In this document: piece by piece, positions 1 to 64,000 of the stretch
How positions within the stretch are numbered: position 1 is the first letter of the stretch
Layout: each line of letters opens with the position of its first letter
Notes under the pieces: generated by a model
Databases searched by the model: none
Told to the model about the DNA's origin: nothing
Seen by the model: only the letters and a program-made list of their open reading frames with translations
Translations under genes and position numbers: made by a program
Assembly (NCBI RefSeq): GCF_018977255.1
Contig: NW_024704758.1
Location: 5,642,001 to 5,706,000 of the forward strand
Reading direction: 5' to 3'
DNA: 64,000 bases
Source: Callorhinchus milii
Lineage: Eukaryota

Positions 1-1479
1 GGGGATTGTTGGCTAAAAAAATCAGGAGAGAGAAGCTCCCTTCTCTTTTTCAATAGTGCGATGGGATCTTTAACGTCCACCTAAACAGGCAAACGGGACC
101 TCAACAACAACAACAGCTTGCATTTATATGGCATTTATATATATATAATACATCTAAATTTGTAGTATTCTTTTAGTATTCCTGATTAAAAGGGTTTTTT
201 TTAATTGGAAAGGGTGAGAGCATTGATCGATTTCTGGTCTTATTTTGTGGAGAAAGAAGAAAGTTTTTCACAGAAATTTGTTCCCTTCTTCTGTCTAGTT
301 GACTTGGTCAGTGCTGACATCAACTTGCACGTCAACTGCATCACTTCCTTCAGTGGAATTCCTCCTTGACTCTGAATTTGTGCAAAAGAAACTTTACTGA
401 AATCAAACTATAACAAGGAAACAGAAACAGGAGCAATACCACCGCCCTGTACAATATCATTAAGTAATCGTGGTCTTTGACAAACAGCCTTTCAAGTCGG
501 GATGATGTCTCAAAACAGGATTTACTGTAAAGTGTATTGATGGTTTATTTTGTGGACAATCATGACCGCCAATTAGTACACAGCTATGTCCCACAAACAG
601 CATTGAAGAGAATGACTAATTTTATCTGGAGCAATGTTGGCCAGGAAATCAGGCAAAACTTCCTTCTCTTTTCAAATACTGTCATGGGATCTTTGTTATC
701 TGCCTGAACAGACAAACAGGACCTCAATTGAATGTGTTATCTGACAATGCAATATGCTGCCAGCATTGTAATGGAATGTTAGCCTCGACTATGTGACACT
801 ATACAGATATAGAATCAAAACAACAACTTTTTATAGTGTTTATAGTGTTAGGAGAATAAAAGTAACTTTGGGTTCAACACTTCAGACAATTTCCAAGGCC
901 GATTGGATATACCAATCAGGAGATAATTTGACTCCCATTCAGACAGCCTCAGACAGAATCTTGTAATTTACCAAATGTAAATCTTAGAAATGTTGAATTT
1001 CTCCGTCGTCCAGATTGGCTCATAAATGCAGAACTTTGTTGCAGACTAATATTGATCATTGACGAAAATGTGGCATGTGTAAATTAGCATGTGGGTCAAG
1101 ATCCAAAAAGGGGAGCATGGGCTAAAAGCAACATGGACAAGAGAGGGTGTCAAGATGTCTGATAAGACTGTAGAATATCTCAGTAATCTATAACATGAAG
1201 AAAAAATTATACAAAAAAAGACAACTCTAATCCAGTCCTTGGTATTTTGGATTACATTGATCAGATTTTTCCCACCCAACTGACTATCATTATTCTTTTC
1301 AATATAATGTAGCACTTCAGCTTGCTCACTTTGTTCTGAACTTTAGTCTTCTTCAGCTTGAGCATTATATTTTACATCAATGAATTACCCTCAAATATGG
1401 GCAGTTTGGGGCTTAACAGAAATGACTCATTAAATCATGGTCATTTTAGACGATATTGGATCAGATATTTCCATCCAAC

Positions 1480-4400
1480 TCAATCTTCATTATTCTTTCC
1501 AATTTCACCTTTAACTCCATGTTCATGATGGTCTTTCATTTCCCCTTGCTTACTTTCTTGTGAAGATTGGTTTCCATCAGTTTGAGTGTCAGGTTTTCCT
1601 CCTCCTTCATTGCCTCTTTTTGTTCCTGTTCCTTGACTGTCTGGTGTCGCTACTGCTGCAATGAAAGAAAATGCAAAACACAGGTCATTGTTTAAAATGA
1701 ATAATAATCCTTGCATTTAATATAGCATAATTTAATTATTATATTTAATTTAAATAATTTAATTTAATATAATTTATTTTTCTCTTCAGCTTGCTTACTT
1801 TCTTGTGAACGTTGCTGTTCATCAGTTTGAGCTCCTCCTGCATTGTCTCCTGTTGTATCTGTTCCTTCACTGTTTGCCGTCTCTCCTGCTGCAATGAAAG
1901 AAAATGGAAAACACAGGTCATTGTTTAAAATGAATAATAATCCTTGCATTTAATATAGCGCCTTATCAGATCTTAGAGGCACCTCAAAGCACTTCATAGA
2001 ATATACTATATAGTGAATTGACTGTATACTTTGTGGGCGAAATGTGAAAAGCTCATGTGACAGGCAGCAAGAACAAGAAATCAAAGAATAGGAATAAAGG
2101 GCAGCCTTTTAGACTGACAAGAGAAGCAAGTGATGTTCAGGAGGGTTCTGTTTTAAGCCAAATACTTTTCACCATTTATATAAATGAATTGGCCTCAAAT
2201 ATATGAGATATAGCATTGAACAAAGATGACTCTCCATAAATCCTTGATACTTTAGATTATTTTGGATCAGGTACTTTCATTCAATTCACCTTCATTTTTC
2301 TGTGCAACTTTACCATTTTCTTCACGTTCATCTTTCTCTTTAGTTTTCTCGCTTTTTTCTGAAGATTTGTCTTCTACAGTTTGAGCGTCAGGGTTTCCTG
2401 CTTCTCCATTGGCTCCTGTTGCTTCAGAGTTTGTCATCTCTGTTGCTGTTACATTAAAACAACATGGAAGATACAGGTCATTGAAAACAGCGCAAGAGCC
2501 AAAGTGAAAGGCGACAAGAACAACATCAGTGGATTCTATAAAACGACAGAACTGTAGCTTCATACAAGGTCTCAGGAATCTACATTACAACAACAACAAC
2601 AACAACAAAAACTTGCATGTATTTAGCGCCTTCGTGTGGCATAGCGTCTTGGAACGCTTGACAATGATGGAGAATGATATCATTATTCTTTCCACCTTCA
2701 CTTTTACTACCACATTCATCATTATCTTTCTCTTCACCTTGCTTACTTTCTTGTGAAGGAGGCTTTCCATCAGTTTGAGTGTCAGATTTTCCTCCTCCTC
2801 CATTGCCTCCTTTTCTACCTGTTCCTTGACTGTCTGGTGTCGCTACTGCTGCAATGAAAGAAAATGCAAAACACAGGTCATTGAAAACAATGAAAAATAA
2901 TAATCCTTGCATTTGATATAGCGCCTTATCAGATCTTCGAGACACCTCAAAACGCTTCACAGAATATACAGTATCGTGAATTGATTGTATAGTTTGTGGG
3001 CGAAATGTGAAAAGCTAATGTAACAGGCAGCAAGTACAGAAGATCAATATGAGTAAAGGGCAGCCTTTCAGATTAACAGGAGAAGGAAATGGTGTTCTGC
3101 AGGGATCTGTTTTAAGCCGAATACTCTTCCCTATTTACATAAATGAATTGGCCACAAATATATCAGGTTTATTGTTGAACAAATACGACACTGCTTAAAT
3201 CCTTGATACTTTGGATTATTTGGAATAGATACTTCCACTCAACTCACCGTTATTATTCTGTGCAATTTGTTCACCATTTTCTCTTTGTTTATCTATCCTG
3301 TTACCATTAGGATTCCCGTTATTTCCCAAATGATTGACTCCTACTGTTTGAGTGTCAGCGTTGCCTGCTTTTTCATTGTCTCCTGTTGCTCTGTTTGTCG
3401 TGTCCATTGCTGTTACATTGAAAGCACATGGAAAGCACACGTCATTAAATACAGCGCAAGTGACACTGTGAAAGGCGACAAGAACAACATCAGTGGATTC
3501 TATAAAAGTACAGAACTGTAGCTTCATACAAGATCTCAGAAATCTACATTACAACAACAACAACTTGCATTTATTTCACGCCTTCACGTGGGATAGCGTC
3601 TTGGAACTCTTGACAATGGTGGAGAATGATATCATTATTCTTTCCACCTTCAATTTTACTACCACATTCATCATTATCTTTCTCTTCACCTTGCTTACTT
3701 TCTTGTGAAGGAGGGTTTCCATCAGTTTGAGTGTCAGATTTTCCTCCTCCTCCATTGCCTCCTTTTCTACCTGTTCCTTGACTGTCTGGTGTCGCTACTG
3801 CTGCAATGAAAGAAAATGCAAAACACAGGTCATTGAAAACAATGAATAATAATAATCCTTGCATTTGATATAGCGCCTTATCAGATCTTCGAGACACCTC
3901 AAAGTGCTTCACAGAATATACAGTATCGTGAATTGACTGTAAATTTTATGGGCGAAATGTGAAAAGCTAATGTAACAGGCAGCAAGAACAGAAGATCAAT
4001 AGGAGTAAAGGGCAGACTTTTAGACTGACAAGAGAAGCAAGTGGTGTTCGGGAGGGTTCTGTTTTAAGCCAAATACTTTTCACCATTTATATAAATGAAT
4101 TAGCCTCAAATATATGAGCTATAGCATTGAACAAAGATGACTCTCCATAAATCCTTGATACTTTAGATTATTTTGGATCAGGTACTTTCATTCAATTCAC
4201 CTTCATTTTTCTGTGCAACTTTACCATTTTCTTCATGTTTATCTTTCTCTTTAGTTTTCTCGCTTTTTTCTGTAGATTTGTCTTCTACAGTTTGAGCGTC
4301 AGGGTTTCCTGCTGCTCCATTGTCTCCTGTTGCTTCAGAGTTTGTCTTCTCTGTTGCTGTTACATTAAAACAACATGGAAGATACAGGTCATTGAAAACA

Positions 4401-4560
4401 GCGCAAGAGTCAAAGTGAAAGGCGACAAGAACAACATCAGTGGATTCTATAAAACAACAGAACTGTAACTTCATACAAGGTATCAGGAATCTACATTACA
4501 ACAACAACAACTTGCATTTATTTAGCGTCTTTATGTGGGTTAGTATCTTGGAGCACTTAA
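1480..4560 (-). repeat. About 0.95-kb tandem repeat unit (two exon-like segments, CR1 RT relic, SINE tail), roughly 3 copies
   Basis: Equivalent acceptors at 2445/3409/4356 and 2848/3800 (spacing 947-964 bp). Confidence 0.85.
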
Positions 4561-7500
4561 CCGTGGTGGAGAATTATACCGAACCAGAGAGAGAGGGGAT
4601 GTGACCATAGGCACATTCAAAGAGGTAATTTAGATTGGCTCAGATCTTTCCCTACAACTCACCTTCTTTATTCTTTCCAACATCACCTTTACCTTCACGT
4701 TTATCTTCACCTTTCTCTTCAGCTTGTTCACCTGTGCCTCCTTCAGTTTGAGGAGCAGGATTTATTTCTGGTCCACCGTCTCCTGTTGCCTCTGTTGCTT
4801 CAGTGCTCGCCATCTTTCCTGCTGCATTGAAACAATATGGAAAGCAGGTCATTGAAAACAATGTAAAACTCAACATGGCAGGCAGCCAGAACAGCAGTCA
4901 AAGAATAGGAGTAAAGGGCAGCCTCTCAGACTGACAAGCAAAGGAAGTGGTGTTCTGCAGGGATCTATTTTAGGCCAAATACACTTCACCATTTACATAC
5001 ATGAATTGGCCTCAAATATAGGAATTATGGTGCTGAATAAAAATGCCTCTCATTAAATACTTGATATTTTAGATTAAATTGGATCAGATACATCCACTCA
5101 ACTCACCTTGATTATTCTTTCCAACTTCAACCTTATCTTTGCTTTTATCTTTCTCTTTCTCTTCAGCTTGCTCACTTTGCTCTCCTTCAGTTCGAGGGAC
5201 GGGATTTCTTTCTACTCCACTGTCTCCTGCTGCATGTGTTGCTTCAGTGACCCTCATCCCTTCTGTTGCATAGATAGAACATGGAAAGAACATGGAAAAC
5301 AGGGACAACATTAATGGATTCAGTAAAGCTATAGAACTTCAAGGTAACTGTAACTTCATGCAATATTATTTTTAAGGGATCATTACCCCCAGAAAAGTAA
5401 ACCCTAATTGACTAACAACCAGGTTCCTACATAGTGCTAGGTAAACAGAGGCGTGTGGAGTAAGGAAACTCGCTTAACGTTTCGCTCCGCTCGTGGATCA
5501 AACCCAGATCCTCTCGCTTGCGAGGCAGGTGCACTAACCACTATAGTACAGGTCACCACTACCTGATCATTACCTAGATCAGCATTGCCCGTCACATATA
5601 GATTTGCTACATCTGGTGTTGAGTTACCTTTGGTGTTCGGGTGCTTATCTTCTTTATTGTTTGTCACATTAAGATTTAGTGAAGATACAGCAGCAAAAAA
5701 AGGCAAAGTCCATCAGCGAAAACACAAGATGCAAAGAGCAGAAATTATAGCAATTCATTATTAACACAACTGGTTATAACATTTCCAAATGACAGATGAT
5801 ATTAAGTGAACTACACCTCTTGATATACATTTCTAACAATTTAGTTCAGTAATTAAATTGTAAGGTTGAACAGGATTAATTGATCTATATATTGTTTTAT
5901 CTTTGCTCATGCTGACAGTGGGGCTTCATTCAAAATATTATTTCACTTTCAGATCTATTAATACTAAAGCTGTTTGTTCAGGATCAGCCTCATTTGCTCC
6001 AGTTCCACTTTCTGGTTTTGTTTCAGTTTTATCAGGGATGTTTCCATTTTGTTTGTCCTCACTTTATTTTTTTCTAATAACTATGTCGGGACCATAATTT
6101 TTAATACGACTTATGCAAAGTACAAGGAATCGGGCAAACTGGCATCAGTAGTATCAGTTGACTTAATACGACTTTCGCAAAGTTAAGTTTGCCTTTTGTG
6201 ACATTATGTTGCTGCTTTCGTTACATTTTCAAAATTTTTTTTTGACATTACCTGTGTTACTCAGTCAATTACTTGACAATCTTAAGCAAAGCTACAGTAC
6301 CTTGTGCTGTACCTATACAATGCACAGCAACATGGTGATGGGTCATGACTTCATTTTGTTTGCTTTACTGTTAGAAACACAGCACTGTGTGAGCGATATT
6401 TCATCAATGCAGCCAGTAAATGCTTCAGCAGCATTATAAGTTTGGAGATGGTTTGCAATAAGATTCAGGATTATTTGGGAACACGAAAACATTATGACTA
6501 GCCATTTGTCCGACTTGTAAAAATGACCATTGCAAAGAAATCTAAGCAGTTTTTGGTAGAAAACTGTTTGGGACTCGGTTGCGTAGATAATTATAAAATT
6601 GATAACGAGATGACTATTGCGGGTTTAACTGTACTCTAATATTTCCTTGTCTGTTTTCAGTTTTTATGTACATGTGTCAGAATTTACACAGCGTGATAAT
6701 CCCTCTTAGTTTAACTTTAGACAAGATCCTATTCTCAGTGGAGTTTATTCTCAGTTGATTCTATTGATATTGGATCAGAATTACCTGCTGCACACAGACT
6801 TGATTCTTGTGATTTCACATCACTTGTTTGGACCAGGAGGGTGTCTTTTTCATTGGTTGTCTCATCCTCATTTGGCGCAGCTCCTGTGATCAAACAATGG
6901 AGATCAGGAAAAAACATGGTGTAAAGAGCAAAAATTTCAGCAATACACTGGATAGAACAACTGATGGAAACATTTTCAAATGAAAGACAATATTACGTGA
7001 AGCACCACTCCAAATGTACAATCCCAAGAATTTCAGGTGCATGGTTTCACAATGCTTATAATTCACCAAAGATTAAATCTCAAAGATGTCTCATACCACT
7101 GTAATTCAGTGGGAACTTTAACTTTTTCAAGAGACCAGTGACAACTTTTTTGGAGTGTTTGAATGTAAGTATTATTTAGGTAAACTCATAACATAATATC
7201 TTCTAATATGGCTAACTGGCCAAGTGTTATACACTCCATCGCACATTCCCTTCGCCTCACGCCCTCCCTTGCCTCCTTTAAGGCACACTTCAAGAGCCCC
7301 CACTTTCGACCATGCCTTCGGCCACACTGCTTCCCCCACCCTCCCTGATCCAAACCCCACTGCTCGTGACCTAATCCCTGACTGTTCAGTACCTTCAGAC
7401 AGCCTCCCGACGTAAAAGGCACTTCACAAATGTAATTTTGTATTGTACATATCTTTACTCATACTGACAATAGGACTTAATTCAAAATATTATTTCACTT

Positions 7501-10500
7501 TCAGATTTTTGAGTCCTATACCTGTTTGTTCAAAATCAGCCCCATTTCCTCCAGATCTACTTTCTGACTTTGTTTCAGCTTTATCAGGGAAGTTTCCTTC
7601 ACCATGTTTGTCTTCACTTGATATTTTCCCATCATTTTGTGCCTTAGAACCTGTGCTCAAACAAAATGAAATGAACGACATTGGTTAAACAGGAATAATT
7701 GATAATAATTCTTGTATTTATTATAGTGTTGTATCACGTCTTCAACACGGCTCAAAGCGCTTCACAGAATACACTGCAAAGTGAATTTGACCTTGAAACT
7801 TGTTTGGGAATCGGGTCTTTAGATGATTATACAAGATTTGATAATGAGATGACTGATGCGGTTTAACTGTACTCTGATATTTCCTTGTCTATTTTCAGCT
7901 TTTATGTACAAGTGTCAGAATTTTCACAGCGTGATAATCCCTCTTAGTTTAACTTTAGACAAGATCCTATTCTCAGTGTAGTTTATTCTCAGTCAATTCT
8001 ATTGTGAGGGCTATCATACCTGGATCAGCATTACCTGCTGCACGCAGACTTGCACCTTGTGATTTCGCTTTACCTGTAAAGACCATGAACTTGCGTTTTT
8101 TATTGTTTGACTCCACATCATTTGTCGGAGCTCCTGTGATCAAACAATGGAGATCAGGAAAACACATGGTGTAAAGAGCAAAAATTACAGCAATTCACTG
8201 GATAGAACAACTGATGGAAACATTTTCAAATGAAAGACAATATTAAGTGAAGCACCACTCCAAATGTACAATCCCAACAATTTCACTCAGTAACTAAATG
8301 ATAAAGTTTAATGCGATCAATGGATCTACATATGATTGTATCTTTACTTATGCTGACAAACATAACCCTAATGATACTTAATGTGGATGGTGGTGGGGAT
8401 AATACAGTTTTAAAGACAAACCCGATTTCTGGGGAGTCAGAACAGTCAAAACAGCTGAGAACACTTCAACCCCAACATCTGTGCCTGAGACAGAACTCAT
8501 CACTCACTCTCTCCAAACAGTAGGAGGCAATCAAGATGGTGGACTAGCTTACCAAGACAGTCAAGCTTAGAAATCACAGTAAAGATGTACAGTGGAGTGG
8601 TCAGGTAACAATTGGACCTGAGGGTTGCAGATTGTCACAGCCTCTTTAGGGGTCACAATGCTTACAATTCACAAAAGGTTAAACCTCAAAGATGTTTCAT
8701 ACCACTGTAGATCAGTGGTATCTTTAACATTTTCAAGAGACCAGTGACAACTTTTTTGCAGCATCTGAATATAAGTATTATTTAGGTAAACTCATAACAC
8801 AATATCTTCTAAAATGGCTAACCAACTAAGCGTAATAATGTAGAAAGTCGCCATACAACACTGAAAAGTAAAAATTCCATTGCGGATTTTTCCCATTTCC
8901 TTTGACTATGTGAGGCACTGATGGGATTTCCCACTATAAGCGTGACAGACACCGCTCAGTTTAAATAGGTAATTCGACTCATGACCAACAATGTCCAAAA
9001 TGCTGGGAATACCACTTCATGAAATGCTTATCCATGAGTTTGCTTATTTTGATGGGTAAACTACCTTTCTTAGTTTAACTATTCCTATTACTTGTGCTCC
9101 ATCTGCATTGTGGTTCTATAATTCACTCCTGTTGAGGTAAATCCCCGTTTTGTCACATCTAAACAGCTATCAAAGAAACATGGAAATAACAGGAGATTTT
9201 AACAATAGTCATTTGTGTTTTTATGTAGATAAGAGTAGCTTACCTTTTTGCCATTTCACCCAGGTAAAATATCCAATGCAAAGTGAGACACACACTAACA
9301 GAACAATTACTCCTCCAATGATTCCATCGGTATTACGGTTCTTACATTCTGTAATTTCGTAAAACATGGAAACATGGATCAGTAAATTAGCTTACTTATA
9401 TAAGACCGGGATCTGGATGGGCTATGTGCTATTGTTGAGGCAAAAGTAACTTTATTTTGGTAGCAACTCTTTACTGTTTAAATTATTTGATACAAGCTTT
9501 CAGATAACCTTCCGAAAATATTATTTTAAATTTCTCTCAGGAAGATATCTAAGGGTTGAAATTACATATGCACAACTCAATTTATATTNNNNNNNNNNNN
9601 NNNNNNNNNNNNNNNNNNNNNNNNNNNNNNNNNNNNNNNNNNNNNNNNNNNNNNNNNNNNNNNNNNNNNNNNNNNNNNNNNNNNNNNNNNNNNNNNNNNN
9701 NNNNNNNNNNNNNNNNNNNTTCATATCATCGTCTCTCACTGCTGGATTGGTGGTGACAGCCAAATAAGTGGGGTAAGGTAAGTTGCCTGATGATGAGGTC
9801 AAAGAGGTACATCCTGAGATGGGCATTGAACGAGGTGATGGAAGAGTGAGATGCAGGGACTCTGGGTTCGGAGTTCCAGAGAGTGGTGGCAAAATGGCTG
9901 AAAGCTAATCTGCTGATGGTTGGGTAGATAAGGTGGGAGAAAACCCATTAAATCCAAAACAATACTTTCAGGCAGAACAACCCACCAGGACAAGAGGGCA
10001 TAGAGGATCGGGCAACGAGATATTCAACAGCTGGAATACATTCTTGTGAAGGATAATGTAGGTAAAAGCACAAGACGCATTTAAGAATCAAGTTGATGCT
10101 GTTTTAGGAAGTATCCTAGAAGCATAAGATCAACTGGACCAACAGGACTCTTTACTCAAACCTTTCTTGTGATTCTTTTACAGGCAAAGGGCCAATCTGA
10201 CATTTCCCAGCATTCACTGCACCTATCTCTTCAACGACTTTGAGACAAAACTTTACCCCAGTATTGAAACCGTGTAAAAAGCATAAAAGAGAAAAATGAA
10301 GCCATGAAAAGTAATGGATTCTTCTTGAAAATGAAACCTACCTTGGACAATGAGTTTCGCTTCCACCATGTGATTCTCAGGTAATGACCGGTGCTTCACT
10401 ACACACCTGTACCTACTCCCAGTATCATCCAGTGTTGGCTGAATGGGCATTAAGCTGGAAATGCTAAACATTTTATCATTGTTTTCAATAAGCCCTTTAT

Positions 10501-13500
10501 TGTAGCTTTTTGTTGAAATGTTTTCCATTTTCTCGTGTGATATCTTGTACCAGATGATTTCGAGCTCCTGAGGGTAAAATCCAGTAGCGCTACATTTCAC
10601 AAATGTCGTTGAACCAAGCAGAGCTGTAAAAGGCTGCGGAAACAGAATTACATTCGGCCGAGCTGCAAAGAAGAGGAATGAAAAATTGGGAAGAGGTTTC
10701 ACAGGGGCATAATAATAATAATACTACTAATAATAATCATAATCCTTGCATTTTATATAGAGCCTTATCATGCCTTCAAGACGTGTTAAAGCGCTTCACA
10801 GAATATACTGTAAAGTGAATTGACTATATTTTGTAGGTGAAACACGGCAGCCATTTGCACACAGCAGTGTCCCACAAACAGTCGTGGATTTAGTTACAAA
10901 ATTTTTTTTTAGGAAATTACTACCCCTGGATAAGCGATCCGCCAATCGACTAACAGCAGGGTTCCGCCTTACTGCTAGGTAAACAGAGGAGTGTGGAGTA
11001 AGGAAACTTGCCTAACATCTCACTCTGCCCGGGAATCGAATCTGGGTCCTCTTGCTTGCGAGGCAATTGCTCTACCCATTGTGCTACAGGACTCCAAACA
11101 TGACAAGCGATATTCCAATTCATATCTTCTTGCATGCCACCCTGGCTCAGCTGGCAACATGCTCAGCTATGAGTGAGAAAGTAATGGGTTCAAACTCAAG
11201 AACCAGAGTACCATGATCGTCATTGTCTCAATTCCGACATTCCATCATCAACATATCATCTTGGAGCCCGGTCAACGCTCGTGATACCGGACATGCCCCC
11301 CCTCCCCCACCCTCCCCCACCCCTCCCCAAACCCCCAAATTCTTAAATACAACCTTAATTTCTTTTAAGAACCACAAAAAAATGTTTCAAAATTAACCCT
11401 GAATTCAATCAATTACTAATTTCTGGATGCTCTGAAAAGATAAGTGAGTAGAATAATTCTAGAGCCAAATGGGATTTCTCCCCCTAGATGGTTAATATAG
11501 AGTATTGATGACCCTTACCTGACACTTGGAGTGTGGATGTCTTTTCTACCTTTTCTGGGGTTACGATCACCACACATGTGTAATCTCCTTCATCCTCAAT
11601 TTGTATGTTAGGGAGATACAATGAAGCATCTCCTGTCCTTAAATTGTCTTCAGATATCGTTGCCCCATTTCGAGATGCGGAAGCTTTTCCTCCGATATAA
11701 GAATACACCTCTTTTCTGGTAGATGTGAAGATCCACTGAACTCCTACCGTTTTGAGTTGGAGCTGTGGGCTGCTGTAGCCAGACACCTTGCATTCCAGCT
11801 TTACAGTCTCATTCACTTGACCTTTCATTGGGCTGTGAAATAACACCATTTCCAGCGCTAATTTACAAAAAAAGGAATGAAATGAAGTTATATCTTGACC
11901 AGGTCCTTATCAATACAGATAAATACAACATAGTGCACACAGGAAGCAAGAATAGGAAACAAACATACTCCTTGGACGGGACAGAATTTGCCAAGTGATA
12001 AGATGAGAGAACTAAGGGTGTTAGTTGACTCATTGTTCACCATGTTATATCCTCAGCCACTGGTTCCTCTATATAACATTCGTCACCTTTCTTTATGGTC
12101 AGCTTACCAAATCAATTTTTCTATATTGAATTTTTCTTCATTTATGGGAAACAAGGTATAGATTTGGCGCGGAGTTGCCTGGACTCGTGCGGATATTCAG
12201 CGAGTCACTTCTTGGTGCCCGTTCGGGGATGGGTCACAGGTTGGCGACCACTGCTCTATAGTATTCTGTGTGTCCTCGTAAGATGTTGCTTCGAACTAGC
12301 GCCTACTCCGGAAGATGCTTCATCTAATCCTGAAGAAGCACAATCTGTCCTACCCAGCATATCATCCATCTAGCACCTACTTTCTAAAGCCATGGAAGCT
12401 GCTGTCAATGCTGAATGTATTCCTCACATTTAAAGTTCAAACATTAAGAATCAAACTACTCTGAGACGTTATCATTATGGGAAGCGCTCTTTACAAATGC
12501 AATTTCTTCTTCTTGCATTGAGGAGACACAGTCGAATCTGTTGAAGCAACCACCTCCATTCAGCAACCAACCCCTGTTAATAACCAGCCTGGAACAGCTC
12601 TGCTCAGCTCTGTTCGCCTTACCAACGAACCCTCACTTAGAGGCCACCATTACATAATAACCACTGAAGTGTTGTTGAAGGCATGTTTGACTATATTCCA
12701 CCTGGTTAGAGGTTTACTCTGTGAATGTAGCATTTCAGAGCTTTGAGAATTTGGCTTATTTGTAAATGCAGCCTTAATTTTGAAGCCATTTTCCGGCAAG
12801 TTTACTGGAAGAATTACAGAAACCCAACTTCAAAGTTAAGACTGAATTCAATAATTCGCCAGATTCTGGTCACCCTGAAATGTTTAACGAGGAGTAAGTA
12901 GGAACCTGGTTGTTAGTCAATTGATAGATTGCAGGGACCTGTATCTTTGTGGTTAGAGCACTCACTTTGCAAGCGAAAAGACCTGGGTTCAATTTCCGGC
13001 AGGGTTAAACTTTGGGCAAGTTTCCTTACTCCACACAACTCTGTTTACCAGCAGTAAGTTGGATGTCTATTCGATTGGTGGATCCCTTTTTAAAAAAAAT
13101 AATTTGGTCACTTAATCCACTACTGTTTGTGGGACACTGCTGTGCCCAAATTGCTGCCGCGTTTTACCCACAAAATATAGCCAATTCACTTTACAGTATA
13201 TTCTGTGAAGAGCTTTGAGACGTCTAGAAGACGTGATAAGGCGCTATATCCAATGCAAGGATTATTATTATGTTACATGAATAGAGTACATCCAGCCTTT
13301 CCATAAATGCCAAGCACTAGCAAATGCAATATTCTAGTATGCTCTAAATTTTGTGGGAAAGTCATTTACATTTCATAGCAACTTCCATAGTTACAATGAT
13401 AACTTTAGACATTTGCAAAAGTTAGCGATTGATTGATGAAAATAAAAGATTTCTATTTAAAAAAAACAATAAGTAAATAAGTAGCGAATGGAAAACACAA

Positions 13501-13647
13501 CAGAGGCTGGAGTGAAGCTGTGCTGTTCCTCTGCTCGTATTCTTCAACATACCAAGAATTGAGGATGGGAAAGAGATGGGGTCAGTGATATTTACCTGAT
13601 GTTGAGATAAAGGAGACAGCGACAACACACAAAGCTAGAATCGCCAT
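1480..13647 (-). CDS. NCR3LG1: Gene C (whole model): B7-H6/NCR3LG1-like leader-V-C1-TM with a multi-exon charged low-complexity cytoplasmic tail
   Basis: Phase-1 exon chain 13647-13596, 11857-11519, 10662-10342, 9348-9244, 8133-8035, 7650-7522, 6883-6785, 5262-5107, 4821-4663, 4356-4201, 3409-3248, 2445-2290, then a stop-containing exon (1888-1764 or 1655-1480). The 3' end is uncertain. Confidence 0.7.
2290..5262 (-). CDS. Gene C charged-repeat cytoplasmic exons 5262-5107, 4821-4663, 4356-4201, 3409-3248, 2445-2290
   Basis: 156-162 nt each, AG and G|gtgag or G|gtgaa sites, E/K/G/T/N-rich paralogous peptides (e.g. ATEKTNSEATGDNGAAGNPDAQTVEDK...). Confidence 0.72.
6785..8133 (-). CDS. Gene C proximal cytoplasmic exons 8133-8035, 7650-7522, 6883-6785
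   Basis: 99, 129 and 99 nt, phase 1-1. The 8.0k and 6.8k exons are paralogous (GAPTNDVES.../GAAPNEDET...). The exact donor of the 8.0k exon is ambiguous (three in-frame GT sites). Confidence 0.6.
9244..9348 (-). CDS. Gene C transmembrane exon (ECKNRNTDGIIGGVIVLLVCVSLCIGYFTWVKWQK)
   Basis: 105 nt, aattacag|AA...AAAG|gtaag; not in the ORF track, read manually. Confidence 0.85.
9589..9719. other. Assembly gap (N run) in the gene C C1-TM intron
   Basis: 131 N. Confidence 1.
10342..10662 (-). CDS. NCR3LG1: Gene C IgC1 exon
   Basis: 321 nt; [18 protein letters not shown]...YRCVVKHRSL. Confidence 0.9.
10715..11095 (-). mobile_element. Older SINE copy (others at about 12935-13270, 14215-14615, 18640-18950, 44640-45200, 46680-47020, 47920-48330, 62150-62380, 1-120, 480-760)
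   Basis: Shared Deu-like core (tttgtgggacattgctgtg...ttggctgcc) and atcaaatgcaaggattattat tail. Confidence 0.75.
11519..11857 (-). CDS. NCR3LG1: Gene C IgV exon
   Basis: 339 nt; VKLECKV...VGVQWIF...RNGATISEDNLRTGDASLYLPNIQIEDEGDYTCVVIVTP, closely matching the recalled B7-H6 V pattern (GDASLRLPGIQ...AGEYRCEVVVTP). Confidence 0.9.
13596..13647 (-). CDS. Gene C exon 1, signal peptide MAILALCVVAVSFISTS
   Basis: ATG at 13647, hydrophobic leader, phase-1 donor CAG|gtaaat. Confidence 0.85.
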
Positions 13648-13742
13648 CCTTTCCTCCACAAAAGCAGGATTTTCTTAATAAAACGACTTGCCACGATTAT
13701 CCCAGAGTCCTGGCTATCAGCGTCTCTACATGGAATTCACCC

Positions 13743-13755
13743 TTTCACTTTCACT
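13743..13755 (-). promoter_or_regulatory. Gene C promoter IRF-E/ISRE (AGTGAAAGTGAAA)
   Basis: Tandem GAAA-N2-GAAA motif about 100 bp upstream of the ATG. Confidence 0.6.
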
Positions 13756-16700
13756 GCTCCACACCCTTTTCTGGATCACGAGGTGAATAACTTTCTACAG
13801 AACAAAAGCCAGGATTTGAACGGAAGGTGAGTTTAACATCACAATAAAATCCTTACTCGGCCCAGAATTTAAACACTTGTACAGCTGAGGAGCCACACAG
13901 CAAAGTGTTTTCCCCAAATTCAATTTTAACATTTACTTTTGAATCACATCGGAGAATGGAAAAGTTTCATTTAAACATATTACATTGCTGGATGAATTTA
14001 CCAGGTTGATATCACCCCCCAAACTAAAACTTATATAGTACACTCTACTGTGCGGGTAATCAATCTTTTAAAGTACAGTTGAAAGTTGGCTGAGATCCGA
14101 GTCCAAAGGTTTTGGTGAAGAACAAAGTTTCTTCTCCAATTTAGCTCCTGTCCATTAGGCAGTTGCCCTGAGTTCACAGCGCTCTGTTTTCAGATGATAA
14201 TAATAATAATATAATAATCCTTGCATTTGATATAGTGCCTTTCAAGTCGAGATGTCTCAACGCCCTTCACATGATGTACTGTAATGCGGATTGCCTGTGT
14301 ATTTTGTGAGCGAAACGCAGCAGTCAGTCTTGCACAGCGATGTCCCACAAACAGTCAAGGAATCAGTGACCTTATTATTTGGGGGATTGTTGGCCAGAAC
14401 ACCAGGAGAAAGCCCCTTCTCTTTTCGAATAATGCCATGGGATCTTTAACATTCACTTGAACAGGCAGACGGGACCTAGGTTTAACATCTCATCTCACCA
14501 CTGGCACCGCATTGTAGTGTCATCTTAGATTATGTGATTCCAAGTCCCGATGTGGGGCTTGAACCCACAACCTTCTGACTCAGAGGTGAGTTTGCTACCA
14601 CTGCGCCAGCCTGCCCTGCAGTAACAATAATAATTCTTGCATTTGATGGAGCACCTATATGACCTCAATGCATCTCTGGGAGCTTCTCAAAGGTTTCTGC
14701 AAATTGTAGTGATTGTGTGTTAACTATCGAAGGCAGCAGCCAATTTCATCTCACAGCCACAAAGTAAATGACCAACTTTTAAAACTTTTAACATCCAGGT
14801 TGAAAGACATTTTCTGCAAGAGCGTTGATTGAAAAGCATATGGCACTCTCAGAGGTGAAGCCCAACCAAAACCAAGCTTTGGCTCAATGTCATATGATGC
14901 ACAAAGCACAATAATGTTTATTGCTGGATCATTAAAGTAGAACATTTAGTGCCTGTTTTTGGTACAACGCCCAATATCAGCATCAAACCCATTCCATCTG
15001 GTTACACCGCGGCATCTCAGGTTGCCTCAGCAACTTTTCTTCTGGCAAAACATCGGAACACTAGTGGATCAATGTGAAATTACAAGGATCCATAGTACTC
15101 CAGGGCACTGCTGATGACAACACAGCCAGGCGGATTATCAGCAGAACTTGTAGCAGACCAGTCACTGGGGGTAGTGACTCTTTGCACTCAGTTCTCATTA
15201 AGCCTGCAAGCCAAAGCGCTAATGGGTAGGGTGGTCCTAGCTGGGAAGCAGTGGGAAAGCGTGCCATACAGTGTTCTCAATAGCAGTATTCTCGGTTTTA
15301 GCTGGTTAGACCCCAGCAGTATCCCAACGCACACTGTGGGGTCCCCAAGCCTTGGCTCCTGCCAACCTGCGCCTCATACTTTTTGAAATTAGGTAAGAGA
15401 GTGTGCATTCCATTCCAAAAATCTATCTCTGGAATTTCCATGTAGGTGGGATCCATGGAATTCTCAGTATGGTTTGGATACTCTTAAACATAGTGATGGG
15501 TTTCTGCATTTGTCAGACACTGCCTGACCCAAACAGAAGGAAAAAATTACTAATTCCTACACTGGCCATTCTCACAACCTCTTTGGGGTGATTTTATGCA
15601 CACGCTGTGATTGCATTGGGCTCAAAAAGAACAGACTTGTAAAATTCAGACACATTTGATATTAGTTTTGTCCACAAAAATATAGTCTATTTGTTTTATC
15701 AGATATTCTGTGAAGCGCTTTGAGACGTCACAAAGACGTGATAAGGTGCTATATCAAATGAAAGGATTACTGCTATTATAATCTTTTAAATAATGTAATT
15801 CTACTTTAAGGTAAAACCCCATGATTTTACAGGATTTGTCTGACTGTGCGCAAATAACGCTTAATGCTAGGTATATGTTATTTCTAAGAGCAGATGTGTT
15901 GCACACTATTATACCAGGGGTTCACAATATGCATGGCAATGACCAGCGCATAAGAGAATGGAGTTTATGTTCACTTCCCCTTGGGTTCCCTGGGCTTCTT
16001 TCATCTTGTGTGATACAATTTTGATGGTTATTTAAAGGATCGTCACTTAAGGTATTCATAAGTAGTAGATTTTAGTAATGGAGTGTTGAGAAAATGTGGA
16101 ACGATACACAATTATCTCTAGTTGCTTTAACCTACATAACTCCATGGTCACCACACATGTGAAGGCACTTAAAGTACATCCCCTTATCCACATGAATAAT
16201 TCTCATTCGTCCTTTGAATTAGTCCATTCCAACATATATTGTATTCACTGCAAATAGTGCAATCTAAAATTCTGCAGCTTGTGTCCTCCAGTACACCAGG
16301 CTCCACAAGCCCATCCCTCCTCCCACCCCGCTCCCCATCCTCTATCATATCAGATACAAGATTCGCATCCTCACTTTCAAATGCCTCCACAGGGTTGTCC
16401 CACCCAACCTCTGTGATTTACTGTAACCTCCAGCCCCAGCCGTTCCCTCTGCTCAGCCATCACCAGCCTGCTTCACGTCCCTGTCTGATCCCCATCCTCC
16501 TCAACTATGGCCCCCTCTCCCATCCTCCGCCCATTCCTCCCATTTGGGCTTCCAGGCAGTTGTTTGAAGTGACTTGAGACATCACCCCAACATGAAAGGT
16601 ATAATGTAAGTGTAAGTTGACGTTATTGCTGTTGTTGTAATAACTACATAGGAAAACTGTAGATAACTGCTGTATATTGGCAGATATCTGAACTGTCCAT

Positions 16701-17975
16701 ATTGAAAAAAACCTTACACAAATTTCAATATTTAATGTTTATTAATGTTAGTTACTGAAGCATGTTACAGAACAGAAAATGATGACGTCGACTTGCACCA
16801 TTGGCAAAATTATTCATTGATTAATTTCCCCCAAACTGCACCTGTTGTTTCCATAATGGGCAGGCTCCATTTCCCCATTTTTACCAATACCCCTTGATAG
16901 TTTACTTCCCAAGCACCTATCTATCTCCCTCCTAAACACCTCAGGTACTTACAAGTCAATAATCTTTTGACGACTCAAAATCTGTCACATTTTGTAGTAT
17001 TAGTTTCAATAAGATTTGGCATATTAGCTGTTATTTTTATTAGACTCATTAGGTATCCTGACATTCACAGCAATTAATTTAACATGTAGAATAAGCCCCT
17101 TCCTTGAACCAACCATTATTGAAAGGCGCTATACAAATGTAATTTTGTTGTTGTTGTTGTTATCAAGCACTCCCAAATCTATTTCTGATCACATGTGGAC
17201 AAAGACATCTACGTTTGATTACAGTGGAAAAAGGACTTTCAAGTGTAAAAATCTTCATAGCATATTCTCTATCATTCTAGAATGATGATACTGTTAATCA
17301 CTGATCAGCGACTGATCAAAGCTGATCAGTATTGTGGTTGTCAGAATCAAAAGCTGTGACGATGACCGTGGCTGTTGCGAACACTCAGTGGATGTGTCCT
17401 TTGTGTAACCAGAGGAGAGACTGGCCATCGCGCTCTCCTCACAAACTATACATCTGGCAGCTGGAAGTCTTAATTTCCACCATCTAAATCAAAGGAAATT
17501 TCAAAATATTAATAACCCAAACAACGCAGTGCAATCCACAAACAGATCTCACCAACTTCAGTTTCACATTAGGAGAGAAACTCTTCTTTATTTTATTGCT
17601 GTTTGTGGGACACTGCTGTACACAATGGGCTGCCATGTTTCACCCACAAAATGTATAATCAATCCATTTTACAATACATTCTGTGAAGTGCTTTGTGATG
17701 TCTTTGTGAGCGAGTACATTAATGATTGTGTTTCTACACAATAGAATTCTGAAAGATATAAAGACGTAGAAATAATAATTATAAGCTATCTCTGACATTG
17801 TGCCTGCAATGACAATGGATAAAGCACATCTTCAAACACAGCTTATCCACTGGAGAGTTTTCTCTCATTGATTCACAGGATTGTATAAACCCTTAGTCTT
17901 GTCAGAATCATTAGCTGAACACTGTGGAGCGATGCGTGCGAGATGGCGAGGACATCGCTCAGAGGCAGAACTTAC

Positions 17976-18404
17976 CTGTAACTTGTAATGTTACAGACCC
18001 AATAAGAGGCACTTTGAGGGCCTCATGGACAACCTCAACCATTAATTCAGCTCCGTCATCCTTAGATAGGTCAGCACACATCCAAACGCTGCAGTTTACA
18101 CTGAACATCCCATTATTCTTCCGCACATAGTGGGGCATCACAGCAGTGAAGGAGCCATCTTCCTCACAGCCCTCTGTGACATTTTCGAGGGGAACACTGG
18201 CCGTCTTAGCTTCCTGTGGTTCCCCGTCTTTCTTTGGGATCCGCCAATGAAAGACTTTCTTTTTCTTCTGCTCCCCTTTCCTTTTCACAAAGGTAACAAT
18301 GGAGATGGCCCGTGGGCTGAAGCCAACAACTGCCCAGCTCAGGCTGGCCAGCTCCCCGGGCGTGATCTCAGAGGGTTTCTTGATTTCAGTGATTTGGGGA
18401 GGAA
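17976..18404 (-). CDS. Gene B post-TM Ig-like domain 5
   Basis: 429 nt, AG/GT; VPPQITEI...[10 protein letters not shown]...GMFSVNC...[12 protein letters not shown]. Confidence 0.88.
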
Positions 18405-21400
18405 CTAGAAAACAATAATGAGTGTTAGATGGACGCAGTGGTGTAATTCTATAACATGATTCACTGTGACGAACAAACATGCAAAAATAAATCATCTCCT
18501 TCTGCATTTTCTTTTAAATATCTTCTTCGGATTTAATATAAATTTTATGTGGAAAACATGATTGTTGCCTCCTTAGTTGTAGCTCAACAAGGCAGCTGCT
18601 AATCTCAAATGTACTAGTAATCTAAAATTCGTATTGTCTCAAGAGCACCCTGATTCAATTCATGAGCAGGGTGAAACCTTAGGCAAATTTCCTTACTCCA
18701 CACTACTCTGTAGCAGTAAGTAGGAACCCGGTTATTAGTCGATTGGAGGATCACTTATCCATCAAATTTTTTAAAAAAAATAACAATAATTTAGTCATTC
18801 CACGACTATTTGAGGGACACTGCTGTGCGCTGCCTGGTTTCACCCACCAAATGTACAGTCAATTCACTTTACAGTATATTCTGTGAAGTTCTTTGAGACG
18901 TCTCGAAGATTTGATAAGGTGTTATATCAAATGCAAGGATTATTATTATTAAATTAAATCCGGAACAACAACCGATAAATAATCACTCAACATTGCAGAG
19001 GATACCAGGCAAATACAGCAGAATGGGGATAAGCTGAAGTTTATCAGTTGTCAAAAAATACACTACTTGACACATGTCATGAAATAGACATACATGAAGA
19101 GGATCACCACAGAACCATGCACTTTGACACATGTGTACCTTTCATACAATCACACACATCACTAAACATGTACGTCATTAAAACCACATACCTCCACACA
19201 CGTGTACTTCATCGTACAACTACACACTTCAGAATACGTGTCAACACACATACATGAATGCAGCTCTTACCTCCTGTAACATGTAATGCCATAGTTTTAG
19301 TGAGAGGAGTCTTAAGAGCCTTGTGATACACTTCGACAATTAGCTCAGCTCCATCATCCCTGCACATATCAGCAGTCATCCAAATGCTGCAGTTTACACT
19401 GAATGTCCCATTGTTCTTCCTCACACAGTGGGGTGTCACAGTAGTGATGGCGTCATCTTCTTCACAGCGATCCCTCACGTCTGTGAGAGCAGTGCTCCCC
19501 ATCTTTGCTTCGTCATCTATTCCTCCATTCTCTGGGATACGCCAGTGAAACAGCCTCTTCTCTTTCAGCTCCCCTTTCCTCTTCAGCAAGAAAACAATGG
19601 AAATGGGCTTTGGAGTGAAGCCGGTGACTGACCAACTCAGACTGGCCACTTCACTATGTTTAATCTCGGGACGCAAGTCAATTTCAGTCACCGTAGGAGC
19701 AACTATAAAACAGACATAAACGGGTAAGGCTGGTATTAATGAACACTCAAGAAACATGCTATAGAATTCCTAGAGACTTGTTACCATGTCAGATGGTAAT
19801 ATATCAAGTAGTGACAGATGCAAATTACGAACTAAATCTACTGCAGCCCTTCAGCAATTGGGACCCCACAATGTTTGTTGGGGTAACTGTTAGCAAATGG
19901 TCTTCTCGGATAATACTGATCATCAATCCAATAAGAGACCATTTGGGCTTTGCCATCAGGACATGTCAATACTTAGGTCGTACCTCTCCCACCGTCTTCA
20001 CTTTGTTTCCACTAATGGTTTTTCCTCCAGTCCCCGCACTTTCTCGTGCGGTGTCCCTCAGGGCTCTGTCCTCGGTTCCCTCCTCTTCACCCTCTATGTG
20101 CTCCCCCTTGGTGACATCATCCGCAGACATGGGGTTAACTTCCACATGTATGCAGATGACACCCAACTCTACCTTTCCTCCTCTACCCTCAACTCCACGA
20201 CCACCGATGTCCTGACAGCTGCCTGTCCGACATTGAGTCCTGGACGAGAGACAACTTTCTTCAGCTCAACATGCGTAAAACTGAGGCCCTCCTGATTGGC
20301 TCACGTCAGCGCCTCCGCACCTCAGGCGCTGACAGCATCAGCATCCAAGGCTGCACTCTCCACCTCTCAAAGCCAGTCAGGAATCTTGGTGTTCTGTTCG
20401 ACCCTGAGCTGTCCTTTCTCCCTCATATCCGCGCCACAACTGGCACCGGCTTCCATCACCCCCGGAATGTCGCCAGACTACAGCACTACCTCATCCCTCA
20501 CGCTGCTGAAACCCTGGTTCACGCCTTTATCACCTCAAGGCTGGACTACGGGAACTCTCTCCTCACCGGCCTTCCCGGCACCTCCCTCCACAAGCTACAG
20601 GTCATTCAGAACTCTGCAGCTCGTGTACTGTCCCGCACCAGGCTTCGGGACCACATCACTCCCACCCTCGCTCGCCTCCACTGGCTCCCCATCCCCCAGA
20701 GGATCGAATTCAAGATCCTCATCCTCATCTACAAGGCCATTCACGGCCTCGCTCCCTCCTACCTCTCCGACCTACTATCCCCCTACCTACCTGCCCGTAC
20801 CCTCCGTTTCTCTGGCTCTGGTCTGCTTCACATCCCCCGCCCCAACCGCCCTACCATCGGTGGTCGGGCCTTCAGCCTCTCAGCCCCTAGGCTCTGGAAC
20901 TCTGTCCCCCAGTGCCTTCGCCTTGCTTCCTCCCTCTCCTCCTTCAAGGCCGGTCTCAAGACCTTTCTCTTTGACCGAGCCTTCAGCTCCCCTCTCGACT
21001 CTCTACCCCCTCCTCGCTCCCTCCCTTCCCTCCCCTCACCCTGACCATTTCCCCCTTGCTCGGGTCCTGACCCAACTGTACAGCGCCTTGGGACGTCCTC
21101 CCGACGTAAAAGGCGCTCTATAAATGGAATCTTGTTGTTGCTGTTGTACTACCATCACAACTGCCTGACAGATATTGCTCGGAATGGCAAATTAATCTCC
21201 AGGAGTTATCCCAAAGTACACTCTGGCGATCCCAAACCTACGCTCTGGACAATATGTGCCAAACATTCTCTGGAATTAGACAAGCAGAGTGCATCCCTGT
21301 GCTGTAATTGCTATGATTCTATTTTTCAACATGTGGGTATTGTTGGGTGGGAGAAGGTTGCAGAAGCCAAACCTTACCTCCGACAATGACCAACTTCACA

Positions 21401-24400
21401 GATGAAGCGAGTGGATTCTTAAGGGACTCATGGTGAACTTTCAGTGTGACTTCAGCGCCGTCATCCTCGGATGCGTCAGGACAGATTATTATCATGCCCT
21501 TCACACTGAACGTCCCATCATCCAGCTGAACGCACTTTGAGATTGAAGCAGTAATGGAGTCTTCTTTCTTATTCCCATTGAGTATACATGATGAGTTTAA
21601 GAGAAGACCTTTTTCATCATATTCTAGTGGGTCTTCATTCTTTTTGAAATTCCACTCATATAATGGCTGTGGTTCCTTTCCTTTTCTCCTCACTATTAAA
21701 GTAATGGTTATCATCCGGGGGGTGAACCCAGTAACTTCCCAGCCTGTACGAGACTCCTCACCATGCTTAAACTGGTCAGTTTTGCTCAATTCACTGATCC
21801 GAGGAGGAACTAAAATGGAATTAAAACAAAATCGGCATTACATTTTAAGTCTCTCACATACAACATTGGGTTCTAATTTGTGGTGTTCCTTAAGGGGTTC
21901 CATCAGAATTCCAATTGACCTTTGATAACTCTACGCTGGAATAACTCCATATTGGAGGTTTCCTCTGGTTTGGTGAGTCAGACATCAAGAGTCTTAGAAA
22001 GAAACCCCTTTTGGCTAACATTGATTGCTTACGAAGGAATTCCATAAAGAATAGCACAAATTTGACCCCGTTTTCCAGCTACACTGATAAGAGCTTGGGC
22101 ATTGGAGAGGGATGAAAGGAGGTTTACCAGGATGGTACCAGAAATAAAGAACTTTAGTTATGAGGAGAGGTTAGCGAAACTAGGATTATACCCCCTAGAG
22201 CAGAGAAGATAAAGAGGGGATTTAATAGAGGTTTTCAAGATCATGAGAGGATTTAATAGGTTAATCTGGGAAAAACTGTTTCCACTGACATGTAGGTCAG
22301 TAACCCGAGGACTCCGATTTAAGATGGCTGTTAAAAGAAACAGAGGGGAGGTTAGAAAAAAAATTTCATCCAGTAAGTTGTTTGGATCTAGAATCCATTA
22401 CCTGAACCTGTAGTGGAAGCCGATTCAATAAAAACGTTTAAGAGAGAAGTAGATGGGTATTTGGGGAGGACGGGATTGCAGGGTTATGGAGAGAAAGCGG
22501 GCCAGTGGGATTGAGTTGGATTGCTCTTTTAGGAGCCAGCACAGACGTGATGGGCCGAATGGCCTCTTTCTGTGCTGTATAATTTTATGATTCTTTGATA
22601 CACACATTGGGCAAGTTTCCTTATTCAACAGCCTCTGTTCACCCAGCAGTAAATTGGAACCCAGTTGTTAGTTGATTGGCGGATCCCTTTTCCGGGGGTA
22701 ATAATCCCTTCAAAAAACAATTTTGGTGGGCTATTGGCTGCCGTGTTTCGCTAGTGTCACACTACACAGTCACACTATACAGTCAATTCACCTTACAGTA
22801 TATTCTGTGAAGCTCATGTCCCAAATGCAAGGATTATTATTATTTAACTGCTTTAAGGTGCAGAATTTGTTCAGTGAAATACTAATGCAGCTGTGATCTA
22901 ATCATATACAAGACCTTGTATGTGGACAATAAAGTCCATCTTGTGTCAATTTTATTCAGACACTTGTCACTCATGTGACACAGGAGAAGGAATATCAGGT
23001 CCATGTCATCTGATGGCAAGTGATTTACAGCACAGGTTTGTGCTGGGACACAGGTTAAGGAGATCCCCACAATCACTCACAGTAATTAATAATAATGAGA
23101 GACATAACTGACCTCATGTTCATCAACAGACAATGGTGCTGGTTTATATCACTGCGGTTCCCAACTCTTAGTCCCTGTCAACTATCTACACTAAATTTCC
23201 CCCAACAGCTCCTCATCCCATTTCTGTATAGTCATCCCTGGGGTTCACTGAGGCAATCACTGTATCACTCCATCCTTTGGCCTCAACTATTTCCTATCTG
23301 AATAACATCATCCATTGATAATGCAGACAATTCTCACACATAGAATCTTTAATCTGTTTCAGTGTTTTCCCATATATCACATCTGCATAAAGCCTCTTTG
23401 ATTCGCAGGATTGCTATCTCAATGCCTGTCAACAGATCCTATGAGACACCATTCGGTTACTGTAAGGAGTTCTTTCTTACTCAGTTTCCTTCGTAAGGAA
23501 CTGGTTAATCAACATATTTTTGCCCCCCTTATGCCTTCATGTGGACATCTCATTCTGCTGATTGCTTGCAGCAACAGATATTACACTACCATTTAAAATC
23601 AAATAACTGAATCTTATCTCCTTCTTTCTTGGTCCCTTTAATTTGTTTCTTGCAGCAACAGCAAAGTACTAATAGAAGCAACAATATCAAAGATACACCA
23701 CCAACGACACCTGCAGAAGCCATTCCTTACCTCTGGCAATGACTAACTTCACAGATGGAGTGAGTGGCTTCCCAAGGGTCTCGTGTTGAACTTTCAATGT
23801 GACTTCAGCGCCGTCATCCTCGGATGCGTCAGGACAGACTGTTATCGTGCACTTCACACTGAACGTCCCGTCAAACAGCTGAATGCACTTTGCGATTGCA
23901 GCAGTAATGGAGTCTTCTTTCTTATTCCCATCCAGTACATATGATGAATTTAAGAGAAGACCTTCTTCGTCATATTCTAGTGGGTCTTCATTATTTTTCA
24001 AATTCCACTCATATAATGTCTGTGGTTCCTTTCCTTTTCTCCTCAGTATTAAAGTAATGGTTATCATCCGGGGGGTGAACCCAGTAACTTCCCAGTTCAT
24101 ACAAGACTCCACACCATGCATAAACTGCTTGGGTTTGATCAATTCACTGATCCGAGGAGGAACTGAAAAGGAATTAAACAAAATCGGACATTACAGTTTA
24201 AGTCTCTCACATTCATTATTGGGTTCTAATTTGTGATATTCTTTAAGGGATTGCATTAGAATTTCAATTGACCTGTGATAACTCTACCCTGGAATAACTC
24301 CATACTGGAGCATTCCGCTGGTTTGGTGCAACAGACATCAAGGGTCTTAGAAGGAAATCCCTTTTGGCTACCATTGATTGCTTACTAAGGAAATCCGTTA

Positions 24401-27400
24401 AGAAATAGCATAAATTTGACGCCGTTTTCCAGCTACACTGAAGAGAGCTGGGGCATTGGAGAGGGTGCAAAGGAGGTTTACCAGGATGGTACTAGGAATG
24501 AAGGACCTTAGTTATGAGGAGACGTTAGCGAAACTAGGATTATTCTCCCTAGAGCAGAGAAGATTAATAGGGAAATTAATAAAGGTTTTCAAGATTATGA
24601 GAGGAACTGATAGGTTGAACCGGAAAAACTGTTTCCACTGGCATGTGTGTCAGTAACCTGAGGACATCAATTTAAGATGGTTGTTAAAAGAAACGGAGGG
24701 GAGGTTAGAAAAAATGTTTTCACCCAACGAGTTGTTTGGATCTCGAATGCATTATCTGAAAGGGTAATGGAAGCCGAATCAATAAAAATGTTTAAGAGAG
24801 AAGTAGATGGGTATTTGGGGAGGACAGGATTGAAGGGCTATGGAGAGAAAGTGGGCCAGTGGGATTGAGTTGGATGGCACTTTTAGGAGCCGGCACAGAC
24901 GTGATGGGCCGAATGGCCTCTTTCTGTGCTGTATGATTTTATGATTCTATGATATACACATTGGGGAAGCTTCATACTCAACACCTTCTGTTCACCCAGC
25001 AGTAAATTGGAAACTAGTTGTCAGTCGCTTGACGGATACCTTTTCCGGGGATAATAATCCCTTCAAAAAAAATAAATTTGGTGGTCTATCGGCTGCCGTG
25101 TTTCGCTCGTGTCACACTACACAGTCACACTATACAGTCAATTCACTTTACAATATATTCTGTGAAGCGCATGTCTCAAAATGCAAGGATTATTATTAAT
25201 ATTTAATTGCTTTAAGGTGCAGAATTTGTTCAGTGAAATACTAATGCAGCTGTGATCTCGTCATATACAAGACCTTGTATGTGGACAATAAAGCCCATCT
25301 TGTGTCAATTTTGTTCAGACACTTGTCACTCATGTGACACAGGAGAAGGAATTTCAGGTCCCTGTCATCTGATGGCAGGTGACTTGCAGCACAGGTTTGT
25401 GCTGGGAAACAGGTTAAGGAGATCCCCACAATCACTCACAGTAATTAATAATAATGAGAAACATAACTGCACCTCATGTTCATCAACAGACAATGGTGCT
25501 GGTTTATATCACTGAGGTTCCCAATTCTTAGTCCCTGTCAAATATTTACACTAAATTTTTCCCAACAGCTCCTCATCCTATTTCTGCATAGTCATCCCTG
25601 GGGTTCACTGAGGCAATCACTGTATCACTCCATCCTTTGGCCTCAACTATTTCTTATCTGAATAACATCATCCATTGGCAATGCAGATAATTCCCACACA
25701 TAAAATCTTTAATCTGTTTCAGTGTTTCCCCATATAACACATCTGCATAAATTCTCTTTGATTCTCAGGATTGCTATCTCAAAGCCTCTCAGCAGATCCT
25801 ATAAGACACCATTTGGTTACTGGAAGGAGTTCATTCTTACTCAGTTTCCTTCGTAAGGAACTGGTTGGAAAGCAACATATTTTTGCCCCCCTTATGCCTT
25901 TATGTGGACATCTCATTCTGCTGATTGCTTGCAGCAACGGATATTGCACAACCATTTAAAATCAAATAACTGAATCTTATCTCCTTCTTTCTTGGTCCCT
26001 TTAATTTGTTTCTTGCAGCAACAGCAAAGTACTAATAGAAGCAACAATATCAAAGATACACCACCAACGACACCTGCAAAAGCCAATCCTTACCTCTGGC
26101 AATGACTAACTTCACAGATGAAGTGAGTGGCTTCCCAAGGGTCTCGTGTTGAACTTTCAATGTGACTTCAGCACCGTCATCCTCGGATGCGTCAGGACAG
26201 ATTGTTATTGTGCTCTTCAAACTGAACGTCCCGTCATCCTGCTTAACGCACTTTGCGATTGCAGCAGTAATGGAGTCTTCTTTATTATTCCCATCCAGTA
26301 CATATGACGAGTTTAAGAGAAGACCTTTCTCGTCATATTCTAGTGGGTCTTCATTATTTTTCAAATTCCACTCATATAATGGCTGTGGTTCCTTTCCTTT
26401 TCTCCTCACTAATAAAGTAATGGTTATCATCCGGGGGATGAACCCAGTAACTTCCCAGTTCATACGAGACGCCACACCATGCTTAAACTGGTCGGGTTTT
26501 CTCAATTCACTGATCCGAGGAGGAACTAAAAAGGAATTAAAATAAAATCGGACATTGTGTTTTAATTCTCTCACATTCAATATTGGGTTCTAATTTGTGA
26601 TGTTCTTTAAGGGTTTCATTAGAATTCCAATTGACCTGTGATAACTCTACCCTGGAATAACTCCATATTGGAGCATTCCTCTGGTTTGGTGCAACAGACA
26701 TCAAGGATCTTAGAAGGAAACCCCGTTTGGCTATCATTGATTGCTTACTAAGGAATTCCATTAAGAAATAGCATAAATTTGACCCTGTTTTACAGCTTTA
26801 CTGAAAAGAGCTGGGGTATTGGAGTGGGTGAAAGGAGATTTACCAGGATGGTACCAGAAATGAAGGACCTTAGTTATGAGGAGACCTTAGCGAAACTAGG
26901 ATTATTCTCGCTAGAGCAGAGAAGATTAAGAGAGGATTTAATTGACGTTTTCAAGATTATGAGAGGATTTGATAGATTGAACCGGGAAAAACTTTTTTCA
27001 CTGGCATGTGGGTCAGTAACCCGAGGACACCAATTTAAGATGGTTGTTAAAAGAAACAGAGAGGAGGTTAGGAAAAATGTTTTCACCCAGCAAGTTGTTT
27101 TGATCTGGAATGCATTACTTGAAAGGGTAGTGGAAGCCGATTCAATAAAAACGTTTAAGAGAGAAGTAGATAGGTATTTGGGGAGGACAGGATTGCAGGG
27201 CTATGGAGAGAAAGCGGGCCAGTGGGATTGAGTTGGATTGCTCTTTTAGGAGCCGGCACAGACGTGATTGGCCAAATGTGCTGTACGATTCTACGATTCT
27301 ATGATACACGCATTGGGCAAGTTTCCCTACTCAACACCCTCTGTATGTGGACAATAAAGTACATCTTGTGTCAATTTTGTTCAGACACTCGTCACTCGTG

Positions 27401-30400
27401 CGAAACAGGAGAAGGAATATCAGGTCCCTGTCATCTGATGGCAAGTGACTTGCAGCACAGGTTTGTGCTGGGAAACAGGTTAAGGAGCTCCCCACAATCA
27501 CTCACAGGAATTAATAATAATGAGAAACATGACTGGACCTCATGTTCATCAACAGACACTGGTGCTGGTTTATAACACTGAGGTTCCCTGTCAAATATCT
27601 ACACTAAATTTCCCCCAACAGCTCCTCATCAGTGGAGTCCTGTAGCTCAGTGGTTAGAGCACTCGCTTTGCAAGCGAGAGACCCGAGTTCAATTCCAGGC
27701 AGAGGGCGAAAGCTTGGGCAAGTTTCCTTACTCCACACGTCTAATAATAATCCCTCCAAAACCAAAAACAATAATAAAAATTGGTCAGTTTCAATCTACG
27801 ACTGTTTGTGGGACATTGCTGTGCGCAATTGGCTGCCGCGTTCGCCCACAAATATACAGTCAATTCACTTTACAGTGTGTTCTGTGAAGCGCTTTGGGAC
27901 GTCTTCCCGACGTGAAAAGCGCTATATCAAATGCAAGGATTACTATTATTATTATCCCATTTCTGTGTAGTTATCCCTGTGGTTCACTGAGGCAATCACT
28001 GTATCACTCCATCCTTTGGCCTCAACTATTTCCTATCTGCATAACATCATCGGTTGGTAATACAGACAATTCCCACACATAGAATCTTTAATCTGTTTCA
28101 GTGTTTCCCCATATAACACATCTGCATAAAGTCTCTTTGATTCGCAGGATTGCTGTCTCAATGCCTCTCAGCAGATCCTATAAGACACCATTTGGTTACT
28201 GGAAGGAGTTCATTCTTAACTCAGTTTCCTTCGAAAGGAATTAGTTGGAAACCAACATATTTTTGCCCGCCTTATGCCTTTATGTGGGCATCTCATTCTG
28301 CCGATTGCTTGCAGCAACAGATATTACACAACCATTTAAAATCAAATAACTGAATCTTACCTCCTTTCTTGGTCCCTTTAATTTGTTTCTTGCAGCAACA
28401 CCAAAGTACTAAAACAAGCAACAATACCAAAGATACGCCACCAACGACACCTCCAACAATTGGCCATGGTATAGTAGATTCCTCCACATTCAGCTTTGCC
28501 TCTCGTACAATATTATAACTGAGTGTTCTGTGTGTCACGACACACATGTACTTATTACCATCGTCGTCCAGGTTTGGTCTGATCCTCAACTGGCTGGAAA
28601 CACTGAATGTTCCATCCCTGTTGGTACCTTTATACTCCGTGCTGAAATCTGATGGAATAATATCCGTCTCCCTTCCGTGGGATACCTTGACCCATCTGAA
28701 CAGGATTTCCTGAGGATAAAATCCAGTTGCATCACATCTCAGAAAGCCTGCCGAGCCATTGGTGATGATGATGTGTTCTGGAGACAAGCTGACCTGTGGC
28801 TGAGCTGTAAAGATTATAAAGGTGCTTTTGTAACTACATCAATCAGGCCATAAGCTTAAATCACAAGCGAGGTTTGGATGAAGAAGACCCTTTCGCTCAT
28901 CTGATTTCATCCTTCTAATACAACTATTCTCCCACCATCCCAGTACTTAATTTCTTAAATGAGCCGAGTGTCCTTGCCTTAACCAACACCCTACCTGGTA
29001 ATCCAATTGAGTCATCAATTACCATCTAAGTAAAAATAAAACTTCTGTCTAGCTTCAAGTGAAATTGTTCCCCTTTACTCAATACAATCCTTTGTAACCC
29101 GGAACTCTGTTGCATTGATTTATCTGAAAGCATTCTTCTGCATTTACTTTCTCAATCCTATATGAAGTCTAATATATCTGAACAAAGTGCTCCTAAAATT
29201 GGACTGGAACAAATGTCGTGTTGTGTTTTCGCAGAATTGTGTTGATGACCAAAAGCATAGTTCAAAGGAATGTTCTTTAAAATGGCAGGTCATCTTAATC
29301 TTACATGACTTTGTAACAACACAACAGGGAAAAGTTTGCAATGGATTAAATCTGGCATTGGGTGACTTAACACTTGTGTATCAGTCTGGCTCAGTCAGTC
29401 ACTGGAGAGAGGGCTGCATTGTTGAAGGTGGTGTCCTTCAGACGAGGCATAAAACCTAGGCCCTGACTACCTGTTTGGTTGTACGTTAAAGATCCACGGT
29501 ACTATTCAAAAAGAGAAGGGAGGTTCCTCCAGTATTTTCACTTGAGTGAGAGGGTCACAGAAGAGTATGGGAGGGAGTAAGGAATGAATGGAAAGTCTTG
29601 TGGAGTGTAAACACTAGCACAGACTGGTTGGACTGAGTGGCCTGATGTGTTACATTGTCAATCTTTTTAAACAATCTCTCAGATAATTCTGACCATTGAC
29701 TTCATGATTGTTTGTGGGATATTGCTGTGCCCAAAATTGGCTGCTGCATTCGCCCACATAACAGTGAAATATTTTGGGGCACCCTCCCAACCTGAAATTC
29801 GCTATACCATATCTAAGGATTATTAATAGAGTAATAATAATAATCCTTACAATTGATATAGCGCTTTTCACGTCGGGTGGACATCCCAAAGCGCTTCACA
29901 GAACACATGGTAAAGTGAATTGACTGTATATTTGTGGGCGAACGCGGCAGCCAATTGCGCACAGCAATGTCCCACAAACAGTCGTAGATTGAAAATGACC
30001 AATTTATTATTGTTTTTTGTTTTGGAGGGATTATTATTCGGCTCTGTGTGGAGTAAGGAAACTTGCCCAAGTTTCGCCCTGACCTGCCTCGAATTGAACT
30101 CAGGTCTCTCGCTTGCAAAGCGAGTGCTCTAACCACTGAGCTACAGGACTCCACACATCACTCCAAGGGAAGGAGGCTCCGTGACAAGTTAACCAGAGTG
30201 GCGAGTTAGGTATATGTATAAATACATAAATAAATGCTGCTGGGATATTGACAGAATGATGACTTAAGTGTTAGTAACATTAAGCCAGGGATGAGATATG
30301 AGGAGTTGCTTGTACTGTGCACAACTGGTTGTTGTGTTTCGCCCACAAAGTACACAGTCAATCCACTCGATGATATATCCCGTGAAGCGCTTTGGAACAT

Positions 30401-31477
30401 CTTGACGACGTGATAAGGCGCTATATCAAATGCAAGGATTATTTATTAGAATTGTATTACGGTGTTAATTCTATACTTAAACATGGCCACTCAGTTTCTC
30501 TCAGACTGGGGGGGGGGGGGCGCTTCACAAGATTGGGTTACGATAACTGATGGCTCTTCGATGTTCCCAATGTACCTGCCCCAGGTATTGTACTGTAAGG
30601 TAATATTACACATCACAACACTGCAATTTGCACAGGCTGCAGAGGGGCATAGCTGAACATGAAGTTAAAAGACTCCACCTTCAGCGCACAGCAGGGCATT
30701 TGTTTTAACATATGAAGTGCTGGGGAATTGCCCAGCCTTCATTTCAAAACTCCCACTCGTACTTCCTCAATCATAAAATGGCAATTTTATCGCCAGTCGC
30801 CAAGGAGGGACACCGCTTACGCAGCTTTTACAGAATTTTCGGCAAATTGTGCAGAATATCACGCGATAATTAAAGACACGGCACGTGCATCGCTTATATT
30901 CTGCTTTCATATTATTCGAATCATCCTTCAGGTTCGAAACAAACACATGAACCATTGCTGCGTCTGTGGGAAATCTGCTGTGAAATGTTTGTGGAAGTGA
31001 AATAAAAGTTGACCCTTTGGCCTCAGTCCCCACCAGTGACAATTCCTGATGCTCAGCCCTTTCGGCTGTTGAGTTGGCACTTAATTCGGGAAACCTCCGC
31101 GGGGCCACACATAGGCAACACGTCTCTGGTGTTCTCCATTCCACAAACATAACAGTTCCGGGTTATGGAGTTGGGCCAAAGTGAAACGGGAGGGGCAGTG
31201 AAGACGGCCCGCGGGCCGCCTCTCGGAACCGTTCATCAGCTCAAACCCCCAACAGCACAGGACCCGCTCCGCGCTGCGGGTTCTCGCCCCGATCCGCAAT
31301 CGCGGTGCGGCCGCTCCCGACAGCGCCGCTCAGGAGCGCAACGGGGAATCGATCTCTCGCTCAGCGGCGGATCAGCGTCACTGACGTTTGCGCCTTTTCT
31401 GTACCTGATCCCGCAATGGAAACCCAGAGGATCAGGAGGAGGGTCGTCCCCTCGGAAGCCCCACCGGGTGCGGACAT
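17976..31477 (-). CDS. Gene B (whole model): V-less paralog, leader-C1-TM plus 5 post-TM Ig-like domains; terminal exon unresolved
   Basis: Join (minus): 31477-31405, 28804-28361, 26525-26094, 24162-23731, 21809-21378, 19702-19271, 18404-17976 = 2674 nt open, all phase 1. No V exon found between 28804 and 31405. Confidence 0.72.
19271..19702 (-). CDS. Gene B post-TM Ig-like domain 4
   Basis: 432 nt, AG/GT; VAPTVTEI...[10 protein letters not shown]...GTFSVNC...[12 protein letters not shown]. Confidence 0.88.
19968..21135 (+). mobile_element. L2-clade LINE, 5'-truncated (RT C-terminal half), frameshifted
   Basis: GVPQGSVLG...MYADDTQLY; RLDYGNSLL...QNSAARVL...LHWLPI...GRAFS...LWNS; (TGT)n tail. 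Confidence 0.92.
21378..21809 (-). CDS. Gene B post-TM Ig-like domain 3
   Basis: 432 nt, AG/GT; [17 protein letters not shown]...TGWEVTGF...[12 protein letters not shown]. Confidence 0.88.
23618..23710 (-). pseudogene. Second duplicated TM-exon remnant with dead donor
   Basis: Same 93-nt TM copy with ATAAG. Confidence 0.85.
23731..24162 (-). CDS. Gene B post-TM Ig-like domain 2
   Basis: 432 nt, AG/GT; close paralog of domain 1. Confidence 0.88.
25981..26073 (-). pseudogene. Duplicated TM-exon remnant with dead donor (GT>AT)
   Basis: Encodes [31 protein letters not shown], a copy of the 3' end of exon 28361-28804, followed by ATAAG instead of GTAAG. Confidence 0.85.
26094..26525 (-). CDS. 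Gene B post-TM Ig-like domain 1
   Basis: 432 nt, AG/GT; VPPRISEL...MNWEVTGF...[12 protein letters not shown]. Confidence 0.88.
26810..27300 (+). mobile_element. CR1 LINE 3' fragment, co-duplicated at 22085-22590 and 24445-24950
   Basis: [43 protein letters not shown]...TRGHQFKM...[12 protein letters not shown]; (ATTCT)n tail. Confidence 0.9.
27632..27955 (+). mobile_element. Young full-length tRNA-derived SINE (Deu-like core, L2-type 3' end, (TAT)n tail)
   Basis: A-box tagctcagtggttagagca, B-box gagttcaattcc; absent from the other two copies of the 2.37-kb unit. Confidence 0.9.
28361..28804 (-). CDS. NCR3LG1: Gene B IgC1 + transmembrane exon
   Basis: 444 nt (same length as in gene A); [11 protein letters not shown]...RW...[29 protein letters not shown], then [13 protein letters not shown], donor G|gtaag with no stop. 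Confidence 0.92.
29833..30154 (-). mobile_element. Full-length tRNA-derived SINE, same family
   Basis: Reverse complement of the 27632 element. Confidence 0.9.
31405..31477 (-). CDS. Gene B exon 1, signal peptide (same peptide as gene A)
   Basis: One synonymous difference from the gene A leader (GGG/GGA); same CAG|gtacag donor. Confidence 0.78.
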
Positions 31478-31542
31478 CGTGGAGGGGTTTGTGACCCCCA
31501 ACGCGGTCCCTCTCCTCCTTCCAACGGCAGCGACTGAGCCGC

Positions 31543-31578
31543 ACTTTCGCTTTCGTTCTGTCTCGTGATTTCTCGCAA
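31543..31578 (-). promoter_or_regulatory. Gene B promoter: ISRE/IRF-E intact, GAS site mismatched (TTCTCGCAA)
   Basis: GAAAGCGAAAGT at 31543-31554; the position equivalent to the gene A GAS reads TTCTCGCAA (31570-31578). Confidence 0.55.
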
Positions 31579-32379
31579 AAAACGGGGGGTTTGCGTTCAG
31601 CGCTGCGATTGCACTCCCGACAGTTTGTTTCTTTTTTTAATATTGTTTTAAATTCAAATGCAACGCGTTATTGTCATTTCAGGCACACGAGGAGAACGTG
31701 GCTGAAACAGCAGGAAAACCAGTGTCTGAAAGCACTTCACAGGTCCAACTTTGTTTGTGGTTGTTTTTATAATAATGATAATAATAATAATAATAATAAT
31801 AATAATCTTTGCAATCTTTGTACCCAAAATACCCTCCTGGCAAGTCTCCCCAGCGCCACCATCCACAAAATCCAGCAGTTCCCAAATCCTCCTCCCGCCT
31901 CCTCACTGGTATTGAACTCCATACCCAATCACACCGGTCCTGGTCTGGGCTCCCCATCACGGAATTGATGGATTTAAAGATCCTCGCTAGCTTTTAAAAT
32001 GCCTTCATACCCTGGCACCTCCCTTCCTCTCTGACCTACTTACTCCTTTCCTCCATCGGTGGCTGCGCTTTCAGCCGCTACGTCCCCCAAACTCTGGAAC
32101 ACTCTTTCTCTATCCCTCTGCTTTCCCCTTCCTTCCCCGTCTTCAGGTCATGCCTGAACGCCTTCCTCTTCGACCCGTGCCTACTGTCCCCTCCCCTCTG
32201 CTTGTTCTGCCACTGTCAAGCTCTGGGACGCTATCCTGCGTGAGCGGTGCTATATAAGTGCAATTTGTTGTTGGTATATGCCTTATAACATCAGGAGGAT
32301 GTCTCAAAGTGCATCACTGGATTTACTGGAAATTATTGATCGAGGGTATTGATGGAAGATACAAAGGCCCATCAACAAC

Positions 32380-32850
32380 AACAACAACAAATTACATTTG
32401 GTGTACGAGGATGACCAAAGGCATGGTTGAAGAAGAGGGTATTGAGACAGGTAATGGAGGGAGCAAGGTGAAGAGATTATGGGATGGGGACAAAAAGGCT
32501 GAAGGCCCGACTGCCGATGGTGGGGCTGCCCAGGAGGGGACATGGAGCAGGGATGGCGTTAGTAGGTCACAGAAGTACGGCGGAGCAAGGTCATCGAGGG
32601 CTTTAACTTGAAGACGAGGATTTTGAACTCTTCTGGGGATGGGAACCAGTAGAGCCGGAGTGGGGGTGATGGGGTCACAGAGCCTGGTGAGGGAGAGGAC
32701 ACAAGCTGCAGAGTTCTGTATGATCTGCAGCTTGTGAAGGGAAGAGTTGAGAAGCCCGACAAGCAGGGAAGCACACTCAATAAAGTAAACGTAGGAAAAC
32801 TTTCCACAATGAGGGAAGCAAGATGTGTCCTTCCAGGGAGAGAGTGCATG
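32380..32850 (-). mobile_element. L2 LINE fragment (adjacent plus-strand L2 3' end at about 31925-32270)
   Basis: SLHKLQIIQNSAACVLSLTRLCDPITP...DDLAPPYFCDLL. Confidence 0.8.
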
Positions 32851-35800
32851 TTCCATTCCAACAATCTCTCTGGGATTTCCACGCGTAGATAGGATGCGTT
32901 GAAATTTCAGCTTTGCTTGGGTACTTGTAAGCATGGTGGTGGATTTCCGCATGTGTCGGACACCTGACAGATCAAAAAAAATCTTCAAGCAATATAGGCA
33001 AGCAGAAAATGACTCCTTCCCCTTTCATTTCTGTCCCTTGCCCCGGCACCCCCACACCACCACCACTGCCTCCCTGCCCACTCTTCACACAACGTTGCGG
33101 GCGGTGGGGTGGGGGTTGGGGGGGGAGTGATTGAAGCACGGAGGTCCTGAGGTAAGGGCCACAAATTGGACATGTATGAATACATTCAACAGCCACAATG
33201 TGCAACATTCTGATGTTTTTCCATTGTGAGTCTTTACACTCAAGCCTTTAAACTCAGTCGAGGCTGACACTCCAATGCAATGCAGGGAGTGCCATCTCTC
33301 TTGTGATGAGATGTTAAACCGACATCCTGTCTGCCTGTTCTGGTGAACATTAAAGATCCCTTGGCATGATTCGAAAAGAGAAGGCAGTGTCTGTCTCGCT
33401 GTGTTCTGGCCAACAAACAATCAGATGAAATTGGCCATTCACTTCATGGCTGTTTGCTTAAATTGTCACAATACCTTAATTATATTTATTCTGTATTTAA
33501 TTTAAATGAAATTATTGACTCATAAGTCTTTTTATGTTTTCAGACACCAAGCTCAGAGAAAAGTTTAAGAAATCTTTACACAGTACAGCAATGTGTGTGA
33601 TACAGAAAGTTATTTAAAAGTTGGGGAACAGCATAACTTCTATTTCTTTATTCTTCTTGTGCGTATTCTTGTATCTTTCTCTTCTATCTTCCTCACAAGA
33701 CTGTTCAGAAGACAAGCAGTTACAAAAGCTACATTTATTCCCACTTGCTTGCTTAATCGTTTCTTCAATTCACAAGCTGCAACACCACCGGTTGGTTTAT
33801 AACACAATAATTATCATTAGAACATTCCTTCTCCCCCTGACTACATGTTGATCACATTGGTAAACAAGGGACTTAGATAAGGAAGCACAGCTTGCACAAG
33901 TAAACCAGTGACATGAGATTAGGAGGCTCCAATTTCTCCAATTATGACACAAGACCATTTCTGCACTTGTGACCCAAGGCCATCCCATTAACACATACAT
34001 CAACGCTGTTTCTTTGTTCCACCTCTCACCCAAGACATGGATCATCTTGTAGTGCATCCCTTCTCCTCTTTAACGTAACCAATGAACCAAGGAAAGGATA
34101 ATTAATATCCATCAGGTCCAAACCGAGAAATGTCACAAAATGATCAATACAACCTCACTTCAAAGTATACCAGTTTGTAGGATCACTTGCGAGACAATAA
34201 TCACGCCTGAAATGGTTTCAAAAAATTATAGACTTTATTAATCAACAATAATAGTGAATCCAGTTAAACTGCCAATAAAAGCACAGTCAAATGCAGCAAT
34301 GACGACTTTATAAGAGACCATAATATAGTAGCAACTCATTCAGAGATTATGCTATTGATCAGTTAACTTCTCTGGAAAAGGAATGACTTGTCTTAGCCAA
34401 CTGCTTCTTCAGGCACCTCGTACTGAACTTTGACTAAACTTCCATTTTTACATCCCAAAGTGGGCTCACATGACTGTGAGTAAAGGTGGAGACGGAGGCT
34501 ATCTTACCCAATGTGAGTTCAGTTAGATTGTCCAATCATATTCACAAACTGGTTCATCCAATCACTTTTCCATACTGGGGGTAGGCACAATCACAGCCTC
34601 ACTACCTCAATGTCCTAACCCTAAAGGAATTGGGGTTTTGTTTCATGTTATGATAACCAGTGGAGTCAGAAGTTGAGGCCAAATGTCCATTTTCCGACAT
34701 TGACACCTAAGGTCATAAAACCCTTTCTTTAATAAACACAGAATTGCCACTTATCCCACTTCTTGGGATAGACTATGAAATGAAACCTTTGTTGAGGCTT
34801 CCTTTGGCTGCTCATTTGAGGATTCCAAATAAGGAAAGGAGACCCTGATCCATCAAGTCTACATCAAGACATGTCACACAAAAGGACAACAGCAACAACT
34901 GCATCTGGTCACCTCCTTCCCCACATTCCAGTGCTTAGTCATGGTGCACTCACACTCCTTTCACACATTCAGCCCCACATCAAGCAATGATTTGAACCCT
35001 TTCCTTACAATACCAGGCAGAGCCAGGACATAGATAGACAAGATGGATAGATAATCATTTCTAGCAAGGTTACCCAAGTCACAAAGATACAATCATCAGC
35101 CAAACCCTACTTTTAGATACAGCAGAACAAAGGTTAAGAAACTTCCATTATATGCAAAATGCATAAAAAAACAGCATTATAGTTGACTAAATTGCTCTAA
35201 AATGTTAAAGTGATTACAAATATATGTTTCATTCTGGCAAAGCTTAACAATGCTATATAATACATATATATATGGCAAGAACAACACAACCATGATGTTT
35301 CAGCACAAATTGGAGTTGCATGTGACAAGATGTTAACCCGAGTTAAAGACAAGCAAGTGGACAGAACATCGGTGGACCTGGAGTTGCAGCTGGAGAAGGA
35401 GAAACAGTCAACCACATATACATGTGAAAAATAAAACTAGTTTGCGAGAGTTTAATAACAGACAGAAGCAAAGCACCGACACGTTAACCCTTTGCTCTTA
35501 ACAGAATTACCATTAAACAGTGATTCTTTGTACTTCTGCAAAACTGATACATTTCTAATAACTTTCCAACAACTGCCAAAGCTGATCAATGTTCACATTG
35601 TGGTTGTCAGAATCGAAAGCCGCGACGATGACTGTGGCTGTTACACACGCGGAGAGACTGGCAATCGCACGATCCTCACATCTAGGGTGTGGAATGCTGA
35701 AAATTTCCACCATCTAAACCAAAGGAAATTTCAATAGATTAATCACATAAATTGCACATTTCAGTCCAACAAACACCTCATCATAACTTGTAAGTATTAA

Positions 35801-35911
35801 AAAAAAGTTTGCTTCATTTAACAAAGTGACTGTAGAGAACTGGAAGACAGCAAGTAGGATAGGTAGTTACGTGGACGAGGATTGTAGCTCTGAGCGGATG
35901 GTGAGGCCTCT

Positions 35912-35958
35912 TCATTTGAATCTCCCACTGTGTTGTGTTTGGCGAGATGCTGATTCAC
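35912..35958 (-). CDS. Gene A terminal coding exon, copy 2
   Basis: Duplicate of 41260-41306; ATTAAA at 35451-35456. Confidence 0.55.
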
Positions 35959-36904
35959 CTGTGGAGACAAATTTCAGAGAAAGTTATTGCTCAGAAAGGG
36001 TTATTATTGGGTACAAACATATTTATATACTTAACATCCATGAAGTGAATTATACCCATGGTGCTGATCGGGAGGTGAGGTTTGTTTATATTCTTTATTG
36101 ATTACCAGGGTTTCTCATGTCTCAGTCCAGACAGTTCATACACACAGGGCCCCAGAGACCAAATGGAGCAGCACAGCTACTGGAAACTGGAATTTCAAAT
36201 TGATTTACATGCTGTGAGTTGGCACATTTGTTGTTAAAGTTCAAACATTGCTGAAACAGGCTGAGTATATGTATGGGCTACTAATCACAAGATAGAGAGA
36301 GAGGAGAAAGAGAGAGAGAGGCAGGCCAAGGAAAAGAAACTGAGAAGTAAGAGACCACATGAGCTCACCCAGGGGAAAGGTAACTGATCACTGCTACTTC
36401 TGAGTTTGTCACTACTTTATCTGGAAACTTGGATACTGTCTGGTACGTGTATAACCATTGTCTTCAGAACTTATTTAATAAAGGAAACTGGAATTTGAAA
36501 TTGATTTACTTGTGGAGACAATTTGGGAGAATCTTATTGTTCAGCAATGGATTTTATTGGGACAAAAATATCTATATACCTAACATCCTTAAAGTGATAG
36601 ATAACCACAGTGCTGATCAGGGGGTGAGCTTTGATTATATTTTTCACTTATTACCAGGAATTCTTCTGTCTCAGCTCAGACAGTCAACGTGGGCAGGAGA
36701 TTCACACACAGAGACCAAATGGACAGCACAGCTACTGCCTCGGTCAGATCAGATCCCAGAACAGCACTTGAAACTTAGAGCTTCTGACCTGAGAAGCTCA
36801 ACACTGCACTGAGCAGTGACTTCAGCTGCTGGGCCATCGGGGAGCAAATCATTACAATATCCTAAACATTGTCACAGAGCACGAGAGACAGAGAGGACAC
36901 CTAC

Positions 36905-37336
36905 CTCCCGTAACGTGTAATTTTAACTTCTCAATGAGAGGTTCACAAACACCAAGAGCCTCGTGCTGAACCTGAACAGTTAATTCAGCTTCATTATGCC
37001 TGGACACGTCAGGAGTCACGGTGATGCTGCACTTTACTCTGAAGGTTCCGTCTTTGTCTTTTTCACATTTGGGCACCTGAGCAGCGAACGAGGCATCTTT
37101 ATTGCGTCCATCTGATAGGTGTTTGAGAGAAAAGGCACTTCCCTTCCCTTCAAATGTTTTCTTATCTTGAGCTTCCCAATGAAACAGTTGCCTAATTTGC
37201 TCTCCATTCCTCTGTAGACTGGAAATAATCGACATTTTCCCAGGAGTGAACCCAGTCACTGCCCATTGCAGCTCGGTTTTCTCACCGTGTTTAATTTCCT
37301 TGGGCTTGGACTCAATTGTAGTAATTTTAGGAGGAA
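36905..37336 (-). CDS. Gene A post-TM Ig-like domain 8 (third copy of the domain-6 exon)
   Basis: 432 nt; same protein as domain 7; flanking introns match those of 43397-43828. Confidence 0.72.
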
Positions 37337-39410
37337 CTACAAAACAAAATGACAAACCTGATGTAAACATTCTAGTCTTTTTCTGCGTGAGACACAAACC
37401 AAATACACGGAAACAAGTGAAAAGCCTGGACATCGTGACAAGAGAAAGGAAGAGAAAAAGTGGGAAAGAGGGACAAAGAGAGACAGGAAGAGAGGGAGAG
37501 ATCTTCACACAGAGGGAGAGACATAGACAATGGGAGACACTCCCTTTTCTTTTCGATGGTGCTGTGGGATTTTTAACATTTAGCTAAACAGTTAGGCGGG
37601 ACTGTGGTTCAACAACTGAACCAAAAGATGGCACCTCCAGCATTGCAGGGCTCCCCCAGGACACACTGCAGTGCTATCCTTGGAAAGAGTTTAACTGAAA
37701 GTTGTGTGTGAGAAAACTGACTTTCAGGAGACAAGAGCTAATTTCCCTCACAAGCCTTTGTCCATTCCCCAACCGTAAAAAGCTGACATATCTCACAGAT
37801 ACTGTTTCCTTGCTTATAATGCCTATAAGCAATGTGAGTGACCTTAAAGCATGGTTGTTTGTAACTCTCACATTGCTTCACACACAATTTATAATCTAAG
37901 TCTTCAGCAAAGCTTCAGAAACAGCTTCACACTATTAGAGAGAACAGCAGACAATGCTGCCGGCTGATGCTGAGCGGGACCATGACCACAGAGTCTCATC
38001 ACTTCTCCATCAACCTACAACAGAGCTACACCCAAACACAACTACAACCTCATCCTGTAAAATGTACACACTGTAATATTGTTACTCAGAGTACTTATAT
38101 CCTCTGCACAGTGTGTTGACAGTATTGAGGCTGTTCCTTCCCAGCTGCAAAGTGCTACCACTGCTCCAGGCTGACATACAAATGGAGCAGCACAGCCACT
38201 GCCCCAGGTCAGCTCAGATCAACTCCCTGCCAACCGCACTCAAACCTTAGAGCTTTTGGCCACATTGTGGTTGTCAGAATCGAAAGCCATGACGATGACT
38301 GTGGCTGTTACACACGGGGAGAGACTGGCAATCGCACTGTCTTCACAAACCATCCATCTGGCGGCTGGAAGCATGAAAATTTCCACCATCTAAACCAAAG
38401 GAAATTTCAATAGATTAATCACAAAAACAGCACGACTCATAAGTCTTTTTATGTTTTCAAAGCAAGCTCATGGAAACGTTTAAGAAATCTTTACACAGTA
38501 CAGCAATGTGCGTGATACAGAGTTATTTAAAAGTTGGGGAACAGCATAACTTCTATTTCTTTATTCTTCTTGTGCGTATTCTTGTATCTTTCTCTTCTAT
38601 CTTCCTCACAAGACTGTTCAGAAGACAAGCAGTTACAAAAGCTACATTTATTCCCACTTGCTTGCTTAATCGTTTCTTCAATTCACAAGCTGCAACACCA
38701 CCGGTTGGTTTATAACACAATAATTATCATTAGAACATTCCTTCTCCCGTGACTACATGTTGATCACATTGGTAAACAAGGGACTTAGATAAGGAAGCAC
38801 AGCTTGCACAAGTAAACCAGTGACATGAGATTAGGAGGCTCCAATTTCTCCAATTATGACACAAGACCATTTCTGCACTTGTGACCCAAGGCCATCCCAT
38901 TAACACATACATCAACGCTGTTTCTTTGTTCCAACTCTCACCCAAGACATGGATCATCTTGTAGTGCATCCCTTCTCCTCTTTAACGTAACCAATGAACC
39001 AAGGAAAGGATAATTAATATCCATCAGGTCCAAACCGAGAAATGTCACAAAATGATCAATACAACCTCACTTCAAAGTATACCAGTTTGTAGGATCACTT
39101 GCGAGACAATAATCACGCCTGAAATGGTTTCAAAAAATTATAGACTTTATTAATCAACAATAATAGTGAATCCAGTTAAACTGCCAATAAAAGCACAGTC
39201 AAATGCAGCAATGACGACTTTATAAGAGACCATAATATAGTAGCAACTCATTCAGAGATTATGCTATTGATCAGTTAACTTCTCTGGAAAAGGAATGACT
39301 TGTCTTAGCCAACTGCTTCTTCAGGCACCTCGTACTGAACTTTGACTAAACTTCCATTTTTACATCCCAATTATTATTATTAAATCCTACTTTTAGATAC
39401 AGCAGAACAA

Positions 39411-39735
39411 ATAATAATATAGTAATAATCCTTGCATTTGATATAGCGCTTTTCACGTCGGGAGGACGTCCCAAAGCGCTTCACAGAACACACTGTAAAG
39501 TGAATTGACTGTATATTAGTGGGCGAACGCAGCAGCCAATTGCGCACAGCAATGTCCCACAAACAGTCGTAGATTGAAAATGACCAATTTAATTATTGTT
39601 TTTGTTTTTTGGAGGGATTATTATTAGGCGTGTGGAGTAAGGAAACTTGCCCAAGGTTTCGCCCTCTGCCTGGAATTGAACTCAGGTCCTTCGCTTGCAA
39701 CGCGAGTACTCTAACCACTGAGCTACAGGACTCCA
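39411..39735 (-). mobile_element. Full-length tRNA-derived SINE, same family
   Basis: Inserted at cagaacaa|aggttaag, which is empty in the duplicate at about 35130. Confidence 0.9.
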
Positions 39736-41259
39736 AAGGTTAAGAAACTTCCATGATATGCAAAATGCATAATAAAACAGTATAATAGTTGACTTAATTG
39801 CTCTATAATGTTAAAGTGATTACAAATATATGTTTCATTCTGGCGAAGCTGAGCAATGCTATATAATACACATATATATGGCAAGAGCAACACAACCATG
39901 ATGTTTCAGCACAAATTGGAGTTGCATGTGACAAGATGTTAACCAGAGTTAAAGACTTTGGCTTCTGTCTTGTCAACATTCAGCTGCAGAAAGTTGACTC
40001 TCCTCCATCCCTTGACAAGCAAGTGGACAGAACATCGGTGGACCTGCAGTTGCAGCTGGAGAAGGAGAAACAGTCAACCACATATACATGCAACTTGACC
40101 AATTTCTGCAGAGCATAAACAAAGAAAAGTAGATGACCAAGGATAGAACCTTGGGATATGCCACAGGAGAACCGGGGACAGGGGAGAGGAAAATGGGATG
40201 GCATGATCAAAACAGAACATAGAAAAAAACAACTATTATGGTGGCTGGGCACATCTCATTTGTGACAGTCACTCGATCAAAAAATTATCACTTTCCAATA
40301 GCCGATGAGTCAAAGTACAACCTGAAGCACACAGACAAGGAGGTCACACTTCCTGCTCAGGGCTAAGTCCACTGATCGCAGCCAGGGCAGCAGTTGGGTG
40401 CTCCAATTGGTCTTGTTGTCCGGGGATAGTGAGAAGGGCTGAATTACTTTCTCTTCCAGGTCAGAAAATCGCAGCCTGGAATTGGCGCCTTTCTCAACAG
40501 CGTCAGGGCTTGTGCTCAGCGTTGACGGGAAGCCACCTTCGTGAAACCAGATCCATCCGTAACAACAACGACAACAACAACAAAATTACATTTATCGAGC
40601 GCCTTTCATGTCCCTCGCAGCACGTCCCTGGACAGCACTGTACCCACGTCACATAACACAGTCTATGGCTTTACAGACTGTGACGTGTATGATGGTTTGG
40701 GATTCTTTCCACTGACTGACTCGGGAGCAGGAATCTGAGAAACATGCAGCGAAGCACCATAGTGAAAAACAAAACTAGTTTGCGAGCGTTTAATAACAGA
40801 CAGAAGCAAAGCACCGACACGTTAAGCCTTTGCTCTTAACAGAATTATCATTACACAGTGTTTCTTTATACTTCTGCAAAACTGATACATTTCTCATCAC
40901 TTTCCAATAACTGCCAAAGCTGATCAATAGTCACATTGTGGTTGTCAGAATCGAAAGCCATGACGATGACTGTGGCTGTTACACACGGGGAGAGACTGGC
41001 AATCGCACTGTCTTCACAAACCATCCATCTGGCGGCTGGAAGATTGAACATTTCCACCTCCTAAACCAAAGGAAATTTCAATAGATTAATCACAAAAACA
41101 GCACATTTCAGTCCAACAAACACCTCATCATAACTTGTAAGTATTAAAAAAAANGTTTGCTTCATTTAACAAAGTGACTGTGGAGAACTGGAAGACAGCA
41201 AGTAGGATAGGTAGTTACGTGGACAAGGATTGTAGCTCTGAGCAGATGGTGAGGCCTCT

Positions 41260-41306
41260 TCATTTGAATCTCCCACTGTGTTGTGTTTGGCGAGATGCTG
41301 ATTCAC
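41260..41306 (-). CDS. Gene A terminal coding exon, copy 1 ([15 protein letters not shown]-stop)
   Basis: Acceptor tttgtctccacag|GT GAA TCA..., in frame with phase-1 donors, TGA at 41260-41262; ATTAAA about 470 nt downstream (40789-40794). Confidence 0.6.
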
Positions 41307-44300
41307 CTGTGGAGACAAATTTCAGAGAAAGTTATTGCTCAGAAAGGGTTATTATTGGGACAAACATATTTATATACTTAACATCCATGAAGTGAATTAT
41401 ACCCATGGTGCTGATCGGGAGGTGAGCTTTGTTTATATTCTTTATTAATTACCAGGGTTTCTCATGTCTCAGTCCAGACAGTTCATACACACAGGGCCCC
41501 AGAGACCAAATGGAGCAGCACAGCTACTGCCCCCAGGTCAGCTCAGATCAGCTCTCAGACCAGAACTCGAACCTAAGATCTTCTGACCTGAGAAGCTCAA
41601 CACTGTTCTGAGCAGTGACTTCAGCTGCTGGGCCATCGGGGAGCAAATCATTACAATATCCTAAACATTGTCACAGAGCACGAGAGACAGAGAGGACACC
41701 TACCTCCCGTAACGTGTAATTTTAACTTCTCAATGAGAGGTTCACAAACACCAAGAGCCTCGTGCTGAACCTGAACAGTTAATTCAGCTTCATTATGCCT
41801 GGACACGTCAGGAGTCACGGTGATGCTGCACTTTACTCTGAAGGTTCCGTCTTTGTCTTTTTCACATTTGGGCACCTGAGCAGCGAACGAGGCATCTTTA
41901 TTGCGTCCATCTGATAGGTGTTTGAGAGAAAAGGCACTTCCCTTCCCTTCAAATGTTTTCTTATCTTGAGCTTCCCAATGAAACAGTTGCCTAATTTGCT
42001 CTCCATTCCTCTGTAGACTGGAAATAATCGACATTTTCCCAGGAGTGAACCCAGTCACTGCCCATTGCAGCTCGGTTTTCTCACCGTGTTTAATTTCCTT
42101 GGGCTTGGACTCAATTGTAGTAATTTTAGGAGGAACTACAAAACAAAATGACAAACCTGATGTAAACATTCTAGTCTTTTTCTGCGTGAGACACAAACCA
42201 AATACACGGAAACAAGTGAAAAGCCTGGACACCGTGACAAGAGAAAGGAAGAGAAAAAGTGGGAAAGAGGGACAAAGAGAGACAGTAAGAGAGGGAGAGA
42301 TCTTCACACAGAGGGAGAGACATAGACACTGGGAGACACTCCCTTTTCTTTTCGATGGAGCTGTGAGATTTTTAACATTTAGCTGAATAGTTAGGCGGGA
42401 CTATGGTTCAACAACTAAACCGAAAACGGCACCTCCAGCATCGCACGGCTCCCCCAACACACACTGCAGTGTCATCCTAAGAAAGAGTTTAACTGAAAGT
42501 TGTGTGTGAGAAAAACAACTTTCAGGAGACAAGAGCTAATTTCTCTCACTGGCCATTCACTGTTCACTCCCCAACCTTAGAAAGCTGACTTATCTCACAG
42601 ATACTGTTTCCTTGCTTATAATGCCTATGAGCAAGATGAGTGACCTTAAAGCATGGTTGTTTGTAACTTCTGCAATGTGCACTGAACTGGGGAACATGCT
42701 GTGAGTTGGCATATTTGCGGTTAAAGTTCAGACATTGCTGAAACAGGCTGAGTATATGTATGGGCTACTAATCACAAGATAGAGAGAGAGGAGAAAGAGA
42801 GAGAGAGACAGCCAAGGAAAAGAAACTGAGAAGTAAGAGACCACATGAGCTCACTCAGGGGAAAGGTAACTGATCACTGCTACTTCTGAGTTTGTCACTA
42901 CTTTATCTGGAAACTTGGATACTGTCTGGTACGTGTATAACCATTGTCTTCAGAACTTATTTAACAAAGGAAACTGGAATTTGAAATTGATTTACTTGTG
43001 GAGACAATTTGGGAGAAGCTTATTGCTCAGCAATGGTTTTTATTGGGACAAAAATATCTGTATACCTAACATCCTTAAAGTGATAGATAACCACAGTGAT
43101 GATCAGGGGGTGAGCTTTGATTATATTTTCTACTTATTACCAGGAACTCTTCTGTCTCAGCTTAGACAGTTAACGTGGGCAGGAGATTCACACACAGAGA
43201 CCAAATGGAACAGCACAGCTACTGCCTCGGTCAGATCAGATCAGATCCCAGAACAGCACTTGAAACTTGGAGCTTCTGACCTGAGAAGCTCAACACTGTA
43301 CTGAGCAGTGACTTCAGCTGCTGGGCCATCGGGGAGCAAATCATTACAATATCCTAAACATTGTCACAGAGCACGAGAGACAGAGAGGACACCTACCTCC
43401 CTTAACGTGTAATTTTAACTTCTCAATGAGAGGTTCACAAACACCAAGAGCCTCGTGCTGAACCTGAACAGTTAATTCAGCTTCATTATGCCTGGACACG
43501 TCAGGAGTCACGGTGATGCTGCACTTTACTCTGAAGGTTCCGTCTTTGTCTTTTTCACATTTGGGCACCTGAGCAGCGAACGAGGCATCTTTATTGCGTC
43601 CATCTGATAGGTGTTTGAGAGAAAAGGCACTTCCCTTCCCTTCAAATGTTTTCTTATCTTGAGCTTCCCAATGAAACAGTTGCCTAATTTGCTCTCCATT
43701 CCTCTGTAGACTGGAAATAATCGACATTTTCCCAGGAGTGAACCCAGTCACTGCCCATTGCAGCTCGGTTTTCTCACCGTGTTTAATTTCCTTGGGCTTG
43801 GACTCAATTGTAGTAATTTTAGGAGGAACTACAAAACAAAATGACAAACCTGATGTAAACATTCTAGTCTTTTTCTGCGTGAGACACAAACCAAATACAC
43901 GGAAACAAGTGAAAAGCCTGGACATCGTGACAAGAGAAAGGAAGAGAAAAAGTGGGAAAGAGGGACAAAGAGAGACAGGAAGAGAGGGAGAGATCTTCAC
44001 ACAGAGGGAGAGACATAGACAATGGGAGACACTCCCTTTTCTTTTCGATGGTGCTGTGGGATTTTTAACATTTAGCTAAACAGTTAGGCGGGACTGTGGT
44101 TCAACAACTGAACCAAAAGATGGCACCTCCAGCATTGCAGGGCTCCCCCAGGACACACTGCAGTGCTATCCTTGGAAAGAGTTTAACTGAAAGTTGTGTG
44201 TGAGAAAACTGACTTTCAGGAGACAAGAGCTAATTTCCCTCACAAGCCTTTGTCCATTCCCCAACCGTAAAAAGCTGACATATCTCACAGATACTGTTTC

Positions 44301-47300
44301 CTTGCTTATAATGCCTATAAGCAATGTGAGTGACCTTAAAGCATGGTTGTTTGTAACTCTCATAATGCTTCACACACAATTTATAATCTAAGTCTTCAGC
44401 AAAGCTTCAGAAAGAGCTTCACACTATTACAGAGAACAGCAGACAATGCTGCCGGCTGATGCTGAGCGGGACCATGACCACAGAGTCACATCACTTATCC
44501 ATCAACCTACAACAGAGCTGCTCCCAAACACAACTACAACTCATCCTGCAAAATGTACACACTGTAATATTGTTACTCAGAGTACTTATATCCTCTGCAC
44601 AGTGTGTTGACAGTATTGAGGCTGTTCCTTCCCAGCTGCAAAGACGTGACCCTTGGATGAGATGTTAAACCAAAGTCTTGTTTGCCTGTTCAGTTGGGCA
44701 TTAAAGATCCTGTGGCACTATTCAAAAAGAGAAGGGAGTTCTCCCGGTGTCCTGACCAACAATCGCTGTCAAGAAATTGGTTCACCGCTTTGGCTCTTTG
44801 TGAGACATTGCTGTGTGCAATTGTGCTGCCACATTTGCCTAAAAATACGCAGTCACTCCATTTCACAGTGAATCTTGTGAAGCACTTTGAGATGGTCCTC
44901 CAGACATGATAAGGCATTGTACCAAAAGGCAAGGATTATTATTTTAGTCCTGTAGCATATTGGTTAGAGCTGACGTGTATCAAGCAACAGGACTCGGGTT
45001 CAATTCTCATACAGTGCAAAATCTAAATTTCCTTACACCACACACCTGTTTACTTAGCAGTATGTGATTGTTGATGGTGGATTGGAGGATCACATTCCAG
45101 GGTTAATAATCCCTCCAAAAAAAAAAATAATAATAATTTGGTCACTCAATCCACGATATTTGTGGGACACTGCTGTGAGTAATTGGCAACCGCATTTCAA
45201 ATCTATTTCTGTGTCAAGAAAACTGGAAATCAAATCCACAGAAACAAGTGAAAAGCCTGCACGTCATGGCAAAAGGCACCAGGCTGGAACTGTAGAATGG
45301 TGTTAAACTCCATCATAAGCGCACAGCCCGTCTGAGCCTCCAGTAATCTGCAAGAGCTGCTCCCAGACAGAGTGTACACTGTCTTTTGGGCAAATAAATA
45401 ATTGAAAGCTCTACATTTTATCCCAACTGAATACAAGAGAAAGGAAGAGAGAAAGTGAGGGAAGAGGGACAGAGAGAGAGATGCACCACACACAGGGAGA
45501 GAGAGATAGAGGAACAGCACAGACTGCAGTGGCATCCGAGTGTAAGGAAAGAGTTTAACTGAAAGTTATGTGTGAGGAAAATGACTTTCAGGAGATATGA
45601 GCTAATTTATCTCACAGATACCGTTGATTTTGTTCACGCCCTGACCTTAAAAAGCTGATTTATCTTCGGTGGCCCTCCTCTTCGACCGTGCTTTCGATCA
45701 CCCTGAATCCCACCCTGCCCCCCACACTCCCCAATCCTGATCCTCAGCTCAGGTCCGAAACACTGACTGTCCAGCGCCTTGAGACGTCCTCCCAACATAA
45801 AAGGCGCTATACAAATGTAATTTTGTTGTTGTTGTCATCTCACAGATAGTGTTTCTTGGTACATCTACTGCCTATGAGCAAGATGAGTGACCTTAAGGCA
45901 TGATTGTTTGTAACTTCTGCAATATGGCAATGTGCACTTAACCTGGGAACAAGCTGTGAGTTGGCACATTTGGGGTTAAAGTTGAGTCATTGCCGAAACA
46001 TGCTTTGTATGTGTATGAGCTGCTAACACACGAGTGAGGGAGAGCGAGCAACCAAGGAAAAGAAACTGAGAAATAAGAGACTGCCTGAGCTCTCCCAGGG
46101 GAAGCTCTCCCAGTTTTCATTGACTTGAGAACTTCTGCAATAAAGGAAACTGTCATTTGAAATTGAAACCATTGTCAACAATCAAATTCTTTATAAGATA
46201 TTATCAACTCATTTCCTTATTACAAGTCACTGCATTAGATTGTAAGTTCAGGTCCCGATGGGATGTGAAATCACAACCTCCTGGACAAGAGATAACAGTT
46301 CTACACGTTCCGAGCCAACACCCATATTTATGTATATATAATGGTGAAATGTGTTACATTTTAATATTATGTATTTGTCAGAAATTATCAGATTATTTAT
46401 CACCCTGTATAAAATAATAAATCCACTTTAATCATGTGGAGCCCCGAATAAAGCCTCTCTTCACAAACAGCTTCAACGCTCACTTGAGAGATTAACAGTT
46501 CATTTCAAACGCTCCTCGTTGGCAAAATCATAACCTTTACCTGAATATTTCTACAGTGATGTGTGAGGGAGAGAGAGAGAGGAGACCAGACAGAGGCAGC
46601 ACTTACCCCCTTTAACATGTAATGTTACACATTTGATGAGCGATTCCTTCAGAGTCATATGTTTAACATTAACAATGTATTTTGTAGGCGAATTCAGCAG
46701 CCACATGCACACTGCAATGTCCCAGAAATTGCCATTGAGTGAGTGGCCAATTTTAGTTGTGGGATTGTTGTCCTGGACTCTGGGAGAAACTCCCTTCTCT
46801 TTTCGAATAGTGCCGATGGGTTCTTTAATATCCACCTGAACACGCGGGTGGAACCTTCGTTTAACATCTCGTCCAAAGTATAGCACTTCCAACAATGTAG
46901 CAAACCCCAGCAGCGCATTGGAGTGTCAGCTTAGACTATGTGATTCCAAGTCCTGACGTGGGGCTTGAACCCACAACCTTCTGACTCAGAGACAAAAGTG
47001 CTACCACTGCTTCAGGCTGACATACAAATGGAGCAGCACAGCCACTGCCCCAGGTCAGCTCAGATCAGCTCCCTGCCAACCGCACTCAAAGCTTAGAGCT
47101 TTTGGCCTGAGAGGCTCAACACTGTACTGAGCAGTGACCTCAGCTGCTGGGCCATCGGGGAGCAAATCATTACAATATCCTGAACATTGTCACAGAGCAC
47201 AAGGGACAGAGAGGACACCACACTGATAGCAGAACCTACCTGGAATAATGTGCAATATTACACTCTTCACGATAGAGGCATCAAGAGCCTCATGATGAAC

Positions 47301-50300
47301 TTCAACAGTTAATTCAGCTCCATCATGCAAGTTTATATCAGGAATCACATTGATGATGCAATTTACTCTGAAACTCCCATCTCCAATAGGTTCACATTTT
47401 TGCTCCTCAGCAGTGAAGGAGACAACTTGATTGTCTCTATCCGATCGGTTCTGGAGAGGAACATTTCTTCCTTTAAACTCTTGAAATGTTTCCTTTTTTG
47501 GAATTTCCCAGTGAAACAGTCGCACTTTTTGCTGTTGCTCTTTCCTCCTTAGACTAAAAACGATGGCCATTGCTCCAGGAGTGAAACGAGTCACTTGACA
47601 TTGCAGTGTGTCTTTCACACCATGCATAATTTGCTTGGGTAGTATGGGTCCATTAATTTCAGGAGGGTCTGTAAAACAGAAACATGATATAAACATTGCA
47701 GCATTGCACTCAGCGGGACTTGAACCCAAAACCTTCTGACACAGAGACATGAGCGGTACCAACTGCACCAGGCTGACACATAAACACAGCACCCAGTGGA
47801 ACTGAAACAAAAATGAGTCCTGTGTCATTTACATTCTGTTATATTGTTACTCTGAGAGTCTTTCGCCCACAAACACGTACAGTCAATTTACTTTGCAGTA
47901 CATTCTGTGAAGCGCTTTGAGACAATAATAATCCTTGCATTTGATATAGCGCCTTATCATGTCTTTGAGAGGTCTCAATGCCCTTCACAGAATATACTGC
48001 AAAGCAAATCGACTCCACTTTTTGTTGACAAAAATCGGCAGCTAATTGCGCACAGCAGTGACCCACAACAGTCGTGGATTGAGTGACCAAATTATTATTG
48101 GGTTTTTTTCAGGGAGTATTATCCCCAGAAAAGCGATCCGCCAATCGACTAACAAATAGGTTCCTGCTTATTGCAAGGTAAACAGAGGCTTGTGGAGTAA
48201 GGAAACTTGCCCAACATTTCAGCCAGGTCTCTCGCTTGAGTGGCAAGCGAATTAACCACTGAGCTACAGCACTTGGAGATGTCTCAACGATGTGATAAGG
48301 CGCATATCAAAATGCAAGGATTATTATTATTATTTATATCCTCTGCACGGTGTGCATAAAGGCTGTTACTTTCCAGCTGCAAAGATCTGATCTGCCCGAT
48401 ATCGTGAAGGTGAGAGATGTCCACAGTGCTGAACAGGAGATGAGCTTTGCTCATTTCATCTATTAATTACCATGTCTCAGCCCAGACAGTCAATGTGGGC
48501 AGACGATTCACACACGGAGACCAAATGGAGGAGCACAGCTACTGCCCCACCTCAGCTCAGTGCACCTGGGGGGAGGGGGGAAGCGTTGGTGGGCGGGGTC
48601 TCCACTGAGATGAGCTGGCTACAAGATGCTAATAATCTTTATAATCCTTGCAACTGATATAACACCTTAACATATCATCCAGATGTCTCACAGCGCTTCA
48701 AAGGATTTTAAAGTGAAGTACATTGACTGTGTATTTGAAGGGAGAATGTGTCAGCCAATTTGCACACAGCAGTGTTCCACAAACAGCCATGAAGTAAGTG
48801 ATGCATTTTATTTGGGAGATTGTTGGCCAGGACATGGGGACAAACTCCCTTCTCTTTTTGAACAGCTTGAGAACGGAATATTGGAATCCAGTCAATCCTC
48901 TGGAACAGTCTTGGAAGTTAAGTTCCCGATCCAAGTGGCTTCACAACAATCCAGAGCACTGCTGATTATAAACCAGCAGCCTGGCTCGTCGACAGGCCTC
49001 AGACAGGAAGACCAGTGACTGGAATCAGGGATTCTACCCACTCAGATCTTGGTAATCCTGAAAGCCAAAGCCTTAACAAGTAGTGCAGTCCTACCTGGAA
49101 ACAGCAAGCTATGTGCGTTTCCCTTGTTAAGCTCCAGCAGTATCCCAGCGCACACTCAGGGGTCCCCAAGCTATGCGTCTTGCCAACCTGCACCAAATAC
49201 TCTCTGGTATTAGGTAAGTAGGATGCATAACTACTGTGAGCGTTCCATTCTAAACACGGGGAAGTTTCCATGCGTAACTGGCATATATGAACTGTCTGGT
49301 TTGGATACCCTGAAGCACGGTGACGGGTTTTCTCAAATGCCAGACACCCGGCTGTCCAAAATAAACAGATCAGTGACCAGAGCTGCACATAGCCAGCGAC
49401 TTTCTGACCGGAGAGGCTCAGGGCTTCACTGAATGGGGACCTCAGTCGTTGGATCATCGGGAAGGAAACTGTTACTTTATCCTAAATATTGTCACAGAGC
49501 ACGTGGTGCAGAGAGGACACAATACTGATGGCTGAACCTACCTCCAGCAATGTTTATTCTTAAATGCTCAGTGACAGGCTCAGGCAATGCCTCATGATTA
49601 ACCTGAACAATTAAAACAGCTCCATCATCCGTGGACTCATTAGGAGTCATAACGATTCTGCAAGTAACTCTGAAGGTTCCATCTTTGGTGTCAGGTTCAC
49701 ATTTGGGCACCTCAGCAGTGAAGGCGGCATCTTTATTGTTTCTATCTGATCTGTCCTCAAGATGAAAGGATTTTGTTGAACTTCGAAATGCTTTCTTATT
49801 TGGAATTTCCCAGTGAAACAGTTGTCTTAGTGGCTGTTCTTTCCTCTGTAGACTGGAAACAATCGATATCGTCCCAGGAGTGAACCCAGTCACTGCACAT
49901 TGCAGCTCAGCTCTCTCACCATGTGTCATTTTCCTGGGTTTCGTAATTGTAATTTTAGGAGGAACTACAAAACAAAATGACAAACCCGATGGAAACATTC
50001 AAATCTATTTCTGTGTCAAACACAAACTGGAAACCAAATCCACAGAAACCAGTGAAAAGCCTGGACGTCATGGCAGAGGGCCCCAGGCTGGAGCTTTAGA
50101 ATGATGTAGAATGACATTAAACTCCATCATAAGCGCACAGCCCGTCTGAGCCTCCAGTAACCTGCAAGAGCTGCTCCCAGACAGGGTGCACTGTCCTTTC
50201 AACAAATAAATAATTTAAAATTCTCCATTTTATCCCAAATGAATACAAGGGAAAGGAAGAGAGAAAGTGAGGGAAGAGGGACAGAGAGAGATGCAAAGCA

Positions 50301-53300
50301 CAGGGATTGAAAGATAGAGGCCCAGTACAGACTGCATTGGCATCATATTGTCAGGAAAGAGTTTAACTGAAAGTTATGTGTGAGGAAAATGACTTTCAGG
50401 AGACATGAGCTAATTTATCTCACAGATAATGTTGATTTTCTTCACTCCCTGACCTCAAAAAGCTGACTTATCTTCAATGACCCTCCTCTTTGACCATGTT
50501 TTGAATCACCTTGCTTCTCCCGCCTACCCTCCACCCTCCCCAAACCTGACCCCCAGCTTAGGTCCGAAACACTGACTGTCCAGCGCCTTGGGACGTCCTC
50601 CCGACGTGAAAGGCGCTATGCAAATGTAATTATGTTGTTGTTGTTATCACACAGATAGTGTCTCTTGGTACATCTACTGCTAATGAGCAAGATCAAGTGA
50701 CCTTAAGGCATGGTTGTTTGTAACTTCCGCAATGTGCACTGAATCTGAGAACATGCTGTGATTTGGCACGTTTGTGGTTAAAGTTGAGTCATTGCAGAAA
50801 CATGCTGTGTATAAGTATGAGCTGCTAACACATGAGTGAGAGAGAACGAGCGATGAAGAAAAAGAAACTGAGAAGTAAGAGACTGCCTGAGCTCTCCCAG
50901 GGAAAGGGTAACTGATCACTGCTACTTCTCCTGATTTAGTTACTACCTTATCTAGAAACTTAGATACTGTCTAGTATGTGTATAACCACTGACTTAAGAA
51001 CTTCTGTAATAATTTTATCCCAACTGAATACAAGAGAAAGGAAGAGAGAAAGTGGCAAAGTAAGAGAGAGAGAGAGAGAGAGAGAGATGCACACACAGAG
51101 GGAGAGAGAGGTAGAGGACAAAACATTGGGAGAAATTCCCTTCTCTTTTAATGCTATGGGATTTTTAACATTTAGCTGAACACCAAGACGGGATCATGGT
51201 TTAACATCTCAACTGAAAGACTCCAGCATTGCAGGGCTCCCCCAGCTCACACTGCAGCGTCATCCTAGATTGTAATGAAGGAAATTATTATTTGAAATTG
51301 AAACCATTGTCGACAACCAAATTCTTTATAAGATATTATCAACTCATTTCCTTATTACAAATCCCTACACTAGACTGTAAGTTCAGGTCCTGATGTGAAC
51401 TCACAACTTTCTGGACAAGAGATAACAGAGCATATATAATAGTTTCAAATATTATATTTTAATATTATGTATTTGTCAGAAATCACCAGATTATTTCTAA
51501 TCTACAAAATAATCCATGTGATTGTGGAGCCCTGAATAAAGCCTCCCTTCACAAACAGCTTCAACTCTCCCTCTGGAGATTAACTGTTCATTTCAAACTC
51601 TCCTCGTTGGTAAAATCATTTGCTTCACCTAAATATTTCTACAGTTATGTGTGAGGGAGAGAGGGAGGAGATCAGACAGTGCAGCACTTACCCCCTTTAA
51701 CGTGTAATGTTCCAATTTTAGCTTCCTTCAGAGATCCCTTCAGAGCCTCGTGTTTAATTTGAACAATCAACTCAGCGCCATCATCCCTGGATACATCAGC
51801 ACACATGGTAACGTCGCACCTCACACCGAAAGTCCCAGTTGTTCTCTGTGTAATCACCGCCATCGAGGGAGTGATGGAGACATCCTGTGTGAGAGAGGTA
51901 ACTGGAATGCCTACTGGCTTGTTTCCTGCAGGTTGTTCTTTCTCTATCGTCTGCCAATAAAACAGTTTCTCTGGTGTCTGCTGCCCTTCTCTCTTCAGTA
52001 ATACAGCAATTTCAATGGGCCGTGGATTGAACCCAGACACTGACCAACTCAGAGTGGAGCAATCACAATGTGTCATGTCAATGGGCAGATGGATATCAGT
52101 AATTGTGGGAGGAGCTATAAAACAAACACAAGCAGCAGATAAAGATTAAATCCAGTTCCAGGACACACCGCACTGCCTCACACACACTTTACAATGTAAA
52201 CCTGCAGCAACACTTCAGAGTTACACAATATTACAACAATAGCAACTTCCATTTACACAGCAGCCTTTGTGCAGTGTAGTGTCTTGGAGCGTTTTTGAGT
52301 GCTTAACAATAGCGTAGTTTGACACTGAGGTGGGGAGAGTGGGAAGGTGATGGAAGGCAGCGTCAGAGAGTAAAACTCTTCAGGTATGATCTGAAGGGGG
52401 ATAGAGGGAGGCAATGTGGAGGGTTGAGGTAGGGAGATCCAGAGGTTCAGGGTATTGTTGCTGAATGCCAGGCTGCGGATGGTATAGTACAGGGGGTCAA
52501 GGGACATGTAGACGACCTGAGCAAATGACGGCAGTGGGTTGAGGAGTGGATGTGAGCAGGTTGGAAAGGTAGAGAGGTGCTCTGGCAAGAACAACAGGAT
52601 TACAACAAGATTACATTTGTATGGCGCCTATCAAGTCGGGAGGACGTCCCAAGGCATCCCAAGAAGTGATTTGTAGGCGAGTGTGAGGATTTCAAAATTG
52701 ATTTGTTTAAGTTACTCAAGTCAGATAACGTGTCAGAGTGATTTACAGTGATGGGTTCGTACACTGAGCATGGGTACAGGGGGGAGGGGGAAGCGACCAT
52801 AGGTATGGTCGCCTATGTGACAATACATCACTGTCACTACAAAAGTAACCATTGGTTCACAACTGATTGCAGGATAGAGGGACACATACAGTCACACGCC
52901 TGTACTACAACTCACAGATATAAGTGCCACATGGAGAGAGGAGACCACACAGAGATAGAACTTACCTGCAACATAAAATGTTACACATCCAGTGAGAGGA
53001 TTCTCCAGAGCCATATGTTTAACTCTAACAGTGAATTCAGCACCATTATCCCTGGATACATCAGCACACATGGTAACGCTGCAATTCACACCGAAAGTCC
53101 CTGTATCTGTCTGTTTTATCTTTGCCACCTCAGCAGTGAAGGAGTTAACCTGTGTAGTCTCCTTAACACTGGGGTTAATATCTGATGGGATTGTCTGCTT
53201 TTCTTTCTCTGGGATCTGCCAATGAAAGAGTTCCTTTGCTTCCTGATCCACTTTCCTCTTCACCAATACAGCAATTTCAATGGCCTGTGGATTGAAGCCA

Positions 53301-56300
53301 TTAACCTCCCACGTCAGAGCCACCTTGTCACCGTGCACAATACCAGTGGGCATCTTGATTTCAGTCATTGTGGGAGGAACTGTAAAACACAAGCAGCAGG
53401 TCAACATTATACTGTAATTCTGTAACAAGCCACACTGTGCCCAGCTACAAATCATAAAATCAATCCAGGGGCTCACACTGAGGTCTCACATTGAGCCCCT
53501 GGATTCCGCTTGGTCTTCAATATCAGGCTGGGCGTCAGGAGCACTTTTAGTTGCTCGCTGAGCTGCCTCCCTGTGCCCTATACCCGTGTCCTCTGCCCGT
53601 GCCCTCTCCTCAGGGCCCTCTCCCCAGGGCCTCTTCCACTGACTTCCAGTGTGACAGCATGTGACGAGTTCTCAGGCTGCTCTAAACTGACATCTAGGAG
53701 CTTCCATGTAACTCCTGATGACATGATCCAAAGTATAAAAGTGGTATGAACACAAACGGTCTCTCTGTGTTTTTATGTCTCCTCACACTCTCTATCTGTT
53801 TCCCCCCACAATCTACTTTCGTCTCTCTCCAAAGCTGAGAGAGAGAGAGAGAAAAAGAATAATACAGAGCGAAAGAGAGAGCGACAGACAGTGAGAGTTA
53901 CAGAGAGAGTCAGGTAGCGTCTATATTGCTAGGGGTGAAGGGGAAGTTCTCAGATTCCAATTGAAACACTCACAACCTTCTGACCCAAAGGCGAGTGTTA
54001 CCAACTGAGTCAATCTGTCACCTGAACTCACAGGGTTAATGGAGCATAAAATATGTCACGAGGTAACTATCTCAGCTGAGACAGTAACAATGTTCCAGGT
54101 GATTTGAAGAAGTGTTGAAGCAGCATGTCAATACGATCGGGTAAGAGAGAAGAGAAGAGAATTATGATGAGAGGAGATAGCTCGAGTGGAGGAATGAGCA
54201 ACAGTATAGGTGTAACAACAACAGAGAGAGCTGGGAAAACTCAGGTCAGGCAGCATCTATGGAGAAAGGAAAGTGAGTCAACGTTTCGGGTCCATGACCC
54301 TTCGTCAGAACGAAACGTTGACTCACTTTCCTTTCTCCATAGATGCTGCCTGACCTGCTGAGTTTTCCCAGCTCTCTCTGTTTTTGTTTCAGATTCCAGC
54401 ATCTGCAGTATTTTGTGTTTTGACCAGTATAGGTGTGATGGGGTGAAAGGCCCTCTGTGCTGTAATTATAAATGATAATGATAATAATTCTTGCATTTGA
54501 TGTAAATCCTTATCACATTGTTGAGACGTCTCAAAGCCCTCCACACAATACACCGTAAAATGTATTGACTATATTTTATGGGCAAAACGCAGCAGCCAAT
54601 TTCACACAGTAGTCGTGGATTGAGTGGCCAAATTAGTATTATTTTTTGTTGTTGGAAGGGATTATTAACCCTGGATTTCTATGATTCTATATATTCCGAA
54701 TGTTTGAACACCGACATGTAGGTGTTGCTGGGCGGGGGTGGGTGGATAGAGGTTGCACAATCCAATTCTTACCTTCAACTTCGAATTTTACAGATTTTTC
54801 GAGAGGCGTTTTCAGAGTCTTGTGATGAACTTTTACAGTCATTTGAACTCCGTCGTCCTCAGATACATCAGGACAGAATCCTATCAGACACTTTACACTG
54901 AAGGTCCCATTTTTGAGCTGAACACATCGTGGGGGCTCAGCAGTGAAGGAATTCACCCTCTCACATCCATCTTTTATATCTACGAGGGGAACACCTTCTT
55001 CAATCTGACATGACCTCTTTTCATCCTTTGGGAATTTCCAGACAAATAACGTCAGTTGTTCTTTTCTTTTCCTCGTCAGTAATACCACAATCTCTATCTC
55101 TTTTGCTTTGAATCCAGTAACTTCCCAACTCAGATCGGCACGCTGCCCATGTATAAAGTGAGTGGGTTTGTGGATTTCAGTGATCTTGGGAGGAGCTGTG
55201 AAACGTACAAAAAGTAGCATCAAATATTCAAATTCTCTAAAGAAACCTGAGTAATAATCAACACATTTACAACAACAATTTGCCCTTATATACCACCTTG
55301 CCAACATTGATACTTTCTCAAAGCACTTTATAGGAACTTTACAGTGTTCATCACTGAGCAAAGGGGCAAGAGAAAGCAGGGGAATGGTGACAGTGACCAA
55401 AAGCACAATCAAGCAGGTAAGTTTCTAGAAGGGATTTGGGTAAGCAGTCCAGAGAGCGGAGGCCTAGACACAGCCTTTCGCTATGTCATTAGCACAATAT
55501 TTGTTTCAGTTGATCATTGTGTCGGCTGATAGTTCTCTGTTGATAGAAAATGTGCACAAGAGCATTTAATGTTCAATAATTCACCGCCACATTTGCCATT
55601 GTACTTTAGGACTGTGAAGATCCTTACCTTGATTCCATTTCTTCCAAAAGCCAAATGCCGCTACAGCAAGGAGCACAATCACCAGCAGGCCAACGACACC
55701 TCCAATAACAGCTCCAGGCCCATTTCCTGCAGGTTCCTGTGGTTTCTTAACTACCACAGTCAGCTCTGCCTCCAGTGTAAAATTATCACTGAATGCTCTG
55801 TGCATCACCACACATCTGTACTTATCACCATCGTCATCCAGGGTTGGTGTGAGCCTCAACAGGTTGGAAACGCTGAATGTTCTGTCCCCGTTGGTAACTA
55901 CATCTTGTGTGAAGATACCTGTTGTAACCTCCATCTCCACACCACGTGATACCTTGACCCAGCTGATCTTGTGCGTCTGAGGGTAAAATCCATTAACATT
56001 ACACGTCAAAGTCACAACTGAATCGTTGATTACGATGATGTGACGTGGAGACACGGTGACCTTTGGCTGAGCTGTAGAGATCATAAAAATGCACTATATG
56101 AATACTCTCTTTTGGAGCAGCATTGTTATCTTCTAACCATAAGATACACACCAGTGACAACAACAACAATTTGCACTTATGTAGTGCACGCCATGCAGGC
56201 TAGAGTCTCAGAGCGCTTAACACTGGCGGAGCTTGCCTCCGAGCCAGTGGAGGGGGGAGGTGCCCATCAGCATGGTCGAAAAGGAAGGTTTTCAGGCAGG

Positions 56301-59300
56301 ACTTGAAAAAGGGGAGAGGGGGCAAGGTGGAAGAGAGAGAGAGTGTTCCAGAGTTTCAGGGTGTAGTGGCTGAATGCGCGATCTCCAATGGTGGAGGGGA
56401 GAGTGCAAGGGACAAGCAGGAGGCTGGTGCCAGTCTAAGCGGAGGAGCCGGGTGGTGGGATTGAGGAGTGAGGAGGTCAGAGAGGTAGGGAGGTGCCAGG
56501 GAGTCAAGGGATTTGAACACAAGTGTGAGGATCTTGAAGTCGATCTGTTCAGTGATGGGCAGCTCATGGAGACTGACCAGAATAGACCAGAACCACTGTT
56601 CACCAAAGGTCACCTTGTACCGAGTTTGGTCCATGTTAGTATGTGGGCAGCAGAGTTCTGAATGAGCTGGATTTTTTGAATGTGTTTGAGTAATCCAGGC
56701 GGGATGTGACAAAAGCATGCACAAGAGTTTCGGCTTCATTTGGGGAAAGGTCGGAGGCAGGCAATGTGGCGGCGGGGGAGGAAGACGGTCCTGGACAGGG
56801 ACCAGATGTGGGGAAGGAAGATTGGTTCGGTGGGTCTGAGGGTAAGGCCAGGGAGGTTGAAGAGTTCAGATCCATAGGAGTGAAATCGTTGACGGTAGCC
56901 AAGGAGTATGGCTTCCATCTTGTCCACTTTCAGCTGCAGGAAGTTTTATAATACAACTCATATTTATTTCAGACTCAGCAATAGGAAGATGGAATTTTTT
57001 TCAAATCCGTCTTCATTCAGAAGCCAGTTTTTCCCTTTTCTGAAAAGGACTGCCTTCCTAATTCAATCCAATGGAACAATTTTGTACAACACTTAGATTT
57101 TAAGACAAAATAATTTCCGACGCGTTAAGACTAAATGGAATTTCAACCCAAGATTTGTGAACTGAGCCCAGTGCAATAGACACGTATCACATTTAATCTT
57201 GGCAAGTTAACGAAACAAGTTGCATTGCTACAAGTCAACAGAAGAATGAGGTAACTATTTTTTTCCACAAATTAAGCATCTGACTGAGATCGGTTAACTG
57301 AGATGGCATCGGCATCAATGGTTTCTTAAGCAGGGGGTCAATTACAATCACTCTGACTGATGGGTTGTTTATTAACTGGGATTTGTGGTCAACATCAGCT
57401 AGGGCTCTCAGAGGGGAACATATAGAGGTGTAAAACATTTGAAATGGGATTGAAAAAATAAGCTTGACTCAGTCTGACGTAGACCATATTTTATGATGCA
57501 CCAAAATGGTAGAACAAGAGGTTACAGGTTTAAAGTTCCAATTAGTAATTTCAGGACAGACACCAGAAAGTATTTCTTGATCCAGACGGTAATTGGTAAT
57601 TAATGACTGGAACAGGTTGCAAGGAAGGATGGTTGAGGCCGGGACACAGGAATAGCTTGATGCAGTGACGGGAGGATGGGTATACTGGATGCTTGAGCTC
57701 AGATGGGCTGTAAAGCCAACTTCATCTGAACCGATTTTTTGATCTTGTGAATACAGCATTACAATTCCCCACTACAACATACACACCTGGCAAGATGCTT
57801 CACTGTGCTTACCTGACACCAGTACGGCTGAACTCTTTTCTTCTTTTGATGCAATTGGTGAGAAATAAACAATACATTTGTACACTCCTGCTTCGGATAT
57901 CTGAATCTTCGGAAGATGTAGGGAGGCGTCTCCTCTCCGCAGGTTTTCTATTATTATTCTTGATCCAGTTCTGACAGCTCTAAACGTCCCTCCATTATAT
58001 GAATACACCTCACCCAACTCCAAAAACCACTGAACAGCAACTATTTCACGGCGTTTCCCCTCCAGAGTTTTGAGGGTCACATTACATTTGAGGACAACAT
58101 CTTCATTCAGCAACACATCCAGTGGACCTTTAAATATTGTCATCCCCAAAGCATCTGTGTAAAAGCAGGAGGCATTCCAAAACATTAATGAAAGTTAAGC
58201 ATTTTAAATGTCAGAATAGCAGGTTTGATTATCTGAGATGAGAAGCAGGTTAAAAACCATGGATTAGGATTAGTTGCTGCTTCAAGAACATTGTAGAAAG
58301 GGAATTCAGTCCTACCCATGGATTTGGTGACCAAGGGAGACAACAACAAAATTACATTTGTATATCGCCTTTCACATCGGGAGGAAGTCCCAAGGCACTG
58401 AACAGTCAGTGTTTCAGAGCTGAGGGGAACGTAGGGAGTGGACAGGTTTTGGAGGTCACAGAAGTAGGCCATGGAGGGCTTTGAAAGTGAGGACGAGGAT
58501 CTTGAACTGTGTCCTCTCTGTGATGGGAAGCCAGTGGAGTCAGGCGAGGGTGGGGTTGATTGGGTTGTGGAGCTTGATGCAGGAGAGAACTTGGGTTGCA
58601 GAGCTCTGGATGATCTGCAGCCTTAGGAAGGAGGAGATCGGGAGGACGACATGCAGGCAGTTTGCGTAGTCGAGCCTGGATGTTATGAATGCATGTATGA
58701 GGGTTTCGATGGCCTGTGGTGTCAGACAGTGGTGGAACTGAGCAATGTTGCAGAGAAGTAGAATTGGGTATCATCCACATACATGTGGAAGTTAATCCCA
58801 TGTCTGCAGATGATGTCACCAAGGGGGAGCATAAAGATATTGAAAAGGAGTGGGCCAAGGACAGAACCCTGAGGGACACCACATACAACGGTGCAGGAGC
58901 TGGAGGAGAAGCCGTTACTAGCAATAAAGCAGAGATGGTGGGAAAGGATTCGAACCAGGCAAGGGCAGGTCCACGAAGATTGAGTTGAGAGGAGAGGCGG
59001 TGTAGGAGGATACAATGGTTGACAGTGTCGAATCAACAACAACAATATTACATTTCTAAAGAGCCTTTCACATCGGAGGATGCCAAAGGTGTTGAACAGT
59101 CAGGGATCAAGACCCGAGCATGGGGGGGTAGAGTTGGGATGAGGGAGGACACAGAGGCAGGAGGACGGCTGAAGGCACGGTCAAAAAGGAGGGCCTTGAG
59201 TAGTGCCTTGAAGGAAGCAAGGGGGGGGAACAAGGTGAAGGGAGTGTGGAATAGGGTTCCAAAGGGTGGGGACAGAGAGGCTGAAAGCCTGACCACTGAT

Positions 59301-61483
59301 GACAGGGCATGTCGAGCGGGAGACATGGAGCAGGCCAGAGCCTGATGAACGCAGGGAGAGGGCAGGTTGATAAGGGGTAAGCAGGTCAGTGAGGTAAGAG
59401 AGCGCAAGGCCGTGGGGAGCTTTCGAAGTTAGGACGAGGCACCAGTGAGGTCGAAGAAGACAAGGAGGCAGGGAGAGCCCTGGACTCAGATGTTCAGAAT
59501 GTCATTAGAGACAATGCTAAACAGCATGCCAGTGTGCATGTGCAAAGAATGGCCACTTGGGCAAAGCACTGGAGAACAGCCAATGTCTGTGGAATTGTAA
59601 GCTGCAGGTTATCCAGAGAATGAGGGTTTGGGATTTGTGCCAAATTCTGCCTCCCTTGTCCTCACCCATTTGAGACTCAGCACACCCACCATCCCAGACT
59701 CCACTGTCTGCCTGTTGCAGAACCGATCAATTTCAAGATCCTCCCTCTCACTTTCAAATCACCCTGGACCCTCCTTACCTCTCCGAGCTGCTCACACACC
59801 ACTCTGCTGTTATACGCAGACATGTGATCAACTTCCGGATGACATGCGGATGACACGCAACTCTATCTCTCTGCCTCCATTCTCGACTCCAGGACCAATA
59901 CTGTCCTGACAGAATGTGCGTCAGATATCAAATCCTGGAAGAGAGCTAACTATCTCCAGCGAAATGTCAACAAGACCGAGGCCCTCCTGATTGACTGCAG
60001 TCAGCACCTCAACAACTCAGGCGCTGACAGCAACACCACCACCAACAACAACAACAAAATTACTTTTGTATAACGCCTTTCGTGTCGGGAGGACGTCCCA
60101 TTCATGTGTGCATAATCCACCTCAATGAGCCAGTCTGGAAACTTGCCATCTTGTTTGACGCTCAACTGTCCTTCCTTCCCTACCTCCATGCCATGACACA
60201 TTCTTCCTTCTCTGTCCTCCGCAACATCGCACATCTCCCCCACTGCCTCTCCACTCAGGCCGCAGAGACCCTCATCCACGCATTCATTACATCTTGGCTG
60301 AACTAGACAAACGCCCTGCTTGTCGGCCTTCCCAACTCTTGGGAACTTCCCAACCCTCCACAAGCCACAGAACATTCAGAACTCTGCAGCTCGTGTCCTC
60401 ACCCGCACCAGGCTCCGTCCGTGAAGCTATCACCCCCATCCCTGCCCGGCTCCACGGGCTCCCCAATCCCACGAGGATACAATTCAACATCCTCGTCCTC
60501 ACCTTCAAAGCCCTACAGAGTCTTGCTCCCCCCTCCCTCTGTGACCTACTTACTCCATCAACCTGTCCGCTCCCTCTGATCAGCAGTCTCTGGTTTGCTC
60601 CATGACCCCCCCCCCCCCCCCATTGTCTGCTCCACCATCCTTCATTCTCACTGACCCCACTCTTTGGAACTCCATCCCACAGTCCCTTCGCCTTTCTCAC
60701 TCCCTCGCCTCCTTCAAGGCAAGGCTCAAGACCCTCCTACTCGACCGTGCCTTTGGTCACCCTCTTACCCCTATCCTCCCTGCACTCGATCCCTCCTGAT
60801 CCCAAATCCCTGCTCCGGTCCGAATCCCTGAATGTCCAGTGCCTCGTGACGTGAAAGGCTACAGGATACCGTCGTAATTTGTTGTTGTTGTTTAGTGCTC
60901 CAAGACGCTTCCTACATCAAGGGCGATACGTTAATGTAACATGTGAGTGCGGAGGAACTCGCAATAAGTTATCTTCTTCATTTTCTTGGCTGCGCATCTG
61001 ACTTCGCTCACTGTGTACAAGTTGACACGACTTCTCCTGGAGACACACTCCCAATTGGGCACTGGGCGGCAGTTGGGGAAGTGAGACCCCTTCTCTCAGA
61101 CACAGTGGCGCTTCACAAGATTGGGCTCAGATAACTGAGGCTCTCGGATGTTCCCAATGTTACTGCTCCAGTTACTGCACTGGACCTTAATATGACACAT
61201 CACACACCAGGCAATCCGCACGGGCTGCGGAGAGTCGCGGGTCACTGAGTTAAAGACCCCACCGCCAGCACTCAGCCGGACATTGCTTCACATATAAAGT
61301 GCTGCAGAAACCCGCACCGCTCCCGACAGCGCCGCTCAGGAGCGCAACGGGGAATCGATCTCTCGCTCAGCGGCGGATCAGCGTCACTGACGTTTGCGCC
61401 TTTTCTGTACCTGATCCCGCAATGGAAACCCAGAGGATCAGGAGGAGGGTCGTCCCCTCGGAAGCTCCACCGGGTGCGGACAT
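41260..61483 (-). CDS. NCR3LG1: Gene A (whole model): B7-H6/NCR3LG1-like type I membrane protein, leader-V-C1-TM plus 7 post-TM Ig-like domains and a terminal exon (8 if extended to the 36905-37336/35912-35958 copy)
   Basis: Join (minus): 61483-61411, 58154-57813, 56071-55628, 55195-54773, 53379-52966, 52114-51692, 49964-49542, 47668-47240, 43828-43397, 42135-41704, 41306-41260. Total 3882 nt, 1293 aa, open throughout with canonical GT-AG and phase-1 junctions. Family call from recalled motif similarity to B7-H6; orthology not tested. Confidence 0.75.
41704..42135 (-). CDS. Gene A post-TM Ig-like domain 7 (near-identical copy of domain 6)
   Basis: 432 nt; protein identical to domain 6 except HVTG vs HVKG at the end. 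Confidence 0.8.
43397..43828 (-). CDS. Gene A post-TM Ig-like domain 6
   Basis: 432 nt, AG/GT; [10 protein letters not shown]...[10 protein letters not shown]...GTFRVKC...[12 protein letters not shown]. Confidence 0.88.
46607..46675 (-). pseudogene. Truncated relic of a domain-3-like exon (3' end only)
   Basis: Encodes ...[20 protein letters not shown] with an intact donor G|gtaag; the 5' part is replaced by SINE sequence; downstream intron resembles 51290-51690. Confidence 0.7.
47240..47668 (-). CDS. Gene A post-TM Ig-like domain 5
   Basis: 429 nt, AG/GT; DPPEING...[10 protein letters not shown]...GSFRVNC...[12 protein letters not shown]. Confidence 0.88.
49542..49964 (-). CDS. Gene A post-TM Ig-like domain 4
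   Basis: 423 nt, AG/GT; VPPKITI...[10 protein letters not shown]...GTFRVTC...[12 protein letters not shown]. Confidence 0.88.
51692..52114 (-). CDS. Gene A post-TM Ig-like domain 3
   Basis: 423 nt, AG/GT; APPTITDI...[10 protein letters not shown]...GTFGVRC...[12 protein letters not shown]. Confidence 0.88.
52255..52660 (-). mobile_element. Degenerate L2 3' fragment (similar pieces at 7225-7445, 16295-16640, 45655-45835, 50480-50645, 62530-62890)
   Basis: CT-rich L2 3' region with gacgtcctcccgac...aaggcgc tail motif and (TTG)n. Confidence 0.7.
52966..53379 (-). CDS. Gene A post-TM Ig-like domain 2
   Basis: 414 nt, AG/GT; VPPTMTEI...[10 protein letters not shown]...GTFGVNC...[12 protein letters not shown]. 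Confidence 0.88.
54214..54424. mobile_element. Short Penelope-like terminal-repeat insertion: about 70-bp inverted repeat around a hammerhead-like core, 12-bp TSD
   Basis: Arms 54221-54288 and 54311-54381 are reverse complements; CAGTATAGGTGT at 54202-54213 and 54425-54436. Confidence 0.7.
54773..55195 (-). CDS. Gene A post-TM Ig-like domain 1 (degenerate C1)
   Basis: 423 nt, AG/GT, phase 1-1; APPKITEI...LSWEVTGF...GTFSVKC...[12 protein letters not shown]. Confidence 0.88.
55628..56071 (-). CDS. NCR3LG1: Gene A IgC1 + transmembrane exon
   Basis: 444 nt; [11 protein letters not shown]...ISW...TFSVSNLL...YRCVVMH (canonical C1), then [23 protein letters not shown] (TM) and KKWNQ, ending at donor G|gtaagg with no stop. 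Confidence 0.92.
56155..56900 (-). mobile_element. Degenerate L2 LINE fragment
   Basis: [16 protein letters not shown]; [26 protein letters not shown]. Confidence 0.85.
57813..58154 (-). CDS. NCR3LG1: Gene A IgV-set exon (B7-H6-like V domain)
   Basis: ttttacacag|ATGCT...TCAG|gtaag, 342 nt; VVLKCNV...VAVQWF...[20 protein letters not shown], typical of the B7-H6/tapasin-type V domain. Confidence 0.9.
58340..59450 (-). mobile_element. Degenerate L2 LINE fragments
   Basis: [13 protein letters not shown]...MYVDDTQF and L2 3' end motifs. Confidence 0.85.
59690..60895 (+). mobile_element. Degenerate L2 LINE fragments
   Basis: [10 protein letters not shown]..., [21 protein letters not shown]2 3' UTR and tail. 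Confidence 0.85.
61411..61483 (-). CDS. Gene A exon 1, signal peptide [24 protein letters not shown]
   Basis: ATG at 61483, hydrophobic core LLLILWVSI, phase-1 donor CAG|gtacag, inside a CpG-rich island; duplicated at 31405-31477. Confidence 0.8.
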
Positions 61484-61548
61484 CGTGGAGGGGTTTGTGA
61501 CCCCCAACGCGGTCTCTCTCCTCCTTCCAACGGCAGCGACTGAGCCGC

Positions 61549-61584
61549 ACTTTCGCTTTCAATCTGAGTCGTGATTTCTCGGAA
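61549..61584 (-). promoter_or_regulatory. Gene A promoter: ISRE/IRF-E (GAAAGCGAAAGT) plus GAS (TTCTCGGAA)
   Basis: IRF motif at 61549-61560 and palindromic TTC-N3-GAA at 61576-61584, 66-101 bp upstream of the ATG. Confidence 0.6.
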
Positions 61585-61778
61585 ATGGGTTATGTTCTCA
61601 GCGCTGCGATTGCACTCCAACAGTTTAAAGTTTAAAGCTCAAATGCGCTATTGTCATTTCAAGGAAAAGAGAAGAAAAGTTGGTGGTGTGGGGAGTGGGT
61701 AAACCACAGGGAAAAATAGGGTCCGAAAGCACTTTGCAGGTCAACTTTCTTAATGGTTTGATTGTGAGAATTTGATTT

Positions 61779-62137
61779 GTGGAGTCCTGTAGCTCAGTGG
61801 TTAGAGCACTCGCTTTGCAAGTGACAGACCTGAGTTCAATTCCAGGCAGAGGGCGAAACCTTGGGCAAGTTTCCTTACTCCACACAGTGCCTAATAATAA
61901 TCCCTTTCCTTACTCCACACAGAGCCTAATAATAATCCCTCCAAAACAATAATAAATTGGTCATTTTCAATCTACGACTGTTTGTGGGACATTGCTGTGC
62001 GCAATTGGCTGCCGCGTTCGCCCACAAATATACAGTCAATTCACTTTACAGTGTGTTCTGTGAAACGCTTTGGGACGTCCTCCCGACGTGAAAAGCGCTA
62101 TATCAAATGCAAGGATTATTATTATTATTATTATTAT
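61779..62137 (+). mobile_element. Full-length tRNA-derived SINE with a small internal duplication
   Basis: Same family; tttccttactccacac...taataataatccct occurs twice. Confidence 0.9.
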
Positions 62138-64000
62138 AGAACAATCGCTGCCTTTGAGACAGCGCCTTATCCCGTCTTTGAGACGTCTCAAAGCGCTTCA
62201 AAGGATACACTGTGGAATGAGTTGACTGTATATTTTGTGGGCGAAACGCGGCGGCTAATTGCACACGGCAGCTTCCCACGAACAGTCGTGCATCGAGCGA
62301 CCAAATTATTTATTTTGGAAGGGATTATTACCCCCGGAAAAGTGATCCCCCGATCGACTAACAACCGGGTTCCTACACACTGGAAGCTCAACAGAGCCAC
62401 GTTGAGTAAGCACGGTCAGTAAGTTGAGATTCACGACCACGAGGTGAATGATCAATTAACCTGGAGGATTGAAACATAGAAGAGGGTTGTGGTGGACACC
62501 GGCTTTTGCCCCGACACTGTCCTGAGGGACCACAACAACAAAATATCATAGTGCCTTTCAAGTCAGGAGGACATCCCAAGGTGCTGGACAGTCAGGGATC
62601 TGCACCCGAGCTGGTAGCTGCGATCAGGAGGGGTGAAAGGCGGGGAGGGTAGGTGTGGCCGATGACATGGTCAAAGAGGAGGGTCTTGAAAGAGGCAAGA
62701 GAGGGGTTGAGGTAGAGGAACCGTGGGATGGAGTTTCAGAGGGTGGGGGCAGTGAGGCTGATGGCCTTCATGTCATTGGTGAGGTGGACAAGGCGGGGGA
62801 CGTGAAGCAGGCTGGAGCCCACTGAGCAGCGGGAACGGATAGGTTTAGAGAGGGTTAAGAGGTCACAGAGGTAGGGAGGACCGTCCTGAGCGAAGGGCAC
62901 TCTGGTTGTTCTCATCTCTCTTGAACATCCAATGCATGTCAAACTTTTAGCGTGTAGGACATGTGTCCAAAACATTTCCCCTTTATGGTTCTGTACCTCT
63001 GGGGATTAGTGTGGAGAGGCTTCCTCTGGCCCATTTGCAAAATCAGGATCAAGGAATGAGATGGATTTGAGATAAACAGAGGCTGTCAGTAAGGAAGGTT
63101 CCAGCCTACGCTTACCTGCCACTGGGCACAGTGGAGGCAGAGTGATCTTCGCAGCACACCAATTTTACGCTTCCTCACATGAGGACCTGCAATAAACAGT
63201 TGATGCTGAGTAAGACAGGTGACAGGAGTTGGATAGCATTGGACTTGGCTGATACATCACATGCTGTTCTGTGAAGCGCTCTGAGACGCTACAATCTGTG
63301 GAGGAAGCTATGAAAGTGCAAGTTGTTGTAAAGGTCTTCGCCCTGAACTGAAGACAGGTATCCATCAGATAGATGATGAGAAAACTCTCAGCTTAGGGTG
63401 ACAACTGCTGGAAGGCATTACCTGGAATTTGAGTTTGTGAACAAACGTTCATATATATCCAGGGCTTGAAATCCACCATGATTGGTACGTAGAGAGGTAA
63501 GCTGCTGCTGCTCAAGCTCTGACCTCCAAACTGGCGGAACCATTACTCGATGTGTGTCTGTGCTGTGGACAGGAAGATGGTGGCAATGCTCTTGATGCAT
63601 TTCATGCTGAGCTGTGCTGCTCCCTCAGAGCAAAGAGTTCCTGCTCCCTGCCATCCACCTTGCGAGGGCTCAAACTCATGCTTGTCAGTTAGTGACTGTC
63701 CTCCTGAAAGTGGCTCCAAGGTGACTTGTTGGCAACAGAATGTCGGAATTCAGTCAACCCTCTGCGGTGGTCTGAGTCGTGCAGATCCTGAGCCAGGTGG
63801 GTCTGCAGTATTCCGTGGAACTGCTGTTGACAGCCCAGACAGCCTGCTTTATAAGTAAGACTTTGAGGGGCAGTCCAGATAGTGGGGAAGGGATTCTTCC
63901 CACTCAGCTGTTTTTAACCCCGCAAGCCAGAGCCTTCATGGGTACGATGGTCCAAGTTGGACAAGCAGTGGGAAGCCTGCCAGACGGCATTTCAATGGCA

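Follow-up and report, generated by a model that had tools for sequence, protein, structure and literature searches.

Putative C1-derived immunoglobulin repeats lacking the canonical disulfide follow the membrane helix in candidate B7-H6-like genes of Callorhinchus milii

Introduction

Human B7-H6 (NCR3LG1) is a protein of 454 amino acids with a short, non-Ig cytoplasmic tail, and multi-copy B7-H6 clusters in cold-blooded vertebrates were reportedly described by Flajnik et al. in 2012. Butyrophilins have the order IgV-IgC-TM-B30.2, and the B30.2 domain of BTN3A1 detects a ligand inside the cell and signals inside-out. The cytosolic I-set Ig folds of titin, obscurin and palladin have no obligatory disulfide and form rods in tandem arrays. 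Shark UrIg2 consists of a VJ domain and nine C1-type domains followed by a transmembrane (TM) segment; its C1 exons are tandem and near-identical, and all of its C1 domains lie before the TM segment, each with a canonical disulfide and pin Trp (PMC12227049).

The window analyzed here, a 64,000-nucleotide stretch of the Callorhinchus milii genome, probably holds immune-ligand genes of B7-H6 (NCR3LG1)-like type, clustered in tandem. They share the leader-IgV-IgC1-TM ectodomain layout of B7-H6, but unlike the human protein they carry 5 to 8 Ig domains after the TM segment, and gene B has no V exon. The post-membrane repeat, designated D1, resembles the C1 set (PF07654; Ig and TCR constant regions, MHC membrane-proximal domains, beta-2-microglobulin and tapasin) in its sequence hallmarks, its VxH histidine and the use of one phase-1 exon per domain. 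It differs in lacking the B-F disulfide and pin Trp, in an extra C′ strand with an invariant Trp, in length (138–144 versus about 100–107 residues), in its post-TM position, and in its Pfam score, which for most copies is under the cutoff. As in titin, obscurin and palladin, D1 repeats are tandem Ig folds in a putatively reducing compartment, but they are of C1 rather than I-set type and form the tail of a membrane protein whose ectodomain is of immune type; Pfam and PDB profile searches detected no sequence relationship between the two groups. For a folded tail beneath a B7-like ligand, butyrophilins may be the nearest functional analogy, having in common a B7-related ectodomain, one TM segment and a large folded, putatively cytosolic part. 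Their module is PRY/SPRY, whereas that of the D1 genes is an Ig domain, and no D1 or tail domain gave a B30.2 match in the Pfam search. Like UrIg2, the D1 genes are cartilaginous-fish IgSF members with duplicated, near-identical C1-type exons, but their repeats follow the TM segment and lack the disulfide and pin Trp. No description of the D1 domain type was found in the literature searched.

Results

Organization of the gene cluster

All exons of the D1-array genes lie on the minus strand (Table 1). Each gene appears likely to encode a type I membrane protein composed of a leader, an IgV domain (not in gene B), a canonical C1-set domain with TM helix, and a D1 tail. Little other than tandem D1 repeats makes up the tail: there are five of them in gene B, and gene A has seven or eight, with 13 D1 exons in all downstream of two C1+TM exons. 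The V and C1 domains of gene A found human B7-H6 as their best PDB match (E 2.7e-21, full length), with CD276 next, and family members carry the name NCR3LG1 in alligator (given by NCBI) and in Rhinophrynus and Polypterus (given by depositors). In the gene A TM exon a 25-residue segment is followed by WKKWNQ and a phase-1 donor, AAG/GTAAGG. Within the window, no D1 exon of gene C was seen.

The 13 D1 exons measure 414–432 nt (138–144 residues), and each is flanked by a phase-1 polypyrimidine/AG acceptor and a strong phase-1 GT donor. The limits of the array in the initial annotation are exon limits, 17976 being the 3′ end of B5 and 55195 the 5′ end of A1. Strong, phase-compatible splice sites connect the TM exon, D1 exons and terminal exons; among public partial models, P0011 joins the TM exon to the A1 exon type and P0003 chains A4, A5, A7 and the terminal exon. 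The closest named public model, XP_042197527, is a close match to B4 and B5 only. In the D1 remnant, the F and G strands and the donor are all that is left, with repeat-like sequence in place of the 5′ part. No gene B IgV exon was found in the window, the V profile having no match in 28.8–36.9 kb. A8 lies beyond the stop-bearing terminal exon (41260–41306) and has its own duplicate of that exon. In view of the missing gene B V exon and of the single N at 41154 beside the duplicated 3′ end of gene A, the locus might be degenerate or misassembled in part.

Table 1. Exons and related features of the cluster, in window coordinates
Feature	Position	Strand	Remarks
Gene A leader exon	61411..61483	-	24-aa peptide, phase-1 donor CAG/GTACAG; twin at 31405-31477, 93.7% identical
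Gene A IgV exon	57813..58154	-	Pfam V-set 27.8 bits; family V profile E 1e-29
Gene A C1-set + TM exon	55628..56071	-	Cys/Trp/YxC kept; Pfam C1-set 51.9 bits
D1 A1, Trp-type	54773..55195	-	432 bp downstream of TM exon; AF2 pLDDT 89.9
D1 A2, Trp-type, without D-strand Cys	52966..53379	-	exon limits and alignment
D1 A3, Trp-type, without D-strand Cys	51692..52114	-	exon limits and alignment
D1 A4, B-strand Cys (TGT)	49542..49964	-	public models P0003, P0004 map here at 96-97%
D1 A5, B-strand Cys (TGT)	47240..47668	-	P0003 maps here at 98.6%
D1 exon remnant	46608..46682	-	D1 profile positions 118-142, E 3e-8
D1 A6, Trp-type	43397..43828	-	sole repeat type above Pfam C1-set cutoff (22.0 vs 21)
D1 A7	41704..42135	-	near-identical to A6, A8
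Gene A first terminal coding exon, after A7	41260..41306	-	15-residue peptide; matches C-terminus of public models P0003, P0004
D1 A8	36905..37336	-	duplicate of A6/A7 unit
Terminal exon, identical second copy after A8	35912..35958	-	duplicate
Gene B leader exon	31405..31477	-	peptide same as gene A leader
Gene B C1-set + TM exon	28361..28804	-	Cys/Trp/YxC kept; Pfam C1-set 40.7 bits
D1 B1, Trp-type, E-strand Ser	26094..26525	-	exon limits and alignment
D1 B2, Trp-type	23731..24162	-	exon limits and alignment
D1 B3, Trp-type, E-strand Gly	21378..21809	-	exon limits and alignment
D1 B4, Trp-type	19271..19702	-	95.8% identical to C. milii XP_042197527 residues 427-570
D1 B5, Trp-type, without D-strand Cys	17976..18404	-	exon limits and alignment
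Gene B terminal coding exon	17470..17483	-	(D)GGN*; matches C-terminus of XP_042197527
Gene C IgV exon (comparison gene)	11519..11857	-	Pfam V-set 41.7 bits
Gene C C1-set exon	10342..10662	-	107 aa, canonical Cys/Trp/Cys; Pfam C1-set 46.1 bits

Residue pattern of the D1 repeats

Most of the residue changes listed in the initial annotation were borne out by alignment. The F-strand YxC is replaced by [MFLV]x[VL] in all 13 copies, and by both alignment and codon read-out the B-strand Cys has given way to Trp (TGG) in 11, the exceptions being A4 and A5. The counts given for new cysteines were also correct: the E-strand motif G[TSM]Fx[VL]xC ends in Cys in 11/13 copies, and a D-strand Cys stands about 8 residues before the E-strand Gly in 10/13. 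The C-strand (pin) Trp, described as having become aliphatic, is absent from all 13 copies, but only six have an aliphatic residue at that position (Gly of GF +10), which reads V,V,V,S,F,S,S,S,L,L,L,F,T. As had been noted for the cysteines, the three true C1 exons in the window keep the B-strand Cys, pin Trp, YxC and His, and the exon limits confirm the greater length of D1 relative to the gene C C1 exon. Relative to C1, D1 adds a C′ strand with a nearly invariant Trp (LFxW), a 25–30 residue insertion and the E-strand Cys. The pattern lies far outside chance expectation. For any one exon, the probability that 143 codons stay open is about 0.001, and 78 domains from other species show the same residue pattern.

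A family-wide, membrane-proximal domain

With a profile built from the 13 repeats, 372 proteins were found, in species ranging from chimaera to alligator. Of the full-length matches, 73 follow a TM helix, typically 11 residues downstream, and none precedes one; extracellular domains, which the initial annotation expected as the main match if its reading were wrong, did not take that place. Among 78 family D1-type domains, which lack the F-strand Cys by selection, the C′ Trp is present in 69, the E-strand Cys in 66 and the pin Trp in only 4, and the B-strand site is Cys in 38, Trp in 30, Phe in 7 and Tyr in 1. The position of the full-length matches and the shared signature support D1, at the level of sequence, as a distinct membrane-proximal C1-derived subtype. 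D1 is the conserved first post-membrane domain of this gene lineage, which spans cartilaginous fish, amphibians and alligator; in turtle and kiwi models the V-C1-TM part was all that matched.

Long-form relatives have at least 5 genuine C1-set domains behind D1, with tail domains D2–D6 above the Pfam C1-set cutoff. UniProt V9K7L7 (elephant shark) provides transcript evidence for the long-form paralogue LOC103174895, with whose genome model it shares 99.2% identity: a signal peptide, V, C1, TM, D1 and D2–D7 lie in a single chain.

Predicted topology

Several independent tests back the cytosolic location proposed for the repeats. N-x-S/T sequons are over-represented in ectodomains (z=6.0), while post-TM tails have them at chance frequency (z=0.4); in D1 alone they are slightly above chance (z=2.0), mostly through an NGT variant of the DGTF motif. 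The net charge changes from -0.57 ahead of the TM segment to +1.89 behind it, as the positive-inside rule predicts. Both cysteines are present in 47/47 ectodomain C1 domains, whereas one or both are missing from 44/92 downstream C1-set tail domains, all 92 of which have the pin Trp. Neither TM-to-D1 intron contains a leader exon, sought as a hydrophobic leader that starts with ATG and ends at a phase-1 donor. From the leader and single TM segment, the charge distribution, the chance level of sequons and the broken tail Cys pairs, we infer that D1 tails would be cytosolic. About half of the long-form downstream tail domains keep both cysteines and all keep the pin Trp, a degree of conservation that would also fit an oxidizing compartment.

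Copy history and selection

A6, A7 and A8 hardly differ from one another (dN 0.003), and B1, B2 and B3 are about 90% alike (dN about 0.07–0.12), so the 13 copies reduce to about 9 independent lineages. The initial annotation had suggested dN/dS analysis at core positions. Between copies, dN/dS was about 1 for recent ones, with dN, dS and intron divergence about equal for B1–B3, and 0.27–0.51 for older paralogue pairs. Because the values for recent copies are near 1 and match intron divergence, some repeats may be skipped or decaying.

Discussion

That D1 is an unrelated V- or I-set-like module with a superficial likeness to C1 seems highly improbable. The AF2 model of A1 shows a beta sandwich at high confidence (pLDDT 89.9) and matches Ig folds; its best PDB matches in Foldseek are V domains (nanobodies) at TM-scores of 0.5–0.6, with the UrIg2 crystal structure 9dmx also among the fold matches. 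The modeled C′ strand and long insertion are untypical of the C1 set, and 4/5 tested copies fall below the Pfam cutoff. Sequence profiles point the other way: PDB profile matches of D1 are C1-set proteins only, B7-H6 among them, and an ectodomain-C1 profile made from other proteins matches 13/13 D1 exons (E 5e-10 to 3e-3), which together support descent from the C1 set. D1 also retains the hallmarks GFxP..I.I and VxVxH..L..P, shares its exon phase and (V/A)PP start with C1 exons, and precedes domains that reach the C1-set cutoff in the long forms. We also consider it very unlikely that the arrays lie outside the cell or in a lumen, whether because they belong to a separate secreted gene or because the topology was wrongly assigned, with the D- and E-strand cysteines forming a substitute intrasheet disulfide. 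The canonical Cys pairs of D2 and D3 in long-form tails and the slight excess of D1 sequons are in keeping with such a location, as is the E-strand Cys of the family, which in many of the 66 domains is accompanied by a neighboring B-strand Cys. Both new cysteines do occur in 8/13 copies, but 8.5 are expected under independence and five copies have only one. The D-strand Cys is found in just 9/78 family domains, and the "new Cys pair" of the initial annotation thus proved chimaera-specific and without co-variation. Going by the strand limits of the AF2 model (D strand 90–93, E strand 99–107), Cys91 would lie opposite Val101 and so miss register with Cys103 by two residues. A separate secreted gene is further opposed by the leaderless TM-to-D1 introns, by the shared phase of TM donor and D1 acceptor 432 bp apart, and by the single chain of V9K7L7, and a lumenal tail by its sequon level and charge.

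The repeats could instead be decaying or unused pseudo-exons of a degenerating cluster, in which case the loss of cysteines would have no structural meaning. The near-neutral rates of recent copies, the truncated remnant, the missing gene B V exon, the duplicated 3′ end and the subset of exon types in the named public model can all be read in this way. We nonetheless regard this as unlikely: all 13 frames are open over 138–144 codons with intact acceptors and donors, invariant framework residues are retained, older paralogue pairs show constraint, the domain is modeled with high confidence, and the same disulfide-less signature recurs in 78 domains from sharks to alligator.

The reading that we prefer, and consider likely (probability roughly 0.7), is of a B7-H6-like cluster in which D1 is a conserved, cytosolic, C1-derived domain. 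The initial annotation had ascribed the loss of the disulfide to adaptation to the cytosol, with Trp refilling the core, and had called it systematic in all 13 post-TM domains. The location is supported, but across the post-TM Ig domains of the family the loss is not systematic: in long-form paralogues, one of them on the same elephant-shark scaffold, D2 and D3 keep both cysteines and D4–D6 have lost one. Because some tail domains retain both, relaxed constraint in a reducing compartment with hydrophobic back-filling fits better than a required adaptation. A B-F disulfide could not form in the cytosol and hence would not be selected for; one or both cysteines would drift to hydrophobic residues that preserve core packing, and large hydrophobic one-base neighbors of TGY (Trp, Phe, Tyr) would be fixed repeatedly at the B-strand site. 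The D1 exon, whose symmetric phase 1-1 boundaries permit duplication in tandem, would then have been amplified in this way in chimaeras and sharks, with recent copies evolving near-neutrally. The cysteines would presumably be reduced, with Trp packing into the former disulfide site. As a guess, the tail might serve as a long rod-like scaffold or docking platform beneath a ligand for NKp30-type receptors.

The B-strand Trp is one among several one-step replacements of TGY, a single base separating Cys from Trp (TGT versus TGG), and on the D1 tree the Trp state requires 5 or more changes. Since A4 and A5 are both nested in a Trp-type clade, their B-strand Cys is probably a reversion.

Organization of the gene cluster

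Three tandem B7-H6/NCR3LG1-like genes (A, B and C) were reconstructed in the window, a sequence of approximately 42% GC with fragments of LINE reverse transcriptase and of SINEs. The minus strand carries all the features of relevance here. In gene A, exons for the leader, the IgV domain and a C1-set domain with transmembrane (TM) helix are followed by seven exons (A1-A7), each encoding one copy of D1, the C1-derived, disulfide-less Ig domain type located directly after the TM, and then by a short terminal exon with a stop codon. A further copy, A8, precedes a second, identical terminal exon. The gene B leader lies within a 316-bp stretch that is 93.7% identical to the gene A leader region and encodes the same peptide; next come a C1+TM exon, the five D1 exons B1 to B5 and a terminal exon of 14 nt. 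No V exon was detectable between the leader and C1+TM exon of gene B, which may be either a V-less gene with a C1-only ectodomain or a degenerate copy.

Positions of the features described in the text, in window coordinates
Feature	Positions	Strand
Gene A leader exon	61411-61483	-
Gene A IgV exon	57813-58154	-
Gene A C1-set + TM helix exon	55628-56071	-
Hydrophobic in-frame stretch upstream of A1	55353-55424	
Gene A terminal exon with stop codon	41260-41306	-
Second, identical terminal exon, after A8	35912-35958	-
Duplicated 3′ end of gene A	35912-44075	-
Single N within the duplication	41154	
ORF containing the truncated D1 exon	46554-46925	-
F-G strands and donor remaining in the truncated exon	46608-46682	-
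Gene B leader exon	31405-31477	-
Gene B interval (leader to C1+TM exon) without a V exon	28361-31477	-
Gene B C1+TM exon	28361-28804	-
Gene B terminal exon	17470-17483	-
131-N gap downstream of the gene C C1 exon	9589-9719	
Tandem repeat downstream of gene C	2270-4495	-
New D1 repeats	17976-26525	-
New D1 repeats	41704-53379	-
LINE/SINE-like intron filling	19709-21148	+
LINE/SINE-like intron filling	58188-59501	-
LINE/SINE-like intron filling	60004-60736	

Gene C is represented in the window by a V exon and a 107-aa C1 exon. The latter lacks a TM in the same exon, and the TM exon may lie in or near the gap just downstream. Farther downstream, a tandem repeat of about 950 bp, in roughly three copies, harbors long ORFs on the minus strand with a high content of Gly, Ser, Thr, Glu and Lys (for example ATPDSQGTGRKGGNGGGGKSDTQTDG or NVTATEMTNSEATGANGEAGNPDAQTVEDKSSEKSEK). 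These resemble the acidic low-complexity linkers between the D1 repeats of three shark relatives (P0001, P0008, P0028), and gene C may use them as exons of its tail. Introns are filled by long LINE reverse-transcriptase-like ORFs and SINE-like copies, among them a LINE fragment in the intron that separates B3 from B4 and a second one between the leader and V exons of gene A.

All exons are flanked by polypyrimidine/AG acceptors and strong GT donors, throughout in phase 1, and are therefore mutually splice-compatible. The intron between the TM exon and A1 spans only 432 bp, and the TM-to-D1 introns of both genes are free of hydrophobic ORFs that begin with ATG and have a phase-1 donor, leaving no start for a separate secreted protein. 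A hydrophobic stretch upstream of A1 was considered as a hidden leader or second TM and rejected, having neither an ATG nor a qualifying donor. Public models support parts of the predicted gene A and gene B chains. P0011 joins a gene A-type TM directly to an A1-type exon (FGFWKKWNQ/APPKITEI, 90% identity), P0003 links A4 and A5 to A6/7/8 and the terminal exon (97-99% identity), and P0004 runs from A4 through A7/8 to the terminal exon. The Callorhinchus milii model XP_042197527 corresponds to B4 (95.8%) and B5 (89.7%) and ends with the same DGGN stop; its 5′ part belongs to a paralogue. These matches point to a chimaera, most likely C. milii, as the source of the sequence. A source-contig look-up for transcript-level evidence returned no record for P0011, P0003 or P0006.

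The predicted products are type I membrane proteins, as indicated by the leader exons and by the C1 exon, whose single hydrophobic segment precedes a K/R-rich sequence. When the gene A V and C1 domains were compared with PDB sequences, B7-H6 chains (3pv6, 4zso, 6yjp) came first (E = 3e-21 to 1e-20), followed by CD276 (B7-H3). The best match was human B7-H6 (E = 2.7e-21), in agreement with the NCR3LG1 names of public relatives. For orthology with mammalian NCR3LG1, the one line of evidence is the name given by the sources to alligator, Rhinophrynus and Polypterus proteins with the same tail. Unlike the butyrophilins, which have a cytosolic B30.2 (PRY/SPRY) domain, the D1 and tail domains tested gave no B30.2 match at E up to 1.

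Residue pattern, ancestry and fold of D1

The initial annotation had described a systematic loss of the Ig disulfide in 13 post-TM domains, with a Cys-to-Trp swap in the core, and alignment of the window copies bore out nearly all of its particulars. The F-strand YxC motif is replaced by [MFLV]x[VL] in 13/13 copies and the B-strand Cys by Trp in 11/13. A new Cys occurs in the E strand in 11 copies (motif G[TSM]Fx[VL]xC), with a second Cys about 8 residues before the Gly of that motif in 10. At 138-144 aa the domains are longer than the C1 exon of gene C (107 aa), and the three true C1 exons of the window retain Cys, Trp, YxC and His. The C-strand pin Trp had been reported as aliphatic; it is indeed never Trp (0/13), but an aliphatic residue takes its place in just 6/13 copies, the others having Ser, Phe or Thr. 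This column was read by anchoring on the GF motif, because hmmalign to the ectodomain-C1 profile aligned only half of each D1 owing to the insertion. With A6, A7 and A8 almost the same in sequence and B1-B3 only recently duplicated, the 13 copies correspond to about nine independent ones. A4 and A5, the two copies with a B-strand Cys, are nested inside the Trp-type clade of the D1 tree and carry TGT in place of the TGG of the others, most simply explained as a one-base reversion.

Pfam alone is nearly blind to D1. With the C1-set model (PF07654; cutoff 21 bits), one of five copies tested was matched (the A6 type, at 22.0 bits) and the other four were not; a long-form D1 scored 17.6 bits, versus 40.7-51.9 bits for true C1 exons. 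When the 13 copies were made into a profile and compared with the whole set of PDB sequences, C1-set proteins were retrieved exclusively (IgM and IgG constant regions, beta-2-microglobulin and B7-H6), and a second profile, based solely on the ectodomain C1 of 46 further proteins of the family, recovered all 13 D1 exons (E = 5e-10 to 3e-3). The C1 hallmarks GFxP..I.I (B-C) and xVxH..L..P (F-G) are also present in the D1 alignment. On the agreement of these three observations, D1 is classed by sequence as C1-derived, yet no longer as a canonical C1-set domain: the B-strand to F-strand disulfide is missing (F-strand Cys absent in 13/13, B-strand Cys in 11/13), and the seven-strand ABED/CFG sandwich without C′/C″ is departed from in the AlphaFold2 model, which has an extra strand at residues 47-54 (LFxW) and further short strands at 84-86 and 90-93. 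That model is a confident beta sandwich (pLDDT 89.9, pTM 0.85) with lower confidence in the insertion after the LFxW strand. Foldseek searches with it returned Ig folds, the best being V domains and shark UrIg2 (TM-scores of about 0.55-0.58).

Distribution of D1 among vertebrates

The profile search suggested in the initial annotation was run with an HMM of the 13 repeats against 1.84 billion representative proteins and retrieved 372 proteins at E ≤ 1e-3, 188 of them at E ≤ 1e-10. Among the best 150 hits, 107 have exactly one internal TM, and full-length D1 matches lie after the TM in 73/73 cases and before it in none. The TM starts at a median residue of 252, the place expected for a domain after leader, V and C1, and the median gap from TM to D1 is 11 residues. 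In 78 family D1 domains, the C′ Trp is present in 69 and the E-strand Cys in 66; the F-strand pair reads L/I/F/V x I/V/L and the pin Trp is left in 4. The B-strand site is more variable (Cys in 38, Trp in 30, Phe in 7 and Tyr in 1), and the D-strand Cys of the window copies occurs in just 9. The proposal of a distinct C1-derived subtype is supported by this signature, of which the F-strand VxH is also a part: position directly after the TM, the F-strand and pin Trp replacements and the C′ LFxW Trp are common to all 13 window copies, and the E-strand Cys to 11.

Taxon names were known for 30 representative proteins, on which the species list rests. It includes cartilaginous fish (horn shark, catshark, zebra shark, basking shark, manta, thorny skate and elephant shark) as well as coelacanth, lungfish, bichir, reedfish, a caecilian, newts, many frogs and alligator. 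All public entries looked up are annotated as 'uncharacterized' or auto-named NCR3LG1; D1 proteins are called 'uncharacterized protein' or, in alligator, Rhinophrynus and Polypterus, 'natural cytotoxicity triggering receptor 3 ligand 1'. Two architectures are found. In short forms, from chimaera, sharks and rays and including those of the window, the tail consists of repeated D1, sometimes with acidic low-complexity linkers in between. In long forms, which range from cartilaginous fish to alligator, a lone D1 comes first, with five to eight more Ig domains behind it. In the elephant-shark long form LOC103174895, D2-D6, the domains behind D1, each exceed the Pfam C1-set cutoff (31.7-45.8 bits). 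UniProt entry V9K7L7 is a single chain that runs from signal peptide, V and C1 through the TM to D1 and D2-D7, and it departs from the genome model of this locus at 9 of 1079 residues; from its accession series, we take it to be independent, transcript-derived evidence for the architecture.

Two further groups of proteins emerged from the searches. Giant 'uncharacterized' proteins from amphibians and other sources (P0007 from Dendropsophus, 2158 aa; P0018 from Bombina, 1744 aa; P0032, P0041, P0055, P0060, P0064, P0065 and P0070) have a TM at about residue 220-350 followed by many canonical C1-like domains that keep the F-strand Cys, with no full-length D1 match. These look like a second set of proteins with post-TM Ig arrays. 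NCR3LG1 models of turtles and kiwi (P0200-P0206; 263-393 aa), found in word-indexed homologue searches that gave few matches overall, match the V-C1-TM part of the alligator protein only, so the Ig tail has seemingly been lost, or is unannotated, in some sauropsids.

Membrane topology of the tail

A cytosolic location of the post-TM domains, as put forward in the initial annotation, was favored by four independent lines of evidence. Family proteins have one leader and one TM, with a net charge of -0.57 in the 15 residues before the TM versus +1.89 after it, and the TM-to-D1 introns offer no alternative leader. N-x-S/T sequons, compared with composition-matched shuffles, are strongly enriched in ectodomains (1.24 per 100 aa, z = 6.0) and at chance level in tail domains beyond D1 (0.60 per 100 aa, z = 0.4). 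In D1 itself their density is somewhat above chance (0.75 per 100 aa, z = 2.0), an excess that stems mainly from the frequent occurrence of NGTF in place of DGTF. Finally, in the same proteins, both canonical Cys and the pin Trp are present in 47/47 extracellular C1 domains, while of 92 C1-like tail domains beyond D1, 31 have no F-strand Cys, 12 have no B-strand Cys and 1 has neither; the pin Trp is present in all 92. These losses are position-specific and common to sharks through amphibians: D2 and D3 are Cys-Cys, D4 Cys-x, D5 Cys-Phe and D6 x-Cys. We infer that the tail of D1 and other Ig domains is cytosolic and its Cys reduced.

The parity of Cys counts was considered as a test of redox compartment and discarded. 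Nine of the 13 window copies have an odd number, but so do 57% of ectodomain C1, 65% of D1 and 51% of tail domains; the test does not discriminate because the ectodomain C1 of the family has an extra conserved Cys. In the ectodomain C1 of 46 family members, most have this third Cys in the motif DICTG (25/47 domains carry 3 Cys). It is absent from the C1 exons of the window, and may form an interchain bond.

Interpretation of the Cys and Trp replacements

The replacements had been read as a systematic adaptation to the cytosol. This does not hold for the tails at large: D2 and D3 of the long forms keep both Cys after the TM, so disulfide loss is not universal there and not required by the cytosol. 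That Cys are frequently lost in tails and never in ectodomains fits instead what would be expected from relaxed selection on a bond that cannot form. D1 has gone furthest, with the F-strand Cys and pin Trp lost throughout. At the B strand, the replacements are large hydrophobic one-step neighbors of TGY. On the D1 tree, the Trp state requires at least five changes (in the chondrichthyan short-form clade, skate long forms and two or three frog lineages), and this recurrence gives indirect support to a core-filling role. The B-strand aromatic and the new C′ Trp would then compensate for the lost disulfide and pin Trp.

The new Cys pair might be suspected of forming a substitute disulfide, but 5 of the 13 window copies have one partner only, and both occur together in 8, versus 8.5 expected by chance. 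The D-strand partner is chimaera-specific, and from the strand limits of the AlphaFold2 model the D and E Cys appear to lie two positions out of register. The E-strand Cys aligns with a small core-facing Ser of canonical C domains (Ser in 17/20 canonical-type matches) and is better seen as a buried small residue.

Possible function of the Ig tail

B7-H6 is a stress- and tumor-induced ligand of the NK-cell receptor NKp30, and the control of its display is only partly understood. C1-set Ig domains are textbook extracellular modules of adaptive-immunity molecules. At slightly below even odds (roughly 0.45), we propose that the ancestral jawed-vertebrate B7-H6 lineage possessed large cytosolic C1-set arrays headed by a dedicated disulfide-free D1, which chimaeras and sharks amplified into all-D1 tails. 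The fold and the gene family are already known; the post-TM C1-derived domain type and the C1-set arrays in this position appear to be new. The literature searched contained no account of B7-H6 tails with Ig domains, nor of the LOC identifiers concerned, although earlier papers on B7H6 evolution may mention them.

Each of these genes would encode a B7-H6-like surface ligand whose tail is made up of folded Ig domains, and an array of 5-8 such domains could, speculatively, form a rod tens of nanometers long. As the proteins end 4-15 residues past the last repeat, the tail has no other recognizable motif. C1-set domains typically pair with each other, and given this habit the tail may bring ligand molecules together as oligomers or attach them to a cytosolic partner. 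It could also, in analogy to butyrophilin B30.2, couple intracellular state to ligand display. If the proposal is correct, this would be the first, apparently undescribed, cytosolic use of the C1 set, and the NKp30 ligand would once have borne a folded intracellular scaffold or sensor that was later lost in most amniotes. The C1 set would no longer mark extracellular adaptive-immune molecules, which matters for genome annotation and for the origin of Ig, TCR and MHC. An ancestral tail of 5-8 Ig domains would also be a natural experiment in Ig stability without disulfide and pin Trp, by way of the B-strand aromatic and the C′ Trp, and of relevance to engineering antibody-like domains able to fold within cells. 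The unexplored intracellular function beneath an NK ligand, whether scaffold, oligomerization device or sensor, would be testable in cartilaginous fish, amphibian and crocodilian cells.

Turnover of and selection on the repeats

The 3′ end of gene A is duplicated: A6, A7 and A8 are near-identical, the two terminal exons are the same, and a single N lies between them. This could be either a very recent segmental duplication or an assembly artifact. Copies are also lost from the array, as indicated by a truncated D1 exon in which only the F-G strands and the donor remain, the upstream part of its ORF being repeat-like.

Omega was estimated by the Nei-Gojobori method, with intron flanks as reference. 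It is approximately 1.0 for B1/B2/B3 (dN 0.095, dS 0.093; intron flanks 0.06-0.13), 1.05 for A2/A3 and 0.87 for A4/A5/A6, compared with 0.27 for B4/B5 and 0.51 between repeat groups. Splitting dN/dS by model strands versus loops gave no clear contrast among the recent duplicates. The D1 module is constrained over the long term, and newly duplicated copies drift almost neutrally, which fits redundancy within the array and possibly reflects exon skipping. In the new repeats of both arrays, constraint is unusually weak although reading frames stay open.

Follow-up and report, generated by a model that had tools for sequence, protein, structure and literature searches.

C1-set domains are seen as a hallmark of extracellular adaptive immunity, being found in immunoglobulins, T-cell receptors, MHC molecules, beta-2-microglobulin, tapasin, SIRP and B7-H6. 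To our knowledge, they are otherwise known only outside the cytosol. A gene (gene A) in the 64,000-nucleotide stretch of Callorhinchus milii DNA analysed here (the window) raises the question of whether an array of C1-derived domains can form the cytoplasmic tail of a B7-H6-like membrane protein, as the initial annotation had inferred. If so, this array would be the first of its domain type to work inside the cell, and the extracellular rule would be broken. We find that gene A is a real, conserved and undescribed variant of the B7-H6 lineage, and that its layout is not a local accident.

The exons of gene A are as follows.

61411..61483, minus strand: leader exon, located by peptide search; 24-residue leader, phase-1 donor CAG/gtacag, in frame with the V exon
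57813..58154, minus strand: V-set exon, 342 nt, phase 1-1; Pfam V-set match of 27.8 bits (cutoff 26)
55628..56071, minus strand: exon for the C1-set domain, the transmembrane (TM) segment and KKWNQ, 444 nt; acceptor tctctacag/, donor AAG/gtaagg, phase 1
54773..55195, minus strand: repeat R1, 141 codons
52966..53379, minus strand: repeat R2, 138 codons
51692..52114, minus strand: repeat R3, 141 codons
49542..49964, minus strand: repeat R4, 141 codons
47240..47668, minus strand: repeat R5, 143 codons
43397..43828, minus strand: repeat R6, 144 codons
41704..42135, minus strand: repeat R7, 144 codons, one amino acid different from R6
41260..41306, minus strand: terminal exon copy T1, 15 residues, 3' of R7
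36905..37336, minus strand: repeat R8, coding sequence identical to that of R7
35912..35958, minus strand: terminal exon copy T2, the T1 peptide and a stop, 3' of R8

The exon at 56071-55628 encodes a C1-set domain (Pfam E 1e-13), a 24-residue hydrophobic stretch and KKWNQ, and runs without a stop to its phase-1 donor; the first description of it is confirmed. Downstream, where seven or eight open exons had been reported, there are eight repeat exons of 414-432 nt, all open, divisible by 3 and in phase 1-1, each with a pyrimidine tract and AG acceptor and a GT donor. The first of them is separated from the TM exon by an intron of just 432 nt. Canonical splice sites flank all 11 introns of the gene, and every junction is phase-compatible. 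The range originally assigned, 36905-56071, is right for the repeats and the C1-TM exon but not for the gene limits, which take in the leader (from 61483), the V exon (58154-57813) and T2 (35958-35912). Similarly, the proposed 1293-aa product stands as a model with seven repeats and T1, whereas eight repeats and T2, the copy used by RefSeq, yield 1437 aa. With R8 identical to R7, and R6 only one residue away from R7, the repeat count (seven or eight) is uncertain. The RefSeq model (P0168, with its TM segment at 132-150) lacks the leader and V exon and begins in a repeat-like stretch. The leader is identical to that of a paralogue, P0167.

The B7-H6-like character ascribed to the ectodomain is borne out by comparison with solved structures, in which human B7-H6 is the best match (3PV6/4ZSO; E 2.5e-21) and CD276 the next (8.5e-17). 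Like gene A, human B7-H6 (NCR3LG1, the ligand of NKp30) has a leader, a V-set domain, a C1-set domain and a single TM segment. The two proteins differ in their tails: that of human B7-H6 is short, Gag-related and equipped with signalling motifs, whereas that of gene A comprises seven or eight Ig-fold modules (~1000-1150 aa) and 15 further residues.

The expectation that the repeats fold as Ig domains is supported by several observations. They share the C1-like motif quoted in the initial annotation (alignment A1), and they align over their full length with the window's own C1 domains (hhalign probability 96%, E 4e-9). The AF2 model of R1 is a beta-sandwich of nine strands (pLDDT 89.5, pTM 0.84), and all top Foldseek matches of the repeat model are Ig domains, with TM-scores of 0.5-0.58, typically ~0.55. 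In Pfam searches with four repeats, the C1-set profile gave borderline matches to two (22.0 and 17.7 bits; cutoff 21) and none to the other two, and no I-set match appeared at E values up to 1; the signature of titin/obscurin-type intracellular I-set domains is thus not matched. Nor was there a SPRY or PRY match, as expected of a B30.2 domain, in the repeats tested. His124, in the VxH motif of the F strand, is invariant in the aligned repeats. The canonical Cys...Trp...Cys pattern is absent: of 11 aligned repeats, nine have Trp and two have Cys where the B-strand cysteine is expected, and its F-strand partner is replaced by Val, Leu or Ile. The alignment contains no cysteine column that reaches 90%; each repeat has two to five cysteines, mostly three, at variable positions. 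Judging by sequence and model, the repeats are Ig-fold modules descended from the gene's own C1 domain. Relative to this ancestor, the module has gained ~35-40 residues in two insertions and no longer has the canonical cysteine pair.

A profile search returned 365 relatives. Dozens of them carry V-C1-TM followed by this module within ~10 residues, and they come from chimaera, sharks, rays, coelacanth, lungfish, bichirs and amphibians. The junction itself (TM, basic residues and a module within ~10 aa) occurs in ~55 protein predictions, drawn from over 20 species. Relatives with this layout are either unnamed or called NCR3LG1(-like), a name that RefSeq also gives to one C. milii paralogue. We found no published description of a V-C1-TM-Ig-array architecture. 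It is not new to the databases, which contain gene A as the uncharacterized LOC103173843 and frog relatives of 1051-1085 aa as NCR3LG1.

One of these relatives, the conserved C. milii gene LOC103174895, lies on the same scaffold as gene A, ~40 kb away, and has the architecture V-C1-TM-D1..D7, with its own relatives ranging from chimaera to amphibians. The TM-to-module junction is also carried by the C. milii UniProt entry V9K7L7, which is probably transcript-derived; V9K entries presumably stem from the assembled RNA-seq transcripts JW861113-JW881738. These assembled transcripts were deposited with the genome paper (PMC3964593). In the conserved gene (LOC103174895/V9K7L7 in C. milii, LOC102345720 in Latimeria, NCR3LG1 in frogs), an ectodomain of the same type as that of gene A is followed by the TM segment and at once by the same long, disulfide-less D1 module. 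Only one D1 is present there, and after it come ~six distinct domains of C1 type, some of them retaining the canonical cysteines; gene A, on the other hand, has D1-type modules only, in amplified form. All eight gene A modules score as D1 type (176-201 bits) and cluster with D1, which in the RefSeq model P0168 starts at 160, a distance from the TM segment that dozens of relatives share. The gene A array arose by amplification of D1, the domain that comes first after the membrane in this older gene.

A D1-only subfamily is not peculiar to the chimaera. Elasmobranch genes with V-C1-TM and tandem D1 modules (Heterodontus XP_067902347-52, Scyliorhinus torazame XP_072322181 and Stegostoma LOC125459499) form a clade sister to the C. 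milii repeats, the two grouping at 99/95 support. The elasmobranch modules are near-identical within a gene and are joined by acidic low-complexity linkers, whereas those of C. milii follow one another without a gap and belong to several old subtypes. The window also holds a paralogue of gene A, gene B, which has the same plan without the V exon.

17470..31477, minus strand: gene B
31477-31405, minus strand: gene B leader
28804-28361, minus strand: gene B C1+TM exon
26525-26094, 24162-23731, 21809-21378, 19702-19271 and 18404-17976, minus strand: the five gene B repeats
17483-17470, minus strand: gene B terminal exon, DGGN*

RefSeq lists an 895-aa product at the gene B locus. In genes A and B, C1 and TM share one exon. 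The TM segment has its own exon in the conserved paralogue LOC103174895 and in gene C, as well as in the elasmobranch D1-only genes, for which a skipped isoform is annotated; from the first two of these arrangements we conclude that C1 and TM became fused in genes A and B. The TM exon of LOC103174895 is 114 nt long and in phase 1-1, so the frame is kept when it is skipped. In the gene A subfamily, the fusion means that the anchor cannot be removed by exon skipping.

The repeat exons bear signs of constraint. At the observed divergence, a 140-codon frame drifting neutrally would stay free of stops 4-16% of the time; none of the 13 repeat exons of genes A (eight) and B (five) contains a stop, and dN/dS among repeats is 0.27-1.1. 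These values argue that selection has maintained the frames. R1-R5 are old (dS 0.4-1.3), R6-R8 are nearly identical duplicates, as are the copies of the terminal exon, and the repeat subtypes of gene A have been retained in three further C. milii genes. Such fast change, both of sequence (dN/dS 0.3-1.1) and of copy number, suggests either an immune arms race or a loose, spacer-like constraint. A dN/dS near 1 for several repeats also fits weak function.

On which side of the membrane, then, does the array lie? As had been stated, neither a leader nor a second TM segment was found among the repeat exons; a hydropathy scan of the gene A model reveals one TM segment, with KKWNQ after it, and no other within the repeats. 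A type I anchor normally leaves what follows it in the cytoplasm, and the array is accordingly predicted to lie, and likely lies, on the cytoplasmic side. N-glycosylation sequons are enriched in the ectodomains (147 observed against 100 expected) and at chance level after the TM segment (230 against 211). Two conserved sequon columns occur in the ectodomain (9/20 and 11/20), and none exceeds 4/20 in ~800 post-TM residues. The chance-level, unconserved sequons, the lost disulfides and the scattered unpaired cysteines all fit a cytosolic array. The conserved paralogue supplies a counterargument. Its D2 retains Cys-Trp-Cys at 100/100/94% (16 orthologues), and its D3 and last domain keep the cysteine pair in C. 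milii and Latimeria, as read by eye; these cysteines fit oxidative folding and thus count against the cytosol.

We put at about even the chance that gene A, maintained by selection, belongs to a B7-H6 (NCR3LG1) subfamily of cartilaginous fish and encodes a membrane-bound V-C1 ectodomain with the module array as its cytosolic tail. The default product would be a type I membrane protein displaying V-C1 outside as a putative ligand for NKp30-type receptors. Its array, with no linkers between modules, could form a rod-like cytosolic tail, and this tail may provide a scaffold or a platform for binding, through which something intracellular is linked to how the ectodomain is displayed or clustered. 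Butyrophilins (BTN3A1 and others) would be a parallel: they are B7-related V-C proteins with one TM segment and a large folded cytoplasmic domain, B30.2/SPRY, that can sense the cell interior and alter what the ectodomain presents to lymphocytes. The resemblance is one of logic only, as the repeats tested have no SPRY match. More tentatively, we suggest a wider history: an ancient (>400 My) branch of jawed-vertebrate B7-H6 whose main isoform has a cytosolic C1-derived array, and in which a TM cassette toggles that array between cytosol and secretion. In chimaeras, the C1-TM fusion would have locked the toggle to the membrane, and the disulfide-free module would have been amplified into a fast-evolving tail that reports on, or is targeted by, something intracellular.

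It is also conceivable, if rather unlikely, that the array works outside the cell, the key product being a secreted, TM-less poly-Ig protein and the long TM form a B7-H6-like membrane ligand with a tail that is a by-product. The skippable TM exon of the conserved gene would permit this, and RefSeq isoform pairs in Bombina, Rana, Heterodontus and Hemitrygon differ exactly by the TM segment (31-38 aa, in frame); a TM-less model exists for Scyliorhinus torazame as well. The Cys-Trp-Cys of D2 and the strong C1-set matches of the conserved gene's post-TM domains (215 bits in total) favour this reading too. However, most models retain the TM segment in every species, and ordinary receptors commonly show some minor TM-exon skipping, so its occurrence is no proof that the tail was built for secretion. 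The post-TM sequons are at chance level and unconserved, and an amplified module with unpaired cysteines and no disulfide would be unusual for a secreted protein. In gene A, with its fused exon, secretion would depend on a cryptic donor at 55700; no other phase-1 GT precedes the TM core. Use of this site would excise the hydrophobic core in frame, and gene B has a phase-1 GT at the matching position of its TM-coding part (28451), but the internal GT (GAG/gtgtcg) is a poor donor. It is improbable that the main product is instead a short, ordinary B7-H6-like protein ending in KKWNQ and 15 residues, made by read-through and intronic polyadenylation, with the repeats rarely included. Read-through of the 55628 donor does add just 15 codons before a stop, the intron contains an ATTAAA ~58 nt from its 5' end, and a database search across the TM-R1 junction matched only an Ensembl model. 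Yet the position of the ATTAAA is unmatched in gene B, and such a motif arises by chance fairly frequently in 432 nt; further, none of the 13 repeat exons has lost its frame or its splice sites even though dS reaches ~1, and predicted proteins from many species share the long architecture.

That gene A is a young, decaying or unexpressed copy in a birth-and-death cluster, its repeats intact through recent duplication, would account for the near-identity of R6-R8 and the terminal exon, for dN/dS of ~0.9-1.1 in several pairs, for the missing V exon of the neighbouring gene B and for the unconvincing 5' end of the RefSeq model. We regard this as very unlikely, given that R1-R5 are old yet open, all introns are canonical, the leader and V exon are intact and the repeat subtypes persist in other genes. 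Least credible of all, and hardly to be entertained, is a fusion by gene predictors of two genes, the Ig exons being a separate leader-bearing unit. Certain Ensembl fragments do begin at a Met just upstream of single repeats (e.g. 11 residues, then VPPK), but these "leaders" are translated acceptor pyrimidine tracts with only ~8-10 hydrophobic residues. The short TM-R1 intron, the compatible phases and the fused frame in >20 species, including the V9K7L7 entry, also speak against it.

The outcome matters whichever way the array faces. The long Ig tail is present in chimaera, sharks, rays, lobe-finned and basal ray-finned fishes and amphibians, and the human tail is unrelated to it; this distribution bears on the ancestral B7-H6/NKp30 axis. 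Should the cytosolic reading fail, the family would instead contain a secreted/membrane switch in which one small exon moves a thousand residues across the membrane. The skipped TM cassette of the four relatives with isoform pairs employs the same mechanism as soluble receptors, e.g. cytokine receptors, but here ~800-1200 aa of folded domains would be moved from the cytosol to the secretory pathway, and gene A lacks a separate cassette. The shark gene UrIg2 encodes a VJ domain, nine C1 domains and a TM segment, with all C1 domains before the TM (PMC12227049). Like gene A, it belongs to the IgSF of cartilaginous fish, does not rearrange and has C1 exons that were duplicated in tandem and homogenised (PMC12227049). 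Its V domain, however, is of the VJ type, its C1 domains precede the TM segment in the ordinary topology, and its similarity to gene A is that of C1 domains in general.

Gene A (LOC103173843), a B7-H6-like gene on the minus strand of the window, belongs to the B7-H6 lineage and carries an array of Ig modules behind its membrane anchor. We reconstructed it as 12 exons, in which all introns are GT-AG and all internal coding exons are in phase 1-1. Its same-plan paralogue (gene B) and a third B7-H6-like gene (gene C) lie in the same window.

Features of the three B7-H6-like genes (window coordinates)
61483-61411, minus: gene A, leader exon
58154-57813, minus: gene A, V exon
56071-55628, minus: gene A, C1+TM exon
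55195-54773, minus: gene A, repeat R1
53379-52966, minus: gene A, repeat R2
52114-51692, minus: gene A, repeat R3
49964-49542, minus: gene A, repeat R4
47668-47240, minus: gene A, repeat R5
43828-43397, minus: gene A, repeat R6
42135-41704, minus: gene A, repeat R7
37336-36905, minus: gene A, repeat R8
41306-41260, minus: gene A, terminal exon [15 protein letters not shown], copy behind R7 (T1)
35958-35912, minus: gene A, terminal exon, second copy behind R8 (T2)
31477-17470, minus: gene B, five-module version of the gene A plan, ending in DGGN*; leader 31477-31405, C1+TM 28804-28361
9232-11857, minus: gene C; V 11857-11519, C1 10662-10342, separate phase 1-1 TM exon at about 9333-9232

The RefSeq protein XP_042197504.1 (scaffold MU249848.1, ~5.67-5.71 Mb) is identical to the translation of the window. 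The model uses all eight repeats but omits the intact leader and V exons; thus, its 5' end is probably mis-annotated. Its start, [10 protein letters not shown], is a Met located between the V and C1 exons, within sequence that resembles a repeat (56605-56634, minus strand). Human B7-H6 is the best solved relative of the gene A ectodomain (E 2.5e-21), with CD276 behind it, and a near-identical C. milii paralogue is named "NCR3LG1-like" in RefSeq. The B7-H6-like ectodomain proposed in the initial annotation is therefore upheld. Pfam recognises a clear C1-set domain in the product of the C1+TM exon (E 1e-13); after it come [24 protein letters not shown], then KKWNQ, and the exon reaches its end at AAG/gtaagg without a stop, as had been described. 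Past the acceptor of the following 432-nt intron, the frame resumes in R1 as APPKITEI. A hydropathy scan found a single TM in gene A and no hydrophobic segment in the array, in agreement with the claim that a second TM is absent. The repeats also lack a leader, as had been claimed: Met-initiated hydrophobic stretches considered as a hidden leader before some of them were rejected, being translated pyrimidine tracts shorter than a signal peptide needs.

What are these repeats? Their profile aligned full-length to the C1 domains of the ectodomains encoded in the window (hhalign, 96%, E 4e-9), with two insertions making up the ~35-40 residues that they have in excess of C1. Among solved structures, constant domains of IgM matched the profile, and the C domain of B7-H6 did so less strongly. 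AlphaFold2 confidently predicted a beta-sandwich from an 11-sequence alignment (pLDDT 89.5), and Foldseek returned only Ig domains for the repeat model. Nanobody VH domains (7-12% identity) top that list because the repeats carry extra strands; C-type and V-type domains are not separable in this comparison, and the C1-derived class rests on the sequence profiles. The canonical cysteine pair is lost, the B-strand position being Trp in 9/11 and the F-strand position aliphatic. Each repeat has 2-5 cysteines, mostly 3, at positions that are not conserved. The repeats are C1-derived Ig modules without the structural disulfide. The original "C1-like" description thus holds for homology and fold, but "canonical C1" is too strong.

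All 13 repeat exons (8 in gene A, 5 in gene B) are open, and their lengths differ by multiples of three only. A 140-codon frame stayed free of stops in only 4-16% of cases in a neutral simulation at the relevant divergence; the repeats, whose openness had been noted from the outset for the 7-8 of gene A, are not chance open frames. Pairs of repeats have dS of 0.06-1.3 and dN/dS of 0.27-1.1. Near-neutral dN/dS combined with strictly kept frames, block duplication and module shuffling could reflect diversifying pressure or, alternatively, a spacer-like role.

The number of repeats depends on the segment at 35912-44075. There, R7 and R8 are identical and R6 differs by one residue; the coding sequences of R6-R8 are 99-100% identical and their flanks 97-99%. 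A single N stands at window position 41154. These duplicates of R6-R8 and the terminal exon either arose very recently in the genome or were created by the assembly, and the repeat count is accordingly 7 or 8. Because the terminal exon is present twice, after R7 and after R8, the product is 1293 aa or 1437 aa. The 1293-aa model first put forward is retained as the seven-repeat product using T1; use of R8 and T2 would give 1437 aa.

Gene A is not alone in its architecture. When 1.84 billion representative proteins were searched with a profile, 365 relatives emerged, 42 of them below 1e-30. In ~55 sequences among those inspected, the TM ends ~8-12 residues before the first module of D1 type, the type to which the gene A repeats belong. 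The relatives whose names were looked up come from cartilaginous fishes (Callorhinchus, Heterodontus, two Scyliorhinus species, Stegostoma, Cetorhinus, Mobula, Amblyraja, Narcine, Pristis, Hemitrygon), lobe-finned and basal ray-finned fishes (Latimeria, Protopterus, Erpetoichthys, Polypterus) and amphibians (Lissotriton, Pleurodeles, Bombina, Rana, Pseudophryne, Rhinophrynus, Dendropsophus). They are annotated as "uncharacterized" or, in frogs, as "NCR3LG1"; the architecture is thus already in public annotation, unnamed. The initial annotation knew of no description, and our full-text search (B7H6 in shark, elephant shark, Xenopus and cartilaginous fish; cytoplasmic or intracellular Ig domains) likewise found none, though papers on B7H6 evolution (PMC3709836, PMC4594805) may mention it.

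One relative, LOC103174895 (locus L001, 10001-23699), lies ~40 kb off on the scaffold and represents a conserved gene. It encodes a leader, a V and a C1 domain, has the TM on its own 114-nt exon and continues with a single long D1 and about six more domains of C1 type. A strongly acidic low-complexity linker precedes its last Ig domain, the last strand of which reaches the stop codon. In a tree of D1 modules, all C. milii repeats group with elasmobranch genes that have only D1-type modules behind the TM (99/95 support); the D1 of the conserved gene stands apart from them, and repeat subtypes are common to four C. milii genes. By this grouping, the amplified-module subfamily is older than the split between chimaeras and elasmobranchs.

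On which side of the membrane does the array lie? Several observations favour the cytosol. The anchor has the textbook form of a type I stop-transfer segment: basic residues stand behind it, and no TM comes later. Genes A and B encode C1 and TM on a single exon, and the anchor is therefore out of reach of exon skipping; the only in-frame GT upstream of the hydrophobic core (55700 in gene A, 28451 in gene B) makes a poor donor. The sequons of gene A alone are too few to tell compartments apart, but 55 pooled family members and a 20-orthologue alignment are informative. In the pooled set, the ectodomain has more sequons than expected (147 observed vs 100 expected), and behind the TM their number is at chance (230 vs 211). 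The alignment has two sequon columns in the ectodomain, in 9 and 11 species, whereas post-TM columns reach at most 4 each. The cysteine pair is absent everywhere in the amplified module. In the conserved protein, read by eye in C. milii and Latimeria, four of the seven domains behind the TM are without it. One or both canonical cysteines are missing from D4, D5 and D6, and D2, D3 and the last domain keep the pair.

In the most likely reading, to which we give an even chance, the default product of gene A would be a type I membrane protein that shows V-C1 outside as a putative ligand for NKp30-type receptors; behind the TM, 7-8 Ig modules that abut one another would form a rigid tail in the cytosol. 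Such a tail could serve as a scaffold or binding platform, by a logic likened to that of the butyrophilins with their B30.2 domain. A cytosolic location, if true, would be considerably more surprising than a mere variant of the B7-H6 lineage.

Secretion of the array in a TM-less form is unlikely, yet it retains appreciable weight. In Bombina, Rana, Heterodontus and Hemitrygon, RefSeq lists pairs of isoforms whose sole difference is the TM segment, removed in frame; this predicts secreted whole-array forms from sharks to frogs. Further, in a comparison of D1 and D2 across 16 orthologues, the D2 Cys-Trp-Cys is kept at 100/100/94%, as would be expected of a disulfide-bonded luminal domain. Jointly, these points keep the secreted reading alive. 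However, ordinary receptors often skip the TM exon at a low level, and a buried cysteine may stay conserved although it forms no disulfide; neither point decides against the cytosol. A short isoform, a decaying copy and a separate gene for the repeats are unlikely even when taken jointly. Reading through the TM-exon donor of gene A gives 15 codons and then a stop, and an ATTAAA lies 58 nt into the intron (55570-55627, minus strand). This signal, right after the TM exon, makes a short isoform through intronic polyadenylation possible, but it is rated weak and gene B has none at a matching position. A C1-TM-R1 query of a large protein collection yielded gene models only and no assembled-read proteins, hence no transcript support for gene A; a C1-TM-D1 query with the conserved gene gave the same result. 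The C. milii UniProt entry V9K7L7 (1079 aa) is a complete V-C1-TM-array chain. Such V9K entries presumably derive from transcripts that were assembled from RNA-seq and deposited alongside the genome paper. The accessions of those transcripts are given there (PMC3964593).

In gene B, tblastn found no V exon between 31405 and 28804; its product, 895 aa in RefSeq, would be a V-less B7-H6-like protein with five tail modules. Gene C is without D1-type modules and has an N gap at 9589-9719. A ~955-nt tandem unit occurs in 3-4 copies at 1900-5200. Its open frames on the minus strand abound in Gly, Lys, Glu and Ser and could represent repeated exons for a low-complexity tail of gene C, recalling the acidic linkers of elasmobranch relatives. 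An intron of gene B holds a retroelement reverse-transcriptase fragment (19894-20292, plus strand; Pfam RVT_1, E 1e-10), and one of gene A a stretch (58409-59099, minus strand), without a Pfam match, that resembles reverse transcriptase by eye.
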